Of a DNA stretch of 64,000 nucleotides, positions 1 to 64,000 are shown piece after piece. The stretch comes from a virus. Both the position numbers and the translations under genes were made by a program. The notes under the pieces are model-generated. The model searched no databases. It was given only the letters and a program-made list of their open reading frames with translations, and was not told where the DNA came from. The stretch lies in IMG/VR virus record IMGVR_UViG_3300027908_000026. The stretch is one strand, 5' to 3'. Within the stretch, counting starts at the first letter, position 1, and every line of letters starts with the position of its first letter.

Positions 1-2
1 AT

Positions 3-686
3 TTGGAGAAGTTTGAAAGAACCGAACCATTCAAATTAAAAACTCATAAGAGGTATAAGATTCTTGCAAACATAGCACAACCTCACATCAGGAAAAATAT
101 ACCGGGTTTGCTAGAAGCGTTTGGAAAAGCGTTCACAAAAAACGATGATGTATGTCTAGTACTGAAAATAGTGAACAAGAAACCCACACAACAGTTCGAT
201 GTTTCTTTTAATGAGATATACGCGTCATTCAAAGCTAGATATAAGAATCATGCAGAGATAGAGTTGTTGACAAGCTTTATACCAGATATAGAATCGTTGT
301 ATAATGCATGTGATATTGTTATGACGATGAGTCATGCCGAGTGTTTCTGGATGGTTGGGCTTGAGGGATTCGCAGCTAACAAGATTGTTATTGCTCCGAA
401 TTATGGCGGTCAATTAGATTATATGAATGATGATAATTCCATTCTAATAGATGGTAAAGTAATTAAGGCAGATGCGAAGATGCAGTATTGGACCCAATCT
501 CCTTATGCAGCTGTTTTTAGTCCAAGTACAGATCATTGTGCAGCCCAACTAAAAAAAGCTGTCGATAACTATGATTCATTAATTGAGAAATTCAAGCCCA
601 ACATGAAAAAGGTTATTGCTTGTCATACGTGGGATATTGTTGCTGATAAGATCGTAAATCTGTGTACAAATAATAGCAGTAAGTAA
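3..686 (+). CDS. Glycosyltransferase, GT-B fold (GT4-like), 5'-truncated at window edge
   Basis: RKNIPGLLEAF segment and E-x7-E motif (ECFWMVGLE) followed by IVIAPNYGG. Confidence 0.8.
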   Translation: MEKFERTEPFKLKTHKRYKILANIAQPHIRKNIPGLLEAFGKAFTKNDDVCLVLKIVNKKPTQQFDVSFNEIYASFKARYKNHAEIELLTSFIPDIESLYNACDIVMTMSHAECFWMVGLEGFAANKIVIAPNYGGQLDYMNDDNSILIDGKVIKADAKMQYWTQSPYAAVFSPSTDHCAAQLKKAVDNYDSLIEKFKPNMKKVIACHTWDIVADKIVNLCTNNSSK

Positions 687-725
687 GCATAACACAAACA
701 GAATTAGGAAGATTAGATATTCAAA

Positions 726-1409
726 ATGACACAGTTAAGCATTGTACTACCTGTATTTAATAAAGTGAATTTTACGATGAGCGCAATAAATGATTTTTCC
801 CGGTTGGAAAATGATCATGAAATCATAGTAATAGATAATGCATCATCAGATGAAACACAAGATAAGTTATCATCAATGAATAGACAAAACCTTGTCTACA
901 TAAGAAATGACGAAAATCTATTTCACTCAAAAGCCTGTAATATTGGGTTCGCACGTTCAAAAGGGAAATATGTTCTATTCATTAATAACGACATTAAAGT
1001 TAGATCGAATCATGCTAATTGGGTAGATGATTTAATCAAATACTGTGATGATTATATAGTGGGGCCAACTATGGGGCTATTAGATAATGAATTCAATTTC
1101 GTCAAAGAAAGCAATGAAGAATTAAAGGGTAATTCTTATTTGTCTGGGTGGTGCCTTGCATCATCTAGAGAAAATTGGGAAAAGATAAGCGTAGACAATC
1201 AGATATTTTGCGAGGAGCTAAAATTTTACTTTAACGATACAGACATTGGATTCAAATGTCGAGAGATCGGCATGCCAATGAAAGTAGTTGATATACCGGT
1301 AGTGCATTTCGGAAAAATATCGGCATCACAATTTAATATTCCAAAGCTTTACACAGAAGCGCGCAAAATATTTGTGAACAAATGGAGCAAACATGACACT
1401 AGGAAGTAA
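726..1409 (+). CDS. Glycosyltransferase family 2 (GT-A)
   Basis: IVLPVFN, IIVIDNASSD, FINND motifs. Confidence 0.85.
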   Translation: MTQLSIVLPVFNKVNFTMSAINDFSRLENDHEIIVIDNASSDETQDKLSSMNRQNLVYIRNDENLFHSKACNIGFARSKGKYVLFINNDIKVRSNHANWVDDLIKYCDDYIVGPTMGLLDNEFNFVKESNEELKGNSYLSGWCLASSRENWEKISVDNQIFCEELKFYFNDTDIGFKCREIGMPMKVVDIPVVHFGKISASQFNIPKLYTEARKIFVNKWSKHDTRK

Positions 1410-2406
1410 GATAATACTGATTTTAGCAACCATAGCTGGTTTGTGTGCTGTTGGATTTATAATCTACCAGCAACATGAAATGTCAACTATGCAACAGCAA
1501 ATTAACGCATCTGTAGTTGCACAAAAAACTTTGTTAGACAACATTACTCGATCATCAGCGCAGTATGCAACAAAACAAGATTTAGATGCCTTTGCCCAAC
1601 AGAACAACGTTAATCTCGCAGCAATACAAAAAGATGTTGATTCACTAAATGCCACAATAACCGGCATGAACCAAATCGTTGCAAACAGCAGTGGTGAGAA
1701 CTTAAACAATCTCCCATCAACAAATACTACGCCAAATCCAACACCACCAACTACAACAACTGTCAATTGTAATGGTCAACAAATTCCATGTCCTAGTGCG
1801 GACCCGTATGGCTATCAAAAGAATGAACAAAACTTGCAGCTAAATGAGCAGTTTGCTCAAGTGCAAGTTCCAGTAGGAACAGCTAGTTTTTCCGCATGGC
1901 AGCAAAACCCATGGAGCGTTAACCTGTACCCCCGCACTTATGATGTTACAAACGTTCTTGCTACCGATCAGAACGGGCAACAATACGTTTATAATCAGTT
2001 TTCTATCTCAACCAATGGTAAGTCTTATACTGTGCCAATAACAACGGCTAAATTTGTACAGCAGTATCCAACACCAAGTTTTAGTTTCTGGAATCCAAGA
2101 CTATTCTTAACTGCAGGTGGCGGTGTTGACGTAACTGCAATTAAAGGCTCAGCAAATGTTGGTGCTACTCTAGGAATTATGAGCTATGGGCAAACCAAAA
2201 CACTTCCCTCACTCAGCATACTGCAGGTTGGAGTTGTATATGAAACTGGGACGCAGCGTGCAGCCGCGATAATTAATCCAATTAACTTTAATTTGGGTGG
2301 TATCCTACCTAAGGGATTAATTGATAGTACATATGTTGGCCCATCATTACAAATAGACGCTGGTGGTAATTTCATCGCTGGCGGTAACTTAAGTGTAGGA
2401 TTTTAA
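1393..2406 (+). CDS. Membrane-anchored protein: N-terminal TM helix, coiled coil, Pro/Thr linker, beta-rich C-terminus
   Basis: IILILATIAGLCAVGFIIY; Gln-rich heptads; TNTTPNPTPPTTTT; ends GGNLSVGF. Confidence 0.7.
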   Translation: MTLGSKIILILATIAGLCAVGFIIYQQHEMSTMQQQINASVVAQKTLLDNITRSSAQYATKQDLDAFAQQNNVNLAAIQKDVDSLNATITGMNQIVANSSGENLNNLPSTNTTPNPTPPTTTTVNCNGQQIPCPSADPYGYQKNEQNLQLNEQFAQVQVPVGTASFSAWQQNPWSVNLYPRTYDVTNVLATDQNGQQYVYNQFSISTNGKSYTVPITTAKFVQQYPTPSFSFWNPRLFLTAGGGVDVTAIKGSANVGATLGIMSYGQTKTLPSLSILQVGVVYETGTQRAAAIINPINFNLGGILPKGLIDSTYVGPSLQIDAGGNFIAGGNLSVGF

Positions 2407-3222
2407 GTGCTAAATATACTTACATTAACTTGGAATCAATCTAATAAACTCAGTAGGCTCCATGAATCTTTGATGCCTGCCCTAGAGGGACTCGATTATA
2501 ACTGGTTCGTGAAGGATAATGCATCTACCGACAATACATATGATGTAGCGTCAACTTGGGGCGATAAAGTAAACGTCACTAAGTATAAAGATAACGCTCA
2601 GAATTTTGCTGAGGGCATGAATTTTCTGTTTAATCTTGCAGCGCCGAAAGATAACGATCTAGTTCTTCTATTAAACAATGATGTGATTTTTGATGATACA
2701 ACTTCTATCAAGAAGATGATTGCGGCACTTAAAGATGACATAGGCGTTGTTGGTGCCAAGCTGCTATACACTGGTACAAACAAATTACAGCATGCTGGTG
2801 TTGTGTTTAACAGTTTTAATTTACCGATTCATTTACGTCGTGGCGAACTAGATGATGTGCATGCCACAAAGAATAGACTGTTCCAGGCCGTTACAGGAGC
2901 CGTTATGCTTTGTCGAGCTTGTGACTATCGAGCTGTCTGCAATACAAATGCATCAGGTATCAAAGGGCTATGTGAGAAATTAGTTTGGTGTTTTGACGAT
3001 ATCGATGCCTGCCTTGCCATAAGCAATAATACAAACAAGAAAATTCTTTATTGTGGAGATACAAAGATTTTTCACGATGAGAGCGCCTCGTTAAAAGATA
3101 ATCCAGTTAATAAGCTTTATCTAAAACACAATGTTTCATTCTTTCTTACAAAGTGGCGCGGTAAGTACGTAACGGATTTAGATAGATATATGCTAGATCA
3201 GAAATTTAATCTGTATAAGTAA
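2407..3222 (+). CDS. Glycosyltransferase family 2
   Basis: GTG start; VKDNASTD, LLLNNDV, VTGAVML, FDDIDACL motifs. Confidence 0.85.
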   Translation: MLNILTLTWNQSNKLSRLHESLMPALEGLDYNWFVKDNASTDNTYDVASTWGDKVNVTKYKDNAQNFAEGMNFLFNLAAPKDNDLVLLLNNDVIFDDTTSIKKMIAALKDDIGVVGAKLLYTGTNKLQHAGVVFNSFNLPIHLRRGELDDVHATKNRLFQAVTGAVMLCRACDYRAVCNTNASGIKGLCEKLVWCFDDIDACLAISNNTNKKILYCGDTKIFHDESASLKDNPVNKLYLKHNVSFFLTKWRGKYVTDLDRYMLDQKFNLYK

Positions 3223-3228
3223 AGAACT

Positions 3229-4188
3229 ATGGCAAAGAAATTAATAGTAACTGGGTCAGGGGGTTTCATCCTGTCGAATTTCATTCGCAATGCTATCCAT
3301 CAGAAAAAGCCCTACGAATTCATTAGTATCGACAGAGTCAAAAATGGCTCCGTACTAAACAACATATACAACAATAAGAATCACACTTTTTATATAGGTG
3401 ATATTGCAGATGAGCATTTTATCAATGTTGTATTTGAGTACGAGCGTCCAGATATAGTAATTCATGGTGCCGCAGAATCATTTGTAGATGATTCATTGAA
3501 GGACCCAAATAAGTTTATACATTCCAATGTGCTAGGCACTCAGGTGATGGTTAATGCTGCTGTTAAATGGGGAGTAGAAAAGTTTATATATCTCTCGTCG
3601 GACGAGATATATGGCCAATTAGAAAATGCCAATGCTCCTCTTTGGACTGAAGAATCAAAACTTGCACCACGAAATCCGTACAGTGCATCGAAAGCAGCAG
3701 GTGAACTAGTTGTCCAAGCTGCTGCAAGTTCCTACGGACTAAATTATTGTATAACGAGATCAAGCAACAACTATGGTCCCCGACAGACTCCAGAAAAGTT
3801 CATTCCAAAAGTTATTAAGTGCATCAATGAAGGTAGCAGAATTCCTGTCTATGGACAAGGTATGCAGATGCGTGATTGGCTCCATGTTGCAGATAATTGT
3901 GCTGCCATAATGAAGATTATGGAATCTGGTAAAAATGGAGAGGCATATAATATATCTGCACATCAAGAATTTACGAATATAGAAGTTGTTAATGAGATAA
4001 GTAAGGTAATGGGCAAAGGATTAGAATTAGTGGAGTTCGTCCCGGATCGCCCAGGCCACGATTTCCGATATGGTGTAGATACAGCCAAGATTAGTAAATT
4101 AGGTTGGGAACCAAATTTCAAATTCAAGGCTGGACTAGTTACTACGGTCGAATGGTATTTGAACAATAATTGGTTCTTGAAAGGTTAG
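3229..4188 (+). CDS. rmlB: dTDP-glucose 4,6-dehydratase-like NAD-dependent epimerase/dehydratase
   Basis: IVTGSGGFILSNF, HGAAESFVDDS, SSDEIYG, YSASK (YxxxK), NNYGPRQ, DRPGHDFRY. Confidence 0.85.
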   Translation: MAKKLIVTGSGGFILSNFIRNAIHQKKPYEFISIDRVKNGSVLNNIYNNKNHTFYIGDIADEHFINVVFEYERPDIVIHGAAESFVDDSLKDPNKFIHSNVLGTQVMVNAAVKWGVEKFIYLSSDEIYGQLENANAPLWTEESKLAPRNPYSASKAAGELVVQAAASSYGLNYCITRSSNNYGPRQTPEKFIPKVIKCINEGSRIPVYGQGMQMRDWLHVADNCAAIMKIMESGKNGEAYNISAHQEFTNIEVVNEISKVMGKGLELVEFVPDRPGHDFRYGVDTAKISKLGWEPNFKFKAGLVTTVEWYLNNNWFLKG

Positions 4189-4238
4189 TCGATATGCCAG
4201 TTCAAGTAAGCAGAGGTATGTTACAATCAGAGGTTATT

Positions 4239-5561
4239 ATGGACGATATTTCTAACAACGAAAATAAAGAAACGGAATTACCAGCGGTGGATGAAGATAA
4301 GTTAGCTAAATTAAAGGCTAGACTTGCCGCAAAGGAAAAGGAAACAGCTATGACTAGCGCCCCGGTAAAAAGAGAAAGAAGTATAAATTTTGGCATAGTT
4401 GGATCAGGTCAGGCTGGTGATAGAATTGCCGAAGCTTTCTATAAGCTCGGTTATGATGCGGTTGCAATCAATACCGCCCCGCAAGATCTAAAGTTCATAA
4501 CAATTCCAGAATCTAACAAACTACTTTTGGATTATTCTTTGGGTGGCGCAGCTAAAGAAATCGAAATTGGTTTCAAAGCAGCGGAATCACATAGAGCACT
4601 AATTACTGAATTAGTTAATACGCAACTAGCTGATGCACAGATTCTTATTTTAGCATCAAGCCTGGGTGGTGGCTCTGGTGCTGGTTCTTGCGAAGTATTA
4701 GTTGATATTCTATCGGCAACAGGTAAGCCACTTGCTGTCATTACAGTGCTTCCTATGGACAGTGAAGATGTTCAGACAAAAGATAATGCACTAAAGACAT
4801 TATCTAAACTAACAAGATTTACACAAAGCAAGAAGATTCATAATTTGATTGTGGTAGATAATGCTAAGATAGAATCTATCTATAGTAATGTAAGTCAGAT
4901 TGATTTCTTTGGTTTAGCGAATAAAGCTATTGTTGAGCCGATTGATGTATTCAATACATTATCTAGTAAACCATCTGCAGTTAAAGGACTAGATAGTATG
5001 GAATGGGCAAAACTATTTACGGATGGAGAAGGTATAAGTATATACGGCGAGCTAATTGTTTCTAATTACGTGGAAGAGACCTCTATAGCAGAAGCTGTAA
5101 TTAGTAATCTAAATGGAAACCTTTTGGCTGGTGGTTTTGATTTGAAGGAAACGAAATATGCAGGTTTCATTTTATCTGCTAACAAAAATGTATGGGATAA
5201 AGTTCCGGCAGCCAGTGTTAATTACGCCACAGCTATGGTAAATGATCTTTGCGGAAATCCACAAGCCGTTTTTAAGGGTGTTTATGTTAACAATGACAGT
5301 TCAGAAGATGTCATTAAAATATATTCATTTTTTAGCGGGTTAGGTTTACCATCAGGTAGAGTCGACCAACTTCGAAAAGAAGTAGCTGATTTACAATCTA
5401 AAACAAAAGAAAAAGGCACTGCGCGTAATCTTTCTTTGAATCTTAATACTGGTGCGGACGAAGCAATATCTGCCGCTCAAAAAATTAAAGATAAGATAGC
5501 ATCAAAATCTTCTTCGTTCGGTAAATTGGTTAGTAGTAATGTTATTGATCGTAGAAAATAA
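4239..5561 (+). CDS. Tubulin/FtsZ-family GTPase (PhuZ/TubZ-like)
   Basis: GSGQAGDRIA, AINT, signature GGGSGAG, T7-like LDSME; start set at ATG 4239 after GAGG. Confidence 0.85.
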   Translation: MDDISNNENKETELPAVDEDKLAKLKARLAAKEKETAMTSAPVKRERSINFGIVGSGQAGDRIAEAFYKLGYDAVAINTAPQDLKFITIPESNKLLLDYSLGGAAKEIEIGFKAAESHRALITELVNTQLADAQILILASSLGGGSGAGSCEVLVDILSATGKPLAVITVLPMDSEDVQTKDNALKTLSKLTRFTQSKKIHNLIVVDNAKIESIYSNVSQIDFFGLANKAIVEPIDVFNTLSSKPSAVKGLDSMEWAKLFTDGEGISIYGELIVSNYVEETSIAEAVISNLNGNLLAGGFDLKETKYAGFILSANKNVWDKVPAASVNYATAMVNDLCGNPQAVFKGVYVNNDSSEDVIKIYSFFSGLGLPSGRVDQLRKEVADLQSKTKEKGTARNLSLNLNTGADEAISAAQKIKDKIASKSSSFGKLVSSNVIDRRK

Positions 5562-5612
5562 CATCAATGAGATGCTGCAGGCTCACCATAAAAATAAAAC
5601 CTGGAAATTAAA

Positions 5613-6578
5613 ATGATTAATCTACAAGGAATTGGAATATTTGTATGGCAAGAATCACAATGCGAACATGGTGATTGGAATGCCATAGTACAAAAATGCA
5701 AAGCTGCTGGTATTAAATGGATCGTAGCAAAGTCTGGTGATTCATCTAGATATTCCAACTGGACCACAGCCCATTTACAGGAAGTAATTCAGATTTGCCA
5801 CAATAATGGGCTGTTGTTTGGAACTTGGAATTATTCTATTCCAACAACTACTCAAGCACAAATTACACAAATACAATCCTTATTTAAGGATGGTGTTGAT
5901 CTGCATCTTATTGATGCTGAAATAGAGTTTCAAACAATTCCAAATGCAAACGAAGTTGCTGAAACATTTATGCAGGAGCTGCGCGCAGCTGTTGGAAATG
6001 ATGTTTTTATAGGGCATGCCCCATTTTCCATAGTTAATTATCATCCTAGCTTCCCATATGCAGGATTTGGAAAATATGTAGATGCTGTTTGTGACCAGGC
6101 ATATTGGACGGAATTCAATTGGACCGTCCAAAAGACAATTTCTCTATCAGATGAGGCCTGGGCGAACTTTAATAAAGCTAATCCAGATGCTGCTAAACCT
6201 CGTTTCCCCATCGGTGTGTCTTATGGACAAGGATATCCAGGCGTACCGGGTCCATTAAATGCCGTTGATATACAAACATTTATGACCCACTATAGCGGGA
6301 CTCCTTTCTCGTTTTACTCATATGACGCTGCATTCCCTCTATTCTGGGAAACACTAACAGCAGCTAATACACCAGTACCCATTCCGGCGGTTGAACAACC
6401 AGTAGCTCCTCCTGCTGCCCCCGTCCCGCCCCCTGCTGTAGCAGCTCCTGTATCGCCCCCGGCTCCAGTGGCAGCATCTCCAGCGCCATCAATTACACCA
6501 CAACAGGTTGTAAGTTTCTGGGACAAGATTGCACCATGGCTTACTAAGATAGGGAAGTGGATTTTTAGTATCCGATAA
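5613..6578 (+). CDS. Putative endolysin, GH25-like glycoside hydrolase with Pro/Ala linker and C-terminal amphipathic helix
   Basis: WIVAKSGD, HLIDAEIE (D-x-E); PVAPPAAPVPPP linker; FWDKIAPWLTKIGKWIFSIR tail. Confidence 0.6.
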   Translation: MINLQGIGIFVWQESQCEHGDWNAIVQKCKAAGIKWIVAKSGDSSRYSNWTTAHLQEVIQICHNNGLLFGTWNYSIPTTTQAQITQIQSLFKDGVDLHLIDAEIEFQTIPNANEVAETFMQELRAAVGNDVFIGHAPFSIVNYHPSFPYAGFGKYVDAVCDQAYWTEFNWTVQKTISLSDEAWANFNKANPDAAKPRFPIGVSYGQGYPGVPGPLNAVDIQTFMTHYSGTPFSFYSYDAAFPLFWETLTAANTPVPIPAVEQPVAPPAAPVPPPAVAAPVSPPAPVAASPAPSITPQQVVSFWDKIAPWLTKIGKWIFSIR

Positions 6579-6638
6579 AACATCATAAATCTGACGATAT
6601 CACAACAATGTTATATACAATATTGTTGTGGTTTCTTT

Positions 6639-8123
6639 ATGGCAAAGATAGTAATACTCGGAAACAGTTGCAAGATTCTTGAAGAGCAGGATATTAATTT
6701 CCTACTAAACCTCGACAAGCATCTATCGTTCTATGTGTTAGGTGCCGAACATACGCAAGCATTCAAAGGCTATGTTGGTTCAGATGGAAAGTTCACCCGT
6801 TGGGATGGGTTCAAAAAACTATTGAATACCAATTTAACATTTGCTACTGGGTTACTAGACAGAGTAAAAAAATTCTACGCAGCTGCAAATAAAGAACTAG
6901 AAATTATAGACAGTAGGCCTCCTAAAAGTGTTGGAGAGCCTAAAGATGTTCGTGCCAACCTAGAAAAAATGGATATTGTTCCTTATGATTATCAGCAGCA
7001 TGTTGTTGATAATATAGATGGTTATGAACGTGGTATTATAAAGCTTGCAACGGGTGGTGGTAAAAGCCTCATAGCTGCCCTTGTAACGGCTCATCTTGGT
7101 AAGAAGACCATCATCTATGTTGTGGGTAAAGACCTCTTATATCAATTTTATAAATTGTTCTCACAGGTGTTTGATGAGGAGATAGGTCTTATAGGCGATG
7201 GCAACTGTATCATAAAAGATATCAATATTGCAAGTGTTTGGACTGTTGGGCAGGCACTCGGCATGAAGAAGGCTGATATCTTACTTGATGATAACGAAAA
7301 TGAAAAACTATTAGGATCAAATAAGTATTCAGAAATATTGAAATTAATGAAGTCAACACGAGTACATATTATAGATGAGTGCCACATGGCAGCATGTGAT
7401 ACAATCCAAAAAATTTATAAATGCTGTACCCCTGAACATATCTATGGCCTGAGCGGTTCTCCATGGAGAGATGACGGGGCAGATATGCTCATTGAATCCG
7501 TTCTAGGCGGGTATATAATGAATATTCCTGCTACTCAATTAATTAAGAGTGGACATTTGGCACAACCTATAATTAAATTTGTATCTGTTCCTAAAATGAA
7601 GTGCGAAAGAAACTATAAACAAGCATATAGAGACTATATAGTTGAAAATCAAACTAGAAATGATTTAGTTCTTAAGTATGCTAAAACACTAGTACAAAAA
7701 GGATACAAAACTCTTATACTATTTAACAGTATAAAACATGGTAAAATACTATACGATTTAATTTCACCACACATTAAATGCGCGCTCCTGGATGGCTCTG
7801 ATGATCAGAAAACAAGGAACAAAGTAAAAAGAGATTTAGAAAATGGTAAAATTAATTGTATATTAGCATCCAGAATATTTGATCTTGGTATAGATATTCC
7901 CGCACTATCTGGTTTAATAGTTGCTTGTGCAGGGAAGTCGACAGTTAGAGCGCTGCAAAGAATAGGTAGAGTTATTAGGAAATTCGAATCGAAAAAGCAC
8001 GCAGCCGTGGTGGACTTCGTGGACAACACAGTATTCCTACGGAATCACGCAGAGATACGCCGCAAAATATATGCCTCCGAAGGGGGTTTCGAGGTCCAAT
8101 GGCCAAAAGAGGAAGAAAAGTGA
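6639..8123 (+). CDS. Superfamily 2 DExH helicase (UvsW/Rad25-like)
   Basis: LATGGGKS, IIDECH, GLSGSP, FDLGID, QRIGRVIR. Confidence 0.9.
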   Translation: MAKIVILGNSCKILEEQDINFLLNLDKHLSFYVLGAEHTQAFKGYVGSDGKFTRWDGFKKLLNTNLTFATGLLDRVKKFYAAANKELEIIDSRPPKSVGEPKDVRANLEKMDIVPYDYQQHVVDNIDGYERGIIKLATGGGKSLIAALVTAHLGKKTIIYVVGKDLLYQFYKLFSQVFDEEIGLIGDGNCIIKDINIASVWTVGQALGMKKADILLDDNENEKLLGSNKYSEILKLMKSTRVHIIDECHMAACDTIQKIYKCCTPEHIYGLSGSPWRDDGADMLIESVLGGYIMNIPATQLIKSGHLAQPIIKFVSVPKMKCERNYKQAYRDYIVENQTRNDLVLKYAKTLVQKGYKTLILFNSIKHGKILYDLISPHIKCALLDGSDDQKTRNKVKRDLENGKINCILASRIFDLGIDIPALSGLIVACAGKSTVRALQRIGRVIRKFESKKHAAVVDFVDNTVFLRNHAEIRRKIYASEGGFEVQWPKEEEK

Positions 8124-8719
8124 ATCAAGAAAGCATTTCATTAAACGAATATCCCTCAGTGCATTGGAAGAAGTTTTTTCAGCTTGCCAACAAAACTGAT
8201 ACCATTCCAGTTGAAGAATGGAATACCACTAACTTAATAGGGTATTTCTGCAAAAAATACAAAGACTATTATAATTTAGATTATACTTTTAAGTTTAATA
8301 GTACAGCTCCCACAAAGTCGTACGAGGTATTTAATTTTCGTAAACTATCCAGTATGTTATCTTCGGAACCAAATATTCTAAAGGACTATATAGACTGGTT
8401 CTTCCAAAATAAAATAGTAGCCCGCAAACGTAGAATAACTTCCATGGCATATTTAACTGATGCCATTACAGTTAATGAATATAAGTTCAAAAAATTACTT
8501 ATTTCTAAAAATATTAGTATCGATAGATCCACAACTCTTCCTCCTAATTATATAGAAGTTATAACAGGGTTTGGTCAACATATTAGTAATTATGGTGAAC
8601 TTGCTTTTATAAAGAGATGTATGGATAACGGGAATGCTACGGATCCTAAATTTAAGGAGATGATGGACGCACTTCGCAAAGCTGGTCTTGATACAAATTC
8701 TTTGGATAAGGTGAAATGA
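8120..8719 (+). CDS. Hypothetical protein in replication cluster
   Basis: Long ORF; GTG start overlaps helicase stop and follows GAGGAAG. Confidence 0.75.
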   Translation: MNQESISLNEYPSVHWKKFFQLANKTDTIPVEEWNTTNLIGYFCKKYKDYYNLDYTFKFNSTAPTKSYEVFNFRKLSSMLSSEPNILKDYIDWFFQNKIVARKRRITSMAYLTDAITVNEYKFKKLLISKNISIDRSTTLPPNYIEVITGFGQHISNYGELAFIKRCMDNGNATDPKFKEMMDALRKAGLDTNSLDKVK

Positions 8720-8922
8720 TGAAACATAATACATCTAAAGATATGATTACTATACATATAAAAACACTTACTAGTGTTATTGATAAATTGCGACAAGAAA
8801 AACTAGATGTATTGGCCGATATGCTTCAGTTTGGTATAGAAGGGTATGATATTGGTGATGGTCATAGATGCAATATATGTGAACAATTATCCGCTGGAAT
8901 AGCTCATAGATGTTGGAAGTAG
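8716..8922 (+). CDS. Small hypothetical protein with CxxC
   Basis: ATGA overlap with upstream gene; HRCNICE. Confidence 0.6.
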   Translation: MMKHNTSKDMITIHIKTLTSVIDKLRQEKLDVLADMLQFGIEGYDIGDGHRCNICEQLSAGIAHRCWK

Positions 8923-8929
8923 GGTCTAT

Positions 8930-9406
8930 ATGAATCCAAAACAGGGTGAACATGTAATCATTTGTCTCAGGAACGGAGTCCAGCTTGAAGGCGATGTGAT
9001 TAGCTGGAGCGATGGAAAATCTGCATTAAAATCTTCCCAGGGTACAGCAACAATTGTTCTTCAGAAGACTCTCGATGATGTACTCTTCTTCAAGATTACA
9101 AATTTCCGCGATGACTATGAGGAACTAAAAGAGAAACCCGTCAAGGAAGAAGACGACATAAAGCAGCTAGCAGAACTCAAATCTCAGATAAATGAGATGG
9201 ATAGAGCTGATCTTCGCGAGAAAATGTCTAGTCATCAAGCAGATGGAATGAGAGAAGTAAGTTATGAGCTACCATGGTCAAATATCAAGATCCCTGGCAC
9301 TGTCAAACGTCCCGGAGAAAAAACTACAGGAACAGATTCTGAACTTGGTTCAGAGCTGCAAAATTTGTTCTCAGAAAAACGTAAAGGTAATAGAACAAGC
9401 TCTTGA
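8930..9406 (+). CDS. Hypothetical protein
   Basis: 158-aa ORF in operon; 3' end overlaps the next gene by 143 nt. Confidence 0.7.
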   Translation: MNPKQGEHVIICLRNGVQLEGDVISWSDGKSALKSSQGTATIVLQKTLDDVLFFKITNFRDDYEELKEKPVKEEDDIKQLAELKSQINEMDRADLREKMSSHQADGMREVSYELPWSNIKIPGTVKRPGEKTTGTDSELGSELQNLFSEKRKGNRTSS

Positions 9407-10016
9407 TGGTCTCTGTGAGAGATGTTCAATAATGGCTATTGCATACAATAGGTATGCCAATAGCAACGTACCCGTTAGTTATTGGAATCTTGATATGAAA
9501 GATTTCAAAGGGCCGATTGCTCTAAATAATGCTTATGAAGAAATAATTAAGGATTTAAGTTTATCATATAAAAACGGAATATCGGTTTGTTTTGCTGGTT
9601 CACATGGTTTGGGAAAAACTTCAACGGCGACAAACGTCCTAAAAAAAGCCTGTCAAAAAAACTATACTTGTCTTTATACAGTATTAGAAAATATAGTTAG
9701 TGCTCTAACGGATGCGCCATCTGAGGAAAGATTTTTGGCGCGCCGAGAACTTACAGGTGTTGATTTTCTTGTAATCGATGAATTCGACCCGCGTGTCATT
9801 CAAACTGAAGCAACAGCAGATTTATTTGGAAAAATGCTTGAGAACATTTTCAGAACCAGGTCCCAGAATAAACTCCCAACTATATTTTGCACCAATAGTC
9901 CGAACCCAGTAGAATCATTCACTGGTTCCATCAAAAACAGTATAGATAGTTTGATGTCTCAGGTTAAAGTTATTCCAGTACTAGGAAAAGATTTTAGAAA
10001 ACAGCAGGTGATGTAA
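9264..10016 (+). CDS. DnaC/IstB-like AAA+ ATPase (helicase loader) with N-terminal Zn site
   Basis: CKIC...CERC, Walker A GSHGLGKT, Walker B LVIDEF; adjacent to DnaB. Confidence 0.85.
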   Translation: MSYHGQISRSLALSNVPEKKLQEQILNLVQSCKICSQKNVKVIEQALDGLCERCSIMAIAYNRYANSNVPVSYWNLDMKDFKGPIALNNAYEEIIKDLSLSYKNGISVCFAGSHGLGKTSTATNVLKKACQKNYTCLYTVLENIVSALTDAPSEERFLARRELTGVDFLVIDEFDPRVIQTEATADLFGKMLENIFRTRSQNKLPTIFCTNSPNPVESFTGSIKNSIDSLMSQVKVIPVLGKDFRKQQVM

Positions 10017-11422
10017 TGGATTTCAACGAGTTAGATTTAGTAATCCTTAAGACTATTCTCACGAATAGAAAGTACTCGCTAGAATTCGTGCATGAATGCA
10101 ATGAAAAAATATTCTCTAAAGATCTGTGGCGCTTCGCTAAATTAATTATTGACTATATTAGAGTCTATAAAGATGTGCCAACTAAAAGAGTTATTTTAGA
10201 GAGGGTTAAAGCAAATAAGAATGAAGCACTAGCTGAGTATGCCAGCCAAGTATTTTCTAAACTTGATTCTATTCGGTATGATGATAAGGAATACAAACAC
10301 GATCTTGAGAAGATTAAGAATCGATTCGCTGAAGAATTACTTGCAACCCTAAAAGATAATTTGGGACAAGATGTGAAGAAGGGCATGAATGAAATTCAGT
10401 CAGTCCTCGGGCATATCAAGAGTGTCAATCAAGTAAAAGCTTATGAACAGCACACGTTAAAAGAATCTCTTGCTGATTTCAGAACAAGATATACAGCAAA
10501 GCTAAACGATCCGAATTTTGGAGTTGGTCTAGCTACAGGTTATTCATTTTTTGATTTTACAACAGGCGGTCTTCGTCCTGGTGAAATGCTTTTAATTGGT
10601 GCAGACACAGGCGGGGGTAAATCTGCATTGTTAATGAATATGGCTCTCAACATGTGGATGCAAGGTAATACTATAGACATGGAAAAAGATTTCAAGGAAG
10701 GTTGTGATGTTTTATACTTCTCTCTCGAAATGCCTTTTGATGATTGTCAGGAAAGAGTTCTTGCAAGACTTGGTATGGTTCCTCAGAAGAGTATAAGGGA
10801 TGCAAGGCTTAAAGAAGACGAGGGTAGAAACCTAGCTAAAGCAACAAAGTTCATTGAGAATTATCCTTGGGATTTCGAAATGGTTGACGTTCCTCGCGGT
10901 GCCTCGATAGAAACCATAGAACTTATCTTTAATGATATATCGACGCGCAGACGCAAGCCTAGGGTAGTTGTTGTAGATTATCTTACTCTTATGGATTATA
11001 AAGAGCAGGAAATGGATGATTGGTTAAAGCAAGGTAAGATAGCCGAACAGCTACACGAATTTGGTCGTGTACATGAGGTTGTTATGTTAAGTGCGGTTCA
11101 GCTAAACGATCCGAAGGCAGGCAGCAATAAGTCTCCTGAATCTCAGATCGGCCTCCATAGGATTGGTCGCTCTAAAATGATCATGCATAATGCCAATTTT
11201 GGTATTCAAATTGAGAAGCGCGCTAACGAAGAACAGTTCCCAGATATGCCACTTCATCTTATAAAAAGCCGTAGAACAGAGCTAGCAAGAGGTAAGATAT
11301 ATAAGAACTTTGCTTGTTGTGCTTTGTTAAATGACCCTCACATAACCAATGTGGAAACATATAATTCAGACGATCTTAGCGATAAGATTGCATTATTTAA
11401 CAGAACAGACAACGATGAGTGA
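10016..11422 (+). CDS. dnaB: DnaB-like replicative helicase
   Basis: GADTGGGKS, YFSLEM, VVVDYLTLM, SAVQLN. Confidence 0.9.
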   Translation: MDFNELDLVILKTILTNRKYSLEFVHECNEKIFSKDLWRFAKLIIDYIRVYKDVPTKRVILERVKANKNEALAEYASQVFSKLDSIRYDDKEYKHDLEKIKNRFAEELLATLKDNLGQDVKKGMNEIQSVLGHIKSVNQVKAYEQHTLKESLADFRTRYTAKLNDPNFGVGLATGYSFFDFTTGGLRPGEMLLIGADTGGGKSALLMNMALNMWMQGNTIDMEKDFKEGCDVLYFSLEMPFDDCQERVLARLGMVPQKSIRDARLKEDEGRNLAKATKFIENYPWDFEMVDVPRGASIETIELIFNDISTRRRKPRVVVVDYLTLMDYKEQEMDDWLKQGKIAEQLHEFGRVHEVVMLSAVQLNDPKAGSNKSPESQIGLHRIGRSKMIMHNANFGIQIEKRANEEQFPDMPLHLIKSRRTELARGKIYKNFACCALLNDPHITNVETYNSDDLSDKIALFNRTDNDE

Positions 11423-11443
11423 TATAGAAAGTACGGAGAAATA

Positions 11444-11758
11444 ATGCCAACATATTTATACGAATGCCAGGTCCATGGTGAATTTGAAGAGTACCACTCA
11501 ATGTCAAAAATGTTAGAGGTATGCCCTAAATGCCAAGAGGCAGGACTGGAACCACAAAAACTTAAGCAGTTAATAAACTGCAGCTCAAAAGGAGTAGTTG
11601 AGCTTACCGGACATGAACTTATTCAAAAAACAAAAGAAGACGCCCAAAAGTTCAAAAAGGAAGTATATTCTTCGGAAAAATTATATGCTAACGTGTTATC
11701 AGAAAATAATTATCAAAATTTACAAACTCAAATCGATAAAAATAAAAGGAGAAGCTAA
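11444..11758 (+). CDS. FmdB-family zinc-ribbon protein
   Basis: MPTYLYECQVHG...CPKC. Confidence 0.75.
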   Translation: MPTYLYECQVHGEFEEYHSMSKMLEVCPKCQEAGLEPQKLKQLINCSSKGVVELTGHELIQKTKEDAQKFKKEVYSSEKLYANVLSENNYQNLQTQIDKNKRRS

Positions 11759-11782
11759 ATATCAATAAATTAGTATTAATAT

Positions 11783-12709
11783 GTGCCACCAAAATTTACG
11801 CAAGATTATTTCATACAAAAATCTAAGACAATTTTTGGCAATCTATTTGATTATTCAAAAGTAAATTATGTTAACAGCAGAACTCCGGTGATACTTATCT
11901 GCTCCAAACACGGAGAGTTTTCTACCATACCAAAAGATCATTTGTGTTATAAAAGGGGATGTATTATTTGTAGTGGATCAAGACACGATCAGCTATGGTT
12001 CATTACTGAGGCATTAAAAATTCATGGAAATAGATTTGATTATACAAAATCAGTTTTTACAGGAGTAAAAAGCAAGCTGGTCATAACCTGTAAGGTGCAC
12101 GGTGATTTCTTGCAGAGTCCTGATAAACATATAACCGGAGAGCAAGGTTGTCCAAAATGCAAAAAGTCGTACAAAAAAGATATAGAATATGTAATAGAAC
12201 TTGGAAATAAAGTTCATAACTATAAATATGATTATTCTAAATCTATATATACAAGTATGTGTAATTCAAAAATTGAAATAATATGCCCCATCCACGGTTC
12301 TTTTTGGCAATTACCAAGTAATCACATACATGGGAAACATGGATGTCCACTTTGCCCAATAAGTATTTCGTGTAAAGAAACACAATGGTTAGATGTTTTG
12401 CGTATTCCTGACGATTCCAAGCATAGAAATGTTTCTATTAAAATAGGAAAAAAACGATTTGTTGTCGATGGGTTCGATCCAGAAACCAATACAGTATATG
12501 AATTCTATGGGGATTATTGGCACGGCAATATAAATATATTTGGTAGTAGGCAATTAAATAAACAAGTAGGAAAAACATTTGGGTACCTAAATAAAAAAAC
12601 TTCTGATAGAGAAAAATTATTAATAAATAATGGTTTTAATATAGTCTCTATATGGGAAAAAGATTTTGATTCAATCTTTTTAAAGAAAACCAGGAAAGTG
12701 AGAAAGTAA
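11783..12709 (+). mobile_element. Free-standing homing-endonuclease-like gene: repeated CxxHGxF...GCxxC modules plus Vsr/PD-(D/E)xK-like nuclease domain
   Basis: Three Y(S/T)K...CxxHG.F...GC..C repeats; VDGFDPETNTVYEFYGDYWHG; IVSIWE. Confidence 0.75.
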
Positions 12710-13069
12710 ATGAAAAATCTAGCTGAGAAAATTCAGTTTGTAAAGGACTTCTTAAAAGGATTACCGGAGGTCAGTCAGCAGCCAATCTCTATAGAAGATG
12801 TTAGATATGGTGTTGTAGATTCGTTTTTGTTTTCAAAAGTAAAACCGGACACTAATAGTGTTTATACTAATGCCAGATTGATACATACTGGTTTTGATTC
12901 AATCAAAGACTTTGTTGCATTTGCAAAAGCAAATTTTCAAGCACAATCATTAAATGGAAAAACGTTAATTGCTTATAGGCCACTCAGCAACAACTATCAC
13001 TTTCAATTAGTAAAAGTCTTTAATATAAAGAAACCTGATGACTTAGATAAATATTTAGTACTGATGTGA
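12710..13069 (+). CDS. Hypothetical protein with C-tag (outside main array)
   Basis: Ends PDDLDKYLVLM*. Confidence 0.7.
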   Translation: MKNLAEKIQFVKDFLKGLPEVSQQPISIEDVRYGVVDSFLFSKVKPDTNSVYTNARLIHTGFDSIKDFVAFAKANFQAQSLNGKTLIAYRPLSNNYHFQLVKVFNIKKPDDLDKYLVLM

Positions 13070-13077
13070 GGAATAAA

Positions 13078-13323
13078 ATGACTGATAACAAAGATGATAA
13101 ACCAGATAGCAAAAAAGTAATTCTAGATCATACAATTAAAGAACTAGAAAAAATGATGCATGCTATAAAAAATGGACAAGTGCCAACACTATCTAAGTCT
13201 ATTAAGAAGCTTGCTGACATAGTTGATGTGGCTGAAAAGAAAGTCAAAGAAAACAAAGTCGATGACAAAGAACTTGATGCTGTCTTTGATAAGATAGCAA
13301 AAGACATTACTAACAAGAAATAA
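13078..13323 (+). CDS. Hypothetical charged helical protein
   Basis: ORF in operon, GAGG upstream. Confidence 0.65.
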   Translation: MTDNKDDKPDSKKVILDHTIKELEKMMHAIKNGQVPTLSKSIKKLADIVDVAEKKVKENKVDDKELDAVFDKIAKDITNKK

Positions 13324-13328
13324 CTAAA

Positions 13329-13646
13329 ATGATTTATGAATATAAATGTGATATTCACGGCGTTTTTGAAACGCAACAATCCGTTAAAGATGAGCCCCTT
13401 GATCGTTGTCCGAAATGCGTAGAAGAGGGACTTGTCGAATATCACTGTGAGCACTGCAATTCAACAGTCGGAATACCAGATGAACTAGAAATAGATCATA
13501 TTTATCATATGGATAGAAATAACATCATATGTAAAGGTTGTGGAGCCGAACTTGCACCGCAGTGGCGTAAACCAAAAAAACTCATTAGTCTCTCTTCTTT
13601 TTCGCTCCGTGGGGGCGGGTGGGCAAGTTCTGGATACAGCAAGTGA
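13329..13646 (+). CDS. FmdB-family zinc-ribbon protein with an inserted second Cys cluster
   Basis: MIYEYKCDIHG...CPKC, inserted CEHC...CKGC, terminal SSFSLRGGGWASSGY. Confidence 0.75.
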   Translation: MIYEYKCDIHGVFETQQSVKDEPLDRCPKCVEEGLVEYHCEHCNSTVGIPDELEIDHIYHMDRNNIICKGCGAELAPQWRKPKKLISLSSFSLRGGGWASSGYSK

Positions 13647-13650
13647 TGCC

Positions 13651-13797
13651 ATGCCTAAATCACCGAAATCAACTAAAAATCCAAAACTAAAAAAGATAAT
13701 AAAAATCCTCAGGTTCCTGCTAACCATAGAAGATATGGAAGTAATCAAATCTTCTGTGGAATCAATTATTGAACAGCTTGAAGAAGAAATTAGTTGA
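13651..13797 (+). CDS. Small hypothetical protein (48 aa)
   Basis: In-frame ATG just after upstream stop; fills operon gap. Confidence 0.5.
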   Translation: MPKSPKSTKNPKLKKIIKILRFLLTIEDMEVIKSSVESIIEQLEEEIS

Positions 13798-14082
13798 TAC
13801 AAATATCAATAATAGAATATGTATTTACAATCTTGAAGACACAAAGTATACAGGGGCATGACATGAATTCTTACACATACAAAGTTCTTTCTAATGAAAC
13901 CGTTTTGGATAAACTTTGGAGTGAGAATTACACTACAACCCTTATTGAAATATTGATCCAATTAGAATTTTAATTCACTACCAGTTTGACGACAGGTTGA
14001 CCGGTTGATTGTTTTATTTGTTAAAGGCAATTCGTAGCTAAGGTAGTGATTATGATAACTGATTACTCAAAGGATCTAAATT

Positions 14083-14712
14083 ATGTTAAGTATGGATGAA
14101 GCTCAACAACTAATGGAGAAACTAGTTGATCTCCGTGCTAAAGCAAAAACAACAAACGCCCTGAAAGATATTCGGGCTTTCAAAAAACACGAAACTCTGT
14201 GTGTTGAAAAATTCAAATATCTTGTCTCTATGAGAACAGATAGATATCGTGGATTTTATAATTATGAAGATCTTAATCAAGAAGGAATGGAAGCCTTATT
14301 GAAAGGTATGAATAATTATGATCCAAAAAAAGGAAATGCATTTTGGTGGTTTCACAAATATATTGAGACGAGAATTTCTCGTAGTGCAAACTTACATACT
14401 ACAATTAGGTATCCGCTTAAGTTTGCAAAACTAAATACTCCTCACAAAGAATCGGTACTTCCGATACTGATTGAGGGAAGATTTTGTCCAGACAAAAATC
14501 TGGAAAGTGCCGAAGTGTTGAAAGTAATACAATCAGCAATGGAGCACTTGAATAAAGAACAGCAAGATATTATAAGTCTAGCTTATGGATTTGATGGAGA
14601 TAAACCATTATCCATAAATAAGATCTGTAAGAAAATGAATATGTCGCGTCTTAATTGCATTAAAGCTATTAGCAGCGCGTTGAATGTCCTTAAACAGAAC
14701 ATTCGCTTATAA
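14083..14712 (+). CDS. RNA polymerase sigma-70-family factor
   Basis: Region 2-like YEDLNQEGMEALLKGMNNYDPKKG; region 4-like HTH LSINKICKKMNMSR. Confidence 0.85.
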   Translation: MLSMDEAQQLMEKLVDLRAKAKTTNALKDIRAFKKHETLCVEKFKYLVSMRTDRYRGFYNYEDLNQEGMEALLKGMNNYDPKKGNAFWWFHKYIETRISRSANLHTTIRYPLKFAKLNTPHKESVLPILIEGRFCPDKNLESAEVLKVIQSAMEHLNKEQQDIISLAYGFDGDKPLSINKICKKMNMSRLNCIKAISSALNVLKQNIRL

Positions 14713-14743
14713 AAATACAACAATGTTCCGAGAGATTTTATAT

Positions 14744-14768
14744 ATCTTATCGGTATAGGATTTTTTTT
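14744..14768 (+). terminator. Possible weak intrinsic terminator after sigma gene
   Basis: ATCTTAT-cggt-ATAGGAT stem followed by a T run. Confidence 0.35.
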
Positions 14769-14785
14769 CTCAAAAATGAGGTTTC

Positions 14786-15766
14786 ATGACTTTACTTACC
14801 CCACGTCCCACATACGCACCATTTGAATACCCGCAGGCATATAAATATTGGGAGCTGCAGCAGCAGTCTCATTGGTTACATCACGAAGTATCAATGGCAT
14901 CTGATATTAATGATTGGAAACTAAATTTATCTGAATCCGAAAAACGTATTATTGGACATATCTTAAAGGGATTTACCCAATCTGAAGTATTTATACAAGA
15001 ATACTGGGGCCAGATGGTTGGCAAGTGGTTTAAGAAACCTGAAATACAGATGATGGCAGCAACTTTCTCTGCGTTTGAATCAATCCACGCTGTAGCGTAT
15101 GCTTATCTCAATCAATCTTTGGGCTTGGAAGATTTTGATGCATTTCTACATGAACCAACCGCAAAGGCTAAAATAGATCGTCTCATGAGTACCAAAGGAA
15201 AAAGCAAAGAAGAAATAGCAAGAAGTTTAGCTATATTTTCTGCCTTTAATGAAGGAGTTAATCTTTTTTCGTCATTTGCTGTACTGCTGAACTTTTCAAG
15301 ATTTAATAAATTGAAGGGGGTTGGACAAATGATTGCTTTCTCAATCAAAGACGAATCGTTGCATTCGGATGCAGGTTGTTGGTTATTCAGGACACTGGTT
15401 GAGGAGTATCCCGAAATTTTAACAGATACCTTAAAGGCGGAAATCTATGATGCGGCGAGATTAACCGTTGAGCTTGAGGACGCGTTTATATCCAAGGCTT
15501 TTGAAAATGATACGCTTGAAGGCATAGATAGTCATGACCTAAAAACATTTATCAGATTCAGAACAAATACAAAACTAGGAGATTTGGGTCTAAAGAAAGT
15601 GTGGAAAAATATTGACAAGGATGCACTCGAAAGAATGTCGTGGTTTGATGTCATGAGTGCTGGTGTTAATCACAGTGATTTTTTTGCGAGTCGTGTTTCA
15701 GATTACGCGAAGGGGGCAATTGATTTTTCAACAATTTGGGAAAAAAATGAAGGTGATAGTAAATGA
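14786..15766 (+). CDS. nrdB: Ribonucleotide reductase class Ia beta subunit
   Basis: Di-iron ligands in ESIHAVAY, EGVNLFSSF, DESLHS. Confidence 0.92.
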   Translation: MTLLTPRPTYAPFEYPQAYKYWELQQQSHWLHHEVSMASDINDWKLNLSESEKRIIGHILKGFTQSEVFIQEYWGQMVGKWFKKPEIQMMAATFSAFESIHAVAYAYLNQSLGLEDFDAFLHEPTAKAKIDRLMSTKGKSKEEIARSLAIFSAFNEGVNLFSSFAVLLNFSRFNKLKGVGQMIAFSIKDESLHSDAGCWLFRTLVEEYPEILTDTLKAEIYDAARLTVELEDAFISKAFENDTLEGIDSHDLKTFIRFRTNTKLGDLGLKKVWKNIDKDALERMSWFDVMSAGVNHSDFFASRVSDYAKGAIDFSTIWEKNEGDSK

Positions 15767-17460
15767 GTACATTAGATCAATTAAAATTAGATGGTGAAGC
15801 TCCAAAGTTTATGGATGAATTTGGATTAAGAACACTTTCCGCCGGTTATCTTCTTCCGGGCGAAACTCCCAAAACTATGTACGTTCGTGTTGCTAAAGCT
15901 GCAGCAAGTTATTATAGCGATTCGAAATACTGGGAGAAAAAATTTTTTGATGTTATGTGGAACAATTGGTTTTGCCCAGCTTCGCCAGTTCTATCGAATC
16001 TTGGAACAGAGAGGGGCCTTCCAATTTCGTGTAATTCTATTCACGTTGGTGATAGTCTTGATTCTATTTTTATGAAGAACTATGAATTAGCTGTACTTTC
16101 TAAAAATGGGGCTGGAGTAGGCGTTTATTTTGGTGATATTAGAGGACGCGGAGCTGCTATTAAAGGTAATGGAGCATCAGAAGGTGTTGTCCCGTGGTGT
16201 AAAGTTATAGATCAAACAACAGTGTCAGTTTCCCAAGGTAGCACTCGTCGTGGAGCCTCTGCTATCTATCTTCCAATAGACCACATTGACATTGATGAAT
16301 TTATTAATATAAGAAGACCTACTGGAGATGTTAATCGCAGATGCCTAAATGTTAATCATGGAATTTGTATTTCGGATGATTGGATGAATTCCATGTTAGG
16401 CGGGGATGAAAAGAAAAGAAAAATTTGGGAAAATGTTTTGACCGAACGAGTTCAAACTGGAGAACCATATTTATTTTTCACAGATAACGTAAATAAAAAT
16501 AATCCAGAGTGCTATGTGAAAAATGGGCTCACTGTCAAAACATCAAATATTTGCTCCGAGATTTGTTTGTATACCGATTCTGATCATAGTTTTGTTTGTT
16601 GCCTATCATCTCTAAATTTAGTACGTTGGGAGGAATGGAAAGATACAGATACTGTTAATGTAGCTGTTAGATTTCTAGATGCAGTTTTGGCAGAATATAT
16701 AAAGAAAACTGAAAATATGAAAGGAATGGAAGCATCAAGGAGATCGGCCGTAAAAGGAAGAGCAATAGGTATTGGTGTTTTAGGGTGGCACACTATGCTG
16801 CAGGAAAAAGGATTACCTTTTGATTGTTTCGATACAATGCAGTTAAACGCTCAAATTTTCAAACATATAAATACAAAAGCCAATGAAGAATCAGAGTTTC
16901 TTGCTAGGGAGCTTGGTGAGCCAGAATGGTGTAAGGGTTTCAATAGACGCAATACTCATTTGATTGCGGTAGCTCCTACAGTGTCAAACTCAACAATTTC
17001 TGGGGGACACAGTGCTGGCATAGAGCCAATATCTGCAAATGTGTTTACACAAAAATCTGCAAAAGGAACCTTTATAAGGAAAAATCTAACTTTAGAAAAG
17101 CTTTTAGAGAGTAAGGGCCAAAATACACCAGATGTATGGAAGTCAATTAATGAGCAGAACGGAAGTGTCCAGCATCTAAAATGTCTAAATGAACGAGAGA
17201 AAGAGATATTCTTAACTGCTAGAGAAATAAACCAACATGTTCTGATAAAACTTGCTGTACAGAGGCAAAAATGGATTGATCAAGCCCAATCAGTTAATTT
17301 ATTCTTTGCTATTAATTCTTCTCCAAAATATATTCATGATGTTCATCTAGCAGCGTGGAAAAATGGGTTGAAAACGCTATATTATCTTCGCAGTGATGGT
17401 GTTATAAAAAGTGATCTTGCATCTAGAAGTGAAAATGAATGTAAAGCTTGTGAAGCATAA
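15763..17460 (+). CDS. nrdA: Ribonucleotide reductase class I alpha subunit (no ATP cone)
   Basis: PISCN, SNICSEI, CCLSSLNL, APTVSNS, TLYYLR, C-terminal CKACEA. Confidence 0.92.
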   Translation: MSTLDQLKLDGEAPKFMDEFGLRTLSAGYLLPGETPKTMYVRVAKAAASYYSDSKYWEKKFFDVMWNNWFCPASPVLSNLGTERGLPISCNSIHVGDSLDSIFMKNYELAVLSKNGAGVGVYFGDIRGRGAAIKGNGASEGVVPWCKVIDQTTVSVSQGSTRRGASAIYLPIDHIDIDEFINIRRPTGDVNRRCLNVNHGICISDDWMNSMLGGDEKKRKIWENVLTERVQTGEPYLFFTDNVNKNNPECYVKNGLTVKTSNICSEICLYTDSDHSFVCCLSSLNLVRWEEWKDTDTVNVAVRFLDAVLAEYIKKTENMKGMEASRRSAVKGRAIGIGVLGWHTMLQEKGLPFDCFDTMQLNAQIFKHINTKANEESEFLARELGEPEWCKGFNRRNTHLIAVAPTVSNSTISGGHSAGIEPISANVFTQKSAKGTFIRKNLTLEKLLESKGQNTPDVWKSINEQNGSVQHLKCLNEREKEIFLTAREINQHVLIKLAVQRQKWIDQAQSVNLFFAINSSPKYIHDVHLAAWKNGLKTLYYLRSDGVIKSDLASRSENECKACEA

Positions 17461-17492
17461 TGTATCAATTATTAGGCATTTCTATATAAGTA

Positions 17493-17867
17493 ATGCGTTA
17501 TACAATCTTACTTAACAAAGACGGTAAAACTAAAGAAACTGAGGCGCAGGAACAAGCGCGCTTTGTTAAGGCTGTACTAGAGGCTCACGGAGTTCCAATT
17601 GAAAACTGGAACCCTGATGAGCCTTTTTCTGTTGATGAAAAAATAAAGTTCAGGAAATCTCTTGATGCCTTTAACATTCATGTAGTGGATAATCAGGATG
17701 GCGGACTAAAGATTTATGCTAACAATGAATTAATTGGGGAATGGAAAAAAGCAAAATATAAATTGAAGGAAGATTTACTTCAAGTTGATCCAGGTAAAAG
17801 ATTATATTATGAAATGCACGTAAATTTTTGGAGTATTTTCGAGGGAAATGATGGCGAAAAAAGTTGA
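17493..17867 (+). CDS. Hypothetical protein
   Basis: 124-aa ORF. Confidence 0.75.
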   Translation: MRYTILLNKDGKTKETEAQEQARFVKAVLEAHGVPIENWNPDEPFSVDEKIKFRKSLDAFNIHVVDNQDGGLKIYANNELIGEWKKAKYKLKEDLLQVDPGKRLYYEMHVNFWSIFEGNDGEKS

Positions 17868-17990
17868 TACCTTATTGATACAATGAGGGAGAATGAATTA
17901 AAGAAATACGGATACAAAATAGTAAGTATATGGGAAAGTGAATTTATTAAAAAGGAACGCAATGAGTACCCGAAAAATCTTCGTACTTGA
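17868..17990 (+). pseudogene. C-terminal remnant of a Vsr-like homing endonuclease
   Basis: TMRENELKKYGYKIVSIWESEF resembles the C-terminus of 11783..12709 (DREKLLINNGFNIVSIWEKDF). Confidence 0.6.
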
Positions 17991-19266
17991 TACCTCGGTG
18001 TTGGTTTATGATCCAAATGCTTACAAGAGTTTCAAAGGAAATAATGTTGTTATTGCAATAACAGTTCTTGACGAGCTTGATAAGATTAAAAAGTTCCCAA
18101 ATGAGTCAGGAAAGAATGCCCGTGTTGCGATTAGAAGTCTTGATGCTATCTCAAGTCTCGGTGAAATACATATCGGCGTACCAATTGATGACGATATTGT
18201 TATCAAAATTGATACATCAGCCTACGGCAGTCTTGGCAGTGATCCAACATATGGTGATTCCAAGATTCTAGCCTGTGCAGCTAAAGTAAATGAAGCAAAC
18301 CCAGATTCTAAAACAATTCTTGTTTCTAAAGATATTAATCTTAGAACTAGAGCGAAAGCATTTGGTATAATAGCACAAGATTATGAGAAAGATAAAATTC
18401 CTTCTTCTGATATGTACGAAGGGTTTCAAACGATCAAGGATGAGGATGCCGGTCTAGCATTATTTACGGCTGGAGTTATTTCATCCCAAGATCATAATTT
18501 AGGGGATTTGTACCCGAACGAGTGTGCCCTCTTCGTTGGCAATGATGAGAAAGGTATTGCTCCTGGGAGGAAGATAAAAGATCAGATTAAGATAATCAAG
18601 GATCAAAAGCCATGGGACCTTGAGCTTAGAAATAAAGAACAATTATTTGCTGCAGATTTGCTTCTAGATGTAAATATTCCTCTCGTTACAATAATTGGTA
18701 AAGCAGGTAGCGGGAAAACATTATTATCTGTAGCATGTGCGCTAGATTTAGTTTTGAATAAAAGAAAGTATGATAGTTTTATTATATATAGACCAATACA
18801 GCCAATGGGCAATGATCTTGGATATTTGCCAGGCACTTTAGATGAGAAGCTAGATCCATGGTTTACACCAATTGACGATGCGTTCGCTTTCCTATTTTCT
18901 GATAAGAGTAGAAAAAAGGATGGTTGGAAAGCACAGCTTCATCAGTACATAGATAATGGAACGATTCAGAAAGAGGCTTTAACCTATATTAGAGGAAGAA
19001 GCATCCCAAACTCTCTTATACTGATAGACGAGTGTCAAAACTTAAGCAAAGAGGAAGTTAAGACTATTTTGACGAGAGCTGGTACTAACACAAAAATAGT
19101 TCTAACTGGAGATATAGAGCAAATAGACAATTCATATCTGGATGCAACCAACAATGGTTTAACTTATATTGTTGAAAAATTCAAAGATTCTGAATTGGCT
19201 GGACATATAACCTTTATGAAAGGTGAGCGTAGCTTGCTGGCCACAAAGGCTTCAGAAATTTTATGA
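17962..19266 (+). CDS. phoH: PIN-PhoH (PhoH2-like) ATPase
   Basis: FVLDTSVL PIN domain; GKAGSGKT, RGRS, IDECQN, LTGDIEQID. Confidence 0.9.
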   Translation: MSTRKIFVLDTSVLVYDPNAYKSFKGNNVVIAITVLDELDKIKKFPNESGKNARVAIRSLDAISSLGEIHIGVPIDDDIVIKIDTSAYGSLGSDPTYGDSKILACAAKVNEANPDSKTILVSKDINLRTRAKAFGIIAQDYEKDKIPSSDMYEGFQTIKDEDAGLALFTAGVISSQDHNLGDLYPNECALFVGNDEKGIAPGRKIKDQIKIIKDQKPWDLELRNKEQLFAADLLLDVNIPLVTIIGKAGSGKTLLSVACALDLVLNKRKYDSFIIYRPIQPMGNDLGYLPGTLDEKLDPWFTPIDDAFAFLFSDKSRKKDGWKAQLHQYIDNGTIQKEALTYIRGRSIPNSLILIDECQNLSKEEVKTILTRAGTNTKIVLTGDIEQIDNSYLDATNNGLTYIVEKFKDSELAGHITFMKGERSLLATKASEIL

Positions 19267-19272
19267 TATTAT

Positions 19273-19313
19273 GCCAATTCATCCACCACCTTCATGCCGG
19301 TGGATGAATTGGC
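19273..19313. terminator. Perfect 15-bp inverted repeat after phoH
   Basis: GCCAATTCATCCACC / GGTGGATGAATTGGC with 11-nt loop; no U-tract. Confidence 0.55.
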
Positions 19314-19472
19314 GATATGAAAAATTGTTTCGAGGTTGATATATGAGTTTCTGTCTGGTATTGGAATGCTATCGGACATTAAACAAAAACTTGCAGAGGC
19401 GCTCTCATAAGAGAGGTTGTTGAGTCAAGAAGTTTCTGGGCTTGTCCCAGAAGTAATTCACAGGAGACGAGA

Positions 19473-19757
19473 ATGACAAAGAATAAAGAACCGCAAATGC
19501 CACAAGAACCCAATGATTTGAAAGTAAGCGTTACAGAAAAACTGGCAGATACTGATAAAATGGCCCTTGAATCAGTGAAAGTTAAGGCAGAGTTGGCACT
19601 TGAGCGAGCGAAAACAGCCGTTTCACAAAGTGAATCCGCAAAATTAATTTATGATAATGTAATTTTACAATTAGCAATGAAATATAAATTAACTGATGGT
19701 GATACTATTGATGATACTGGAGAAATTAAAAGAGTTTCTAAAGAAAAGGCTCAATAA
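19473..19757 (+). CDS. Hypothetical coiled-coil protein
   Basis: AGGAG upstream; helical heptads. Confidence 0.75.
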   Translation: MTKNKEPQMPQEPNDLKVSVTEKLADTDKMALESVKVKAELALERAKTAVSQSESAKLIYDNVILQLAMKYKLTDGDTIDDTGEIKRVSKEKAQ

Positions 19758-20062
19758 TGAGGGTACAAGACATAGCGGATTTAATTACAGTTAGAAACTT
19801 TTTATCAAGCTCAATAGATAATCTAAATATTAAATTATCTAGGGAAGAATTAAAGAATGTCCAAGCTAGAATAACTTTTCTAGATAAGACTATTGTAGAG
19901 CAATCTTTAAAGCTCGACTTGTCAAGAATGTCAACTGATGCTATAGTTCGTCAGTGGCAATCAACAGAACCTGTTGAGACTGTCGCCGAGAGAGTACAGA
20001 AGGCCATTAAGATTAATAATGATGGGTCAGTTACTGTCGAGGCTCCCGCTGAAGAAAAGTAA
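19757..20062 (+). CDS. Hypothetical protein
   Basis: TAATG coupling to upstream gene. Confidence 0.7.
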   Translation: MRVQDIADLITVRNFLSSSIDNLNIKLSREELKNVQARITFLDKTIVEQSLKLDLSRMSTDAIVRQWQSTEPVETVAERVQKAIKINNDGSVTVEAPAEEK

Positions 20063-20064
20063 TT

Positions 20065-20868
20065 ATGAAATTGAAAAATGTATCTTCTGAATTTCTTTCT
20101 CAGAACACATTTGTAAAACTAAAAGACAATGATTGGCTCGAAAGGCTAAGAATTGCTGGTAAGTGTGTATCTAGTACTATGACCAAGCTGGAACTTCTTG
20201 TAAAAGAAAATACCAGCTTGTCTCTTATAGAGCTAAGTGAGTTTGCTGAGAACGAGATTATTAAGCAGGACTGTAAGCCAACCTTTAAGGGTTATAAAAA
20301 TTTTCCTGCCGCTGTTTGCATCTCTGTAAATAGACAGCTAGTTCATGGTATACCAACTAATTATAAACTTAGAGATGGAGACCTCGTAAGTTTTGATTTT
20401 GGCGCTACGTATAGGGGCGCCATAGCTGATTCTGCCACAACTTGCATATTTGGCAGTCCCAAATCCAAAGAGCACATAAACATAATAACTGCTACAAAAG
20501 AATCTTTATCAGAAGGAATAAAAGCAGTTGTTGTTGGTAATAGAATTGGTGCAATAGGTAATGCTATCTATAACTGTGCTAGAAATAAAGGTTTTAGAGT
20601 TATTGATAATTATGGTGGTCATGGGATAGATGAGAATACCCCACATGCAATGCCTTTTGTATCTAACAAATCTGAGCCAAACAAAGGCATTAGGATACAG
20701 CCTGGGTTAACTATAGCCATTGAACCCATGCTTATTCCATACAGAACGCAGCCGAAAACTAAAACTGGTGACGATGGCTGGACCGTGTACACTGAAGAAA
20801 TTGGTGCTCACGAAGAGCATACAATTTTCGTACACGAAGATAGAATTGAAATTATAACGGAAAGATAA
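20065..20868 (+). CDS. map: Methionine aminopeptidase type I
   Basis: All five metal ligands present (FDFG, ADSA, GHG, IEPM, HEEHT); CISVN...HGIP. Confidence 0.92.
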   Translation: MKLKNVSSEFLSQNTFVKLKDNDWLERLRIAGKCVSSTMTKLELLVKENTSLSLIELSEFAENEIIKQDCKPTFKGYKNFPAAVCISVNRQLVHGIPTNYKLRDGDLVSFDFGATYRGAIADSATTCIFGSPKSKEHINIITATKESLSEGIKAVVVGNRIGAIGNAIYNCARNKGFRVIDNYGGHGIDENTPHAMPFVSNKSEPNKGIRIQPGLTIAIEPMLIPYRTQPKTKTGDDGWTVYTEEIGAHEEHTIFVHEDRIEIITER

Positions 20869-21104
20869 TGACTTACTATTGCATGATTCACTCTTTCAAT
20901 GAGAAAGATAATATTGCCATTTCAGTGCCATCATTTGCTGAAGTTCTCAAAATTTCTGAAGAGCATTTGGATAGATTGCCTCGATATTCGATACGAAACA
21001 TTACAATTCTAGAGAGTAGTGCAGACGTTAATCAGGCTACAGAACACAACGGAAATGTTCTCACATTTCCTAGACCAATAGCTCAAATGAGGGTCATAAA
21101 ATGA
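20868..21104 (+). CDS. Hypothetical protein
   Basis: TAATG coupling. Confidence 0.65.
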   Translation: MTYYCMIHSFNEKDNIAISVPSFAEVLKISEEHLDRLPRYSIRNITILESSADVNQATEHNGNVLTFPRPIAQMRVIK

Positions 21105-21262
21105 AAATTCAATTCGAGGATAAAAGCTATATAGAGCTACTTAAAACTCAAATAGGAACGATTATCATAACTATTGTTGCTAGAGAAAGTAAAGATACCT
21201 TATCGGTCATAGCTAATTCAGTAGAATTAACATCTGCTCAATTTGAACAGTTGATAAAATAA
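21101..21262 (+). CDS. Small hypothetical protein (53 aa, below ORF-track cutoff)
   Basis: ATGA overlap; MKIQFEDKSYIELL...FEQLIK*. Confidence 0.6.
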   Translation: MKIQFEDKSYIELLKTQIGTIIITIVARESKDTLSVIANSVELTSAQFEQLIK

Positions 21263-21395
21263 ATTATGAATGTTTATAGATCTCTAACATTAGAAAAAAT
21301 ATTAGATAATATCTATGTAAATGTTATTATTATATATTATATAATAATGCAAATATCTTTATGAATAGGAAATTTATTTTAGTGAAAGATATAAT

Positions 21396-21956
21396 ATGAA
21401 AATATATTTTTCTGGGTCGCACGCTGTCGGGAAAAGTACATTAGCTCGCTATGTATCAGAAAAATATAAACTTCCAATGATTACAGAGACCGCGCGGGCT
21501 GTGCTGTCTGAAAGAGAATTACAAATAGATTCTCTACGTTCGAATATCCATTTAGTGAATAGCTATCAAACGGAAGTTTTCTATCGACAAATAGAAGAGG
21601 AAAAGAAGCATGAGTCATTCGTGTCTGATCGCAGCCTTATAGACTGTTTAGCTTATTCGGCTCAGCATTCTGAGGTTGCGGCCCAATTATCTGCTGATCC
21701 AATTTTCAAAACTTATCTAGAAAGCTTAAATAAGCCAGACGTACTAATGTTCTTCGTGCGAGCCTCCAAAGCAACATTGCGCCATGATGGAGTAAGGGAG
21801 CAACTAAACTGGGATGGTGTAGTTGCTATAGACGCTATAGTTAAATTTTTATTAGAAGTTTATGGCGTTAGGTATTTTCAAATAAGCACCGACAGTATGC
21901 AAGAACGTACCAAATTTATTGATAATATAATAGGTTTGTCTTCTTTGAATAGCTAG
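21396..21956 (+). CDS. P-loop nucleotide kinase-like protein (AAA_28/NadR-type)
   Basis: FSGSHAVGKSTL, ITETAR, FVSDRS. Confidence 0.8.
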   Translation: MKIYFSGSHAVGKSTLARYVSEKYKLPMITETARAVLSERELQIDSLRSNIHLVNSYQTEVFYRQIEEEKKHESFVSDRSLIDCLAYSAQHSEVAAQLSADPIFKTYLESLNKPDVLMFFVRASKATLRHDGVREQLNWDGVVAIDAIVKFLLEVYGVRYFQISTDSMQERTKFIDNIIGLSSLNS

Positions 21957-22049
21957 TTGCATAGTTTTGAACTAACCAATTTAATGTAGCTAGCATTTGT
22001 TTTTGCTGATATAAATACCAGTAGATTCTGGTATTTATGAAAGTAGAAA

Positions 22050-23258
22050 ATGAATAATTACGATGTTGCAATACTCGGTGCTGGCGTTGCCGGTTCTTTT
22101 GCTGCCCTAAAAATAGCACAAGAATATAAAGGCGTTAAAACTATATTATTTGACCTTGGACGACCTCCTTCGAAACGAAGGCGTCAACTAGAAGGCTGGC
22201 TTGGTGTACTGCCAAACAGTGATGGTAAACTATACTTAAATGATATTTCCCGCGTTGCCGAGGTTACTGGCAACAAGCGGGCACGAGCAGCTGAAAAATG
22301 GTTTAACAACTATACGTCTGACATCTTTGACCCAAAAATAATTAAAGATAAACCACCAAGCATTAGCGCGGGCAAAAAAATAAAAAAATCTGGGTTTGAG
22401 GTTCAGCTTAATGATTACAAACAGATTTATCCAAAAGATATTCATAACCTATCTAGGGCTATGTCTAGTTGTATAAATAATTCTAAAAATCTTACAATGA
22501 GCTTTGATGATGAGGTTGTTAAAGTACTTAAACAAAAAGGATCTTTTACAATAATATCTTCTTCTAAAGAAATAACTTGTAAAAAAATAATTATCTGTAC
22601 TGGTAGGAGTGGTTGGCGGTGGACCAAAAATCTCTACGATTGGCTAGGCGTAGTTGAAAACAATGATATAGCTAAGTTTGGAATAAGAGTAGAAGCTAAT
22701 TCTAATGTTATGAAAGATTTTGTTAAATCAAATTGTTCTATTATAAGTGATGATCTAGAGATTGGACCATTATGCTGGAATGGTACAGTTATACCTGAGG
22801 ATCATGTTGATTTGGCTATTTCTTCATTTAGAAGTAATGAAAATAGATGGAAATCTGATAAAGTTTCATTTAATCTAATTGGTAATAGATTTTTTGAAAA
22901 TAAAGGATTTGAACAAACAAATAGAATTGGACAACTGACGTTCGTGTTATCAAATGATCGAGTTATTAAAGAAAGAGTATCATCCATAATAGCAAAGAAA
23001 AGCAAAATATCTATTATTCCAGAATACGATTGGCTGCCGGAAGCGTTAAGCACAGTTAGTGCTTTCATGCCAGATATAATAACAAGAGGTTATTTCCATG
23101 TTCCAACGATATTACCACTCGTTCCAAAAGTAAAGATTGGAAACAACTTATCAATGGAAGTTGACAATATGTTTTGTGCTGGAGAATCGGCAGGAATACC
23201 TGGCTTATTGGCAGCGGCCACGACGGGCTTAATAGTAGCAGATTCGGCATGTAAGTAG
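22050..23258 (+). CDS. FAD-dependent oxidoreductase
   Basis: ILGAGVAG Rossmann motif, NSDGKL, FCAGESAG. Confidence 0.8.
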   Translation: MNNYDVAILGAGVAGSFAALKIAQEYKGVKTILFDLGRPPSKRRRQLEGWLGVLPNSDGKLYLNDISRVAEVTGNKRARAAEKWFNNYTSDIFDPKIIKDKPPSISAGKKIKKSGFEVQLNDYKQIYPKDIHNLSRAMSSCINNSKNLTMSFDDEVVKVLKQKGSFTIISSSKEITCKKIIICTGRSGWRWTKNLYDWLGVVENNDIAKFGIRVEANSNVMKDFVKSNCSIISDDLEIGPLCWNGTVIPEDHVDLAISSFRSNENRWKSDKVSFNLIGNRFFENKGFEQTNRIGQLTFVLSNDRVIKERVSSIIAKKSKISIIPEYDWLPEALSTVSAFMPDIITRGYFHVPTILPLVPKVKIGNNLSMEVDNMFCAGESAGIPGLLAAATTGLIVADSACK

Positions 23259-23609
23259 GTGATAATGAAAACTAAAGATAATTCACAACATGATAGCTCT
23301 GAAACAAAAGATTATCAGAACGTCAAAAATGTCCTGAGTAAGTTTGATTTTGATCTTTTCAAGGAAGAAGAAGATGTTGTCGAGAAGGTCGTCCGGGTAA
23401 AGAGAGTCTCTTTACCGAATAAGGGAGAGCGGTGGAAAATTCTCGAGAACAATAAAGCCGTTTTCATAGTCGAAGGTTCAAAGATTTCCAAGAAAGAAAA
23501 AGAATTTCTACGAAGCATCGACGGATTTAATTTTTTGATTGCTCAAGCAAAGCTTGGGATTAAATCATTAAATAAATTGAAAGTAGAATTGAAGAAACTT
23601 GTTAAATAA
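23259..23609 (+). CDS. Hypothetical protein
   Basis: 116-aa ORF in operon. Confidence 0.7.
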   Translation: MIMKTKDNSQHDSSETKDYQNVKNVLSKFDFDLFKEEEDVVEKVVRVKRVSLPNKGERWKILENNKAVFIVEGSKISKKEKEFLRSIDGFNFLIAQAKLGIKSLNKLKVELKKLVK

Positions 23610-23637
23610 CTTCTTTATTCGGTAGAATGAGATAGTT

Positions 23638-24237
23638 ATGAGTTCAAAATTTATTATTTACGTAGCAGACACGGAAACGACTGGGCTAGATCCGGCTAGA
23701 AATGAGATAATAGAGATCTCATTTTGTAGATTATCTGATAATTCTCAAAAAACCTGGTTCATTAAACCGACCAACTATGAATCAATTGAGCCAGAAGCCT
23801 TACGAATCAATGGCCATAAGTTAGATGACTTAAAGCATATAACTAAAACTGGCCGCGAGACTTACCGATCTGCGGCCGATGTATTGGTTGAGATTGAAAA
23901 TTGGATGGGTGATGATTTAGCCGCTGCAGAAGATAGAATTCTGGTTGGGCAAAATCCTTTTTTTGACATAGAATTTATGCAAAATTTATGGGCCAAACAA
24001 AATAATACAGAAACATTTCCTTTTGGACGAAGGCCATTCTTAATAGATACACGACAGATGGCGCTCTTTTTAGATTTAGCCAGGGACGAGAGAAGCGACT
24101 ATTACAACCTCGGTTCTCTTGTAGAAAAATATGGCGTTAAAAAAGAGAAAAGCCATCGCGCCGCGACTGACACCAGAATGACAAGAGATGTGTTTCTAGC
24201 ACAATTAGATATTGTTAAAGAAGCGCTAAGTAGATAG
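23638..24237 (+). CDS. DEDDh 3'-5' exonuclease (DnaQ-like)
   Basis: VADTETTG, GQNPFFD, HRAATD. Confidence 0.88.
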   Translation: MSSKFIIYVADTETTGLDPARNEIIEISFCRLSDNSQKTWFIKPTNYESIEPEALRINGHKLDDLKHITKTGRETYRSAADVLVEIENWMGDDLAAAEDRILVGQNPFFDIEFMQNLWAKQNNTETFPFGRRPFLIDTRQMALFLDLARDERSDYYNLGSLVEKYGVKKEKSHRAATDTRMTRDVFLAQLDIVKEALSR

Positions 24238-24247
24238 TATTAAGTAG

Positions 24248-25213
24248 ATGCGTATTTTATATGCAGCAGGCAACAGACAAGGATCATTTTTTCAATTAAA
24301 AAGGTTCTTAGATACTATTAGACATAAGGGTATCGAATACAAAATTTCTGCGTATAAAAAATCCTTGGGCAATCTTAGTGTTGATTATACTCTTGATTCA
24401 TTATTGAATTTTGTTAATTCAGAGCAGGGATTTTCTTATAATGGTAATTATACATATTACTATAATGAGATAAAGAGATTCAAACCAGATCTTATTATTA
24501 GTGATCTGGACCCATATACTTCAATAATAGCACTTGAGCTAGGTATTGTATTGTGGCAGGTAAGCCCTCTCCTACTTTATCAGGCTTTGCCATATGAGGT
24601 AAAGTATTCGGCAAAAATAAATTCTAATTATTCATTTCTGTTTAGTTCAAATCACAGAAGGAAAAAGTCTTTATCGTACATTGTAAACAATTCTGATAGA
24701 AAATTTGTTGTATCTCATTTATGTGATGCTGGGAAAAACATCCAGTTGAATCCTGGATTCGAATGGGTAAGGCCAGAGTTTGTGCTTTCTGATGAAAACA
24801 CCGAAGAGTTGGAGTTTGTTGTGGCGCTTCCTAGTGGAAGCGCCAATATAGCCCATTCACTTCGAGAAACCAATTCTATTATGTTTACAAATCATAATTA
24901 TGATAGGTATGATAAATTACTTATTGAAAATATTTATAATGAGAAAGAATATAAAAAGCAAATTGGTCGAGGTAAAGTATTTATCTCTGATGGTTCTGCG
25001 GCCCTCTCTTCCGATGCTTTTTATAATCAAAAAACATCCCTATTCGATGTACAACCATTTGATATGGAATCGATAATAGTATCGCATCTGGATGAGTATT
25101 TTGGCCTCGGGAAAATCATACCACATGATATGAATGCCGATAACTTGGCTCCAGCACAGATAGTTATCAACGACAAAGTAAAATTTCTCCACGAGGAACT
25201 AGAAGCAAGATGA
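24248..25213 (+). CDS. Glycosyltransferase-like protein, GT-B fold
   Basis: MRILYAAGN start, PDLIISDLDP; acceptor unknown. Confidence 0.55.
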   Translation: MRILYAAGNRQGSFFQLKRFLDTIRHKGIEYKISAYKKSLGNLSVDYTLDSLLNFVNSEQGFSYNGNYTYYYNEIKRFKPDLIISDLDPYTSIIALELGIVLWQVSPLLLYQALPYEVKYSAKINSNYSFLFSSNHRRKKSLSYIVNNSDRKFVVSHLCDAGKNIQLNPGFEWVRPEFVLSDENTEELEFVVALPSGSANIAHSLRETNSIMFTNHNYDRYDKLLIENIYNEKEYKKQIGRGKVFISDGSAALSSDAFYNQKTSLFDVQPFDMESIIVSHLDEYFGLGKIIPHDMNADNLAPAQIVINDKVKFLHEELEAR

Positions 25214-25836
25214 AGTATCTAGCAGTAGATTTAGGAAATGTAATATTAAAAGTTGATTTTGTGAGTTTTAAGAAAAGCCTGTCTAAAACTCTTGATATTA
25301 GTATGGAGGAAGCCGAGTACTTTTTGAACAGAACCCAGCAATTGCATGATTCTGGATTAACCAATATATCTGATGAACTAAAAGATCTTTTTAAGATAAA
25401 ATCCACGGTTATTATGGATGATCTGATGGAAGAATGGAATTCAACTATAGCTCCAGATAAGTTTATGATTGATACATTAGATTCGTTAATTCATCCTGTT
25501 GATGGCACGGAGCCTGTAAAAGTAGCTCTACTGAGTAATATAGGTTTTGAACATGCCAAGCTGATGCCTGGCATTCTGACAGAACGTGTGCTCAATAGTA
25601 CTATCAGGTTTTTTAGTTGTGAAGTAGGTGCTAGAAAACCAAGCCTACTATACTATAAAACATTTTTAGATCTGTATCCAGAGTTCAAAAATTGTATTTA
25701 TCTAGATGACAGACTAGAAAATGTAGAAGCTAGCAGGAAGCTTGGGTTAAATGGAATCCAGTTTATTCTTGATAAGTTTTCCTCACCGGAAGAACTGGCT
25801 ACTGAAGTTGCTAAAATAAAGAAACTTATTTATTAA
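25210..25836 (+). CDS. HAD-superfamily hydrolase
   Basis: YLAVDLGNV, LLSN, ARKP, YLDD. Confidence 0.8.
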   Translation: MKYLAVDLGNVILKVDFVSFKKSLSKTLDISMEEAEYFLNRTQQLHDSGLTNISDELKDLFKIKSTVIMDDLMEEWNSTIAPDKFMIDTLDSLIHPVDGTEPVKVALLSNIGFEHAKLMPGILTERVLNSTIRFFSCEVGARKPSLLYYKTFLDLYPEFKNCIYLDDRLENVEASRKLGLNGIQFILDKFSSPEELATEVAKIKKLIY

Positions 25837-25871
25837 ATAATACAATTAATCTACCTGATATAGTTCTAGGT

Positions 25872-26336
25872 ATGAAGAAATTTGTTACCGCTGGTAAAGT
25901 TAAGCAAGTAAAAGCAACTATTTTGGCCCCTGAGCTTGCTGGATTAAGATTAATTATTAATGCTTGCGCACAAAATGGAAAATTTGATGCCCCGTTAGAA
26001 GCGCTCTTAACCAAGAGATGGGCAAATGTTAGACAAAGCTATAAAGAATGGTATGCAACGCAGCATAATTTTAAGTTAGGTTTACTAAATACAACACCCG
26101 TAACGTCGGATACTTGGGTTGTAAATCTCTTAGTGAAAGATAAGGAAGGTAAATTTGATTCTAATGCTGTTAAGGTTGCTATAAAAAAATTATTAGATTT
26201 GTGCAAATATGAAAAAGCATCCGTACATGTAAGTGATTTATTAGTATCAGAAATACCAGAGCTTAGCAATATACTAATCGAAAATTTAGTTGATGATGGT
26301 GTTAATGTATTTTTCTACACTGAACCACAGAAATAA
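25872..26336 (+). CDS. Macrodomain-like protein (divergent)
   Basis: LIINACAQNGKF, WVVNLLVK, VHV pattern typical of short macrodomains. Confidence 0.5.
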   Translation: MKKFVTAGKVKQVKATILAPELAGLRLIINACAQNGKFDAPLEALLTKRWANVRQSYKEWYATQHNFKLGLLNTTPVTSDTWVVNLLVKDKEGKFDSNAVKVAIKKLLDLCKYEKASVHVSDLLVSEIPELSNILIENLVDDGVNVFFYTEPQK

Positions 26337-26345
26337 TATTTATTA

Positions 26346-27038
26346 TTGAATAATCAAGTACCTGAAAAACTTTGTGTTAAGTGTGGCGTGACTAAGTTTA
26401 TAAATGAATTTAGAAAATGGCGCTCTGAATGTCGTTTGTGCGAAGCTGTCTACGGCAAGAGCAAATACGTAGGAGATAGAACTTGTACTAATTGTCTTAT
26501 ATTTAAGACAGAGAATGAATTTCATAAAAATGCCAAACATTGTAAAGAATGCGCAGCTTCGAAGAAGCGTGAAAAAATTATAAAAATGCGAATAAATCTA
26601 GATCAGTCCGAATATAATAATTTTCTAAATTTACATTCGGAAAATGGTAAAAAATTCTATAAGAAAAAAGAAAATAAATTTGATTCTGTTCCGATAGAAC
26701 AATGCTACGAAGATTTTTTAAATGTTCTCAGAAAAAATGCAAATAGCAGGGCAACTGGTAAAAAGAATTATAATTTGGATTTAGAATTTTTGGTTGAATT
26801 ATATAAAAGTCAGGATGGCAAATGTGCACTCACCGGTATCTCTTTCAAATTAGAAAAGTACGGAAATAAACGTGCTTTTGCACCATCCATAGATCGTTTG
26901 AATTGTAGTAAAGGATATACAAAAGATAATGTCAGGCTGGTATGCTTGGTAGTAAATCTTGCTTTGAATGACTTTGGCGACCAAATTTTTGATACAATGT
27001 GTCGTGAATACGTTAAAAACAAATTAACTAATCAATAA
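26346..27038 (+). mobile_element. HNH/His-Me-finger endonuclease-like protein with N-terminal CxxC repeats
   Basis: CVKC, CRLC, CTNC, CKEC; CALTG...PSIDRLNCSKGYTKDNVRLVC. Confidence 0.7.
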
Positions 27039-27052
27039 TTAGCCATTAACTT

Positions 27053-27442
27053 GTGGCCTCCCTATCACCTGGCGATCAGGTAGTATGCATTATAAAAGCT
27101 GGAGTTGTACTCCAAGCCACTGAGGTTGATTACGACCTAAAACAAATTTTTGATATCGCAAGTCAATATGAAAACGGGTACATGATCTATGTACCCGTTT
27201 CTCTTTTTCTTAAGGATGCAATTCCTGTTGTAGCAGGTAATCTTGCTAAATTCAAGATAGATAAGAAATTTTTAGGTTCATCTATCTATTACATCACAGA
27301 ATACAAAATAGTTTATGTCTATAGGAAAATAGATGGCATATGCTGCAGTGATTGTAATGAATTTTATTCAATGGCTGTAGCCAATCAGCCAAATGGTACA
27401 CTAATATGCTGGAATTGCAGACACTATAAGCATTATAAATAA
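27053..27442 (+). CDS. Hypothetical protein with C-terminal Zn ribbon
   Basis: CSDC...CWNC. Confidence 0.7.
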   Translation: MASLSPGDQVVCIIKAGVVLQATEVDYDLKQIFDIASQYENGYMIYVPVSLFLKDAIPVVAGNLAKFKIDKKFLGSSIYYITEYKIVYVYRKIDGICCSDCNEFYSMAVANQPNGTLICWNCRHYKHYK

Positions 27443-27829
27443 TTATCCAAGAAGCAAAACCATTTCAATTATTCTATTGTATTCATCAATAAAAGTTTTT
27501 GATTTTTCATTAAATTTTTCGTAATCTATAATCTTCCAATCAGCGCTAAACTTTAGTACGTTATGCAAAAATTGGCAGTCGTTTGTATTAATTAGATCGT
27601 AAATCGTGGTTGCAAAAAGTAATGCAGCCTGTTTTGGTGTGCCTTCATATCCTATTTCATCATGGTGAGGCCGTACAACTATCTCTATACCATCACCTTT
27701 TACCTCCAGATAATCTCTAGCCACAACTCTTTCGTATCCATCATCATCTGAAAATTTTCCGCAAGTATAGTTCCACCCCTCTTCGTATCTAACAGAATAT
27801 TTATAAGATGAGAATAAAGCTCTAAACAT
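27443..27829 (-). CDS. Hypothetical protein with C-tag-like end (outside main array)
   Basis: Ends YNRIIEMVLLLG*. Confidence 0.65.
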   Translation of the reverse strand: MFRALFSSYKYSVRYEEGWNYTCGKFSDDDGYERVVARDYLEVKGDGIEIVVRPHHDEIGYEGTPKQAALLFATTIYDLINTNDCQFLHNVLKFSADWKIIDYEKFNEKSKTFIDEYNRIIEMVLLLG

Positions 27830-28589
27830 TTTTAATGTTGAGGGGCTCAAGTATCGGCACTACAAAATGTGCAATTGCTTTTGCATACTGATTAATTTCA
27901 AATTGAGCATCCGGTTTCAATCTCTGATGTAAAACATATAGCAAGCATTGTAAGCTACATGTCCACATGCATTCTGAATAAATATTTTGTGGGAGTAATG
28001 AACGAGCCTGCTCTTTAGCAGCATTAGATTTAATCATATATAAGTATTTTTCATACATAAAATTACATGATTCCTCAAAAAATTTAACAGGGTCTTCTCC
28101 ATTGGACAACGCGGCAAGTTTGCCTTCGCTGCCCTGTTTATTTATTTTAGATTGAATTCTTATTTCTTCTGGAATATAAAATTCTGGTGCAAATTCAACA
28201 TAACGGCCACTCATTTCATTCCAATTTGTTTCTGGGATTTGTATAGTTCCAATATTTTCGTTTTCTACCCAATCACATCCGATTTGATATTTCCAAAATT
28301 GTCTAAAAACAAGCAACGGGGCCTTTATTCTAAAACTAAAATACGAATGTCTAAACGTTGAAAAATGTTCATGCTCATACAAAAAATTTATTAGTTTAAT
28401 ATCTTTTTCTGTAAGTTCTTTTGTTTCTTTTTGGAAAGAAACCCTTGCGGCGTTAGCAATTTTCAATTTTGGGTCACAGACCATCCCATCGCACAGTTCA
28501 ACGTGTCCTTTGTCAAGAACTTTGCATGAGCCAAAAAATTTTTTAATATCAAATTCAGATTTTTCTTCTTCCACTTTATTTTTGTGCAT
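27822..28589 (-). CDS. thyX: FAD-dependent thymidylate synthase
   Basis: IANAARVSF, HFSTFRH, APLLVFRQFW, WNEMSGRY, EQARSLLPQ. Confidence 0.88.
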   Translation of the reverse strand: MHKNKVEEEKSEFDIKKFFGSCKVLDKGHVELCDGMVCDPKLKIANAARVSFQKETKELTEKDIKLINFLYEHEHFSTFRHSYFSFRIKAPLLVFRQFWKYQIGCDWVENENIGTIQIPETNWNEMSGRYVEFAPEFYIPEEIRIQSKINKQGSEGKLAALSNGEDPVKFFEESCNFMYEKYLYMIKSNAAKEQARSLLPQNIYSECMWTCSLQCLLYVLHQRLKPDAQFEINQYAKAIAHFVVPILEPLNIKNV

Positions 28590-28833
28590 TGTATTCCTCT
28601 ATTGTTACGCCTTTAGGTAGAAAGGACCAAGTGTTTGGGTTGAACGGCAGATCCATCCAGGAGCCATCTTTTCTATTGACAATTATACGGTTCCAATCAA
28701 CTTTATTGTGTACAAGCTGATAAGTAGCATCTTCTTCATAGAAAATAATTCCATTACAATTACCATCATCAAATATTTGAAATTTTAATTCTTTGGGGAA
28801 CCCTACTAAAAATTTATCAAATCCAAAAGACAT
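28576..28833 (-). CDS. Hypothetical protein
   Basis: 85-aa ORF in minus-strand operon. Confidence 0.65.
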   Translation of the reverse strand: MSFGFDKFLVGFPKELKFQIFDDGNCNGIIFYEEDATYQLVHNKVDWNRIIVNRKDGSWMDLPFNPNTWSFLPKGVTIEEYNAQK

Positions 28834-28837
28834 ACTA

Positions 28838-28993
28838 TCATTTTCTCATAAAAACTAAAGCTATTATTGTTCCTACAGCAAATCCAACTAGCGGTCCCCA
28901 AATGTTGTTGAATACAGCTTGGTATAAAGAAAAACCAAAACAAAGAATAAGTAGCGTAATCCAAATCAAATTAATTTTAATAGTTATGTTCAT
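28838..28993 (-). CDS. Small two-TM membrane protein (51 aa)
   Basis: MNITIKINLIWITLLILCFGFSLY...WGPLVGFAVGTIIALVFMRK*; read manually. Confidence 0.55.
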   Translation of the reverse strand: MNITIKINLIWITLLILCFGFSLYQAVFNNIWGPLVGFAVGTIIALVFMRK

Positions 28994-28999
28994 TTTATT

Positions 29000-30313
29000 T
29001 TACCCCAGTAATACAAATTTTACATTATTCCAAAATGTATTTATATCTTTAGCTCCAGCATATGTGATTCCAGACTTTAGGGCGCCAGAATAATGCTCTA
29101 ACATTTTTTCAATAGAATCTGATATATCTAAAAACCTTATACCTCCCTCTGTGCATGTTCCGGATTTAACCCCACCCTTCCAAAGTTTTTGGACATACTC
29201 AGATGCCATACCAGCATATAGTTTTTTTTCTTTATCGTTTATTGTAACGACTTCAGCTGCACTTTCAGGGCAGGCCGCAAATATACTACCAGCCATAACT
29301 GAACTGGCGCCAGCAGCTATTGCTTTCGTAAAATCGGCTGGTTCACGTATCCCTCCATCACTGATTATTGGTATGCCAAAATTTTGTGCTATGTTTTTGA
29401 ATTTTAAGATGGCCGAAAATTGTTTTTCTGTGCAGCCAGCGGTATTTTTTGTTTCACAGGCAAATCCTTGTGCGATACCAACTTTAATGGCATCAATAAA
29501 ATCGTAACACTCGTAAAGCATATCTATATTTGTAGTATTACCAACAATTATTTTCGTACATGACGAATAGTGTTTAATTTTTTTAGCAAGCTCTAATGTG
29601 GTATCAGAATATCCATGAGCAACGTCTATCGTTATAACATTACATCCGGCTTTTATCATTTGTTTTGAAAATTCAAACTGATCTGCTTCAGTTCCTATCG
29701 AAGCAGCCACAATATCACATTGATTGGCAACAGTTTTTATATCTCGAATTATATTTTCTTTAGAATCGGCACGATGTAAAATCCCTATCGCGCCCAGTTT
29801 ATATAATTTTATATAAAAATCTGGATTTATTACGGTTGACATGTTTGATGCAACTAATGGTATTTGTAATTTTATTCCACGTACAAATTCTGACTCTATA
29901 TTTACGTCTAATCTAGATTTTACAATATTTTTATTTTGTTTAATTGCAACATTTTCAAATCCAAAACTTTTTGGCATTGAATCTAGCTCTAATTTATCTG
30001 ATAATCTGTACTCTTTTGATTGCTTATTAAAAATAATTAATCCTTTTTCTACCAAAGTAAATGCCAACTTCTCCAATTGAGAATGCAATGTTCCATGTTC
30101 AGATTGAGTTAATTCAATTAAATTATTGATTACATTATTTTTTTTATTACCGTCTATATGATGTATTTCATTTAATTCTGAATGGTGTTTATCCGCTGAT
30201 TCTGCAACAATCAACCTATGTTCCTGTATATGTTTATGATCTTTTTCACACCATTTTAATATGTGACCACTACTCGATACTTTTCTATTTGTTGTTGAAT
30301 TGTTTTTTATCAT
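29000..30313 (-). CDS. HNH domain fused in frame to IMP dehydrogenase/GMP reductase (no CBS domains)
   Basis: EHRLIV...IHHIDGNKKNN in the first ~115 aa; then PLVASNMSTV, IDVAHG, KVGIAQGFACET, ISDGGI, YAGMAS. Confidence 0.85.
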   Translation of the reverse strand: MIKNNSTTNRKVSSSGHILKWCEKDHKHIQEHRLIVAESADKHHSELNEIHHIDGNKKNNVINNLIELTQSEHGTLHSQLEKLAFTLVEKGLIIFNKQSKEYRLSDKLELDSMPKSFGFENVAIKQNKNIVKSRLDVNIESEFVRGIKLQIPLVASNMSTVINPDFYIKLYKLGAIGILHRADSKENIIRDIKTVANQCDIVAASIGTEADQFEFSKQMIKAGCNVITIDVAHGYSDTTLELAKKIKHYSSCTKIIVGNTTNIDMLYECYDFIDAIKVGIAQGFACETKNTAGCTEKQFSAILKFKNIAQNFGIPIISDGGIREPADFTKAIAAGASSVMAGSIFAACPESAAEVVTINDKEKKLYAGMASEYVQKLWKGGVKSGTCTEGGIRFLDISDSIEKMLEHYSGALKSGITYAGAKDINTFWNNVKFVLLG

Positions 30314-30406
30314 TTGTATTATCTAAAATAGCAATTTATACTCGTCTGGATTATTTATTGGGTACCCATGGCAAAACGTATAATCTTCTTCATAGAAGAA
30401 TAAATC

Positions 30407-30631
30407 TTATTGGGAATTTTTCAATCTGTAAACAATTCTTCCCAATTTAGTATCATAGGCAGAAACCTCTATCTTAACTCGGTCTCCTGCTATAATCTTA
30501 ATTTGACTCTGTCTAATTTTTCCGGACAGCGTACAAAGAACCGCATAATTATCACTAATTCTTACTCTAAATTTACCGTTTGCAAACTCCTCCACGTCGC
30601 CCTCGAACTCCATAAAATTTTCTTTAACCAT
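30407..30631 (-). CDS. infA: Translation initiation factor IF-1
   Basis: MEFEGDV...FRV...LCTLSGKIRQ...IIAGDRVKIEVSAYD...GRIVYR. Confidence 0.9.
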   Translation of the reverse strand: MVKENFMEFEGDVEEFANGKFRVRISDNYAVLCTLSGKIRQSQIKIIAGDRVKIEVSAYDTKLGRIVYRLKNSQ

Positions 30632-31282
30632 TTATTCGTCATTCCTTATATTATCAATTAACTTACTGTTATTAAAACAAGACATTATGTCCTGCTTCGT
30701 TGGCCAGGAAGTTGTTATACACTTTTTCATATTGAATGGTATAACAAAATCCAAATCTTTTTTATCAACTTCTTGTACCCATTTATTATTGATACTAGAG
30801 AAGAACTTTTCTAGAGTATTCGTTCCCATCATTAGTGGGGATACTCTAGTCCAAACTGGAGGTGTAAATATAAATGCTCTAATGTATTCGTCTATCCCAT
30901 AAAACGATACGAGATAGAAATCGTTATCTGATAATAGTTCGGTGCCAGCGGCAATAAGTGCGAACTTACTATTTTTACCAGTGACATTAATAGAGTTTCC
31001 GTAGAATAAATCTGTACAATTCCTAGCGTTTTTGTTGACACTCAAATCGCCTAACTTAAGTTGCATACTAGATGATGTTAAATATAATGAGTTCCCAAAT
31101 TCATCCACCCAATGATTCTCTAGTTTGGTAGTGAATTCAAAGCCATCTTCAAATATAGAGTGGGGTTTTAATCTGCAAGATCTAATTATTTTTGGCAGGG
31201 TGGGATTATCCGTGTATGCTGTTAACAATTTCAGATGACCCTTAATTTTTCGATAGAATTTTTCTATATCAATATTTTTCAC
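30632..31282 (-). CDS. Hypothetical protein
   Basis: 216-aa ORF. Confidence 0.75.
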   Translation of the reverse strand: MKNIDIEKFYRKIKGHLKLLTAYTDNPTLPKIIRSCRLKPHSIFEDGFEFTTKLENHWVDEFGNSLYLTSSSMQLKLGDLSVNKNARNCTDLFYGNSINVTGKNSKFALIAAGTELLSDNDFYLVSFYGIDEYIRAFIFTPPVWTRVSPLMMGTNTLEKFFSSINNKWVQEVDKKDLDFVIPFNMKKCITTSWPTKQDIMSCFNNSKLIDNIRNDE

Positions 31283-31307
31283 TGATCAACACAATGTCTG
31301 TTTATTA

Positions 31308-31919
31308 CTATTCATCATCCTGGTTGTGTGGGATTCTTTTTATGAGATCAACAAAATTAACATCATCGGCAATGAATTTTTTCAATAGTAGATAGGTGTT
31401 GCGAGAGTCGTCTCTGGCATTATGTGCTTGAGCTATTTTCTTAACACCAAATAAATCACATGCAGCGTGGAGGTTTAATTCTGGCCGCTTAGTGCCATTC
31501 TCCTTTGCCTTAGCAATTAGAGGAGCGGCTTGTTTTCTGCATAGTGTAAGAGTATCCAACCATAACTCAGCCGGAAATTCTTGGTTGTGTTTGTTCCAAG
31601 CATGGTGAACAAATTTTCTATCGAAAGGTGCATTGTGGCAAACTAAACATCGGTGTGCCGGTGTCAACCCATCTTCTGCAAAAAAATTATTCACGGCTTC
31701 GATTGCTTCAATAATAGTAATTCCTTTATATAAATCCTGCATAGTTTTACCGGTTATTCGCAATGCATCAAAGGAGGCATTGCGCGGATTCTCTGCTTTA
31801 ATTATTTTTGTTATTTGGGTTTTATCAGAGAATCTTATTATTGATATTTCAACCAAATCGTGAAAGCTGTGCTTGATTCCTGTTGTTTCCGTATCCATGA
31901 CATAATATGCCAATGACAT
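31308..31919 (-). CDS. Second DEDDh 3'-5' exonuclease
   Basis: VMDTETTG, CHNAPFD, HNARDD. Confidence 0.88.
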   Translation of the reverse strand: MSLAYYVMDTETTGIKHSFHDLVEISIIRFSDKTQITKIIKAENPRNASFDALRITGKTMQDLYKGITIIEAIEAVNNFFAEDGLTPAHRCLVCHNAPFDRKFVHHAWNKHNQEFPAELWLDTLTLCRKQAAPLIAKAKENGTKRPELNLHAACDLFGVKKIAQAHNARDDSRNTYLLLKKFIADDVNFVDLIKRIPHNQDDE

Positions 31920-31939
31920 TAAGTTCTCCTATTTTTGAG

Positions 31940-32266
31940 CTATACTCTAAATGATTTCATAAATCTAATTATCGAAGAGCCAGAATCATAAATTGTTGCT
32001 TTTATGTTTTTCTTCTTGGAAAGATTTGGTTTAACGCCGGTTGGTGGGCGCTTATCCATCTGTATCAATGCGTCATGTTCGTCCATAGCAAGTATCCTAT
32101 ATGTAACGGTACAGGGGACCATACATTCAAGTTTGATGTCAAAATGTTTTGGTTCCTGCTTGATTGGCTTTTTCTTACCGGCTTCTTTTTCTTCGTCTGC
32201 CTTCTTCTTTTCGGCAGCCATTATTTCTTCGGGTGAACGGCCCTTTACTTGTATTTGGTTTGGCAT
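31940..32266 (-). CDS. Hypothetical protein
   Basis: TAATG coupling. Confidence 0.7.
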   Translation of the reverse strand: MPNQIQVKGRSPEEIMAAEKKKADEEKEAGKKKPIKQEPKHFDIKLECMVPCTVTYRILAMDEHDALIQMDKRPPTGVKPNLSKKKNIKATIYDSGSSIIRFMKSFRV

Positions 32267-32943
32267 TATTCCTCGTCAACAGCCTTTGTAATTAAATTAG
32301 GAGGGTAGTCTGGAAACTCAAATACATCCATTGGGAATTCCATTTGTTTTGACTCTGGTTGTAGCTGATAAAACCTTTTCAAGAAAAGTTCCTTTGCTTC
32401 TCTTGGATTCATAGATTTAATGTGGAAGGGAGCTGGCTCGATAATCTGCTTCCACTCAGGGTGGAGCGGGCTCATAAGGTCACGAGCTTCCGTAGCCAGC
32501 AGTATGCTATCGGCTTGTTTGACTATAGCCGGTTCGATCGGATTTAGATTAAATGCTTGGCAAATAACAGCCATGACTTTTGCTTCAACACGACTATATT
32601 CTTCAAAGCCTGCCATTCTTTTTATGGGGCGAGGAAGATCCACGAGGTAAGCTTCAGATGCGTCATGTAACAACCCCCACAATGCATGCTCCCCGCATAG
32701 ATAACTTACTAATACCGAATGCTGCGCCACACTGTAGAACTCGCGAACATGACCGCTAAAACGACATTGCATAGATAGGCTGTGAGCTATATCTTCAAGA
32801 ACAATGTCCTCTACTCTTGGCTGCGTCGGTGTAAATTTCTTTCCGGAATGCAGCTGTATCCATCCGGTAGGTTCGCGCTTGCTAGCTCGATTTTCTTTCA
32901 TCTCATTAACAAGATCATTATTTATCTTAACTTCGTTATTCAT
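32266..32943 (-). CDS. HD-domain hydrolase (YfbR/5'-deoxynucleotidase-like)
   Basis: DIAHSLS, YSVAQHSV, LLHDASEAY. Confidence 0.85.
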   Translation of the reverse strand: MNNEVKINNDLVNEMKENRASKREPTGWIQLHSGKKFTPTQPRVEDIVLEDIAHSLSMQCRFSGHVREFYSVAQHSVLVSYLCGEHALWGLLHDASEAYLVDLPRPIKRMAGFEEYSRVEAKVMAVICQAFNLNPIEPAIVKQADSILLATEARDLMSPLHPEWKQIIEPAPFHIKSMNPREAKELFLKRFYQLQPESKQMEFPMDVFEFPDYPPNLITKAVDEE

Positions 32944-33785
32944 TTACTTTTCCATTTTGTGTATCTTTTATATTTTCGTTTCAATTTTAGGTTGGCATTA
33001 GTATACATACTATCTAAAAAACCCATAAAAGCTTTATTAGACAGACATAACATATTGCAACTAATTGAACCGGCTCCAGTAAAATTTTTAATTCCATGTA
33101 ACATCATATCAGAATTAGATCGAATATTTCCTTTTACAAAAGGGTATGATGACTTATCAGGATCATTTAGACTACCGTCCCCATCAAAATATCCCCTAAT
33201 AAAGTGCCATATGAATTTTTCATCTATGTTTGGAAAGTTAATAACATTTGATTTTTTTCCCGGCTTTATCGACAGAATTCTGCATAAATCTATCGAGATT
33301 TCTTGTGAATTTATTTCAAATGAACACATTTGAGATTTATCGCTTGTAAATTTTCTTATTGGAACTTGCGGACAAATAATATTTTTTAACTGTTTGAGGA
33401 TTTTGATATCTTTTTGACCTATGCTTATTTTAAAGCCACGTTTCCCGATATGTCCATCTGAAGCTACCCACCCAAGTAGATAAGCTTTTTCTTCTGTGTC
33501 AATTGACTTAAAAAAATTATCGTCAATTGTTTTGTATTTGGTATTTGGGTTATTTCTATTGGAAAATTTTAATTTCCTTGAACAAAAAATACATATGATT
33601 TTATCGTTATTTTCTCTTAAAACTTTTAAATATCTTCTGTATTCTATTGCATATTCTTTTCTGCATTTGTTAGATATACAATAATCACATCGCACTGAAA
33701 ATTTCAGGTGCGAATGTTTATTTAAGTTTATCAGTTGATCCGAAGCCTCCGTCGCGGATAGCCATTCGTTTCTCACATAAATCAT
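32940..33785 (-). mobile_element. Free-standing LAGLIDADG homing endonuclease
   Basis: Two motifs AYLLGWVASDG and FIRGYFDGDG; start uncertain, overlaps dUTPase 3' end. Confidence 0.8.
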
Positions 33786-34242
33786 CGTATTCCTTGTTAT
33801 CTATTTCTACTATTTGCATTTCTTGTCTGCGCACAGGTATTATTTGTCCTATTGGATCCCCATGATTAATTATTAATTCATTTTTATCTTCGGGAAGATA
33901 TTGTCCGGCAAATATAACCTCGTGAGAATAGTGCTCATCTATTATACCTATTAAACTATGCATATATTTTTTGACAAAAGAACTGCTTCTTGGATGTAGC
34001 TGAAACCACCAGCCTTCGTGTGGTAATGCTCTAAATCCAAGTGGTATCTTAAAATATTTTCCTGGCCACAGTATAATTTGTTTATGATCGCTCGGTGCCG
34101 CTCGTACGTCGTATCCTGTAGCAAATGGTTCCGCCCTTGTAGGTAAAAACCGTTTGTCTTCTTTTAGATCCTCACGGAGTGCGAAAGAAAATTTCGGCGG
34201 TTCACTTACCAATTTTTCACGTTTCATATACGAAATTAGCAA
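33718..34242 (-). CDS. dut: Trimeric dUTPase
   Basis: TGYDVRA, PRSS, GIIDEHY, RDGGFGST. Confidence 0.88.
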   Translation of the reverse strand: MLISYMKREKLVSEPPKFSFALREDLKEDKRFLPTRAEPFATGYDVRAAPSDHKQIILWPGKYFKIPLGFRALPHEGWWFQLHPRSSSFVKKYMHSLIGIIDEHYSHEVIFAGQYLPEDKNELIINHGDPIGQIIPVRRQEMQIVEIDNKEYDDLCEKRMAIRDGGFGSTDKLK

Positions 34243-34248
34243 GTTTGT

Positions 34249-34809
34249 GTGGCGCTATCGACTTCTTTTCTTGGCATTTTTTCCTATAAATGTAAGATGC
34301 CCATAACAATGGCCCCTCCTGCACTTATTCTGATAAATAATGATTTAACGCAATCAATAATAGATACGTTCACAAGACAACTATTTCTAACATTCGTAAT
34401 GGACCTGGCAACCTTTAATGCGATAGTTGCTGCAGACGGATATTATCCACAATATATCTTACAGAGTGGATTTAGGGTAATGGTAATGGGACCATTAACA
34501 GATAAGACTAACAGAAATCTATTTGATATAGTGCTTTTTGCTAAGGCTGGATTAGTTGCCGTTGAACACAATAAAGTAGGACCTCCGAGCATAAATTTGC
34601 CAATAGATAAAGTATACTTAACGGCTCTGATTAATCTAAATAAACCGATATGGGAAAGAGTGCCGCACCGCCCTGACCTTGCCGATATTATGGCAAGAGA
34701 TCTTGGACAAGAAGGTATTGTTAATGATAGGAACTTCGACCCAATAGTTTATTACGGAACTGACCCACCCTTCTGGCTATTATCTAAGGGTGGAATCAAG
34801 TCGTTCTAG
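34249..34809 (+). CDS. Hypothetical protein
   Basis: 186-aa ORF; true start may be internal ATG (MPITM). Confidence 0.65.
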   Translation: MALSTSFLGIFSYKCKMPITMAPPALILINNDLTQSIIDTFTRQLFLTFVMDLATFNAIVAADGYYPQYILQSGFRVMVMGPLTDKTNRNLFDIVLFAKAGLVAVEHNKVGPPSINLPIDKVYLTALINLNKPIWERVPHRPDLADIMARDLGQEGIVNDRNFDPIVYYGTDPPFWLLSKGGIKSF

Positions 34810-35855
34810 CGACTGAAATTTATATTGGCCCAGTCGGGCTCATCATCGTTATATTTATCGGCGTTGTATCTTTCTTCGCTAAATAAATCTTCTTCGTAAC
34901 CATATGCAGCATGTGCAAACCTGCGCTCATTACGCCTATTACGATGAGTGCCTGTTCTGAATGCTGGCATAGAGTTTTGCTGTTCTATTATTTCTTCCGC
35001 AATTTCGTCGATTAAACTCCTACCGTTTCCATCAGTTAAAACACCATCGTCTATAATAGATTCAAGGTCGTAGTACTTTACTATGCTTGCGACATATTTC
35101 ATGGTATCCTTGGCTTCTTGAATATCAATGTATTCATCGCTGTCAGCACCTATAGAGTTGTGGTAACCACATGTCATGTTAACTGCTTCTCTGCATACTC
35201 CATTGGTCTTAATAGCTAATACGTCAGTCAAAAATCCTTGAACCTTGTACCGTGGTAAGCCAATCTCTTCTGCTATTTTAATTAGCAAATCTCCGGTCCT
35301 CCACGAACATAATTGAACTCCGCTTATATTAGTTACAAGCTGGTTAGAATTATTACCACGATCAACTTGAACTAGTAAATCAAAATTATTAAGTTCTGGG
35401 AATTTAACATACTCAGCGGATACTAACCCCATCTCTTCGTCAGTAGTAAAAAGCAATGCTATATCATAACCAGTATTAGTTGCAACCCATGTATTGATTG
35501 CAACTCCTAGGCGATCATCACCGCCCACCTGAGTTTTACAATCTCTATCTTGGATGATGGCACGAAGCTCTCCTTCAATAGTAGTCAATTTAATTGCTGG
35601 GTCTACTTCCGGCATCTGGTGAGACACATGGTCCCTACAGACATCCGTGTGAGCTACAAGGCAAACTCTTGGCTTACCACGAATAGCTAACATGTTGTGC
35701 ACTGTGCTAAATCTTGCATCTCGATGCGAGACGTAATCGTCTTCAACTATCTGAAACCCATTCCGCTCTAAAAGTTTTTTAAGGAATTTTCGCAAATCCC
35801 ATTCACGCGCCTTACAGCACTGTATTATAAAGTTTTCAAAAGAATATTTACTCAT
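34806..35855 (-). CDS. Zn metallopeptidase, M20/M28 clan
   Basis: AHTD, GGDDRLG, TTDEEMG, QVDRG, CGYHN. Confidence 0.8.
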   Translation of the reverse strand: MSKYSFENFIIQCCKAREWDLRKFLKKLLERNGFQIVEDDYVSHRDARFSTVHNMLAIRGKPRVCLVAHTDVCRDHVSHQMPEVDPAIKLTTIEGELRAIIQDRDCKTQVGGDDRLGVAINTWVATNTGYDIALLFTTDEEMGLVSAEYVKFPELNNFDLLVQVDRGNNSNQLVTNISGVQLCSWRTGDLLIKIAEEIGLPRYKVQGFLTDVLAIKTNGVCREAVNMTCGYHNSIGADSDEYIDIQEAKDTMKYVASIVKYYDLESIIDDGVLTDGNGRSLIDEIAEEIIEQQNSMPAFRTGTHRNRRNERRFAHAAYGYEEDLFSEERYNADKYNDDEPDWANINFSR

Positions 35856-35986
35856 AAATCCTCGACTAGGCAATGTAAGTCAAAACACAGTAAAGGTCAA
35901 TTATTTAATATATAATGATTTTGGCTACTTGCAAGCTTTTACTAGATACAATATTACAATAATGTGGTATTCTAAAAGATAATAAA

Positions 35987-37465
35987 ATGCCATCATTTAT
36001 TTCCATCCACCAGCTTTTTAAGGGTGCTGCTCTAGAATTTTCTGACCAATCCAAACGATGGATGCCAGAATGGCTGACAGGTCATCCGGCCATGAAGGCT
36101 GTAAAGAATTCACGTGTATTTAAGGTATTTAGTGTATTTGGATTAAATGATTTTAGACAACCTATTGAGGACCCAAGTGTCATAACAAATTTTGTTGATT
36201 TCTTAACAAACCAATTTTCTCATATTGTAAAACAATTGATTCGTGTACCTGACTCTCCAGAAGCAAATCAATTAGAGCAAGTATCTTATCGACTATTACA
36301 AGAAATAATTAGGCCTGGTGTGTGGGCAACAGATAAACACAGGCTGACGACACAAGTAGCATCTGATGATAAATTATTTAGGATAGATGCAGGCACTAGC
36401 ATTGTCAAGGCGTACAATGTAATTAAAGCTAGAGCAGTTAGGTTTGGTATAACAATGCCAGATATAGAAACAACAAGAGAATTCAAAGAATATAGTAAAC
36501 GAGGAAAACTAACTGTTGTATTTTCAACGAATCCAGAAGATATAGCGGCTATGTCTTCTCGTTCTGAATGGGGAAGCTGCCAAACAATTGATACCACGTA
36601 TGGTTTGAATGCTTGCGTAATTGGTTCATCATTAAGTAAGTTTATTGGAATTTGCTATATAACATCTGGAAAGCAACATGAAGATCGTGGCGAAGTAATG
36701 CTAGCTCGCTCACTTGTACGATTTGTTGTTGATACAAAAACAAATAAACCTGCTATCTTTTTGGATAAAATGTATCCGGGATATTATACAACATATGCCG
36801 ATATGATGAAAAGATCAATTCAGGCCAAAACATCGGTACCAGTTGTCGACCATGGAAAATTGAATATTGCGGAAGAGTTTAGTCGGTACAGAATTCCCGA
36901 AGAAAAAATACCAGGATTAATAGAGCACGAGAAATCTTATATAGACGAGCCAGAATTCTTCTCTAAGAAGCAAACACAGACAGATGAAGCTGCGCCCGTG
37001 AAAAATTTCAATGCTTTCAATTTGAATTATAATGATACATTGGGGTCGCTCATTGGCAATGCCGCTGCATCTGCCATTCAATCATGGATTAAAACTTCGA
37101 ACGGGCAATTTGATGAAGACCACGAGCAAAGTCGTATATATGCTATTCAATTTGGCAGGCAACTCGCGAGACATTTAACACGTCCGGTAAGAGATAAAAT
37201 TTTAGCTTACTACAGTAAAAGATTTAAGCCCGGCTGGGAACCAATGAAGGAAGGGCCCCTGCGAAAAATTATGTCAAGAACACTATTGAATAAAAACATA
37301 GAAAATGAAATACGTTCTTATGTAAACTATTATGTATTTGGTAATTGGACTGGTGCAGATAAAAATACATTTAGAAAAACTGTTGAAAAGAACAATATGA
37401 CAGAAATGCTTGTAGAATATTTGATTAACAATATAGCAGAAATTGTCAAGCAGCTTGATTCTTAG
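35987..37465 (+). CDS. Hypothetical protein (492 aa)
   Basis: Long ORF; IAAMSSRSEWGSCQ motif; no family recognised. Confidence 0.8.
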   Translation: MPSFISIHQLFKGAALEFSDQSKRWMPEWLTGHPAMKAVKNSRVFKVFSVFGLNDFRQPIEDPSVITNFVDFLTNQFSHIVKQLIRVPDSPEANQLEQVSYRLLQEIIRPGVWATDKHRLTTQVASDDKLFRIDAGTSIVKAYNVIKARAVRFGITMPDIETTREFKEYSKRGKLTVVFSTNPEDIAAMSSRSEWGSCQTIDTTYGLNACVIGSSLSKFIGICYITSGKQHEDRGEVMLARSLVRFVVDTKTNKPAIFLDKMYPGYYTTYADMMKRSIQAKTSVPVVDHGKLNIAEEFSRYRIPEEKIPGLIEHEKSYIDEPEFFSKKQTQTDEAAPVKNFNAFNLNYNDTLGSLIGNAAASAIQSWIKTSNGQFDEDHEQSRIYAIQFGRQLARHLTRPVRDKILAYYSKRFKPGWEPMKEGPLRKIMSRTLLNKNIENEIRSYVNYYVFGNWTGADKNTFRKTVEKNNMTEMLVEYLINNIAEIVKQLDS

Positions 37466-37479
37466 TTATATAATGAATT

Positions 37480-38025
37480 ATGATTACTGAATTTAAGAAT
37501 CTGTATGATTTTTTCAGTTACGCAGAGTTTTGTCCGCTCTGTGAAAAAAGACTAAGTTATACGGCCATTCTACCAATTGCTACCTCGTCTATTTTGAACG
37601 GACAGAGGTTCATTGTTTATAGTTCACTTAATGGTGAAAAAATATTAGATATAGATTTGGTAGATAATTCCTTTTGTATCTCTACTCCGCCCCCACCGTA
37701 TGTAAATATTTTCACTAATACTATACATTTACAAATAAGACAACAGTGTCGTAAATATCATTACCAACATATTGGATCTGTATTTTTGCATATTGGAACA
37801 AAAACTATTAATCTTATACAGCTTGACAGGAAGCATCTCCATGAACAAGTTAATAATAGTCATTTTGCTATCGCAGTTTCTTATGGAAATCGAAATGAGA
37901 CAAGTGTAAAGATTACGCCGTGCGGCAGTAAAACAAAAGAGGTAACTTTTAATTGCTCCGATTTTGATTTAAGTAGCCGAAAAAAGATCATTAGTAGGCT
38001 GCGAACAATTCAATTGCTAGGATAA
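37480..38025 (+). CDS. C-tag protein, Zn-ribbon family
   Basis: CPLC; ends RLRTIQLLG*. Confidence 0.8.
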   Translation: MITEFKNLYDFFSYAEFCPLCEKRLSYTAILPIATSSILNGQRFIVYSSLNGEKILDIDLVDNSFCISTPPPPYVNIFTNTIHLQIRQQCRKYHYQHIGSVFLHIGTKTINLIQLDRKHLHEQVNNSHFAIAVSYGNRNETSVKITPCGSKTKEVTFNCSDFDLSSRKKIISRLRTIQLLG

Positions 38026-38079
38026 ACTAATTGTAAATTTACAACTCAATACAAAATTCTAGAGATATAAATACTTTGG

Positions 38080-38679
38080 ATGAGAAGCATTAGGGAGTTT
38101 GTATATTATTATCGTAGTTGCCCACTCTGTGGAAACTGGATGACACTGGACGTCGATTCACCGCTGGCAACAACACTTGAAATCAAAAATGACGGGCTAC
38201 TACTTACAGTAATCGAAGAAAATCGAGAAGACAACAAAGAATTTTTTATAGATTTCAAACAAAATAAAGTTCATTCAGAACATCCCTTCGTACTAAAAAG
38301 CATTGTAAATATAATAAAAAGATTATATTACCCGGACTATGATGAATCATTTAAGATAGAAGCTAGATGTTATAGCTGTAATAATTTTAGATATTGGTCA
38401 AAAAATATGACATATAATGAAATGAGCAAGAGGCTAAATAATATTGGAATTAGCGGTGAACGCTTTCAGATGCATGAACTGAGTGGAACTAATGATAAGA
38501 TATCATACAAGATATCAAATGATTATAGAGCAAAAGAAACTAAACTGTATGTTTCCAGACCAAGTATAAGTAAAAAGATATTAACTATTAAAGTTCCGTT
38601 CATGCCTTTTGATAACATAAATTTTAATGATAAGGAAAAGATTCTAAACAAGATAAAAAATATGTTGGTGCTAGCGTAA
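38080..38679 (+). CDS. C-tag protein, Zn-ribbon family
   Basis: CPLC...CYSC; ends KIKNMLVLA*. Confidence 0.8.
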   Translation: MRSIREFVYYYRSCPLCGNWMTLDVDSPLATTLEIKNDGLLLTVIEENREDNKEFFIDFKQNKVHSEHPFVLKSIVNIIKRLYYPDYDESFKIEARCYSCNNFRYWSKNMTYNEMSKRLNNIGISGERFQMHELSGTNDKISYKISNDYRAKETKLYVSRPSISKKILTIKVPFMPFDNINFNDKEKILNKIKNMLVLA

Positions 38680-39252
38680 ATGTACATACGAGACTTTTTA
38701 GATTTTGGTAAGATTTGCCGAGTCTGTGGGAGCACAGGTACTAAAAGGATACTTGTATCTCTATACACAGTTATGTCGGAAGGAATACCAATCACGGAGG
38801 CTGAGGTTAAGAATGATGAATTAGTTTTCAAGATTGACATGCCTCTTAGGGAAGCTTTTCTGCTGTACACCCTTAGTATTGATGAGCACAGAGCGGACCG
38901 CAAAATTTTTAATCCAAAGAATTTTGACATGCTTTACGCCAACAATTTTAAGTTTACTCTTTCATGTACTGAGTGCGAACTCTATCAACTGGAATCTAGC
39001 ATGGTAACTTTTCATCCGCTTGGAAGTTTAACGAGCAACATATACCCAGATTCAGAGAAAATAACTATCGAGGACAATGACAGCATCTTTATTGTTAAAA
39101 ACTTAATAAGTGCTGATAGAGTCTTGATAAACTACTCATGCAACGATAATTGTGGGCTCATAGATTTACCATTTATAAAGATGAAGAATTTACCAGTAAA
39201 GAACAAATCAAAGATGTTAAGAAAACTGCGTACATTAATGTTGTTGTCGTAG
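38680..39252 (+). CDS. C-tag protein, Zn-ribbon family
   Basis: CRVC...CTEC; ends KLRTLMLLS*. Confidence 0.8.
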   Translation: MYIRDFLDFGKICRVCGSTGTKRILVSLYTVMSEGIPITEAEVKNDELVFKIDMPLREAFLLYTLSIDEHRADRKIFNPKNFDMLYANNFKFTLSCTECELYQLESSMVTFHPLGSLTSNIYPDSEKITIEDNDSIFIVKNLISADRVLINYSCNDNCGLIDLPFIKMKNLPVKNKSKMLRKLRTLMLLS

Positions 39253-39291
39253 CTTGACTATTTGCAGTTCGTGTACACACTATCTAGACCA

Positions 39292-39888
39292 ATGCTGATT
39301 AAAAATTTTATAGAATCTTACAAAAGCTGCCCCCTCTGTAGCGCCCCTTTAACAATCGAAGCAGAGAGTGCTTTTACTGGCGGGCCTACCCATACATCCT
39401 TTGCCGTTATGGTTGAAGATGAACAGCTTACAATAAATGTAAAAAGCGATTTTTTTGTAAGTGCCCGGCAACAAGCATTCGATTTTACAATTTCCGTCAC
39501 TGATGGCCAAATTATTTCTTGTGATCAGACTAACCAGTTCGTATCACTTTATGATTTAGAGATTATTCTCAAGAAGGAATGCATGGCGTGTGCTCGCAAA
39601 TTTCCGGGCGAAGTATTCTCTAAACAGATAGCGATACACTATGATAGATACGATAGTTCTTTTATTTCTAGGCCGTTAACTGAAAGCTTTGGTGTTGCTG
39701 ATGAATATAATTACTATTATTTTTGTAATAACTTTACAAACCGTGTATCGTTTTTGACCGTTCAACCTATCGGTAAAAGTACAAGGAATCCGCCCCTGCA
39801 TACACCATATATCCCATTCGAAAAATTCGATTTTTCCAATAGAGAGAAACTACTGCATAAGATACAATCTATACAGTTACTGCGATGA
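39292..39888 (+). CDS. C-tag protein, Zn-ribbon family
   Basis: CPLC...CMAC; ends KIQSIQLLR*. Confidence 0.8.
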   Translation: MLIKNFIESYKSCPLCSAPLTIEAESAFTGGPTHTSFAVMVEDEQLTINVKSDFFVSARQQAFDFTISVTDGQIISCDQTNQFVSLYDLEIILKKECMACARKFPGEVFSKQIAIHYDRYDSSFISRPLTESFGVADEYNYYYFCNNFTNRVSFLTVQPIGKSTRNPPLHTPYIPFEKFDFSNREKLLHKIQSIQLLR

Positions 39889-40466
39889 ACCCCCACGAGT
39901 TCCTACAAAAGTATCCAGTGTGCCCAAAGTGTGCTGCTGAGTTTAGGCAACACTTAATGGTATTTTCAGATGATATGATAGAGCCATGCTCCATCAGGAC
40001 CTATTCTTTGAGAGAATACGATTTGAAAATTAGTATGGAAGTCCCAGGTCATCCTAATATGTTAGACTTTTCAATTAACTATACCGATGGTGCTGTTAAA
40101 CTTTATAACAATACCAAATGGGACGATTTTCACTCCAATGAACCATTTAGCGTGAGTTTAGATTTTGCTTGCGAGAATTGCGGAATCTTTGAACACAGAG
40201 GAGTCTATGTTAGTTTCTTCGGCAGAACTTTAGCAAACGTATTCGATTTTGGTTGTGATCTAATATACTTTCAGTATGTCATAGATGATGTTTTGTATGC
40301 CGTTTCGACAGATTACGAAAATGGTAAAACCACGTTAGAGATTCATAAATTGAATATAGGTTTCCACCATAAACTAGAACTGCCAGTAATTGAGTTGAGT
40401 GTATTTGATTTTTCCGATAAATCAAAGATGAAAGAGAAGCTTGATACTATCATGCTTCTAGCGTAA
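39885..40466 (+). CDS. C-tag protein, Zn-ribbon family
   Basis: CPKC...CENC; ends KLDTIMLLA*. Confidence 0.8.
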   Translation: MNPHEFLQKYPVCPKCAAEFRQHLMVFSDDMIEPCSIRTYSLREYDLKISMEVPGHPNMLDFSINYTDGAVKLYNNTKWDDFHSNEPFSVSLDFACENCGIFEHRGVYVSFFGRTLANVFDFGCDLIYFQYVIDDVLYAVSTDYENGKTTLEIHKLNIGFHHKLELPVIELSVFDFSDKSKMKEKLDTIMLLA

Positions 40467-40478
40467 GTTTGGAACAAG

Positions 40479-40703
40479 ATGACCAATAGATATGATACTA
40501 TTGTTAATGTGTTTGAGGAAGAGTTTCGAGAAAAATTCTCCAAATATATTCTACGTTCAGGGAGTAGCAAAAAGAAGCTGCGTAAATTCTTTTTTGACAT
40601 AGCTATATTAGGCCCTAACACTATGAAAATTCTAGTTTCTGTAATTGAAAAAGATTTCCCAGAGCATAAAAAGCTATTAGATAAGATCCTTGTCCTCATC
40701 TAA
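40479..40703 (+). CDS. C-tag protein, small helical type
   Basis: Ends DFPEHKKLLDKILVLI*. Confidence 0.75.
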   Translation: MTNRYDTIVNVFEEEFREKFSKYILRSGSSKKKLRKFFFDIAILGPNTMKILVSVIEKDFPEHKKLLDKILVLI

Positions 40704-40707
40704 TACT

Positions 40708-41100
40708 ATGCAGTTAAATGATTTTCTAGAGTTAGTTTCCACCTGCCCAACATGCGGCAGTCGCATGGTTCATCAGATCGTGGAGTTGCATAAAGCTCAT
40801 GGCAATCGTAAAGTGGCATTTTTAGACTGCTCGTGCAAAGTTAATCATTTTTACTATGAGTCTTATGAATTTATATCTAATGATACGAGTAATCCTGAAA
40901 TTGAATTAACTACGGTATCTATCTATTTCATAGACTTTTCCGCGACGTGGTTTGACGACAAAAAAGAGCTAGTTTTCAGAGAATTAGATGGGACAATAGT
41001 TGCTAGAGCGCATCTGCCCAATAAGAATATTTTTGATTGGATTGTAAACCCGTACAAAAACATAGTTGATAAGATTAGCAATATGCTTCTTCTCAAATGA
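40708..41100 (+). CDS. C-tag protein, Zn-ribbon family
   Basis: CPTC; ends KISNMLLLK*. Confidence 0.78.
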   Translation: MQLNDFLELVSTCPTCGSRMVHQIVELHKAHGNRKVAFLDCSCKVNHFYYESYEFISNDTSNPEIELTTVSIYFIDFSATWFDDKKELVFRELDGTIVARAHLPNKNIFDWIVNPYKNIVDKISNMLLLK

Positions 41101-41106
41101 AACTGA

Positions 41107-41187
41107 TTAGTACCAATTGACAAATTGCTGACTGGTGGCAAAACTAATGTAAGGAAGAAGCTGGATAGCCTGCTGGTGTCGGTATGA
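41107..41187 (+). pseudogene. Start-less C-tag remnant
   Basis: LVPIDKLLTGGKTNVRKKLDSLLVSV*, stop overlaps ATG of next gene. Confidence 0.5.
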
Positions 41188-41726
41188 ATTTGCTCGAATT
41201 ATTTTTAGAGTGTTCAGTTTGCCCCCTATGCAATGTTAATGTTAAACCAACATTAAATGTACTAATGCATTGTGGCGGTAGAACAGACTATACCCTTACA
41301 GGATATAAATATCCTTTAGTTTTCACAAAACATTTAGATTACGGTCTTGCACCTACGTCATTCTTTATTCAAGATAAGACTGACATCCTGGAAAATTCTT
41401 TAGAGGCCAGAGTTACAAACGTCACGCTTCATTCGTACTGCCCATGTGACAACTACTACTGTGAGTTTTTTAGAATAGCATCTATGCCAATGAACATTTT
41501 AGCAATATATCCAACCGCCAGAGAATCAATAATTATTGGTAAATATCAGATTATAAATCATATTATAACTAGTTTACGCGGTTCTACTGTTGTAAGAAAA
41601 TATTCACAATATCATACAGATGATTACATTCTATTATTTAAGAACCTAGTTTCTAGAAGTGCATGGCCATTTACTGATGAGACAGCCTTTGAGGAAAAGG
41701 TTAATAAACTGCTATTACTCAAATAG
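41184..41726 (+). CDS. C-tag protein, Zn-ribbon family
   Basis: CPLC; ends KVNKLLLLK*. Confidence 0.8.
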   Translation: MNLLELFLECSVCPLCNVNVKPTLNVLMHCGGRTDYTLTGYKYPLVFTKHLDYGLAPTSFFIQDKTDILENSLEARVTNVTLHSYCPCDNYYCEFFRIASMPMNILAIYPTARESIIIGKYQIINHIITSLRGSTVVRKYSQYHTDDYILLFKNLVSRSAWPFTDETAFEEKVNKLLLLK

Positions 41727-41734
41727 AGGAAAAT

Positions 41735-42331
41735 ATGAACCTAGATGAATTCATCAACTTTAGAAGAAATTGTTTGGTCTGTGGGGAACCGAACAGAGTA
41801 TCTCTGCAGGGAGTTATACAAGAACAGCTGGGAGATGATGAATACGAAATTGCGACTGTATATCATTTTACTGACTGTGTTGATAGAAAGAAATTTATAA
41901 CCTTTGCATCACAAAAATATTTACTGATACCTTCGGGAGATTTAGATGTTGATACTTACAACACAGATAAGTTTTCCAGCTTTGTTCTCAGTAAAGATGG
42001 GTATGTAGAGTTTGATAAAGAATTTCAGTTTAAGATGAGAATAGGGATGACATCGGCTTGCCCTAGGGCTCACTATAGTTATTCATCAAGAAAGATTAAG
42101 ATTTCAGAAAAGTCTATGGATATATCAAGGGGATATCCGGTCATCACGGAAGAGCTGAGATGTGGAAATTATCGTGTAATATCGAATTCAAAGACCGATA
42201 AAACCTCAATATTTAATACCGAAGTTTCAAATGAACCTATTATTATCCCACGTAGGGAAATCACTAGTTTTCCATACGATGACCAGGATAAGTTTATAAA
42301 AAAGCTGCAGAACATTATGCTTTTGGCATGA
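41735..42331 (+). CDS. C-tag protein, Zn-ribbon family
   Basis: CLVC; ends KLQNIMLLA*. Confidence 0.8.
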   Translation: MNLDEFINFRRNCLVCGEPNRVSLQGVIQEQLGDDEYEIATVYHFTDCVDRKKFITFASQKYLLIPSGDLDVDTYNTDKFSSFVLSKDGYVEFDKEFQFKMRIGMTSACPRAHYSYSSRKIKISEKSMDISRGYPVITEELRCGNYRVISNSKTDKTSIFNTEVSNEPIIIPRREITSFPYDDQDKFIKKLQNIMLLA

Positions 42332-42369
42332 TACAATAATAATGTTGCTCATAATTAAGCATATTATTC

Positions 42370-42534
42370 ATGAGCTACGATGGTTTATTAAAGATGGCAG
42401 CAGAATTTGAGGACCGAGCGGTCCGCAAAGAGATCCATGATCTTCTTGGGGTCATAAAGAAACAAACTCCTGCAATGACTGGAGATATTCTAGTAATGCT
42501 CAGAAACTATCTTAGGAAAATTGTAGAGTATTGA
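42370..42534 (+). CDS. Small protein with N-terminal LAxxF-type leader (54 aa)
   Basis: MSYDGLLKMAAEFEDR...; read manually. Confidence 0.6.
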   Translation: MSYDGLLKMAAEFEDRAVRKEIHDLLGVIKKQTPAMTGDILVMLRNYLRKIVEY

Positions 42535-42652
42535 TAGCTTATTTATAGCATATCTGTAATTTGAATAAATTAAATGCCTTAAATAAAGCAGTATTAATAA
42601 TTTGAACGGGCTATCTGCATAAGAATGCCCGGCATATTATTGTATAATTTTT

Positions 42653-43012
42653 ATGGATATCAAGAAGATTGCAGATTTAGCTGAAAATTTCGAGCGTGGT
42701 TCTTTTGATTTTGAGCCAATGTTTACAGATAGGTTCGAACGCCTCATGAAGGCTCCTTCCAAGGAGCTTGTCGTTCATACAAGTGCCAAACATATTTTAG
42801 AATCAGAGTTAGAGACGTTGCTAGATTCTGCACATAAGTCCCCGATTGTTCATAACTTGGTAAGACTAATCAAGGCTGCTCTTTCTATGTGGGCTTGGGC
42901 TGAGCGATCTCGCTCTAATAAATATAGGGGCGAAGAACTTGCTGCTATGGAAGCTGCAACTAGCGCAATGGATGCGGTGAAGAAAGCGTATATGGAGATG
43001 AAAGGAGCATAA
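42653..43012 (+). CDS. Hypothetical protein with LAxxF leader
   Basis: MDIKKIADLAENFER. Confidence 0.75.
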   Translation: MDIKKIADLAENFERGSFDFEPMFTDRFERLMKAPSKELVVHTSAKHILESELETLLDSAHKSPIVHNLVRLIKAALSMWAWAERSRSNKYRGEELAAMEAATSAMDAVKKAYMEMKGA

Positions 43013-43425
43013 TGAGTCTGCTGCAAAAAATATCTCAATATCAGCAGCAAGTGTGCGATCTCAGTGAGCAAGTTCCACTAACAGGTAAAGGCCTCAAAGA
43101 AATATTTTCCTACTTGAAAAACTTTCTCGAAGCTGCAGCAAGAGTTGAAAACTACAGATGGTACTACAATGATTTTAGCTCATTATATGAGTACATATCA
43201 AAGCGTCGACATATACCAGCCAAGATTCTAAATGATAAATATCATAACCTTCTTGATTTCGTTAATTCTGTACTCACCAGAGGAAGCACATCCGTGCAAG
43301 ATATTTTACGGCTTGGAATGCTGTGGGATGCATGGAGCGTCTCTACAGTAGGTGTATTAAAAGAAGATCATGTCAAATCTATAAATGCAATGACCAAGCG
43401 TGCTATTGAGATATTACGCAAATAG
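43012..43425 (+). CDS. Hypothetical helical protein
   Basis: TAATG coupling, AAGGAG upstream. Confidence 0.75.
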   Translation: MSLLQKISQYQQQVCDLSEQVPLTGKGLKEIFSYLKNFLEAAARVENYRWYYNDFSSLYEYISKRRHIPAKILNDKYHNLLDFVNSVLTRGSTSVQDILRLGMLWDAWSVSTVGVLKEDHVKSINAMTKRAIEILRK

Positions 43426-43458
43426 ATTGCTTGCGGATTAAACCAAGAAGGATAGCCT

Positions 43459-43752
43459 ATGAGTATGACCCCAGAACGCTTGGCAGATGTAATGTTTAAC
43501 GAACTTCAAAAGAATTTCAAATATTATTTAAGAGATGGAAGGTATGGAGTTAACTACTTCTTTGAGGGCATTAGATATTGCATCAAGTATAGTATGGACT
43601 ACAAACCTTTCATAAGAAGATTATTTATCAATAAATCTGATTTCGTTGTCCCACTCTATGATAGAATCCTAAATACAACTGAATGGACACTAGCTCCTAA
43701 TGTAAAACAAGATATAATTGATTTTCTTGAGAAATTCGTCATACTAAAATGA
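43459..43752 (+). CDS. C-tag protein
   Basis: Ends FLEKFVILK*. Confidence 0.75.
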   Translation: MSMTPERLADVMFNELQKNFKYYLRDGRYGVNYFFEGIRYCIKYSMDYKPFIRRLFINKSDFVVPLYDRILNTTEWTLAPNVKQDIIDFLEKFVILK

Positions 43753-43760
43753 ATGTGTGC

Positions 43761-43791
43761 CCCTTACTAATAAATAAAGATATAGTAAGGG
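43761..43791 (+). promoter_or_regulatory. 9-bp hairpin whose right arm covers the RBS of the next gene
   Basis: CCCTTACTA-13 nt-TAGTAAGGG, then AGAATTTATG. Confidence 0.55.
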
Positions 43792-43798
43792 AGAATTT

Positions 43799-44299
43799 AT
43801 GTCGTTTTTGAAATTAGTTAAATTAGCGAAGAAATTTGAGGCCAAGCTTCAAAAAGAGGGGCAGGCACTTAAGTATGTTACTGGTCCAGGACAATCTATG
43901 ATGATTGACCCAAGTCAGGTACAACTCCCGCCTGAACCAACAGAACACGATAAACTTTTAAGCCGAGTTCCGCCCCCAGTTCCAGGACCGAAGGAAATTA
44001 ATGTTCCAGAACAAACAATAGAAGGCAACGCTCCTGTGCGTGCTAACCCAAATGTTAAGTCGGTACAGAACTACATCAACCAAGAACTTGCAGTTAAGAA
44101 CCAGCTTATAAGTCCAATAAAATCCGATGGTATCTGGGGCAGAGAAACGGTCGCTGCTCTACAGAAATGGCTTAAACTAAATAATCTCAATCTGGACCTT
44201 AATAAAGGTTTCGCTGCAGCACTTGTTAGAGCGATGGGTCAAGAGAATGTTAATTCTATTGATACCGTACAGCAGCCAAACCTCAAGTCTTTAGTGTAA
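43799..44299 (+). CDS. LAxxF-leader protein with peptidoglycan-binding-like domain
   Basis: MSFLKLVKLAKKFEAK; VKSVQNYIN...SDGIWGRETVAALQKW. Confidence 0.7.
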   Translation: MSFLKLVKLAKKFEAKLQKEGQALKYVTGPGQSMMIDPSQVQLPPEPTEHDKLLSRVPPPVPGPKEINVPEQTIEGNAPVRANPNVKSVQNYINQELAVKNQLISPIKSDGIWGRETVAALQKWLKLNNLNLDLNKGFAAALVRAMGQENVNSIDTVQQPNLKSLV

Positions 44300-44318
44300 T
44301 CATTGTTATATACTTCTT

Positions 44319-44648
44319 GTGCAAAGTGTGGCGGAATCATATAAGACTAATTTAACAATCTGCCCAGTTTGTTTTAAGAACACCATAGCAGGAGACGAGG
44401 AAGGATTCCCTGGTTCTGGCAGTGAACAATGGGGTACGACTCATATTGGTTGTAATAACTGTTTGAGTTTCTATGTTACATTGTCATTCAAAATGTCCCG
44501 CGGTACGCGTTGGTATACAACAGGTATTATTATAAACAGTCGTGAAATGCGCGAAACTCTTTTTGTTAAAAAGTTTCATTCACTAGTACTAGATACTAAA
44601 GGCAAAGATTTAGCAGAACGTATAAATGCTACAATGATATTACTTTAA
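44319..44648 (+). CDS. C-tag protein, Zn-ribbon family
   Basis: CPVC...CNNC; ends RINATMILL*. Confidence 0.72.
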   Translation: MQSVAESYKTNLTICPVCFKNTIAGDEEGFPGSGSEQWGTTHIGCNNCLSFYVTLSFKMSRGTRWYTTGIIINSREMRETLFVKKFHSLVLDTKGKDLAERINATMILL

Positions 44649-44692
44649 TTAATGGGGCTTGTATTTGGCAGAGTAAGATTTATAATACTGCT

Positions 44693-45067
44693 GTGATAGA
44701 TTTTTCGCGCCACTACGATTCAATCGAAGAACTTGATAAAGCTTATAGTTCATGTTTGCTTTGTGGCGCTAAAAATGTGTGGTGTTGGGAATTTATAAGA
44801 TGCAAAAATTGTTGGTTAGAAATTTACTATAATACTGCATACGACAACTACGGAGAGTACGAAAAATATCATATTGCCAATTTGGTGCTACATGATAAGC
44901 CGTTCAAAGTATTTATAGGAAATTATAGCACAATTCATTTTTCAAATTTACCATTCAAGGAATTTCAGCCGGTATATTTTCCTTTCTCGAAATTTGAACT
45001 CATTAAAAATTGGCACAATGAAGGCAATCTTAAAAATAAGATAGAATCCCTGCTTGTATTGGTATAA
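44693..45067 (+). CDS. C-tag protein, Zn-ribbon family
   Basis: CLLC...CKNC; ends KIESLLVLV*. Confidence 0.75.
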   Translation: MIDFSRHYDSIEELDKAYSSCLLCGAKNVWCWEFIRCKNCWLEIYYNTAYDNYGEYEKYHIANLVLHDKPFKVFIGNYSTIHFSNLPFKEFQPVYFPFSKFELIKNWHNEGNLKNKIESLLVLV

Positions 45068-45188
45068 CGAGACATACTGTTATGATCCCTAAGTTCGCCC
45101 AAAAATACTGCACGTTTGGTACAAGCATTGAAATAGTGCCAACGCTTGAGGACCTTATGGAATTATATTATAGATTGGCAACAGAAGT

Positions 45189-46037
45189 TCAGATTCCACG
45201 ACAGAAGAAATCGTAAAATTTTCCCTTATCCACCTTGACGCTGATAAACGTGTTGGTGCCAGTTTTTTCCTTGCAGCCCCATTCGCCACGTTCGCGGAAC
45301 ATTTCAACTTCTTTGAAAGAACAAATGCTGTTGTCAACGGCACAGCATGCTGCTAGTGGATCATGCAGTAGCTTTCCGGCAGGATGCCTATCCAAGTAGA
45401 CATCCATTAATCTTTTTATAGTCTGATGACCAGCGAATTTTTTGTGCAATTCAGCGTCATATAGAACACCATGACAGACATTCTTGCTAACAAGATAGCG
45501 CTTCTTAAATCCATCATATGCGAGTACGAGTTGGGCAGCAGGAACGTTGCCATTAAAATTAAATGTTGGGCAAGTAATCTTACCGGCGAACTTTTCTAAT
45601 CTATCTTCGGCCGCGACAACATTGTCACCAGCGAAGCCTCCCTGCAAAACAATGGCATCAAGCTTTATTTGATAGTCTTCTATGGCCTTCTTTATATTTC
45701 CCAGTGGCCCGCCTGTTAGAATTATTGAGTCCGGGAACTGACCAAGCACAGCAGCTATGACGTCAGCCCCAGAGCCGTTTGCATGTCCCGGCTCAATCTT
45801 ACCGAGCCAAGCGTAGTGGAACGCACTAACGCATTCCTTTGGATGCTCAGGTCTTTCAGCTCCGACAGGAATCTCTTTGCCGAATAGTTTTATTATGTGC
45901 TGCACGAGTCCAATCTGAGCATGAGAGCCTGGCGTCACAGTCACGCCACGCAAATTGACTTCTGGTCTAGATAGAAGCCAGCACAATGTAATTGCATCAT
46001 CTGGATCACTTGTTTCCATATCAAATATTATATTCAT
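45189..46037 (-). CDS. Inosine/uridine-preferring nucleoside hydrolase family protein
   Basis: IIFDMETSDPDDA, LTGGPLGN, TFNF, LHDPLAA. Confidence 0.85.
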   Translation of the reverse strand: MNIIFDMETSDPDDAITLCWLLSRPEVNLRGVTVTPGSHAQIGLVQHIIKLFGKEIPVGAERPEHPKECVSAFHYAWLGKIEPGHANGSGADVIAAVLGQFPDSIILTGGPLGNIKKAIEDYQIKLDAIVLQGGFAGDNVVAAEDRLEKFAGKITCPTFNFNGNVPAAQLVLAYDGFKKRYLVSKNVCHGVLYDAELHKKFAGHQTIKRLMDVYLDRHPAGKLLHDPLAACCAVDNSICSFKEVEMFRERGEWGCKEKTGTNTFISVKVDKGKFYDFFCRGI

Positions 46038-46291
46038 ATAAGTATCAATAATTTATCCAAAATAGCTAATTGCTCTGGTCGATGTTTTGCAACATATTGT
46101 CGAACGTGATCGGCTGTTTTAGGATCAGTAATATACTTAAGTAAAGCAATCTTTACTTCTCGTGGGGATTCTTCGGCATGATCCAGAAGAGCGCGGGCAA
46201 TTCTTATTTTTACGTTAATAGTATTGTTGCCGTGCTTTATTTTTTCCTCAAGCATATCGATAAATTTTTGTGTTACTAGCGGAAGGCTCAT
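46034..46291 (-). CDS. C-tag protein, helical type
   Basis: Ends HRPEQLAILDKLLILI*. Confidence 0.78.
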   Translation of the reverse strand: MSLPLVTQKFIDMLEEKIKHGNNTINVKIRIARALLDHAEESPREVKIALLKYITDPKTADHVRQYVAKHRPEQLAILDKLLILI

Positions 46292-46602
46292 TTAAGGACT
46301 CCAAGTCTATCAACCATTGGCTCAAATTCCGCCGCTACTTCTTTAATAGCAGTACGCAAATTCTCAAATGTTTTATATTTACGAATGTGTTTAATAATGT
46401 ACTCACGAGTTAGTTCATACTCATCGTCACGACGTCTAAAGATTAAGACGTCATCGATTATACGCTCGATACTTGGCTCTATCGCATCTCTATCAATTAG
46501 AGTAAATCTTCTTTGCTTTATGTTGGCAATTGAAATAGTTGGATTAGATACTATTTCAAACTGAGGAACCGTTATTCTATTAGCAAATATTCTTTCAGTC
46601 AT
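46288..46602 (-). CDS. C-tag protein
   Basis: Ends MVDRLGVLK*. Confidence 0.75.
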   Translation of the reverse strand: MTERIFANRITVPQFEIVSNPTISIANIKQRRFTLIDRDAIEPSIERIIDDVLIFRRRDDEYELTREYIIKHIRKYKTFENLRTAIKEVAAEFEPMVDRLGVLK

Positions 46603-46880
46603 TTTAACACCAATAACTTATCAAGCTCCTCAAGCCACTGTGGGTAGTTCTTAGCAACTATTTCTCTCACGACTTTCGGATTATATGAGTTAATTACATG
46701 TATAAGCCCCGCTCTTGGTTGCTCATTAGCTTCAGCTAATCCATTTAGATAAACATCTACTTCGTATCCGTCATCTTTGTAAGTATAATCCCAGTAAAAT
46801 ACATTACCGGTGGGCCCTGTCATTGGTTGAATATTTATTATAGATTTGGATATGCTATGATAATTTAATTTTCTAAACAT
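46599..46880 (-). CDS. C-tag protein carrying a T4 gp23-like QPMTGPTG segment
   Basis: INIQPMTGPTGNVFYWDYTY; ends NYPQWLEELDKLLVLK*. Confidence 0.75.
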   Translation of the reverse strand: MFRKLNYHSISKSIINIQPMTGPTGNVFYWDYTYKDDGYEVDVYLNGLAEANEQPRAGLIHVINSYNPKVVREIVAKNYPQWLEELDKLLVLK

Positions 46881-46884
46881 TGTA

Positions 46885-47121
46885 TTACTTTATAATTAAT
46901 AGTTTATCGAGTTCCTCTAGCCACTGGGGGAAACTTGTTTTTACTATCTCTCTTATTTTTCTTGGGTCGTATGTTTTGAGAAGTTTAACAAAGCCGGGTC
47001 CTACACGTTCAACCCCGACATCTGCCAGCGGTTGTAAATATTGTTTTACAGGATCGGGGAAGTAGCCATCAAAATTCGCCATGATAAGCTCAATATGTTT
47101 TAATGCCAATGTCGTCAACAA
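46885..47121 (-). CDS. C-tag protein, shares last ~30 aa with 46599..46880
   Basis: Ends SFPQWLEELDKLLIIK*. Confidence 0.78.
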   Translation of the reverse strand: MLTTLALKHIELIMANFDGYFPDPVKQYLQPLADVGVERVGPGFVKLLKTYDPRKIREIVKTSFPQWLEELDKLLIIK

Positions 47122-47144
47122 ATTAGCTTGGTATATATTCTTAT

Positions 47145-47501
47145 ATGCGGTACGATGATATGCAGTTCTATGAAAAGCTTAACGGCATCTGTCCCTTGTG
47201 CGGCAATGACTTAACCGTTGCGGAAAAAGATTATTGGGGATGTTCGGAGTATCATTTCTTTGTGGAACTTGACAAAATGGGATTTGTCAGTCAAATTACT
47301 ATATACGCTGAACGACCTGCAGTTTGTAATTCAACAATTGAAGATTTTAAGATTATAATCTTGCCACAAAAGCACATAGCGCATATTACACCAACAGATC
47401 AGCCAGGGATACGGATGCCACTTCTTAATGAAGATATTATGTTTTCGTTCTTAACTAATAAGGTATTTAGGAAATGCGAAACAATGATGCTGCTAAAATA
47501 A
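47145..47501 (+). CDS. C-tag protein, Zn-ribbon family
   Basis: CPLC; ends KCETMMLLK*. Confidence 0.75.
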   Translation: MRYDDMQFYEKLNGICPLCGNDLTVAEKDYWGCSEYHFFVELDKMGFVSQITIYAERPAVCNSTIEDFKIIILPQKHIAHITPTDQPGIRMPLLNEDIMFSFLTNKVFRKCETMMLLK

Positions 47502-47785
47502 AAATATTTGAGTGGGAAGATATTATCGAGCCGAAAGGCGGATGCATCTCGCAGCGTATTGCAACAAATCGCAATGTTGTAGCTGAGATTTATTTCAATT
47601 CTAACAGTGCGTGGAGTGGCAATTCACCATTCACCGCTTACATTCATTTTCGTGGTCTGCTAATTGATGCACCGTGGTATAAAATCAAATTTGACACCGC
47701 TGCAGAAGCAAAGAGCTTTGTTGATTCCAGACTTAAAGATAGTGGTTACGAAACATTACAATCACATTTGAAAACACTATTATGA
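47474..47785 (+). CDS. C-tag protein, GYK...KxLL family
   Basis: IFEWE; ends GYETLQSHLKTLL*. Confidence 0.75.
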   Translation: MRNNDAAKIKIFEWEDIIEPKGGCISQRIATNRNVVAEIYFNSNSAWSGNSPFTAYIHFRGLLIDAPWYKIKFDTAAEAKSFVDSRLKDSGYETLQSHLKTLL

Positions 47786-48042
47786 AATTTGGACCAAGCT
47801 GCAGACAACTAGGAATGAAAGCGTGCTGCTACTGTAGTCTCGATGATTCTAAATACGATAAATGTTTAATTAACAAAATGCAAGTTGCAGTTGAACATTA
47901 TGGATTAAGACAATTCTTTATTAGAATTAAACCAATTATAGAATTTGCCCAAGATGATGTAATGGTATATCTTATCAAATGTATTGAACTCTATTATCCA
48001 TCTGATAAAGAGAAGCTACAGTCGCTGCTAACTTTGCTCTAG
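47782..48042 (+). CDS. C-tag protein, Cys-rich CxxxGL family
   Basis: CRQLGMKACCYC; ends YPSDKEKLQSLLTLL*. Confidence 0.78.
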   Translation: MKFGPSCRQLGMKACCYCSLDDSKYDKCLINKMQVAVEHYGLRQFFIRIKPIIEFAQDDVMVYLIKCIELYYPSDKEKLQSLLTLL

Positions 48043-48091
48043 TAATGCTATTTTCCCCCTATCTCCTTAAATGGTTCTTTCCCCCAAGTCA

Positions 48092-48173
48092 TTGTCGATA
48101 TGTTGTTCTCGGCGGATGAATAAAAATAAGTTGCCGATATGAACATAAGTGTTAAGTTATAGTTGTCGATATG
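48092..48173 (+). repeat. Three direct copies of TTG(T/C)CGATATG
   Basis: 48092-48102, 48131-48141, 48163-48173; the last supplies the ATG of the next gene. Confidence 0.6.
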
Positions 48174-48440
48174 TGGAAACCTCTTGAAGTTAAAAAGACA
48201 ACGCCCATCAGTTGGTGCGTTATGTATACTAATCCCGGTGATAGCGATCTGATATTTGATATCGATGACCATATACGACGCGTAATCACAGTTGCTAGAG
48301 CCAAGGGAAACGTAATAGAATTAATGGTTTACGTGTTAAAAGTTAATGGTCCGGAAGTAACAGCAAGGTTCAGAACAGCGCTGTGTGTGGCAGATGAGAA
48401 ATTGGTGGAAAAATTTGATAAATTGGCGTTGCTTGTCTAA
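48171..48440 (+). CDS. C-tag protein
   Basis: Ends EKFDKLALLV*. Confidence 0.72.
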   Translation: MWKPLEVKKTTPISWCVMYTNPGDSDLIFDIDDHIRRVITVARAKGNVIELMVYVLKVNGPEVTARFRTALCVADEKLVEKFDKLALLV

Positions 48441-48490
48441 AGTGGGGTGGAACGCTGATCCTGTTCTATGGGAACAAAGATGCATAACGG

Positions 48491-48850
48491 CTAACCGGGA
48501 TCGACGGTGTACTCCAGTTTTGGAATTTTAGCATAATTACTATTTCTTTTGTCAGTTATATATTGAGCTAACTTATCAGAACTGCATTTTTTAACAACAT
48601 TAATGCACTCCATAACCTCTTCAGTAGGATAAAACCACTCCCCAACTAAATGACTTTCTTTCAATAGATTATGAAATACTTTTTCTAATGTTTTTGATTC
48701 ATCGATGGCTAGTGTTAATAACTTAAAGTTGTATGGGCAACCAACTCGTAGTTGACTCATTCTACCATTAATATTGGAAGAAAATCCAATTTTAACATAT
48801 CCATCAGCATTATCAATCTGTATAAAGTACACAGTTCCCAATTTACTCAT
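48491..48850 (-). CDS. T5orf172/GIY-YIG-like nuclease domain protein
   Basis: VYFIQ...YVKIGFS...R...L...LEKVFH...GEWF. Confidence 0.8.
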   Translation of the reverse strand: MSKLGTVYFIQIDNADGYVKIGFSSNINGRMSQLRVGCPYNFKLLTLAIDESKTLEKVFHNLLKESHLVGEWFYPTEEVMECINVVKKCSSDKLAQYITDKRNSNYAKIPKLEYTVDPG

Positions 48851-48922
48851 AACATTCCATATACCATAAACCAAAATATAATTAAAATAAATGACGAGAT
48901 TTTGGAGATGTAAAGTTTTACA

Positions 48923-49150
48923 ATGATAAGTATAGAAGAACGATTAAACAAGTGGGCTATTGATAGCTTGAGTGAGGTCAAGGAGATTCGGGATACACTT
49001 GATTCTGCTAAGGACCCCGCCCATGCCATCCGACAGCTCTACATAGATTCGCACCATGATAAGATGAGAATGTGGTTTCTTACATTTGTAGTCCACTACA
49101 AATATCCACAATATAAACCTATTCTCGAAAAGCTAATAATATTAGAATAA
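48923..49150 (+). CDS. C-tag protein, helical type
   Basis: Ends KYPQYKPILEKLIILE*. Confidence 0.75.
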   Translation: MISIEERLNKWAIDSLSEVKEIRDTLDSAKDPAHAIRQLYIDSHHDKMRMWFLTFVVHYKYPQYKPILEKLIILE

Positions 49151-49177
49151 TATATTAATTGCTTGGTATCTATATGA

Positions 49178-50551
49178 ATGTCCCGCATAAAAGATATAGA
49201 GCAATTTGCATCACTCTTCTATAAGAAAGCCTCTATAGAAAGTGATATGGCTAAACGGGTAATGTTAAGTATCATTCCAGAAGTTATGGACCCTCTCCAA
49301 CGAAGCAATACTATGATGCCCGTTGCTCAATGGTCTGTCGATATCACAGCTCTCAAAAGCGCCGTTCGTGGTGCAAAAGATCTTATAAAGTACGGCGCCC
49401 GTGCTTGCTTTGATGAATTGGAATATTATCCCGATAAATACAGAGATGCAGAGGGCGGAGATCCCGATAAGATTAGACAGGTCGAAATAGCAGTACGCTC
49501 TGTTAAACAAGGCAGGATCCTCCTTGAACAAGAAAAATATATAGAACTTCTTGAGCATTGCAGAGATGCTTTTAATGATACTGGCGGTTGGTTAAGCGCA
49601 TTTGGTGGCAGATCTTGGGCTAGAATTGCTGACACACTTTTCCAAATAGGTATAAAGTATAACGAACTAAACGATCCTGCTGTCAAGCGAGACCCAGCCA
49701 AAGAGCTTGATGTCATGAAGCAGATAATTGTGCTTATGAATGTCTTTGATGGCCTTGCTCACAACACTGGTGGTGTACTGCCAAAAGTGCTTGAGATGGA
49801 ATACCGCGATAAACCAGAAATAGTTGCTAACGATCGTGGTGGTTATATAGATAGAGTCCAGAAGATTATGGATGCCAAGGAGCTTGATAACCCAATTGAG
49901 GTTTATAAACAGATAGAGCATATTATAGGGCAGAGCCCATATAGAATGATGTTCGAAGATTATATAAGGAAACTCCGTAGCCATCCCGATTATACAAGAC
50001 CAGAGGACACGGAAGCTACTAAAAACAAGTTAAGAAAAATAAAGTACAGAAAACAGTATATACAAACAGTTGAAAAACTTAACGATAGCATAGCGGAAGC
50101 TGGTGTTGCCGTTCGGACCATAATAAGCAGCAAGGTCCCTCCCCCAAACCAGCGCAGTGAGTTTGGAATTAGCAGCATAAGAGATCAAGTCATAAATAAT
50201 CGAAAGCGCGCGTTAGAAAAACTTTATGTTGCATTAAATCAGATAACATCTAAAATCAGTTATTTCCCAGGTCAAATACAACTGGCAAATCTAGACGATG
50301 ACCGTATATATAAACCGCCCCCGCCCGAATTCAAAACTCTTACCAGTCTCTTCCAGCACGCAAATAATATTAGTGCGCGGTTCTCCGAAATATATCATAG
50401 ATGGTCAGATAGAGATGACTATCATAGATATCAAGGCAGAGAATATCCAGATTTCCCGCCGGAGTTGACTGACGATATGTTAAAGAGCAGCTATTCAAAA
50501 ATAGTTCGAATAGCACAAGAAGCTAAACATATAGCTGATAAAGCGCTATAA
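49178..50551 (+). CDS. Large hypothetical protein with LAxxF-type leader
   Basis: MSRIKDIEQFASLFYKKAS; internal FGGRSWARIAD...LAHNTGG. Confidence 0.8.
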   Translation: MSRIKDIEQFASLFYKKASIESDMAKRVMLSIIPEVMDPLQRSNTMMPVAQWSVDITALKSAVRGAKDLIKYGARACFDELEYYPDKYRDAEGGDPDKIRQVEIAVRSVKQGRILLEQEKYIELLEHCRDAFNDTGGWLSAFGGRSWARIADTLFQIGIKYNELNDPAVKRDPAKELDVMKQIIVLMNVFDGLAHNTGGVLPKVLEMEYRDKPEIVANDRGGYIDRVQKIMDAKELDNPIEVYKQIEHIIGQSPYRMMFEDYIRKLRSHPDYTRPEDTEATKNKLRKIKYRKQYIQTVEKLNDSIAEAGVAVRTIISSKVPPPNQRSEFGISSIRDQVINNRKRALEKLYVALNQITSKISYFPGQIQLANLDDDRIYKPPPPEFKTLTSLFQHANNISARFSEIYHRWSDRDDYHRYQGREYPDFPPELTDDMLKSSYSKIVRIAQEAKHIADKAL

Positions 50552-50586
50552 CATAAACTCCATGCCTGATGCATTTATATGGAGCA

Positions 50587-50835
50587 ATGAAAATAGCATT
50601 CGAATGGGAACAAGATGGGTATCCCTGCACTTACTATAGGTGTTCCTACTACAGCAATATAGGATTCGGTAGATGCGCTTACATATATAGTATTGCTGGT
50701 GGTTACCTATGTTATACAACATACAATAAAAGCACTTTCTTTAAGAAACTAAAGGATGCAAAAGAATTTGCTGATAAGACTCTTGCAGATAATGGATATA
50801 AAACATTGCCAGTCCATACAAAGGTTCTGCTATGA
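50587..50835 (+). CDS. C-tag protein, GYK...KxLL family
   Basis: MKIAFEWE; ends GYKTLPVHTKVLL*. Confidence 0.78.
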   Translation: MKIAFEWEQDGYPCTYYRCSYYSNIGFGRCAYIYSIAGGYLCYTTYNKSTFFKKLKDAKEFADKTLADNGYKTLPVHTKVLL

Positions 50836-51164
50836 GAGCATTATTTGATTGGTCAGATCCATCTTCAGCGGTTTTGCCAATGTGGCGGACCTTTAATATA
50901 ATCGCTGTTAGATGTGATATGCAGAACCGTGCGGTTGTCGCAGTAAGAGAAGAGAAGGGCAAAGACTATGATGCAACACGAAAGTGGCCACAATGCTGCA
51001 TCCCAAAGTCAATATATAAAATAGGTTTTGCAATAGATGATTTCGATGCGGTCAAAACAAGAGTGGTATTTTTAGATATTGAAGCTGCAAAAGCTCATGT
51101 CGATACGATAATGGCAGAACTTGGATATAAGACAATACATCTAGATTTACGAGTGCTTCTATGA
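50832..51164 (+). CDS. C-tag protein, GYK...KxLL family
   Basis: MRALFDW; ends GYKTIHLDLRVLL*. Confidence 0.78.
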   Translation: MRALFDWSDPSSAVLPMWRTFNIIAVRCDMQNRAVVAVREEKGKDYDATRKWPQCCIPKSIYKIGFAIDDFDAVKTRVVFLDIEAAKAHVDTIMAELGYKTIHLDLRVLL

Positions 51165-51463
51165 TAAGGGGATTATTTGACTGGGAACCGGTACCACTCA
51201 CATCATGTCATCCATCCTGCTTCGTAAGAATGTCAGTGAAGAGGAAGATTGTACTCCGATTAGTTGAGGAACGTTGGAAGGACGATAAAATACTTGTGCG
51301 ATGTATTACTTATTGCAAGCGTAATAACATGTATGATATTCTCGACCTGCATCTCCACAATAAAGTATATGCAACTCTTGAAGATGCTAAAAGTACAATT
51401 AACTGTGCACTACAGAAACTCGGATATAAAACACTGCCAGATAAACTAAAGATACTGCTATGA
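51161..51463 (+). CDS. C-tag protein, GYK...KxLL family
   Basis: MIRGLFDW; ends GYKTLPDKLKILL*. Confidence 0.78.
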   Translation: MIRGLFDWEPVPLTSCHPSCFVRMSVKRKIVLRLVEERWKDDKILVRCITYCKRNNMYDILDLHLHNKVYATLEDAKSTINCALQKLGYKTLPDKLKILL

Positions 51464-51819
51464 AAACTATATATTTAGGGCCATGGAAAGAAATCTGGTA
51501 TACTGGTGCGAGCAGGCCATCCTTCGAAAGACCGGTGATTGGTAAGCCAACAGTTTCTGGTGGGGATGGTTCCATATACATGTTTGGTGGCGTTGTAGTA
51601 TACTGGTACGAAACAAAACAACTATATAGCGATAGTGGTTTCGATACATTGTGCCGTAGATTTACAGCTGGCGCCATAGTTGGTAAAAGTGCAAAAAGTG
51701 TAATGAGGAAGGTAGATGCAAAGTTTATGGGTATAGAACAAAGTTTTGATGGCGGAGAAACATATATGCTTGTTCCACTAGACAAAAAGAAATATCAATC
51801 ATTAATGGTTCTAGCATAG
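51460..51819 (+). CDS. C-tag protein
   Basis: Ends KYQSLMVLA*. Confidence 0.75.
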   Translation: MKTIYLGPWKEIWYTGASRPSFERPVIGKPTVSGGDGSIYMFGGVVVYWYETKQLYSDSGFDTLCRRFTAGAIVGKSAKSVMRKVDAKFMGIEQSFDGGETYMLVPLDKKKYQSLMVLA

Positions 51820-51845
51820 GGCTGGTATTACTATAACATATATGT

Positions 51846-52211
51846 GTGAACAAAGACATATCCCAGTTAGCAACCAAATTCGACAAGCTCGCCCAGCAGA
51901 CCCAGCCAGCTGCAACTGACGCAGGGCTTATCGATAGTATATCAAATGCTCTCCAGCATGCAGCTCAGTCGCTTGCTACTGATGCTGCTCATGTGGCGGA
52001 GTTTCAAAGAGCAATGGCACCACTGCTCCAAGCGAGACGCAACTGGAATGCACTCTCTCCCCAGAATAAGCTCCAGATTATAACATCTGTGTTTCAGCAA
52101 TACACAAGCCTGCCACAAAACTACATGGACCCAAACAATTTCAAGCCCGTTGCTCTGCGTGACAATATATCGAGACTGTTTTCGAAGCTCGTATCACAGT
52201 ATAGGGGCTAA
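51846..52211 (+). CDS. Gln/Ala-rich helical protein with LAxxF leader
   Basis: MNKDISQLATKFDKLAQ. Confidence 0.75.
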   Translation: MNKDISQLATKFDKLAQQTQPAATDAGLIDSISNALQHAAQSLATDAAHVAEFQRAMAPLLQARRNWNALSPQNKLQIITSVFQQYTSLPQNYMDPNNFKPVALRDNISRLFSKLVSQYRG

Positions 52212-52480
52212 AGAAGAACAATAAGCTTTTCAAGTGTTGCAAGCTCTTCGGGGTAATCTCGGAGAGCTTCTTTTATATATGGAATAGCAGTGGGGTTGTT
52301 AAAGATTAAATCCTTAACTGTAAAACTATAGCATTTTGTCTTAAAACATGCTTGATAATAATCAATCATACACACGTACTGAACAAAGTTCATGCGCTGA
52401 TAAATCTTTGTTTGAAGCCAGCAGTTATGGCATTGCTCTAATCCCTGCCGAACACATCTATTAATTGATTTGTCTTTCAT
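52208..52480 (-). CDS. C-tag protein, Cys-rich CxxxGL family
   Basis: CVRQGLEQCHNC; ends DYPEELATLEKLIVLL*. Confidence 0.78.
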   Translation of the reverse strand: MKDKSINRCVRQGLEQCHNCWLQTKIYQRMNFVQYVCMIDYYQACFKTKCYSFTVKDLIFNNPTAIPYIKEALRDYPEELATLEKLIVLL

Positions 52481-52731
52481 TTGAGTACCATAAGCTTCTC
52501 ATATACTGCAAGCTTTTCTGGGTACTCCCGCAGTGCAGCAATAAGATACTGTGATTGAAGAGGAACCCTAATCTTATTTTCTACAATCATAGAACGTATA
52601 TCCCAATCCTTTACTAACTTTCTATACTCGTCGATCCAGCACCGTGTACCAAACTTATTTAATGGAGAACCTAATTTTTTTCTAATGCAGCCCGGGCAAT
52701 CTTTGAGCCCATAATCGGAGCACGTTTTCAT
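52477..52731 (-). CDS. C-tag protein, Cys-rich CxxxGL family
   Basis: CSDYGLKDCPGC...CW; ends EYPEKLAVYEKLMVLK*. Confidence 0.78.
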   Translation of the reverse strand: MKTCSDYGLKDCPGCIRKKLGSPLNKFGTRCWIDEYRKLVKDWDIRSMIVENKIRVPLQSQYLIAALREYPEKLAVYEKLMVLK

Positions 52732-52764
52732 TTCTATTTCTTTCTGTATGTCGATATGAAGCAG

Positions 52765-53058
52765 TTATTTCTTATTATCTTTTTTCGACTTCAACCGGTG
52801 ACACGCAACGCATAAAATTTGAAGCCCACTCGAAGGACAGAAGAGTCGTTCGATATAAGTATTGAAGTCTTTACACTTACCGATTGCTACAATGTGATCA
52901 ACTTCAATCTTTTTGCGTTGAAAGATACCACCACACTTATTGCATTTATATTTACCATATGCTACCTTTGCAGCTTTCAATGCGGACTGTCTTTGTTTTG
53001 ATCTGCCCCACGTTCTTCGTAAGGATGCCTTGATATAGTTAGTTACAGCTTTTTCCAT
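52765..53058 (-). CDS. Small HNH endonuclease
   Basis: CNKC...VDHIV...LQILCVACH. Confidence 0.8.
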   Translation of the reverse strand: MEKAVTNYIKASLRRTWGRSKQRQSALKAAKVAYGKYKCNKCGGIFQRKKIEVDHIVAIGKCKDFNTYIERLFCPSSGLQILCVACHRLKSKKDNKK

Positions 53059-53066
53059 ATAAGATA

Positions 53067-53351
53067 TTATAACAAGAGCAATAAGCTCTGAACTATCTCT
53101 TTCTTATCAGGGTAGTTTGATACTATGGCCATAAAGTGCTCTCTTTGATAATCATTTTTAAGATACCATACTGCAGCTTTCTTAAATTCCCGGTTGGACA
53201 TTTTTTGCATTTTCTTTTCGAATTTATCCATCTGACAGATGGCGGAAAATAAAGAGTCCATCTCCGCTATTTTTATCTCCGTTGCATGATTGTACCACCA
53301 GTAACATTCACCACAGGCTTTGAGCCCTTCTTTTATACATCGTCCTATCAT
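53067..53351 (-). CDS. C-tag protein, Cys-rich CxxxGL family
   Basis: CIKEGLKACGEC; ends NYPDKKEIVQSLLLLL*. Confidence 0.78.
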   Translation of the reverse strand: MIGRCIKEGLKACGECYWWYNHATEIKIAEMDSLFSAICQMDKFEKKMQKMSNREFKKAAVWYLKNDYQREHFMAIVSNYPDKKEIVQSLLLLL

Positions 53352-53608
53352 ACAAGCACCAATAACTTCTCATATACTGCAAGCATTTCGGGATGTCGCT
53401 GCAGTGCCGCAATAAAGTAGTTGTGATAGTTGTAGTGATACACGCCAGTTACTTCTTCCACATAGCTTACTGCACGCAATTTGATATATTCATTTGTTAA
53501 TACATTTTCATACCAGCTAACCCAGCATTCTTTCTTGACCTGCCCACGTTCTGCCCAATAACATTCGCGACATTGTTCCAATCCCATCTCGACGCATATA
53601 TTAATCAT
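53348..53608 (-). CDS. C-tag protein, Cys-rich CxxxGL family
   Basis: CVEMGLEQCREC...ECW; ends HPEMLAVYEKLLVLV*. Confidence 0.78.
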   Translation of the reverse strand: MINICVEMGLEQCRECYWAERGQVKKECWVSWYENVLTNEYIKLRAVSYVEEVTGVYHYNYHNYFIAALQRHPEMLAVYEKLLVLV

Positions 53609-53844
53609 TTTAATACCAATAAACTTTCGAACTTTTCAATTGAGTCTGCTGGGTCATCCTCATTCATATCCACCCGCTTTTTGACAAAGCATATAGTACC
53701 ATCGGAACGAATAATCGTAGTCCAGAAATCGCATACTCTATATGTAATAGTACCTGCTGCAGTTTTTATACTATATGCTGTAACAACAATTCGCGCGCCA
53801 TCTGCGTCCTCGTAAAGCTTTTCTTTCTTTTTCGTAATTCTCAT
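53605..53844 (-). CDS. C-tag protein
   Basis: Ends PADSIEKFESLLVLK*. Confidence 0.75.
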   Translation of the reverse strand: MRITKKKEKLYEDADGARIVVTAYSIKTAAGTITYRVCDFWTTIIRSDGTICFVKKRVDMNEDDPADSIEKFESLLVLK

Positions 53845-54095
53845 AGCAGTGTCTTTAAGTGTTCAGGTAGTGGCACAAAATTATTCTTTGTAAGAGCTTC
53901 TAGTATATGATTATTTGCATCATCAAATGTATCAAACTTTACCCATCCATCCCATGTGCCATAAACATTCTTATATATGGTACCATTTATTGTCGTACTT
54001 AACCGAATTACCTGCGCAAGTAGATTATGCTTTGTGTCTAAATACTTTCTTCCAAGTAAGTCAGTATAGTCTTCACAGTAGTAAAATCTTTTCAC
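53841..54095 (-). CDS. C-tag protein, GYK...KxLL family
   Basis: Ends NFVPLPEHLKTLL*. Confidence 0.75.
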   Translation of the reverse strand: MKRFYYCEDYTDLLGRKYLDTKHNLLAQVIRLSTTINGTIYKNVYGTWDGWVKFDTFDDANNHILEALTKNNFVPLPEHLKTLL

Positions 54096-54149
54096 GCAAT
54101 CATTATAACCATCCCATAGCAGCGCGATATATTAACGAATGAGGAAATC

Positions 54150-54434
54150 ATGTTTGCTTTATTTTTTATTTTTGTCGTGTTCGTTTTGGGTTTTGTCTCC
54201 GGCGCCAGATTAATGATGCATCGTAAATCAAGGAGCTGGTACTTTAATAAGATGTTCCAGCTCAAGATTAAGCTTGGATTATGTGAACATCCAAATATGA
54301 ACGGTTCTTATGTTAAAGGAACGGGGCACAGAGATAAGAATAACGAGCTAACAGGATTTGCTTATACATATGTTTGTCATGATTGCGGCGCAACTCTCGA
54401 TAGTAGAGAAGGCTTCTGGCGACAAAAGCAATAA
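54150..54434 (+). CDS. Membrane protein with N-terminal TM helix and CxxC
   Basis: MFALFFIFVVFVLGFVSG; CHDC; GAGG upstream. Confidence 0.7.
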   Translation: MFALFFIFVVFVLGFVSGARLMMHRKSRSWYFNKMFQLKIKLGLCEHPNMNGSYVKGTGHRDKNNELTGFAYTYVCHDCGATLDSREGFWRQKQ

Positions 54435-54436
54435 TA

Positions 54437-54688
54437 CTACAGCAGTGCTTTGAAATGGTCTTCTAGATGTTTATATCCTAAAGAAGAAAGACTTTCTACT
54501 ATATAATTTACTGCGGCCTCAAAGGTTTCGAATTTTCTACATTTATCGTTTAATAAACTGCAACATGCTCGATATCCATCATAAGAAGAAATACTACTTA
54601 TAATAGTTCTTCCTTTTACTTGTACAAAATACCAAGTATAACACCTGCTTGATTTACAATTGCAGGGTTCTGGCCCATAGAATTTCAT
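54437..54688 (-). CDS. C-tag protein, GYK...KxLL family
   Basis: Ends GYKHLEDHFKALL*. Confidence 0.78.
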   Translation of the reverse strand: MKFYGPEPCNCKSSRCYTWYFVQVKGRTIISSISSYDGYRACCSLLNDKCRKFETFEAAVNYIVESLSSLGYKHLEDHFKALL

Positions 54689-54885
54689 AGCAGCACCGAT
54701 AGTTTATCGAATATTGGTATATGTCTCTTGGCATCTGCTACAATGAGACATGCCCTAACAATATTAGCATCGTAGTACCTGAGAAGATGTACAATACAAC
54801 GCCGAGGATTTTCCATTCCCCAGTGAGAATTTACAGTATCTATGATGTCTATATAAGAGCTAGGATCAGTGTATCGAGTTGTCAT
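54685..54885 (-). CDS. C-tag protein, helical type
   Basis: Ends IFDKLSVLL*. Confidence 0.72.
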   Translation of the reverse strand: MTTRYTDPSSYIDIIDTVNSHWGMENPRRCIVHLLRYYDANIVRACLIVADAKRHIPIFDKLSVLL

Positions 54886-55172
54886 AATAATGTTTTATAG
54901 TGCTCTGGCATTTGTTTGTAACCCGAATTTACAAGATCAGCTAATATGTAATCTTGTGCTTCTGCAAGAGTATTAAAGCTCACTCCTAAGGGATAAGCGC
55001 CCACATAACAGTAAGCTCTATATTCATCTTTCTTAACAGTAAGATCTGGTTCACAAAAGTGGAATACATCGGCTAGTATATTACCAATTAAATCTTTGTA
55101 TATCCAAACGCGCGACTTGCCACCCCACCTGACACCAGCATTTGGTATAAAAAATGCTTTATAAGCATTCAT
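54882..55172 (-). CDS. C-tag protein, GYK...KxLL family
   Basis: Ends GYKQMPEHYKTLL*. Confidence 0.78.
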   Translation of the reverse strand: MNAYKAFFIPNAGVRWGGKSRVWIYKDLIGNILADVFHFCEPDLTVKKDEYRAYCYVGAYPLGVSFNTLAEAQDYILADLVNSGYKQMPEHYKTLL

Positions 55173-55423
55173 GCAAGCACCATTAGTTTTTCATATATTG
55201 CAGACAGTTCTGGATTGCGTTTGAGAGCTGCAAGAAAATATATGTGATATGTTGGAGTATAGTGCTTACTACGATTAATCACTCTAGCTCTAATGTATTT
55301 GTCTGATATAATGCGTTCATAGAAATAAACCCAACATTCTTTTCCAAGAGATTTGCGTTGATCTTCTGCATTCCATCGACAGAAGTTGCAGACAGGCAGT
55401 CCCAGTTCAATGCAAGTGCTCAT
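55169..55423 (-). CDS. C-tag protein, Cys-rich CxxxGL family
   Basis: CIELGLPVCNFC...ECW; ends NPELSAIYEKLMVLA*. Confidence 0.78.
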   Translation of the reverse strand: MSTCIELGLPVCNFCRWNAEDQRKSLGKECWVYFYERIISDKYIRARVINRSKHYTPTYHIYFLAALKRNPELSAIYEKLMVLA

Positions 55424-55479
55424 GCAACCAATATAACCATCTGCCAGGAGCCTGCTATATATTAGAGTAAGGAAACGTT

Positions 55480-55698
55480 ATGAGTAATGGTTGGACTATG
55501 GTTGCGAAAAAGATTATTAATTTGGAATTAAGAACGGGCAGTCGTCTTCGTAAGCCCGGAGCTTTCAAAGAGGCAGTCTTAAGCTTATTTGATGTATTTG
55601 ATAGAGACCCAGCAGTTATAGCATATATTAGGAAAAGGATTCGGCGCCAATATAAAGAGTATAGCGAGTGGTACGATAAGATTATTGTGTTATTATAA
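55480..55698 (+). CDS. C-tag protein, helical type
   Basis: Ends WYDKIIVLL*. Confidence 0.75.
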   Translation: MSNGWTMVAKKIINLELRTGSRLRKPGAFKEAVLSLFDVFDRDPAVIAYIRKRIRRQYKEYSEWYDKIIVLL

Positions 55699-55725
55699 GC
55701 TGTGCATTAAAGCATATATCATTTA

Positions 55726-56028
55726 ATGAATCATTCTAAGATACTAGAGCTTGCAACGCAGTTCCATAAAAATGCAGTAGAACCACCCACCCAAGAAGGG
55801 AAACATCATATAGATGTTGATGCCATTGTCCTTGCTCTTAAAGAACTTGGTTCCGCAACGTTGGATGAGCTATCGAGAAAGACTAAAACCTATGATAGAA
55901 CTCTTATTCGTATATTAGAAAAGCTTATTGAGACAGGTATTGTCAATAAGAGACAAGAAGAACGCAAACGAAAAGCTTTTCAAGGAAGCACAAGAATCTT
56001 TAATGTTAATGTGTATTCTGTTGTTTAG
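55726..56028 (+). CDS. Winged-helix protein with LAxxF leader
   Basis: MNHSKILELATQFHKNA; ATLDELSRKT...LIRILEKLIETGIV. Confidence 0.7.
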   Translation: MNHSKILELATQFHKNAVEPPTQEGKHHIDVDAIVLALKELGSATLDELSRKTKTYDRTLIRILEKLIETGIVNKRQEERKRKAFQGSTRIFNVNVYSVV

Positions 56029-56309
56029 ATTAGTATAGCTAACTTGTCTTCGCCATTAATCAATCTCCAACCAGCCGCTACCAAAGCAGCATCGACGGTT
56101 TTCATTGCGGCATCTTTTGATGTTACGCCGCGGTCCAATAAAGGTTTTGTAAAAATACCCACACTGTTGCAATCATAAGCGTCGAAATACCACGCTCCAA
56201 AATGAACACTATACCAAACACAGCCGCACCATCTGCTTCTATCATGATGCCTGATTCTATAATTGGAAGCGCCACGTTCTCTCCATGGTAATGCAATATA
56301 GTTCTTCAT
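56025..56309 (-). CDS. C-tag protein, GYK...KxLL family (variant)
   Basis: Ends GWRLINGEDKLAILI*. Confidence 0.75.
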   Translation of the reverse strand: MKNYIALPWRERGASNYRIRHHDRSRWCGCVWYSVHFGAWYFDAYDCNSVGIFTKPLLDRGVTSKDAAMKTVDAALVAAGWRLINGEDKLAILI

Positions 56310-56602
56310 ATCAGCACCTGCATATGTTGCGGTAGTTGTTTATAACCGTTTTGAATCAAGTGAGATATTGTATACTTTTCTGCTTCTTCGTATGTTCTAA
56401 ATTGCATAACAGTAAACATTATTTCGGGTTCCGAGTTAAAATATGTTGTCAAATGATATTTGATACCATTTTGTGGTTCTCCCATACGACGCCAAATACG
56501 TACTAATAAAGTTTTGTTTTTGTTCGGTATAAAGAACTTCCAGTTTGCGTCATAATAAGTAGCAGCAAGTGGAATTTCATCAGATTGTATAAAAGCTTTC
56601 AT
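56306..56602 (-). CDS. C-tag protein, GYK...KxLL family
   Basis: Ends GYKQLPQHMQVLI*. Confidence 0.78.
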   Translation of the reverse strand: MKAFIQSDEIPLAATYYDANWKFFIPNKNKTLLVRIWRRMGEPQNGIKYHLTTYFNSEPEIMFTVMQFRTYEEAEKYTISHLIQNGYKQLPQHMQVLI

Positions 56603-56877
56603 AATAGTGTTTTGTAATGGTCCCCTAGCAATTTATAACCAAGCTTACATAGGTTGTTCAATATATGGTTTTCTGCTTCTTCGAAACTGTCAAACTCAAT
56701 GCCTGTCATACTATCATTTGTACACCATGCGTTGTATGTATTCATTTCTTTGTTAAACCTAATGTCTGCAATAGTTGTATAATGCCCAGAAGCTTCGAGG
56801 TACTCATAAAGCCAGGCAACTGTTGTGATGTCTCGGAAGAATTTTCCAATTTTCCTTGGTCCAAAACATACTTTCAT
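56599..56877 (-). CDS. C-tag protein, GYK...KxLL family
   Basis: MKVCFGP start by family similarity; ends GYKLLGDHYKTLL*. Confidence 0.78.
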   Translation of the reverse strand: MKVCFGPRKIGKFFRDITTVAWLYEYLEASGHYTTIADIRFNKEMNTYNAWCTNDSMTGIEFDSFEEAENHILNNLCKLGYKLLGDHYKTLL

Positions 56878-56915
56878 AATAACACCTGTAAAATAATCTT
56901 GTAGAATTTTCTCAT
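56874..56915 (-). CDS. 13-aa mini-ORF MRKFYKIILQVLL, essentially the C-tag alone
   Basis: ATGA overlap at both ends, exactly filling the gap between two family genes. Confidence 0.55.
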   Translation of the reverse strand: MRKFYKIILQVLL

Positions 56916-57178
56916 AATAGTGCTTTATAGTGGTCTGCCATTTGCTTATATCCAAGCTTTGTTAGGCCTTCCAATAGATAGTGGTTAGCGTCTATTAAAC
57001 TATTAAATACACCATACATGATCTTAGATATATTATAGTTTATATAAAAAATAACAGTATAATTAGAAGTTTCATCATAGTAAAATATATTTGCTATGAC
57101 AACGTTTTTTGAATCCATATACTGCCAAATTGTAACACCATCGGCGATTCCAATATTGGGCCCGAAAACCGCTTTCAT
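56912..57178 (-). CDS. C-tag protein, GYK...KxLL family
   Basis: MKAVFGP; ends GYKQMADHYKALL*. Confidence 0.78.
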   Translation of the reverse strand: MKAVFGPNIGIADGVTIWQYMDSKNVVIANIFYYDETSNYTVIFYINYNISKIMYGVFNSLIDANHYLLEGLTKLGYKQMADHYKALL

Positions 57179-57429
57179 AATAACAGCATATACCTTTCTG
57201 GCAGCACTTTATAATTTCGACATTCTAAGTATTCTTTGCACCAACAGCAAGCTTCTTCAAAGGTTTCAAAGTTTTTGTATGCTCCCTCATAATAGCAGCA
57301 TATATTGTATGACTTATTTGTGTATCTAATAATGTCTACGATAACATCCTGCAGCGAATCATAATAAACCCATTTCTCCATTCCGGATTTTGAGTTTATA
57401 TTGCAGCAAATTGGCCCGAAGATTATCAT
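57175..57429 (-). CDS. C-tag protein, GYK...KxLL family
   Basis: MIIFGP start by family similarity; ends NYKVLPERYMLLL*. Confidence 0.72.
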   Translation of the reverse strand: MIIFGPICCNINSKSGMEKWVYYDSLQDVIVDIIRYTNKSYNICCYYEGAYKNFETFEEACCWCKEYLECRNYKVLPERYMLLL

Positions 57430-57511
57430 ATGTTGCAGACATAAGGATGTCGATGATCTTGCATGGTGGAAAATATAACACGCTGCATAGCATCGCGCTA
57501 TATAATAGAGA

Positions 57512-57772
57512 ATGAAAAAGATTGTGTTCGACTGGGAGCAAGAGAAGTCTAGCGTATTCGAGCTGTGTATAGTACATTTTGATGCAGATAGAAATTGGAT
57601 TGCATCCGTTGTAAAGCTATCCAAGGATACGTATCTTGTTAACTTCAATGGTAGAACAATATTGGACCAACAAGTTTTTACAAATATCAATAATGCAAAA
57701 GCTTATGTCGATAATAAGCTAAAACATCTTGATTATAAGATAATTGCTCTTGATTATAAGGCGCTCTTATAA
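57512..57772 (+). CDS. C-tag protein, GYK...KxLL family
   Basis: MKKIVFDWE; ends DYKIIALDYKALL*. Confidence 0.78.
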   Translation: MKKIVFDWEQEKSSVFELCIVHFDADRNWIASVVKLSKDTYLVNFNGRTILDQQVFTNINNAKAYVDNKLKHLDYKIIALDYKALL

Positions 57773-57777
57773 ACATT

Positions 57778-58041
57778 TCATAATAAAAGCAAAAGCTTCT
57801 GAAACTTATCATAAAGCTTGGGAACTTTCTTTGCTGCTACGAGCATATATGGAAGACTGTTCTTATTAAATGCTCTAATAAAATCCGTATAGTCTTTTGC
57901 CGTAGTAAAGGATTTTGTTTCAAATATCGTGCTAAAGAAATCTATATAGCATTCACAGCTAGCAGGATTAATCCCACGGTTTGACCAATAACTGCACCAC
58001 GGGCATCTCGGAAGACCATTCTTTTCACAATTGTTCATCAT
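57778..58041 (-). CDS. C-tag protein, Cys-rich CxxxGL family
   Basis: CEKNGLPRCPWC; ends KFQKLLLLL*. Confidence 0.78.
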   Translation of the reverse strand: MMNNCEKNGLPRCPWCSYWSNRGINPASCECYIDFFSTIFETKSFTTAKDYTDFIRAFNKNSLPYMLVAAKKVPKLYDKFQKLLLLL

Positions 58042-58316
58042 AGTAATGTCTTATAATGATCTGGTAAATGTTTGTATCCCAATTCTATTAGAGCAGCATC
58101 CATGTACTGCATCGTTTCTTCAAGGGAATCGAATTTCTGCTGCGTCATCATCATAATATCGCCATACATATGTAGAACAAAATGTTTGGAAGTTTCGTGC
58201 TTGATAATAAATGCTATGCAGGCGCCATGTATATCGCAGCAGCGCCATATATTATAGGATGTTCCAGAAGGAGTTTTATATTCTCCGCCGTAGTTTGCCG
58301 TAAAGAATGCTTTCAT
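58038..58316 (-). CDS. C-tag protein, GYK...KxLL family
   Basis: MKAFF; ends GYKHLPDHYKTLL*. Confidence 0.78.
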   Translation of the reverse strand: MKAFFTANYGGEYKTPSGTSYNIWRCCDIHGACIAFIIKHETSKHFVLHMYGDIMMMTQQKFDSLEETMQYMDAALIELGYKHLPDHYKTLL

Positions 58317-58561
58317 AGTAGACAACGTAATTTCATTACGTCCTCGTAATATTCTGGATATTCTGTTTTAATCACAGCAAATATAATATCCATAAGATCA
58401 GAATGTGTAGAAAAACGAGCTTCCTGCGACCAAATGTTTATAATACTTAGCAGTGTAAACTTCATATTGAATGATTCTTTTCCCATCTGCATGTTAATGT
58501 ATTTCTTTGTAATAGTTCTGCATTGCTCAAATGCAAGTTGTTTTTGTTGTTCATTCATCAT
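58313..58561 (-). CDS. C-tag protein, helical type
   Basis: Ends EYPEYYEDVMKLRCLL*. Confidence 0.75.
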   Translation of the reverse strand: MMNEQQKQLAFEQCRTITKKYINMQMGKESFNMKFTLLSIINIWSQEARFSTHSDLMDIIFAVIKTEYPEYYEDVMKLRCLL

Positions 58562-58571
58562 GTGTGCACCA

Positions 58572-58700
58572 TCAGATAAGTAATGAGAGCTTCTCTAGCA
58601 TCATAAGTTGTTTTGGGTAGTCCTGCAGCAGTGCATCTATTGCGCATCGTGAGAATATAACCAGTCTACGGCATGCTGCTATATAATAAACAAATGAAAA
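58572..58700 (-). pseudogene. Start-less C-tag remnant
   Basis: ...AIDALLQDYPKQLMMLEKLSLLI*, close to EALRDYPEELATLEKLIVLL* of 52208..52480. Confidence 0.55.
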
Positions 58701-58903
58701 CTATTACAATAGATGAGATGATAACAAGATTCGAAATGGCGCGCCAAGAGGAAGAGCTTCATAGATGGATGGTCGAAGCAATCCGCAGGTTTGTCAAGCA
58801 GCATATAAATAACAAGCAAATGATGGATATGTTTATTGAGATGGTTAAGAAAGAATATCCGAATTATTTGGGATATGTAGAGAAGATAATGGTATTGGTA
58901 TGA
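58694..58903 (+). CDS. C-tag protein, helical type
   Basis: Ends EYPNYLGYVEKIMVLV*. Confidence 0.75.
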   Translation: MKTITIDEMITRFEMARQEEELHRWMVEAIRRFVKQHINNKQMMDMFIEMVKKEYPNYLGYVEKIMVLV

Positions 58904-58905
58904 AC

Positions 58906-59172
58906 TTAAAGTAGTATCATATATTTCTCATACATCGGTAGTTTACCTTTATGTTTCAAAGCTGCAAGGAAATAGCTATGAGAACGGGAGTTGTAGTATA
59001 TATCGTTCATGCGATTCTTATATCGTAGCACATTCTGCTTGATAAAAGAGTCAGAAATTATCCGTTCATAGAATTCAATCCAACATTCAGTATTACCATT
59101 ATAGTCAGTGTAATGCTCCATCCCATAGCAGTTGCAGCATTGTTCTAAACCAGCTTCGACGCAAGTGTTCAT
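58906..59172 (-). CDS. C-tag protein, Cys-rich CxxxGL family
   Basis: CVEAGLEQCCNC...ECW; ends MYEKYMILL*. Confidence 0.78.
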   Translation of the reverse strand: MNTCVEAGLEQCCNCYGMEHYTDYNGNTECWIEFYERIISDSFIKQNVLRYKNRMNDIYYNSRSHSYFLAALKHKGKLPMYEKYMILL

Positions 59173-59310
59173 ATAGGAGAGTATAACCATCCTGCAGTAC
59201 GCTGCTATATAGAATGATGATGAATTGTAAAACTTTGGGAGTACAACCATCCTATTGCTGCTGTAAAGTTATGTATTACAGAATCTTGCATTGTGATTTA
59301 TTGGTATAAT

Positions 59311-59559
59311 ATGGAAGTAAAGATAAATAAAGTCGTTCGTAGCGTAGAGTACAGTTGGCCGGATAAAGAAAAAATCTTCTATCTAACAATAGACAATGAC
59401 TCATCGTGGGTTTACGCAATAAATTACAGTAAAGGTATAACTAGTTTGTATCTTATAAATGAGTATATCAAGTTTTCATTTCCGATTGTGATTGAGTTAG
59501 ATGAGAGCAGTCCTTGTAGTAGCATTGAACGGCTTGAGAAATTGTGCGTTCTTACTTAA
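59311..59559 (+). CDS. C-tag protein (last AT-rich gene)
   Basis: Ends PCSSIERLEKLCVLT*, similar to end of 53605..53844. Confidence 0.75.
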   Translation: MEVKINKVVRSVEYSWPDKEKIFYLTIDNDSSWVYAINYSKGITSLYLINEYIKFSFPIVIELDESSPCSSIERLEKLCVLT

Positions 59560-59574
59560 TTTGTTTTGTTATCA

Positions 59575-59610
59575 TTCTAAAGACGGTAAAATAATTTTGG
59601 TACTTTAGAA
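59575..59610. terminator. Inverted repeat at the AT/GC boundary
   Basis: TTCTAAAG...CTTTAGAA with inner AAAAT-A-ATTTT. Confidence 0.4.
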
Positions 59611-59644
59611 AGCGATTTTGCTGCATATCTATCCTTCGGGGAGG

Positions 59645-59699
59645 CCCCTCTCCCACCCACACCCACCTCACACGCGACCCTCTCACCCTTCCCGACCCC
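59645..59699 (-). other. Two tandem canonical G-quadruplex motifs on the minus strand
   Basis: GGGTGTGGGTGGGAGAGGGG (59645-59664) and GGGGTCGGGAAGGGTGAGAGGG (59678-59699). Confidence 0.65.
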
Positions 59700-60280
59700 G
59701 CAAGACTCTTCCCCACAACCTGAGAAACCATCCCACAAATTTCCGCTTTTACTGCAATCGTTTTTATCTTGCAATGTATTCTCTTTTCGCATATTCTCCC
59801 ACATTCCGCTTCGGACCCGATTGCAATTCACTACGTGTAGGTAAAGCAACTGCATACAATACCGCTCCCCCTACCTATACGTTCTATCGTTCAGTCCTGA
59901 TACAACGTGCTGCTATCCACCTTAGCAGTATGACAGCCGCGCCCCTCTCATGCAGGAGTCACGCGCCATCCCTGCCATACCCTCTGCAATCTTTGCGGAC
60001 CCCATACCACATCTGACTAGAGTCCACTACTACTGTCTACATCGACCCACACTATGCCACCAATCGGCTACGGCAGAGCTTGACCCGGATGCGAGCGCCT
60101 AGGCGGTCTTTATACATTCGCATCCGCCTCCCTATGCAACACCACGCGGGAGCCCCGAAAGCCTCCCATATCCCGGAATACGGACTGCGTTTGCCACTTT
60201 CGTTTGATGCCCCCGCGGCAGCCCGGCGAAGGGACAACATACAGTATACTACTCATATGCTAACAGCCTACATCTCATAC

Positions 60281-60565
60281 CTAATTGATCACTAACACCT
60301 TGCGCCCCTCGTACAAGTGTCTAGGTTGACGATACCAGCTGGTTGCTGGGGCGGGGCGGTTGTCCTGCTGGGGTTGCCTACACCGGCCCCACTGCTCTTT
60401 CAAAACTGAATAGTCGCACATGGTGAGAGAGTGAAAGCTCTTTCTTGCTAGTGTAGTGAATACCGCGCCTGTCTCGTCAGTGTCGCAAAGGTAGCACGAA
60501 GTAGGAAGAGTGAATACCTCAGCAAGTAATGTGTGCCGGTAGTCCCGAGACTCATAGTCTCCCAC
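60281..60565 (-). CDS. Hypothetical protein (GC-rich module)
   Basis: 94-aa ORF; CYLC. Confidence 0.5.
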   Translation of the reverse strand: MGDYESRDYRHTLLAEVFTLPTSCYLCDTDETGAVFTTLARKSFHSLTMCDYSVLKEQWGRCRQPQQDNRPAPATSWYRQPRHLYEGRKVLVIN

Positions 60566-60918
60566 TACCGTTCAGGCAAGATAGGGAATGTAAGATAGTG
60601 TGAACCTCTAAAGGCACATTAGATTACACGACGCCTTGAGCCTGCTACGCCAGATGTAAGACATACAGTGTAACGTCCTATGCTCCTGGCGCCCGAAAAC
60701 ATAAGGGAATCAACTACATATACCACACTGTCGAGGTATGTCGTAAGCTCTATGACATACTGCACGTAAAGCATACAATCTAAACACCAGGTGTGAGCGG
60801 CTGTAGTATATGCCGCTCCCTTGGCCAGAGTATATAATGCAACGTGGGATAACACCCACTGGTGTTTTATGTATTGCGGCCAGGGCAAACAAGCTCAAGT
60901 GTAGGAGGGAGTAGGACA

Positions 60919-61119
60919 ATGAACGGAATCTGGATACTTCGGCATCGTACGCTTGGGATGAGACTGCTTGTGTGCCGGGGTGCTACGCTCTGTAAAGCTG
61001 ACATTGCGGCACTTGAGGATGCAGGGTGGGATGTTTCATACGGGGAGTATGGGAGTGCTTGTGATACTGCTGGTGTGAGAGACTTCGTTAGCAGGGCGGT
61101 TGAGGCGACGAAGTCGTAG
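60919..61119 (+). CDS. Hypothetical protein
   Basis: GGAG-rich RBS, ACAATG start. Confidence 0.55.
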   Translation: MNGIWILRHRTLGMRLLVCRGATLCKADIAALEDAGWDVSYGEYGSACDTAGVRDFVSRAVEATKS

Positions 61120-61336
61120 GGTACCGGGAGGGATGAGCGGAAGACTGGAGAAGCAAGCTTACCGGCCCTAATGACCTACCCGTGTGGTCCTTCGTGCGCT
61201 GTCAATATTCCCATAGGTTCAAAACCGACATGGGGTGGGTGGGGGCTTTAGACCCCACCGGCATTCTCCACACATATCCTATTAGGTGAAACAGCCACCT
61301 ACATATACAGAAAAAACCCCGAGGTTTCAACCCACA

Positions 61337-61462
61337 ATGGATCTCACCGGCCTACAAGATGCGATAATGCACCCCGCGTATGCTTATGTGCACGATTGGC
61401 GTGCATGGTGCGCAGAGGTTGCAATCTGGCGACGTGCGCTTTACACTTGCACGGCACGATAA
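61337..61462 (+). CDS. Small hypothetical protein (41 aa)
   Basis: MDLTGLQDAIMHPAY...; start context ACAATGGATCTC shared with 61941 and 63290. Confidence 0.45.
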   Translation: MDLTGLQDAIMHPAYAYVHDWRAWCAEVAIWRRALYTCTAR

Positions 61463-61467
61463 CAATC

Positions 61468-61565
61468 GACGGTGCGCACACTGCTGTAGGTGCAAAGGCC
61501 ACGTTCATGGGGCCATCCTACATACAGCTGATGGGTGCATGTGGGTTCGACTCCTACCACCGTCT
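61468..61565 (+). ncRNA. tRNA-like RNA with canonical acceptor stem and T arm but non-canonical D/anticodon region
   Basis: GACGGTG/CACCGTC 7-bp stem + discriminator T; GTGGG-TTCGACT-CCTAC T arm; intergenic; no CCA encoded. Confidence 0.7.
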
Positions 61566-61589
61566 CTAACTGCAACGAAAGGAACCCAC

Positions 61590-61847
61590 ATGACACCCCG
61601 TTTGACAGCACTCGTCTACACATTCTCCTTTGGTGGGAAACATCCCCTCTGGCACGCACGGCACCCTAGCTTTCCCAACATCATCGGTGCGGGTGGCAGT
61701 GCGGAGCGTGCTGGTAAGGACTGGCAGCGCACCTACAGACTCCTAGATGCACGTAAGGGATTGATGCCTACAGCAGTCGCTATTACCCTGCATTATCAGG
61801 AAGGTGAGCCCTGCCTGTCAGTGCGGTTCGACATGTCAGAGGGTTGA
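61590..61847 (+). CDS. Hypothetical protein
   Basis: AAAGGA RBS before MTPRLTALV. Confidence 0.65.
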   Translation: MTPRLTALVYTFSFGGKHPLWHARHPSFPNIIGAGGSAERAGKDWQRTYRLLDARKGLMPTAVAITLHYQEGEPCLSVRFDMSEG

Positions 61848-61940
61848 GGATAAGTGTTTACACCTTGCGCCTCTCACGGGGCGCAATAGTAAGCTTTCAT
61901 CCCACACAACACTACAACGTCAGTAAACGAGGAACACACA

Positions 61941-62474
61941 ATGGATCTCTCTAACGACAGCGTCTCCACCGAGCCCACCAGCACCGACACGACCCCCGAT
62001 GCGCCTGCTGGCGGTGATTCTCCCACCACGTCGCCTGCTTCCCCCGAGGGTGCGAAGCGCGTGCACACGAGCCCCCGGGTTATCATGGGCGCGGAATTCC
62101 AGATGTGCATCAGCTCTCTGCGTACCAAGTGGGAGGCGGAGGCAGACAGTGCGAGCAAGACCGACGTTCTCTCCGTGCTCGGCATCCTGTCTGACAGCGT
62201 GCAAACTCTTACGACGGGTGGACACCCGAAGGGGGAGCGTGGTAAGCCTGGTCGTCCTGCTGGCCCTGTCAACCCACTGAAGGGTAAGAATCACTATTGC
62301 GGGCGTGTGGGTGAGACTGGCGAATACGTGTACATCAATACGGAGGGCAAGCCCCCGACGCCTGCGAATTACTCAACGCTTTCAAGGGTTTACGGTCCTT
62401 TCCGGACCGAGGATGGGGCTCGTTATTGCGTGTCGCACCCTGACGCACTCGAAGGGAAGAACCGGGTTTTTTAG
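61941..62474 (+). CDS. Hypothetical protein with Ser/Thr/Pro-rich disordered N-terminus
   Basis: GAGGA RBS; 177-aa ORF. Confidence 0.7.
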   Translation: MDLSNDSVSTEPTSTDTTPDAPAGGDSPTTSPASPEGAKRVHTSPRVIMGAEFQMCISSLRTKWEAEADSASKTDVLSVLGILSDSVQTLTTGGHPKGERGKPGRPAGPVNPLKGKNHYCGRVGETGEYVYINTEGKPPTPANYSTLSRVYGPFRTEDGARYCVSHPDALEGKNRVF

Positions 62475-62551
62475 TACATCATCCCACATCCTGCCCCTAA
62501 GGTATACTTGGGGGCAGCAGTGGGCTTCTGTATGCAAAGGAAGGTACTACA

Positions 62552-62740
62552 ATGAACCGATGGGAGTACATGGTCTCTCGTGTGGATGCAAACAAGGATA
62601 TTGGTAGCATCGAAACCCACATCGACGAGCATGGTGGAGATGGGTGGGAGCTTGTGAGCGTGATCCGCACCACATGGGAGTCTCCCCGAGACAGCGGTGC
62701 ATCCTACATGCTGTTTTACAAGCGGCAGAAGGTGGCATAA
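62552..62740 (+). CDS. DUF4177-like small protein
   Basis: RWEYMV...GGDGWELVSV...MLFYKR. Confidence 0.7.
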   Translation: MNRWEYMVSRVDANKDIGSIETHIDEHGGDGWELVSVIRTTWESPRDSGASYMLFYKRQKVA

Positions 62741-62937
62741 TGATCACTGTATCCGACCTCAAAGATCAAACAAGCAAGGGAAGCCGCGTGCCAGTCCTAC
62801 ACTGTAAGTGCTGCGGCACCGACTGCAGCGCAAACGCAGTGGACTACTTCTCATATCCACCTACATACCCCTTCACCTGCTGCGATAAGCCAATGATTCT
62901 CGCGGTTCGCAAGGTCGTGTATGAGGAGGTGCGATAA
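62740..62937 (+). CDS. Small Cys-rich protein
   Basis: TAATG coupling; CKCC...CC. Confidence 0.65.
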   Translation: MITVSDLKDQTSKGSRVPVLHCKCCGTDCSANAVDYFSYPPTYPFTCCDKPMILAVRKVVYEEVR

Positions 62938-63284
62938 TGCCTGTTTTCAACCGTTTTGATGTGTGCGAGGCTTACGCCGCTTTCGCGCTATTGTGGGGCC
63001 CTCAGACCCCAATTAGCGTACGTTTGCACCGAATTCGCTATAGTCTGCCATACAATTGGCGACTGGAGGACATGTCGGAGAACGCTAAGGAGATCTACGG
63101 AATGTGTGTGAAAACCCACAACCGCTACGGTCGCCTACTTGTGGGTTTCGAACGCCTGCAAAGGCGTGCTCCCGACGTCGCAGGTAGTTGGATCGGCACT
63201 AACAACATGCCGGGAGGCAATGTGCGCACGTACCTACAGGGTCGCGGGCTCCTGGCCGCGGTCGAATGTATGTGCGAAAGGTGA
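62937..63284 (+). CDS. Hypothetical protein
   Basis: TAATG coupling, GAGGAGG RBS. Confidence 0.7.
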   Translation: MPVFNRFDVCEAYAAFALLWGPQTPISVRLHRIRYSLPYNWRLEDMSENAKEIYGMCVKTHNRYGRLLVGFERLQRRAPDVAGSWIGTNNMPGGNVRTYLQGRGLLAAVECMCER

Positions 63285-63289
63285 ATACA

Positions 63290-63583
63290 ATGGATCTCAA
63301 AGCAGCATTAGACGCACTTGGTAGTACAAAAGACGCGATTGCACGTACACTTCGCGACAAGGGGATCAAAGGTGAGCGTAGGAGCGCCTGCAATTGCCCC
63401 ATCGCACAATACCTCCGTACATGTGGGTGGAGTGGGTGGAGTAGAGTAGAGGTATCCGGCCGTGGTGTAAGCGCATACGATGACCTCGCGCCCCCGGTGC
63501 GGGTTTCCTTACCTGCTGCCGTGTTCTCGTTCGTTCTGGCCTTCGATGGGGGATGCTATCCCGAATTGGAGGCGTTCTGCTGA
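63290..63583 (+). CDS. Hypothetical protein
   Basis: AAGGTG RBS; GIKG...CNCPIAQYL. Confidence 0.7.
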   Translation: MDLKAALDALGSTKDAIARTLRDKGIKGERRSACNCPIAQYLRTCGWSGWSRVEVSGRGVSAYDDLAPPVRVSLPAAVFSFVLAFDGGCYPELEAFC

Positions 63584-63597
63584 TAGCTGTTTACATA

Positions 63598-63627
63598 CTG
63601 CCACCGAGGGACAGCCTTTGGTGGCAG
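63598..63627. terminator. 13-bp hairpin (with G-U pairs) after 63290..63583
   Basis: CTGCCACC-GAGGG-acag-CCTTT-GGTGGCAG. Confidence 0.45.
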
Positions 63628-63701
63628 AAGTAAGCAATTGTCTCCCTTGTTTTTACTCGGCCCCGTGATTATCATGGTGGTCCCGAAAGGCAGAATCTAC
63701 A

Positions 63702-64000
63702 ATGTCGGATAACATCGCTGAAGTGATCTCAAAGGTTCGTAAGCTCGTCGCCCTCAGTGAAGGGAATACGAACGAAAACGAGGCGAAAGCCGCTCGTGCT
63801 GCCGCGGATCGGTTGATTCAGGAGCATCGTATCTCACAAGCTGTGCTCGAAGCGGCTGGCAGCATACATTGCGAGCCATTCGCGCGCAAGGTTGTGCGCG
63901 AGGGTGGTCGTCGTGTTGCTTGGCAGGAGGTTCTCCTACACGAGCTCTGCACGCACTACGGTGGGGCTTTCTACTTCGAGTCGTACCGTGTGGGTGGAGA
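63702..64000 (+). CDS. DUF2786-like protein, runs off window end
   Basis: MSDNIAEVISKVRKLVALSEGNTNENEAKAARAAADRLIQEH; absent from ORF track because no stop. Confidence 0.75.
   Translation, partial: MSDNIAEVISKVRKLVALSEGNTNENEAKAARAAADRLIQEHRISQAVLEAAGSIHCEPFARKVVREGGRRVAWQEVLLHELCTHYGGAFYFESYRVGG

Follow-up and report, generated by a model that had tools for sequence, protein, structure and literature searches.

The array at positions 37480-59559 of the window (the whole stretch analysed, 64 kb) is the hyperplastic region, rich in small genes, of a large uncultured phage that is a distant relative of the T4 superfamily, and 48 of its 59 curated genes end in the same type of C-terminal tail, [LIVMTAC][LI]x-stop (Table 1). 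This tail looks like an undescribed common handle on small phage proteins. No published description of such a tail was found in the literature. Its interpretation as a common docking handle (the "hydrophobic-Leu-X" tail) is given a probability of about 0.45.

The 8-residue consensus is: hydrophobic residue (-8), E/D/Q/N (-7), K (-6), L/I/M/Y (-5), L/M (-4), V/L/I/T (-3), Leu (-2), any residue (-1). In the GYK family the tail is shorter: H-x-K-T/A/V-L-L. The sequence-only reading had described a run of hydrophobic residues after a charged one; the hydrophobic tail stands, and is better read as a Leu at -2 followed by a free last residue. Its count of 48 tail-bearing ORFs and their split (11 Zn-ribbon, 14 GYK, 8 Cys-rich, 15 other) were the same on recount. 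The tagged genes are found on both strands (25 and 23), and none of the 48 proteins has a segment resembling a membrane span. The distance of the tail to the chain end is fixed in about 90% of cases.

Table 1. Genes of the array and related ORFs, sorted by family (positions are those of the window)
Family or feature	Coordinates	Strand	Tail or C-terminal end	Remarks
Zn-ribbon	37480..38025	+	RTIQLLG	Tail kept in L008, L009 and L010 orthologues
Zn-ribbon	38080..38679	+	KNMLVLA	
Zn-ribbon	38680..39252	+	RTLMLLS	
Zn-ribbon	39262..39888	+	QSIQLLR	ATG at 39292 may be the start
Zn-ribbon	39885..40466	+	DTIMLLA	
Zn-ribbon	40690..41100	+	SNMLLLK	
Zn-ribbon	41184..41726	+	NKLLLLK	L008 orthologue has four more residues beyond the tail
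Zn-ribbon	41735..42331	+	QNIMLLA	
Short Zn-ribbon	44319..44648	+	NATMILL	
Short Zn-ribbon	44693..45067	+	ESLLVLV	Next gene convergent
Short Zn-ribbon	47145..47501	+	ETMMLLK	
GYK	47474..47785	+	HLKTLL	
GYK	50569..50835	+	HTKVLL	
GYK	50832..51164	+	DLRVLL	
GYK	51161..51463	+	KLKILL	
GYK	53841..54095	-	HLKTLL	
GYK	54437..54688	-	HFKALL	
GYK	54882..55172	-	HYKTLL	AlphaFold-modelled
Divergent GYK-like (GWR)	56025..56309	-	DKLAILI	Look-alike end on L005:11299-11631
GYK	56306..56602	-	HMQVLI	
GYK	56599..56877	-	HYKTLL	Start corrected to ATG at 56877 (was 56599-56955)
GYK	56912..57178	-	HYKALL	
GYK	57175..57429	-	RYMLLL	Approximate start, ATG at 57429 (was 57175-57690); uncalled in source annotation
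GYK	57512..57772	+	DYKALL	
GYK	58038..58325	-	HYKTLL	
Cys-rich	47782..48042	+	QSLLTLL	
Cys-rich	52208..52480	-	EKLIVLL	
Cys-rich	52477..52731	-	EKLMVLK	AlphaFold-modelled
Cys-rich	53067..53351	-	QSLLLLL	
Cys-rich	53348..53608	-	EKLLVLV	
Cys-rich	55169..55423	-	EKLMVLA	
Cys-rich	57778..58041	-	QKLLLLL	
Cys-rich	58906..59250	-	EKYMILL	
Orphan	40479..40703	+	FPE...DKILVLI	
Orphan	43459..43752	+	EKFVILK	
Orphan	46034..46291	-	RPE...DKLLILI	
Orphan	46288..46602	-	DRLGVLK	
gp23 (major capsid)-like N-terminal peptide plus module	46599..46880	-	YPQ...DKLLVLK	Pfam Gp23, E=1e-5; PHROG 138; orthologue in L009
Paralogue of 46599-46880 (over last 60 aa)	46885..47121	-	DKLLIIK	Lacks the gp23-like peptide
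Orphan	48171..48440	+	DKLALLV	
Orphan	48923..49150	+	YPQ...EKLIILE	
Orphan	51460..51819	+	QSLMVLA	
Orphan	53605..53844	-	ESLLVLK	
Orphan	54685..54885	-	DKLSVLL	
Orphan	55480..55698	+	DKIIVLL	
Orphan	58313..58561	-	YPE...MKLRCLL	
Orphan	58673..58903	+	YPN...EKIMVLV	
Orphan	59293..59559	+	EKLCVLT	Last tagged gene; GC-rich DNA begins beyond
13-codon ORF	56874..56915	-	LQVLL	Overlaps each neighbour by ATGA; either a free peptide or a remnant with only the tail
Tagged protein outside array	12710..13069	+	DKYLVLM	
Nucleoside hydrolase (Pfam)	45189..46037		None	
T5orf172 protein	48491..48874		None	
HNH endonuclease (PHROG)	52765..53058		None	

The observation of a shared C-terminal tail is confirmed by its frequency. 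Only 3.1% of internal positions of the same array proteins fit [LIVMTAC][LI]x, hence a binomial P of about 8e-62 for 48 tails out of 59. The pattern ends 3/69 ORFs elsewhere in the window (outside the array) and 5/86 shadow ORFs within the array. With a looser tail definition, 40 tails were observed, whereas per-protein shuffles averaged 3 and never exceeded 11. As previously noticed, the enzymes embedded in the array (nucleoside hydrolase, HNH, T5orf172) lack the tail; enzymes and homing endonucleases are without it. An N-terminal [LIVMF]-A-x-x-F motif is found in 7 of the 11 untagged proteins and in none of the 48 tagged ones.

It had also been claimed that the tail is conserved as protein and not as DNA, and the codons bear this out. 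Leu at -2 draws on all six of its codons, with the usage that Leu shows elsewhere. In 13 orthologue pairs, the codons at this position show 10 synonymous and 0 non-synonymous differences. Among orthologues, identity is 39% for the bodies and 100% for position -2. The comparison with the closest relative gives saturated synonymous sites and a pN of 0.10 for the tail versus 0.18 for the body. These comparisons show that selection acts on the protein to keep the tail, which is more strongly conserved than the bodies.

The tail is most improbably a by-product of nucleic-acid or translation constraints acting at gene ends (ATGA stop/start overlap, U-rich leader of the next gene, recombination sites). 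An ATGA overlap does end 26 of the 48 tagged genes, so that their last codon must end in A, and U is the middle position of hydrophobic codons. However, position -2 holds Leu specifically and not any U-centred codon (83 Leu, 2 Ile and 1 Val in 86 sequences), with the six codons at background frequencies, and the residue is kept while synonymous sites are saturated. Furthermore, the tail is carried by genes without a coupled downstream gene, e.g. 44693-45067 (because the next gene is convergent), 48171-48440 and 59293-59559. The codon data already go most of the way to refuting a reading at the nucleic-acid level.

The tail is not private to this contig, and the enrichment recurs in related phages: 13/31, 17/40 and 19/36 ORFs carry it in the syntenic loci L010, L009 and L008, respectively, as do 7/36 and 13/36 ORFs of a 205-kb phage contig, where it is found on another family. 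It is found on 0/40 ORFs of a more distant phage region. A Cys-rich profile search of a library of 1.84 billion proteins gave 91 matches (five or more of them from the window itself), 88 of which end in the tail. In an 86-sequence alignment made from these matches, Leu(-2) is found in 83 sequences (4.07 bits) and Lys(-6) in 71; in 79, the Leu has exactly one residue after it. The tagged protein encoded outside the array aligns weakly (20% identity) with a family of about 110 aa, K-Y-L-x-L-x, from related large phages. Five tail-like motifs of relatives are followed by 2-6 extra residues, so the chain-end reading is not absolute. The flavours of the tail (K-Y-L, E-K-L-M-V-L, H-Y-K-T-L-L) are family-specific and vertically inherited; no genome-specific co-variation of the tail pointing to a co-evolving reader was found among the families and relatives compared.

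The claim that the bodies bearing the tail have no visible similarity holds at the profile level. Pairwise HHalign comparisons among four families gave probabilities of at most 10%. The sole match, Cys-rich versus K-Y-L, covers the last 15 columns and is lost once 9 residues are trimmed. As judged from these profiles, the tail is shown to sit on at least four families without profile-level similarity. AlphaFold predicts different folds for the two families modelled: all-alpha for Cys-rich, beta-sheet plus helix for GYK. In the GYK and K-Y-L family alignments, no column but the penultimate Leu is invariant; in the Zn-ribbon and Cys-rich alignments, it is invariant, as are the metal-binding Cys.

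A structural or self-association role, in which the tail would form the final turn of a terminal helix with no separate reader, is a serious rival, although rather less than an even bet, because both AlphaFold models show the tail within confidently predicted terminal helices that continue the domain (last-block pLDDT about 84 for Cys-rich, about 79 for GYK). Such a confident helix is also the expected look of a packed fold element. The helix would close the hydrophobic core of each domain or make a homo- or hetero-oligomer interface, and its recurrence would reflect an old portable C-terminal helix module inherited by new small genes. Many orphans and the Cys-rich family share an end of about 25 residues, helix-[Y/F]-P-E-helix, which resembles a small module and not a bare peptide. 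The inheritance of tail flavours within families and the tolerance of extra residues beyond the tail in some orthologues point the same way. Against this role, the same register (Leu(-2), one free residue) is found on families without profile similarity and on two different predicted folds. In GYK and K-Y-L proteins, core residues of the body drift around the sole invariant Leu. The structural neighbours of the GYK model (all weak) stop matching at about residues 82-86, so that the tail is not part of the shared fold, and four consecutive hydrophobic residues of a helix would not be able to all face one core.

Different bodies, conservation at the protein level, tail-less enzymes and recurrence in relatives fit a "variable head plus constant tail". 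This part of the sequence-only interpretation is supported. The readers that it named fare worse: by sequence, none fits the motif, and neither the ssrA-type LAA recognized by ClpX nor the LDFL of the T4 clamp matches. The last residue of the phage tail is often K/R/Q, unlike ssrA-type ends, and a PDZ/Tsp reading, which needs a non-polar end, is disfavoured for the same reason.

Most array products are small soluble proteins with unrelated heads and one 8-residue end element. Under the docking-handle interpretation, a pocket on one shared partner would take the penultimate Leu and the preceding hydrophobic residues, near the free carboxyl end. That a shared reader exists, which machine it may be and how it would act on the proteins are inferred. 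The candidates include an assembly platform, a MoxR/vWA-type remodeller and a ring-shaped protease or chaperone. Against this interpretation, no obvious hub (protease, clamp, MoxR/vWA pair) was found in the 64-kb window; the confident terminal helices, the extra residues beyond some tails of relatives and the family-specific tail flavours count against it as well.

As a special case of docking, the tail might mark proteins for an AAA+ protease or chaperone, as a degradation or adaptor tag, which is considered unlikely. Variants include ClpX N-domain tethering (like the SspB tail), an HbYX-like plug into a protease ring and a DnaK-binding site. Such a tag would let early proteins be removed on schedule, or the host targets bound to them be delivered. 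The form of the motif (basic residue, Leu-rich hydrophobic run, free last residue at the chain end) is consistent with such a tag, and we take the tail sequence to resemble the SspB tail and DnaK model peptides. The ending in K/R/Q, already mentioned, counts against it. HbYX tails share the logic hydrophobic/invariant penultimate/any last residue (PMC12352868), but their penultimate residue is Tyr and not Leu. An SspB-derived tail peptide suffices to tether cargo to ClpXP (PMC12373786); however, the SspB tail acts anywhere in the chain, whereas the phage tail is kept at the end. Iyer et al. report ClpP, ClpS and DnaJ-domain proteins in some large phages (PMC7824862).

Less probable still, the reader might be a phage MoxR AAA+ ATPase with a metallopeptidase-vWA partner: the vWA metal site would capture the tail or its carboxyl end, or the peptidase would cut it. 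The tagged proteins would then be likened to the small precursors processed in vWA-MoxR conflict systems. A MoxR-like ATPase is encoded in the 205-kb relative upstream of a protein carrying an intact HEALH peptidase motif and a DCSGS vWA metal site, followed immediately by three tagged genes. This gene pair is described in T4-related jumbo phages (Iyer et al. 2021, PMC7824862), and peptide capture by vWA and processing of C-terminal peptides by a zincin peptidase have been described (Kaur et al. 2020, PMC7159879). On the other hand, the adjacency is seen at one locus only, in a genome with tagged genes everywhere, the pair is absent from the window (itself part of the phage genome), and N4-like and Staphylococcus jumbo phages have it too.

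If the tail is a docking handle, one machine would bind or handle many different heads, and the library might serve as an anti-host or anti-defence arsenal.

A tail of one form closes 48 of the 59 curated genes of the array: their products end [LIVMTAC]-[L/I]-x-stop, with Leu at the penultimate position (-2) in 47 of the 48 and one free residue (-1) after it. The same pattern is found at 3.1% of internal positions in these proteins (P ~8e-62), at the ends of 3 of the 69 ORFs in the rest of the window and of 5 of the 86 shadow ORFs inside the array. Under a looser definition, shuffling each protein yielded 3 matches on average and never more than 11, vs 40 observed. The sequence-only reading, which had described 48 small proteins sharing one C-terminal tail, is borne out by these frequencies. 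Chance and composition are excluded by the internal-position background, the shuffles and the P value. The tagged genes (25 and 23 on the two strands) encode 66-208 aa, median 94. No membrane-span-like segment was found in the tagged proteins; a membrane anchor is unlikely, since a hydrophobic span is absent and the element is too short.

The tail was resolved in an 86-sequence alignment of the Cys-rich family, one of the families of tagged proteins. Information is maximal at -2 (Leu in 83/86, 4.07 bits) and at -6 (Lys in 71/86). Positions -3, -4 and -5 are hydrophobic (L/V/I at -3 in 80/86), -7 is E/D/Q/N and -8 is hydrophobic. Leu is followed by exactly one residue in 79/86, and this last residue is variable (L26, I18, K17, V5, R5, A3, Q3, G3). 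Many tails have [Y/F]-P-E upstream, about 13 residues before the end.

Constraint acting on the nucleic acid or on gene coupling could in principle yield a shared end: an ATGA stop/start overlap ends 26 of the 48 tagged genes and constrains their last codon. The codons of the tail vary freely, however, and all six Leu codons are used at -2, in the proportions found for Leu elsewhere in the genes. In 13 orthologous pairs from two syntenic relatives, the codons at -2 show 10 synonymous and 0 amino-acid changes; identity between orthologues is 39% in the body, 67-73% at -1, -3, -5 and -7, and 100% at -2. In the comparison with L010, a syntenic locus of the closest relative found (its Zn-ribbon orthologues reach 87% identity), synonymous change is at saturation in tail and body alike (pS ~0.83-0.85), and non-synonymous differences amount to a proportion of 0.10 over the final eight codons vs 0.18 in the bodies. 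The tail is also carried by genes without a coupled downstream gene, and what is kept at -2 is Leu itself, not any U-centred codon. Because codons are free, synonymous sites saturated, uncoupled genes tagged and Leu kept, a nucleic-acid or coupling artefact is very unlikely. The freely differing codons also exclude a repeat or recombination site at the level of the DNA; conservation lies on the protein and not on the DNA, as had been claimed from the sequence.

A 13-codon ORF ending L-Q-V-L-L lies between two genes of the GYK family and overlaps each of them by ATGA. It could be either a free tail peptide or the remnant of a deletion, still in frame and still coupled.

The bodies fall into BLAST clusters of 13-14 (GYK), 8 (Cys-rich) and 6 (Zn-ribbon; 11 by alignment) members, besides two small groups and a large number of singletons. 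All three family alignments have an invariant penultimate Leu: in GYK no other column is invariant, and in the other two the Cys ligands are invariant as well. HHalign comparisons among four family profiles (these three and the K-Y-L family, ~110 aa, from relatives) gave probabilities of at most 10%, which leaves common descent of the four without profile-level support and agrees with the earlier statement that the groups share no similarity. The single match covers the last 15 columns of the Cys-rich and K-Y-L profiles and is lost once nine residues are trimmed. A short, selected, C-terminal-anchored element is thus common to unrelated small proteins.

Pfam and PHROG scans of the tagged proteins revealed no family besides one gp23-like peptide. 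The protein concerned (93 aa) opens with V-Q-P-M-x-x-P-T-G, like a conserved gp23-type segment (Pfam Gp23, E=1e-5; PHROG 138). It is a maintained gene, since the combination of gp23 peptide and tag is kept in a relative (locus L009). The segment overlaps the T4 'Gol' region, which the defence protease Lit senses, and the peptide could conceivably act as a decoy.

Two members were modelled with AlphaFold. The Cys-rich one is an all-helical domain (pLDDT 85, 86-sequence alignment) in which the tail ends helix 71-83. The GYK one combines a beta-sheet, one long helix and a short strand (pLDDT 86), the tail forming the terminal helix 91-95. No convincing structural neighbour of either model was found in the PDB (by Foldseek), VIA-wide, or in AFDB clusters or the ESM Atlas; all matches are weak (Z <=5.4). 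The tail thus stands in confident helices in both models, and a longer helix-[Y/F]-P-E-helix end is common to the Cys-rich family and many orphans. Both observations are in line with the main rival to a docking function, in which the tail would be a packed or self-associating terminal helix module without a separate reader (a partner protein recognising the tail); about one chance in three is given to it.

Table. Positions of the array and of the features discussed. Positions without prefix are those of the window; L001, L008 and L009 are other loci.
Position	Strand	Feature
4170-5561	+	Tubulin/FtsZ-family protein
12710-13069		Tagged protein outside the array
29000-30313	-	HNH domain fused to dehydrogenase-like enzyme
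37480-59559		Array
42370-42534		N-terminal motif
42653-43012		N-terminal motif
43799-44299		N-terminal motif; weak endolysin or peptidoglycan-binding-type match
46599-46880	-	Tagged protein with gp23-like peptide
49178-50551	+	457-aa protein; N-terminal motif
51846-52211		N-terminal motif
52477-52731		Cys-rich member, modelled
54882-55172		GYK member, modelled
55726-56028		N-terminal motif
56874-56915	-	13-codon ORF
59575-64000 and beyond (L001:1-5300)		Region of raised G+C
L008:1376-2971		Same fusion as 29000-30313
L008:7905-8474		N-terminal motif
L008:17874-19064		N-terminal motif
L009:19311-19655	-	Same arrangement as 46599-46880

The tail recurs in related phages. The Cys-rich profile has 91 matches among 1.84 billion cluster representatives (50% identity; at least 5 of the 91 are the window's own proteins), and 88 of these end in the tail. 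Zn-ribbon orthologues (51-87% identity) lie on contigs of up to 163.6 kb. Tagged ORFs number 13/31, 17/40 and 19/36 in the syntenic loci L010, L009 and L008, and 7/36 and 13/36 on a 205-kb contig that carries two Cys-rich members. Most tagged ORFs of this contig belong to the ~110-aa family, which ends N-K-Y-L-C-L-L and has the penultimate Leu as its sole invariant column; the tagged protein encoded outside the array aligns weakly with it (20% identity). More distant large-phage contigs, found through an untagged 457-aa protein of the array, hold 2-4 tagged ORFs per 20 kb; one such distant contig, with 0/40 ORFs tagged, serves as a negative control. The position at the chain end is a rule at ~90% and not absolute, because five tail-like motifs in relatives are followed by 2-6 residues. 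The tail is old and widespread in this group of uncultured phages.

The window covers 64 kb of a metagenome scaffold 74,140 bp long (ENA ERZ28653432), with a G+C of ~36% up to 59.6 kb. In its left 37 kb lie genes for phage-type replication and nucleotide enzymes (gp41/DnaB-like helicase, second helicase, RNR alpha and beta, PhoH, ThyX, exonucleases), together with a sigma-like factor, a tubulin/TubZ-like protein, glycosyltransferases and a GH25 lysozyme. Matches to cultured phages are limited to core enzymes (50,697 phage records): the RNR is 68% identical to that of Myxococcus phage Mx1, and the helicase only ~23% identical to those of T4-like cyanophages. No cultured relative of the array was found in these records by megablast of the array or tblastn of five array proteins or relatives. 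When family alignments or single proteins were run against viral, metagenome and genome contig collections, no locus could be confirmed. A fragment of gp23-type major capsid protein is present in one small array protein. We read the source as an uncultured large phage, distant kin of the T4 superfamily. No tRNA was detected in the window by ARAGORN.

The tubulin/FtsZ-family protein (Pfam Tubulin, 6e-15; weak PHROG PhuZ match) has a weak TubZ-like C-terminal domain and is encoded amid glycosyltransferase and lysozyme genes. Past the last tagged gene, G+C rises from ~0.38 to 0.53-0.56. The junction is probably real, since the same gene order crosses it in a second, independent Logan assembly made from a different run. 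Beyond the junction the genes lack both the tail and any Pfam family, except for a DUF2786/DUF7168 protein just outside the window end. Atlas look-alikes of a flanking 492-aa protein were uninformative.

The enzymes embedded in the array (nucleoside hydrolase, T5orf172 protein, HNH endonuclease) are all untagged, as had been noted at the outset, and so are the GIY-YIG and HNH genes of relatives. Most untagged proteins of the array begin with a helix motif of their own: [LIVMF]-A-x-x-F-(E/D). Its core, [LIVMF]-A-x-x-F, is found in the first ~18 residues of 7 of the 11 untagged array proteins and of 0 of the 48 tagged ones, so the N-terminal motif and the C-terminal tail are mutually exclusive. 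The motif also occurs in relatives.

One carrier of this motif, the 457-aa protein, belongs to no family and is the product of the sole large gene inside the array. Homologues 30-43% identical to it occur in many large-phage contigs, where they usually adjoin a dual-specificity phosphatase-like gene and, in loci L002 and L003, also a Ro60-type vWA gene; RtcB, PARP and NAD ligase genes lie within the same 20-kb loci. Outside the array, an HNH endonuclease domain is fused ahead of an IMPDH/dehydrogenase-like enzyme, in the window as in the L008 relative. The window product ends V-K-F-V-L-L-G; this tail-like end is probably due to chance, because the orthologue ends differently.

C-terminal docking peptides as such are a known kind of device; no description of this particular tail was found in Pfam, PHROGs or the searched literature. 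HbYX, a hydrophobic-Tyr-any residue motif at the chain end, plugs unrelated proteasome activators into one ring (PMC12352868). The tail resembles it in its hydrophobic -3 (80/86), its invariant penultimate residue, its free last residue at the extreme C-terminus (one residue past Leu in 79/86) and its unrelated carriers. It differs in that the penultimate residue is Leu (83/86 representatives, 47/48 window tails) and not Tyr, in being longer (Lys at -6, hydrophobic -8 and -5 to -3) and predicted helical, and in being carried by dozens of small proteins instead of a few ATPase/activator subunits. No 20S-like or HslV-type ring is encoded in the window. In SspB, the C-terminal tail (XB) tethers the adaptor to the zinc-binding N-domain of ClpX, according to a passage of PMC12373786 that cites Park et al. 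2007. Here too, a short hydrophobic/basic end peptide is joined to another domain that binds cargo, giving a variable binder with a constant tether; however, XB is effective anywhere in the chain whereas this tail is held one residue from the end, and SspB is a single adaptor vs ~50 tagged proteins. The tail may also resemble XB in sequence. The reading favoured, at slightly less than even odds (probability roughly 0.45), is that the tail is a shared docking handle for a single partner, because the form matches the HbYX logic and the variable head with constant tether matches SspB.

Several other terminal signals were compared with the tail. The sequence-only reading had invoked Tsp and ClpXP as readers of non-polar ends; the motif does not fit this by sequence, the last residue being free and K/R/Q in 25/86. 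An ssrA-type ClpXP degron (non-polar, L-A-A-like) would moreover have Ala and not Leu at the penultimate position, and ligands of PDZ domains or tail-specific proteases have a hydrophobic last residue. The motifs that bind the bacterial beta clamp are Q-L-x-L-F or Q-L-x-L-x-L, and the clamp tails of T4 are acidic/aromatic (L-D-F-L). The consensus here carries Lys instead of Gln, its last five positions are free of aromatic and acidic residues, and the replication proteins of the window lack the tail; it does not match the LDFL-type clamp peptide of T4 drawn on earlier as a parallel. Type 1 secretion signals consist of acidic then hydrophobic residues on a secreted, usually repeat-containing protein encoded beside an ABC exporter; no exporter or repeat domain was found in the array, and the motifs are alike in loose form only. 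T4 internal proteins have an N-terminal capsid-targeting sequence, removed by the head protease, and encapsulins use C-terminal cargo-loading peptides. In both, as may be the case here, a short terminal peptide sends unrelated proteins inside an HK97-fold shell, but the tail motif is unlike both peptides and the T4 signal is N-terminal.

The ClpX N-domain, a ring protease, DnaK or capsid targeting can be put forward as ideas for the destination of the tail. One candidate reader lies on the 205-kb relative (locus L006), where a MoxR-like ATPase is encoded upstream of a protein that has an intact peptidase motif (HEALH) and a vWA metal site (DCSGS), directly ahead of three tagged genes. Iyer et al. 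2021 (PMC7824862) describe such MoxR AAA+ / metallopeptidase-vWA pairs in jumbo phages related to T4. For cellular vWA-MoxR ternary systems, Kaur et al. 2020 (PMC7159879) describe peptide capture and C-terminal peptide processing; these systems include small fast-evolving proteins with a conserved C-terminal peptide on which a zincin peptidase acts. The published tails of these systems (FxSxx, RxD, acidic) are, however, unrelated in sequence to the phage tail. The adjacency is a single one, in a genome full of tagged genes, and no MoxR/vWA pair was found in the 64-kb window. When this metallopeptidase-vWA protein of L006 was predicted in complex with the tagged protein encoded next to it, both chains came out poorly folded, which weighs neither for nor against binding.

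A broader and rather unlikely proposal is that the C-terminal tail and the mutually exclusive N-terminal L-A-x-x-F helix are address labels that sort most accessory proteins to two destinations or machines in a T4-related clade of uncultured large phages. The destinations might be, for example, a remodelling or proteolytic ring and the capsid interior; through the tail, dozens of rapidly evolving binder domains would then become interchangeable adaptors for a single hub.

No function is known for the majority of small early genes in large phages. If ~80% of the genes of such a region share one selected handle, identifying its reader would assign dozens of orphans, here and in many uncultured relatives, to one pathway. 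A handle of this kind would also be a portable peptide for tethering proteins to the reader machine. If the tail is a structural cap only, it would still be an unusual reuse of one terminal helix module by unrelated small folds.

Follow-up and report, generated by a model that had tools for sequence, protein, structure and literature searches.

A 13-codon open reading frame coupled at both ends in an array of tagged phage genes: a probable stub of a deleted paralog

The DNA analysed here, a stretch of 64,000 nucleotides from the IMG/VR virus record IMGVR_UViG_3300027908_000026 (hereafter the window, meaning the whole stretch), is part of a large uncultured phage and encodes, among others, a tubulin/TubZ-like protein, UvsW- and DnaB-type helicases, a ribonucleotide reductase, PhoH and an IMPDH/GMP-reductase with an HNH insert. 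Its GC content lies between 0.33 and 0.40 as far as about 59.6 kb and rises to 0.53-0.56 after that point, and no tRNAs were found in the window. From about 38 to 59.6 kb lie about 46 small genes of several unrelated families, such as a Zn-ribbon-like family (~190 aa), a Cys-rich family (~85 aa, with the motif C-x3-GL-x2-C-x2-C) and a ‘GYK’ family (~90 aa), all of which end in one short C-terminal tail, with a consensus of approximately D/E-K/H-[LYI]-x-[VLIT]-L-[LKAIV]-COOH. The tail acts at the protein level: operon-terminal genes that stop with TAA or TAG and have nothing downstream carry it as well, and its Leu codons vary. An earlier note on this DNA had concluded that the tail behaves as a separable unit; in evolutionary terms this holds, the same tail being found on at least three unrelated families, but the conclusion follows from those families and not from the short reading frame for which it was drawn. 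A promoter-like repeat, GC(T/G)GCTATATA(A/T)TA, is found in the divergent intergenic regions of the array (55447-55476, 57490-57519, 58671-58700 and 59177-59211), where it probably marks the starts of transcription units. A literature search for a tag of this kind in jumbo phages returned nothing relevant.

The GYK...KxLL family has 14 paralogs in the window and 118 representatives in a library of 1.84 billion proteins, nearly all of which end in ..GYKxLPxHxKxLL. The AF2 model of the member at 56599..56877 (mb69f3849cfcb, pLDDT 90) predicts strands between residues 2 and 62 and a helix at residues 65-78, and the tail is modelled as a GYKL strand with a short terminal helix rather than as a floppy end. 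A Foldseek search of the PDB with this model gave no match, and neither Pfam nor PHROGs matched the families of the genes studied below. Relatives of the phage, reached through the tubulin gene, are 54-68% identical in that protein and thus too distant for synteny in so fast-evolving a region. Two of them are referred to in the following. In G003 (IMGVR_UViG_3300044797_000098, 406 kb), which shows weak family matches, at least 55 ORFs carry the tag, with tails such as ..EKYxLLI and ..GYILLTEExxLLI, concentrated at 240-380 kb, whereas G001 (IMGVR_UViG_3300034073_005389, 361 kb), which has the closest tubulin (68%), has essentially no tagged ORFs, so that the tail system is patchy within the clade.

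The feature under study belongs to a polycistronic run of GYK-family genes (Table 1), in which neighbouring genes are joined by 4-nt ATGA overlaps. The only gap in the run, which reads from 57429 to 56025, is one of 34 nt, and it is bridged by a mini-ORF with the minus-strand codons ATG AGA AAA TTC TAC AAG ATT ATT TTA CAG GTG TTA TTA TGA. The earlier note had described a 13-aa ORF with ATGA at both ends, and its sequence, frames and overlaps all check: the ATG (56915-56913) overlaps the TGA of the upstream gene 56912..57178 in a common ATGA at 56912-56915, and the TGA (56876-56874) overlaps the ATG of the downstream gene 56599..56877 in a common ATGA at 56874-56877. The mini-ORF and the two flanking ORFs are on the same strand and in three different frames, and the same-strand stop/start overlap by which termination-reinitiation is recognised (ATGA or TGATG) is found at both ends of the mini-ORF, without which the flanking genes would be separated by 34 untranslated nucleotides. 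The product can be divided into a family-like head (residues 1-5, or 1-8) and the hydrophobic half of the C-terminal tag (residues 9-13, LQVLL). With 13 residues in all there is no carrier protein for the tail and no room for the core of the GYK family (a beta-rich part of ~60 residues plus the helix F-x-T-x-E-x-A), and the mini-ORF would be at most a remnant of this family, not a member.

Table 1. Positions in the window of the mini-ORF, its neighbours and the reading frames compared with it.
Feature	Position	Strand	Basis
Upstream gene of the GYK...KxLL family, 88 aa, C-terminus HYKALL before the TGA	56912..57178	minus	sequence, family comparison
Mini-ORF of 13 codons, product MRKFYKIILQVLL followed by the stop	56874..56915	minus	sequence
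Downstream gene, 92-aa member of the GYK...KxLL family, which starts with MKVCFGP at ATG 56877	56599..56877	minus	sequence, family alignment, AF2
Polycistronic run, five family genes and the mini-ORF	56025..57429	minus	4-nt ATGA overlap at every junction
29-aa ORF, head MRNRCTAAGLP as in the N-terminus of the Cys-rich tagged family	58558..58647	minus	C-x3-GL motif
+1-frame tail of the 29-aa ORF, DYPKQLMMLEKLSLLI followed by the stop; full tag, no usable start	58572..58622	minus	family C-terminus comparison
Eight-codon doubly coupled mini-ORF MVSVRDVQ, no tag	9406..9432	plus	bridges 8930..9406 and the next gene

The double coupling is unremarkable when taken alone, because the ends of tagged genes (NTA-TGA) and the starts of family genes (ATG-A) favour it, and because many spacers are open by chance. 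All tagged genes from 46 to 59.6 kb that have an overlapping downstream start end in NTA-TGA, which always contains ATG, and the family start ATG AAA always yields ATGA; one spacer length in three gives the right frame, and in a Markov simulation 44% of random spacers of 34 nt remain open. Coupling at both ends is thus nearly free, and the mini-ORF might be an ordinary spacer, left open by accident in the frame which the two ATGA motifs impose, with an end that is tag-like only in appearance. Such reading frames do occur: the mini-ORF at 9406..9432, which has no tag, overlaps its neighbours in TGATG and TAATG (the start of the next gene at 9432 being probable), and in G003 a few very short, doubly coupled mini-ORFs follow tagged genes. 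What chance has to account for, then, is the end of the mini-ORF.

This end was scored with a tail PSSM, built from the 46 genuine tails of tagged genes, which were themselves scored leave-one-out. LQVLL reaches 10.3 bits and beats 40 of the 46 real tails; at the extreme C-terminal end it has the Leu of the tag at –2 and aliphatic residues at –5, –3 and –1. Elsewhere in the window only 2 of 3760 frame ends score as high or higher, and when the comparison is made with ATGA-type frame ends these are 1 of 342 in the window and none of 1657 in the tag-less G001. The start contexts of ordinary genes, read in the same frame, gave none in 427 (best 5.0 bits, as against 10.3), and operon-first genes give no sign that the bases encoding LQVLL are a general requirement of the start context. 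Among simulated random spacers, a fraction of 1e-4 combines an open frame with a tail at least as good as that observed, and the overall chance of a tail of this grade is about 1e-4 to 3e-3. On these figures, the 3′ end of the mini-ORF is a genuine tail-coding end, whether by descent or by selection, and an origin of the reading frame in chance is improbable.

As for the remainder of the tag, the likeness stops short of its polar half. Real tails have D or E at –7 in 30 of 46 cases and K or H at –6 in 30 of 46, and tails of the GYK type have H at –6 and K at –4, whereas the mini-ORF has Ile at both –7 and –6 and Gln at –4. Because of the Ile residues at these two positions, in place of D/E and K/H, the score falls when the tail is taken longer, below 43 of the 46 real tails with seven residues and below all 46 with eight. 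FYK-IIL-QVLL can be fitted to GYK-QLPQHM-QVLI only with a gap of three residues, and H(–6) and K(–4) are missing. The description of the ORF in the earlier note as almost nothing but the tag is therefore overstated: it suits the last five residues, LQVLL, but not positions –6 and –7, nor the low scores over seven to eight residues.

The earlier note had also considered a functional free tag peptide that would compete for a receptor of the tag. In this reading the 13-mer would be made together with its neighbours and would bind a putative tag reader, either competing for it or regulating it. The mini-ORF does keep the hydrophobic half of the tag whole and at a free C-terminus, its translation by coupling would follow from that of the operon, and the occurrence of the tail on several unrelated families and in the 406-kb relative makes a common reader plausible. 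However, this proposal is left unsupported by the missing polar half (–7 and –6 both Ile, with an eight-residue score below every real tail), a second tag-like and doubly coupled mini-ORF was not found in the window or in G003, and conservation is not demonstrable among the relatives reached; we regard a free competitor peptide as very improbable. Nor was a counterpart found in the mini-ORF MRNFYHIII... of G003, which was rejected as it lies antisense inside a 462-aa gene, and a loose regex for short tag-only frames is uninformative, matching the tag-less G001 as often as G003. Short C-terminal recognition tails are well known, examples being the LAA-type degron of ssrA/ClpX and the PTS1-type tripeptides. 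Like these, the phage tail is short, mostly aliphatic, placed at the very C-terminus and common to unrelated proteins; unlike these, its motif is longer (D/E-K/H-aliphatic-x-aliphatic-L-aliphatic), and the mini-ORF is without the polar half. It could be imagined that the phage makes a carrier-less ‘decoy tail’, consisting of the hydrophobic half of the tag and produced in step with the tagged neighbours, by which the putative reader would be occupied or tuned, but to this idea we give hardly any weight.

A different origin is suggested by the upstream gene and by the head of the mini-ORF. Operon-terminal tagged genes stop with TAA or TAG in 13 of 15 cases (the exceptions being 57778..58041 and 58673..58903), and the upstream gene 56912..57178 carries a stop of the coupled type, TGA within ATGA, as would be expected if 56915 is, or once was, the start of a cistron. 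The N-termini of the family follow the pattern M-K/R-x-x-F and then G/D-P/W, and the head MRKFY(KII) weakly resembles several of them (MKRFYY, MKFYGP and MKFYKYII), with p 0.03-0.05 against random peptides started at ATGA. Together with the tail statistics, these features point to a gene that has lost its middle.

A clear precedent for such a loss is found only 1.7 kb from the mini-ORF. The 29-aa ORF 58558..58647 begins as a gene of the Cys-rich tagged family, then runs out of frame through the tail of its own family, and ends in an ATGA shared with 58313..58561. Since the head and the out-of-frame tail meet at GGACTACCC, where GLP is read in one frame and DYP in the other, the sequence bears the unmistakable mark of an internal, out-of-frame deletion that cost this gene about 60 codons. 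Internal deletion is, on the strength of this scar, a demonstrated route by which genes of the array are eroded and lost, and a deletion of this sort that stayed in frame would leave just such a reading frame as the mini-ORF. In large phages gene remnants, or deletion scars, are a feature of paralog arrays with fast turnover, for example in the hyperplastic regions of T4-like phages. As in those remnants, the head and tail of a paralog seem to have been kept here and the body lost, with 58558..58647 as a second example in the same array; the difference is that the scar at the mini-ORF would be in frame and would keep the overlap coupling on both sides, so that translation from end to end may be possible.

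The reading that we prefer, with a probability of about 0.6, is that a paralog of the small tagged family lost its interior and left the mini-ORF as a scar, which still relays ribosomes by termination-reinitiation. The tail, the family-like though weak head, the coupled-type stop upstream and the precedent at 58558..58647 make this the best fit, in agreement with that branch of the earlier note in which an internal-deletion product had kept both frame and coupling. A full-length member of the family would once have stood between 56912..57178 and 56599..56877, and an internal deletion would have taken out nearly the whole gene body, so that the start and the few codons behind it (MRKFY...) would now continue, without a shift of frame, into the final codons of the tail (...LQVLL) and the ATGA shared with the next gene. 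Several points weigh against it: the head is a weak match, and so short a remnant does not allow its parent to be named at the DNA level; positions –6 and –7 misfit the tag, through either drift or a join inside the tail; and the junction of a duplication would look the same.

According to this last explanation, there was never a full-length gene at this place, and the mini-ORF is the joint of a tandem duplication or recombination, in which the first codons of the following gene were fused to the last codons of the preceding one. In its favour, the two flanking starts, which lie 301 nt apart, are 78% identical over 27 nt, of which 8 nt precede the start, with GTTATTATGAAAG identical at both, and the end of the mini-ORF, ..QVLL, resembles both ..MLLL, in the gene before the upstream copy, and ..QVLI, in the gene after the downstream copy. 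But the duplication must be old, because the flanking paralogs share only 33-37% protein identity, and without selection the tag-like end of so old a joint should have disappeared by now. In addition, a hand alignment of the spacer with the last 34 nt of the preceding gene gave 14 matches in 34, which is the background level. We therefore hold a duplication joint to be unlikely, and we rejected the variant in which the junction was duplicated in tandem recently, since in a codon-by-codon comparison with the tail of the upstream gene the similarity stops beyond the last three codons.

The deletion could be seen directly in a related genome with a full-length allele, as the earlier note had proposed, and for this the locus was sought in several collections, where neither such an allele nor an orthologous locus was found. 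The viral contigs were searched with each of the flanking proteins, with two neighbouring proteins of 457 and 177 aa and with a family alignment of five sequences, the metagenome and genome contigs with the family alignment (an alignment of 14 sequences being too variable for a locus search), and 50,697 phage records with the region 55-59 kb by blastn. A word search of 5.8 billion proteins returned only the window's own protein, and in an exhaustive profile search of 1.84 billion representatives the closest homologs of the flanking genes were about 33% identical and came from no orthologous locus; in G003 too, syntenic orthologs of the locus were not found. As the locus was found in none of these collections, the deletion is inferred from anatomy, statistics and the neighbouring precedent rather than from a parent allele.

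Whether the mini-ORF is a cistron between two others depends also on where the downstream gene starts. In one public pipeline this gene is called from an in-frame TTG at 56955 (118 aa), and the frame is indeed open back to that position; if this were the start, the 13 codons would fall within coding sequence of another frame and have no meaning. The earlier note had named a real start at 56955, together with a lack of ribosome occupancy, as the result that would speak against its proposal. The 26-aa extension, however, is without counterpart among ~100 homologs, BLAST matches to homologs begin only at residue 27 of the long form, and in a family alignment of 101 sequences M1-K2 of the short form aligns with the nearly invariant N-terminus. 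The AF2 model of the 92-aa form places the first strand from residue 2, the extension amounts to an overlap of 44 nt with the upstream gene, and all other junctions in the run use ATGA. From the alignment and the model we take ATG 56877 (92 aa) to be the real start, and consider the TTG extremely improbable.

Co-directional gene pairs with ATGA overlaps (–4 nt) are coupled by termination-reinitiation (Huber et al., 2019, PMC6728339; Huber et al., 2023, PMC10666635). The mini-ORF resembles these pairs in having ATGA at both ends and in the tight packing of three same-strand ORFs, and differs from them in that two junctions are chained through a 13-codon cistron that has no protein body, and in that the coupling is here predicted from the DNA. 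If the deletion took place as proposed above, the in-frame join would have left a 34-nt remnant open to translation over its whole length: on reaching the upstream TGA, a ribosome would restart on the overlapping ATG, read 13 codons, stop at the TGA and restart at the downstream ATG, and the chain of termination-reinitiation along the operon would thereby be kept unbroken. A relay of 13 codons would not be expected to uncouple the three downstream genes, whereas an untranslated gap of 34 nt would, because in published work reinitiation falls steeply with distance. In two-reporter assays in E. coli and Haloferax this drop was steep enough for reinitiation to be almost lost at +22/23 nt in Haloferax and at +38 nt in E. 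coli, and the last 15 nt of the upstream ORF were enough for reinitiation (PMC10666635). Coupling may matter in this phage, because only 5 of 33 large genes in the window are preceded by SD-like 5-mers. On the other hand, AGGTG, formed by the Q and V codons of the mini-ORF, lies 5 nt before the downstream ATG 56877 and could permit independent initiation, in which case the relay role would be unnecessary. We infer, with these reservations, that a full-length gene was once present, that ribosomes read the ORF and are relayed by it, and that its 13-aa product serves no purpose in itself.

Competing functions at the RNA or DNA level were also considered. The 96-nt fold at the mini-ORF has a z of +0.9, with 165 of 200 shuffles folding as well; no terminator-like site was found near the mini-ORF, and no match to Rfam in the window. 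A leader peptide or attenuator was rejected on these grounds. The spacer is without the array's promoter-like repeat GCTGCTATATAATA, and as to other promoters at the mini-ORF only weak promoter-like matches (9/12) were found, which are no better than elsewhere.

The mini-ORF is thus a real feature, and its most likely explanation is an ordinary one: it would be the stub of a gene and still conform to the coupling grammar of its operon. Alone it matters little, as a small example of gene loss by internal deletion in the paralog array of a giant phage, in which a scar that stays in frame can leave a series of ATGA-coupled cistrons unbroken. For annotation, it is a warning that the downstream gene should be taken from ATG 56877 and not from the TTG of one pipeline. 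Considered together with 58558..58647, it suggests that the heads and tagged tails of genes outlast their bodies, which would be useful for counting and dating the members of the tagged families. The interesting object is the system of shared tails, and to the question of a tail reader the mini-ORF adds little; if a reader is found, a natural ‘half tag’ would be a handy negative or partial control.

One further observation concerns the gene 57175..57429 of the same run. At 57287-57304, inside this gene and in another frame of the minus strand, there is an 18-nt copy, with one mismatch, of the gene's own end, TATATGCTGYTATTATGA (57175-57192, minus strand). In its frame the copy would read ..YMLLL, a stop and ATGA, and it is possibly a trace of recombination between junctions.
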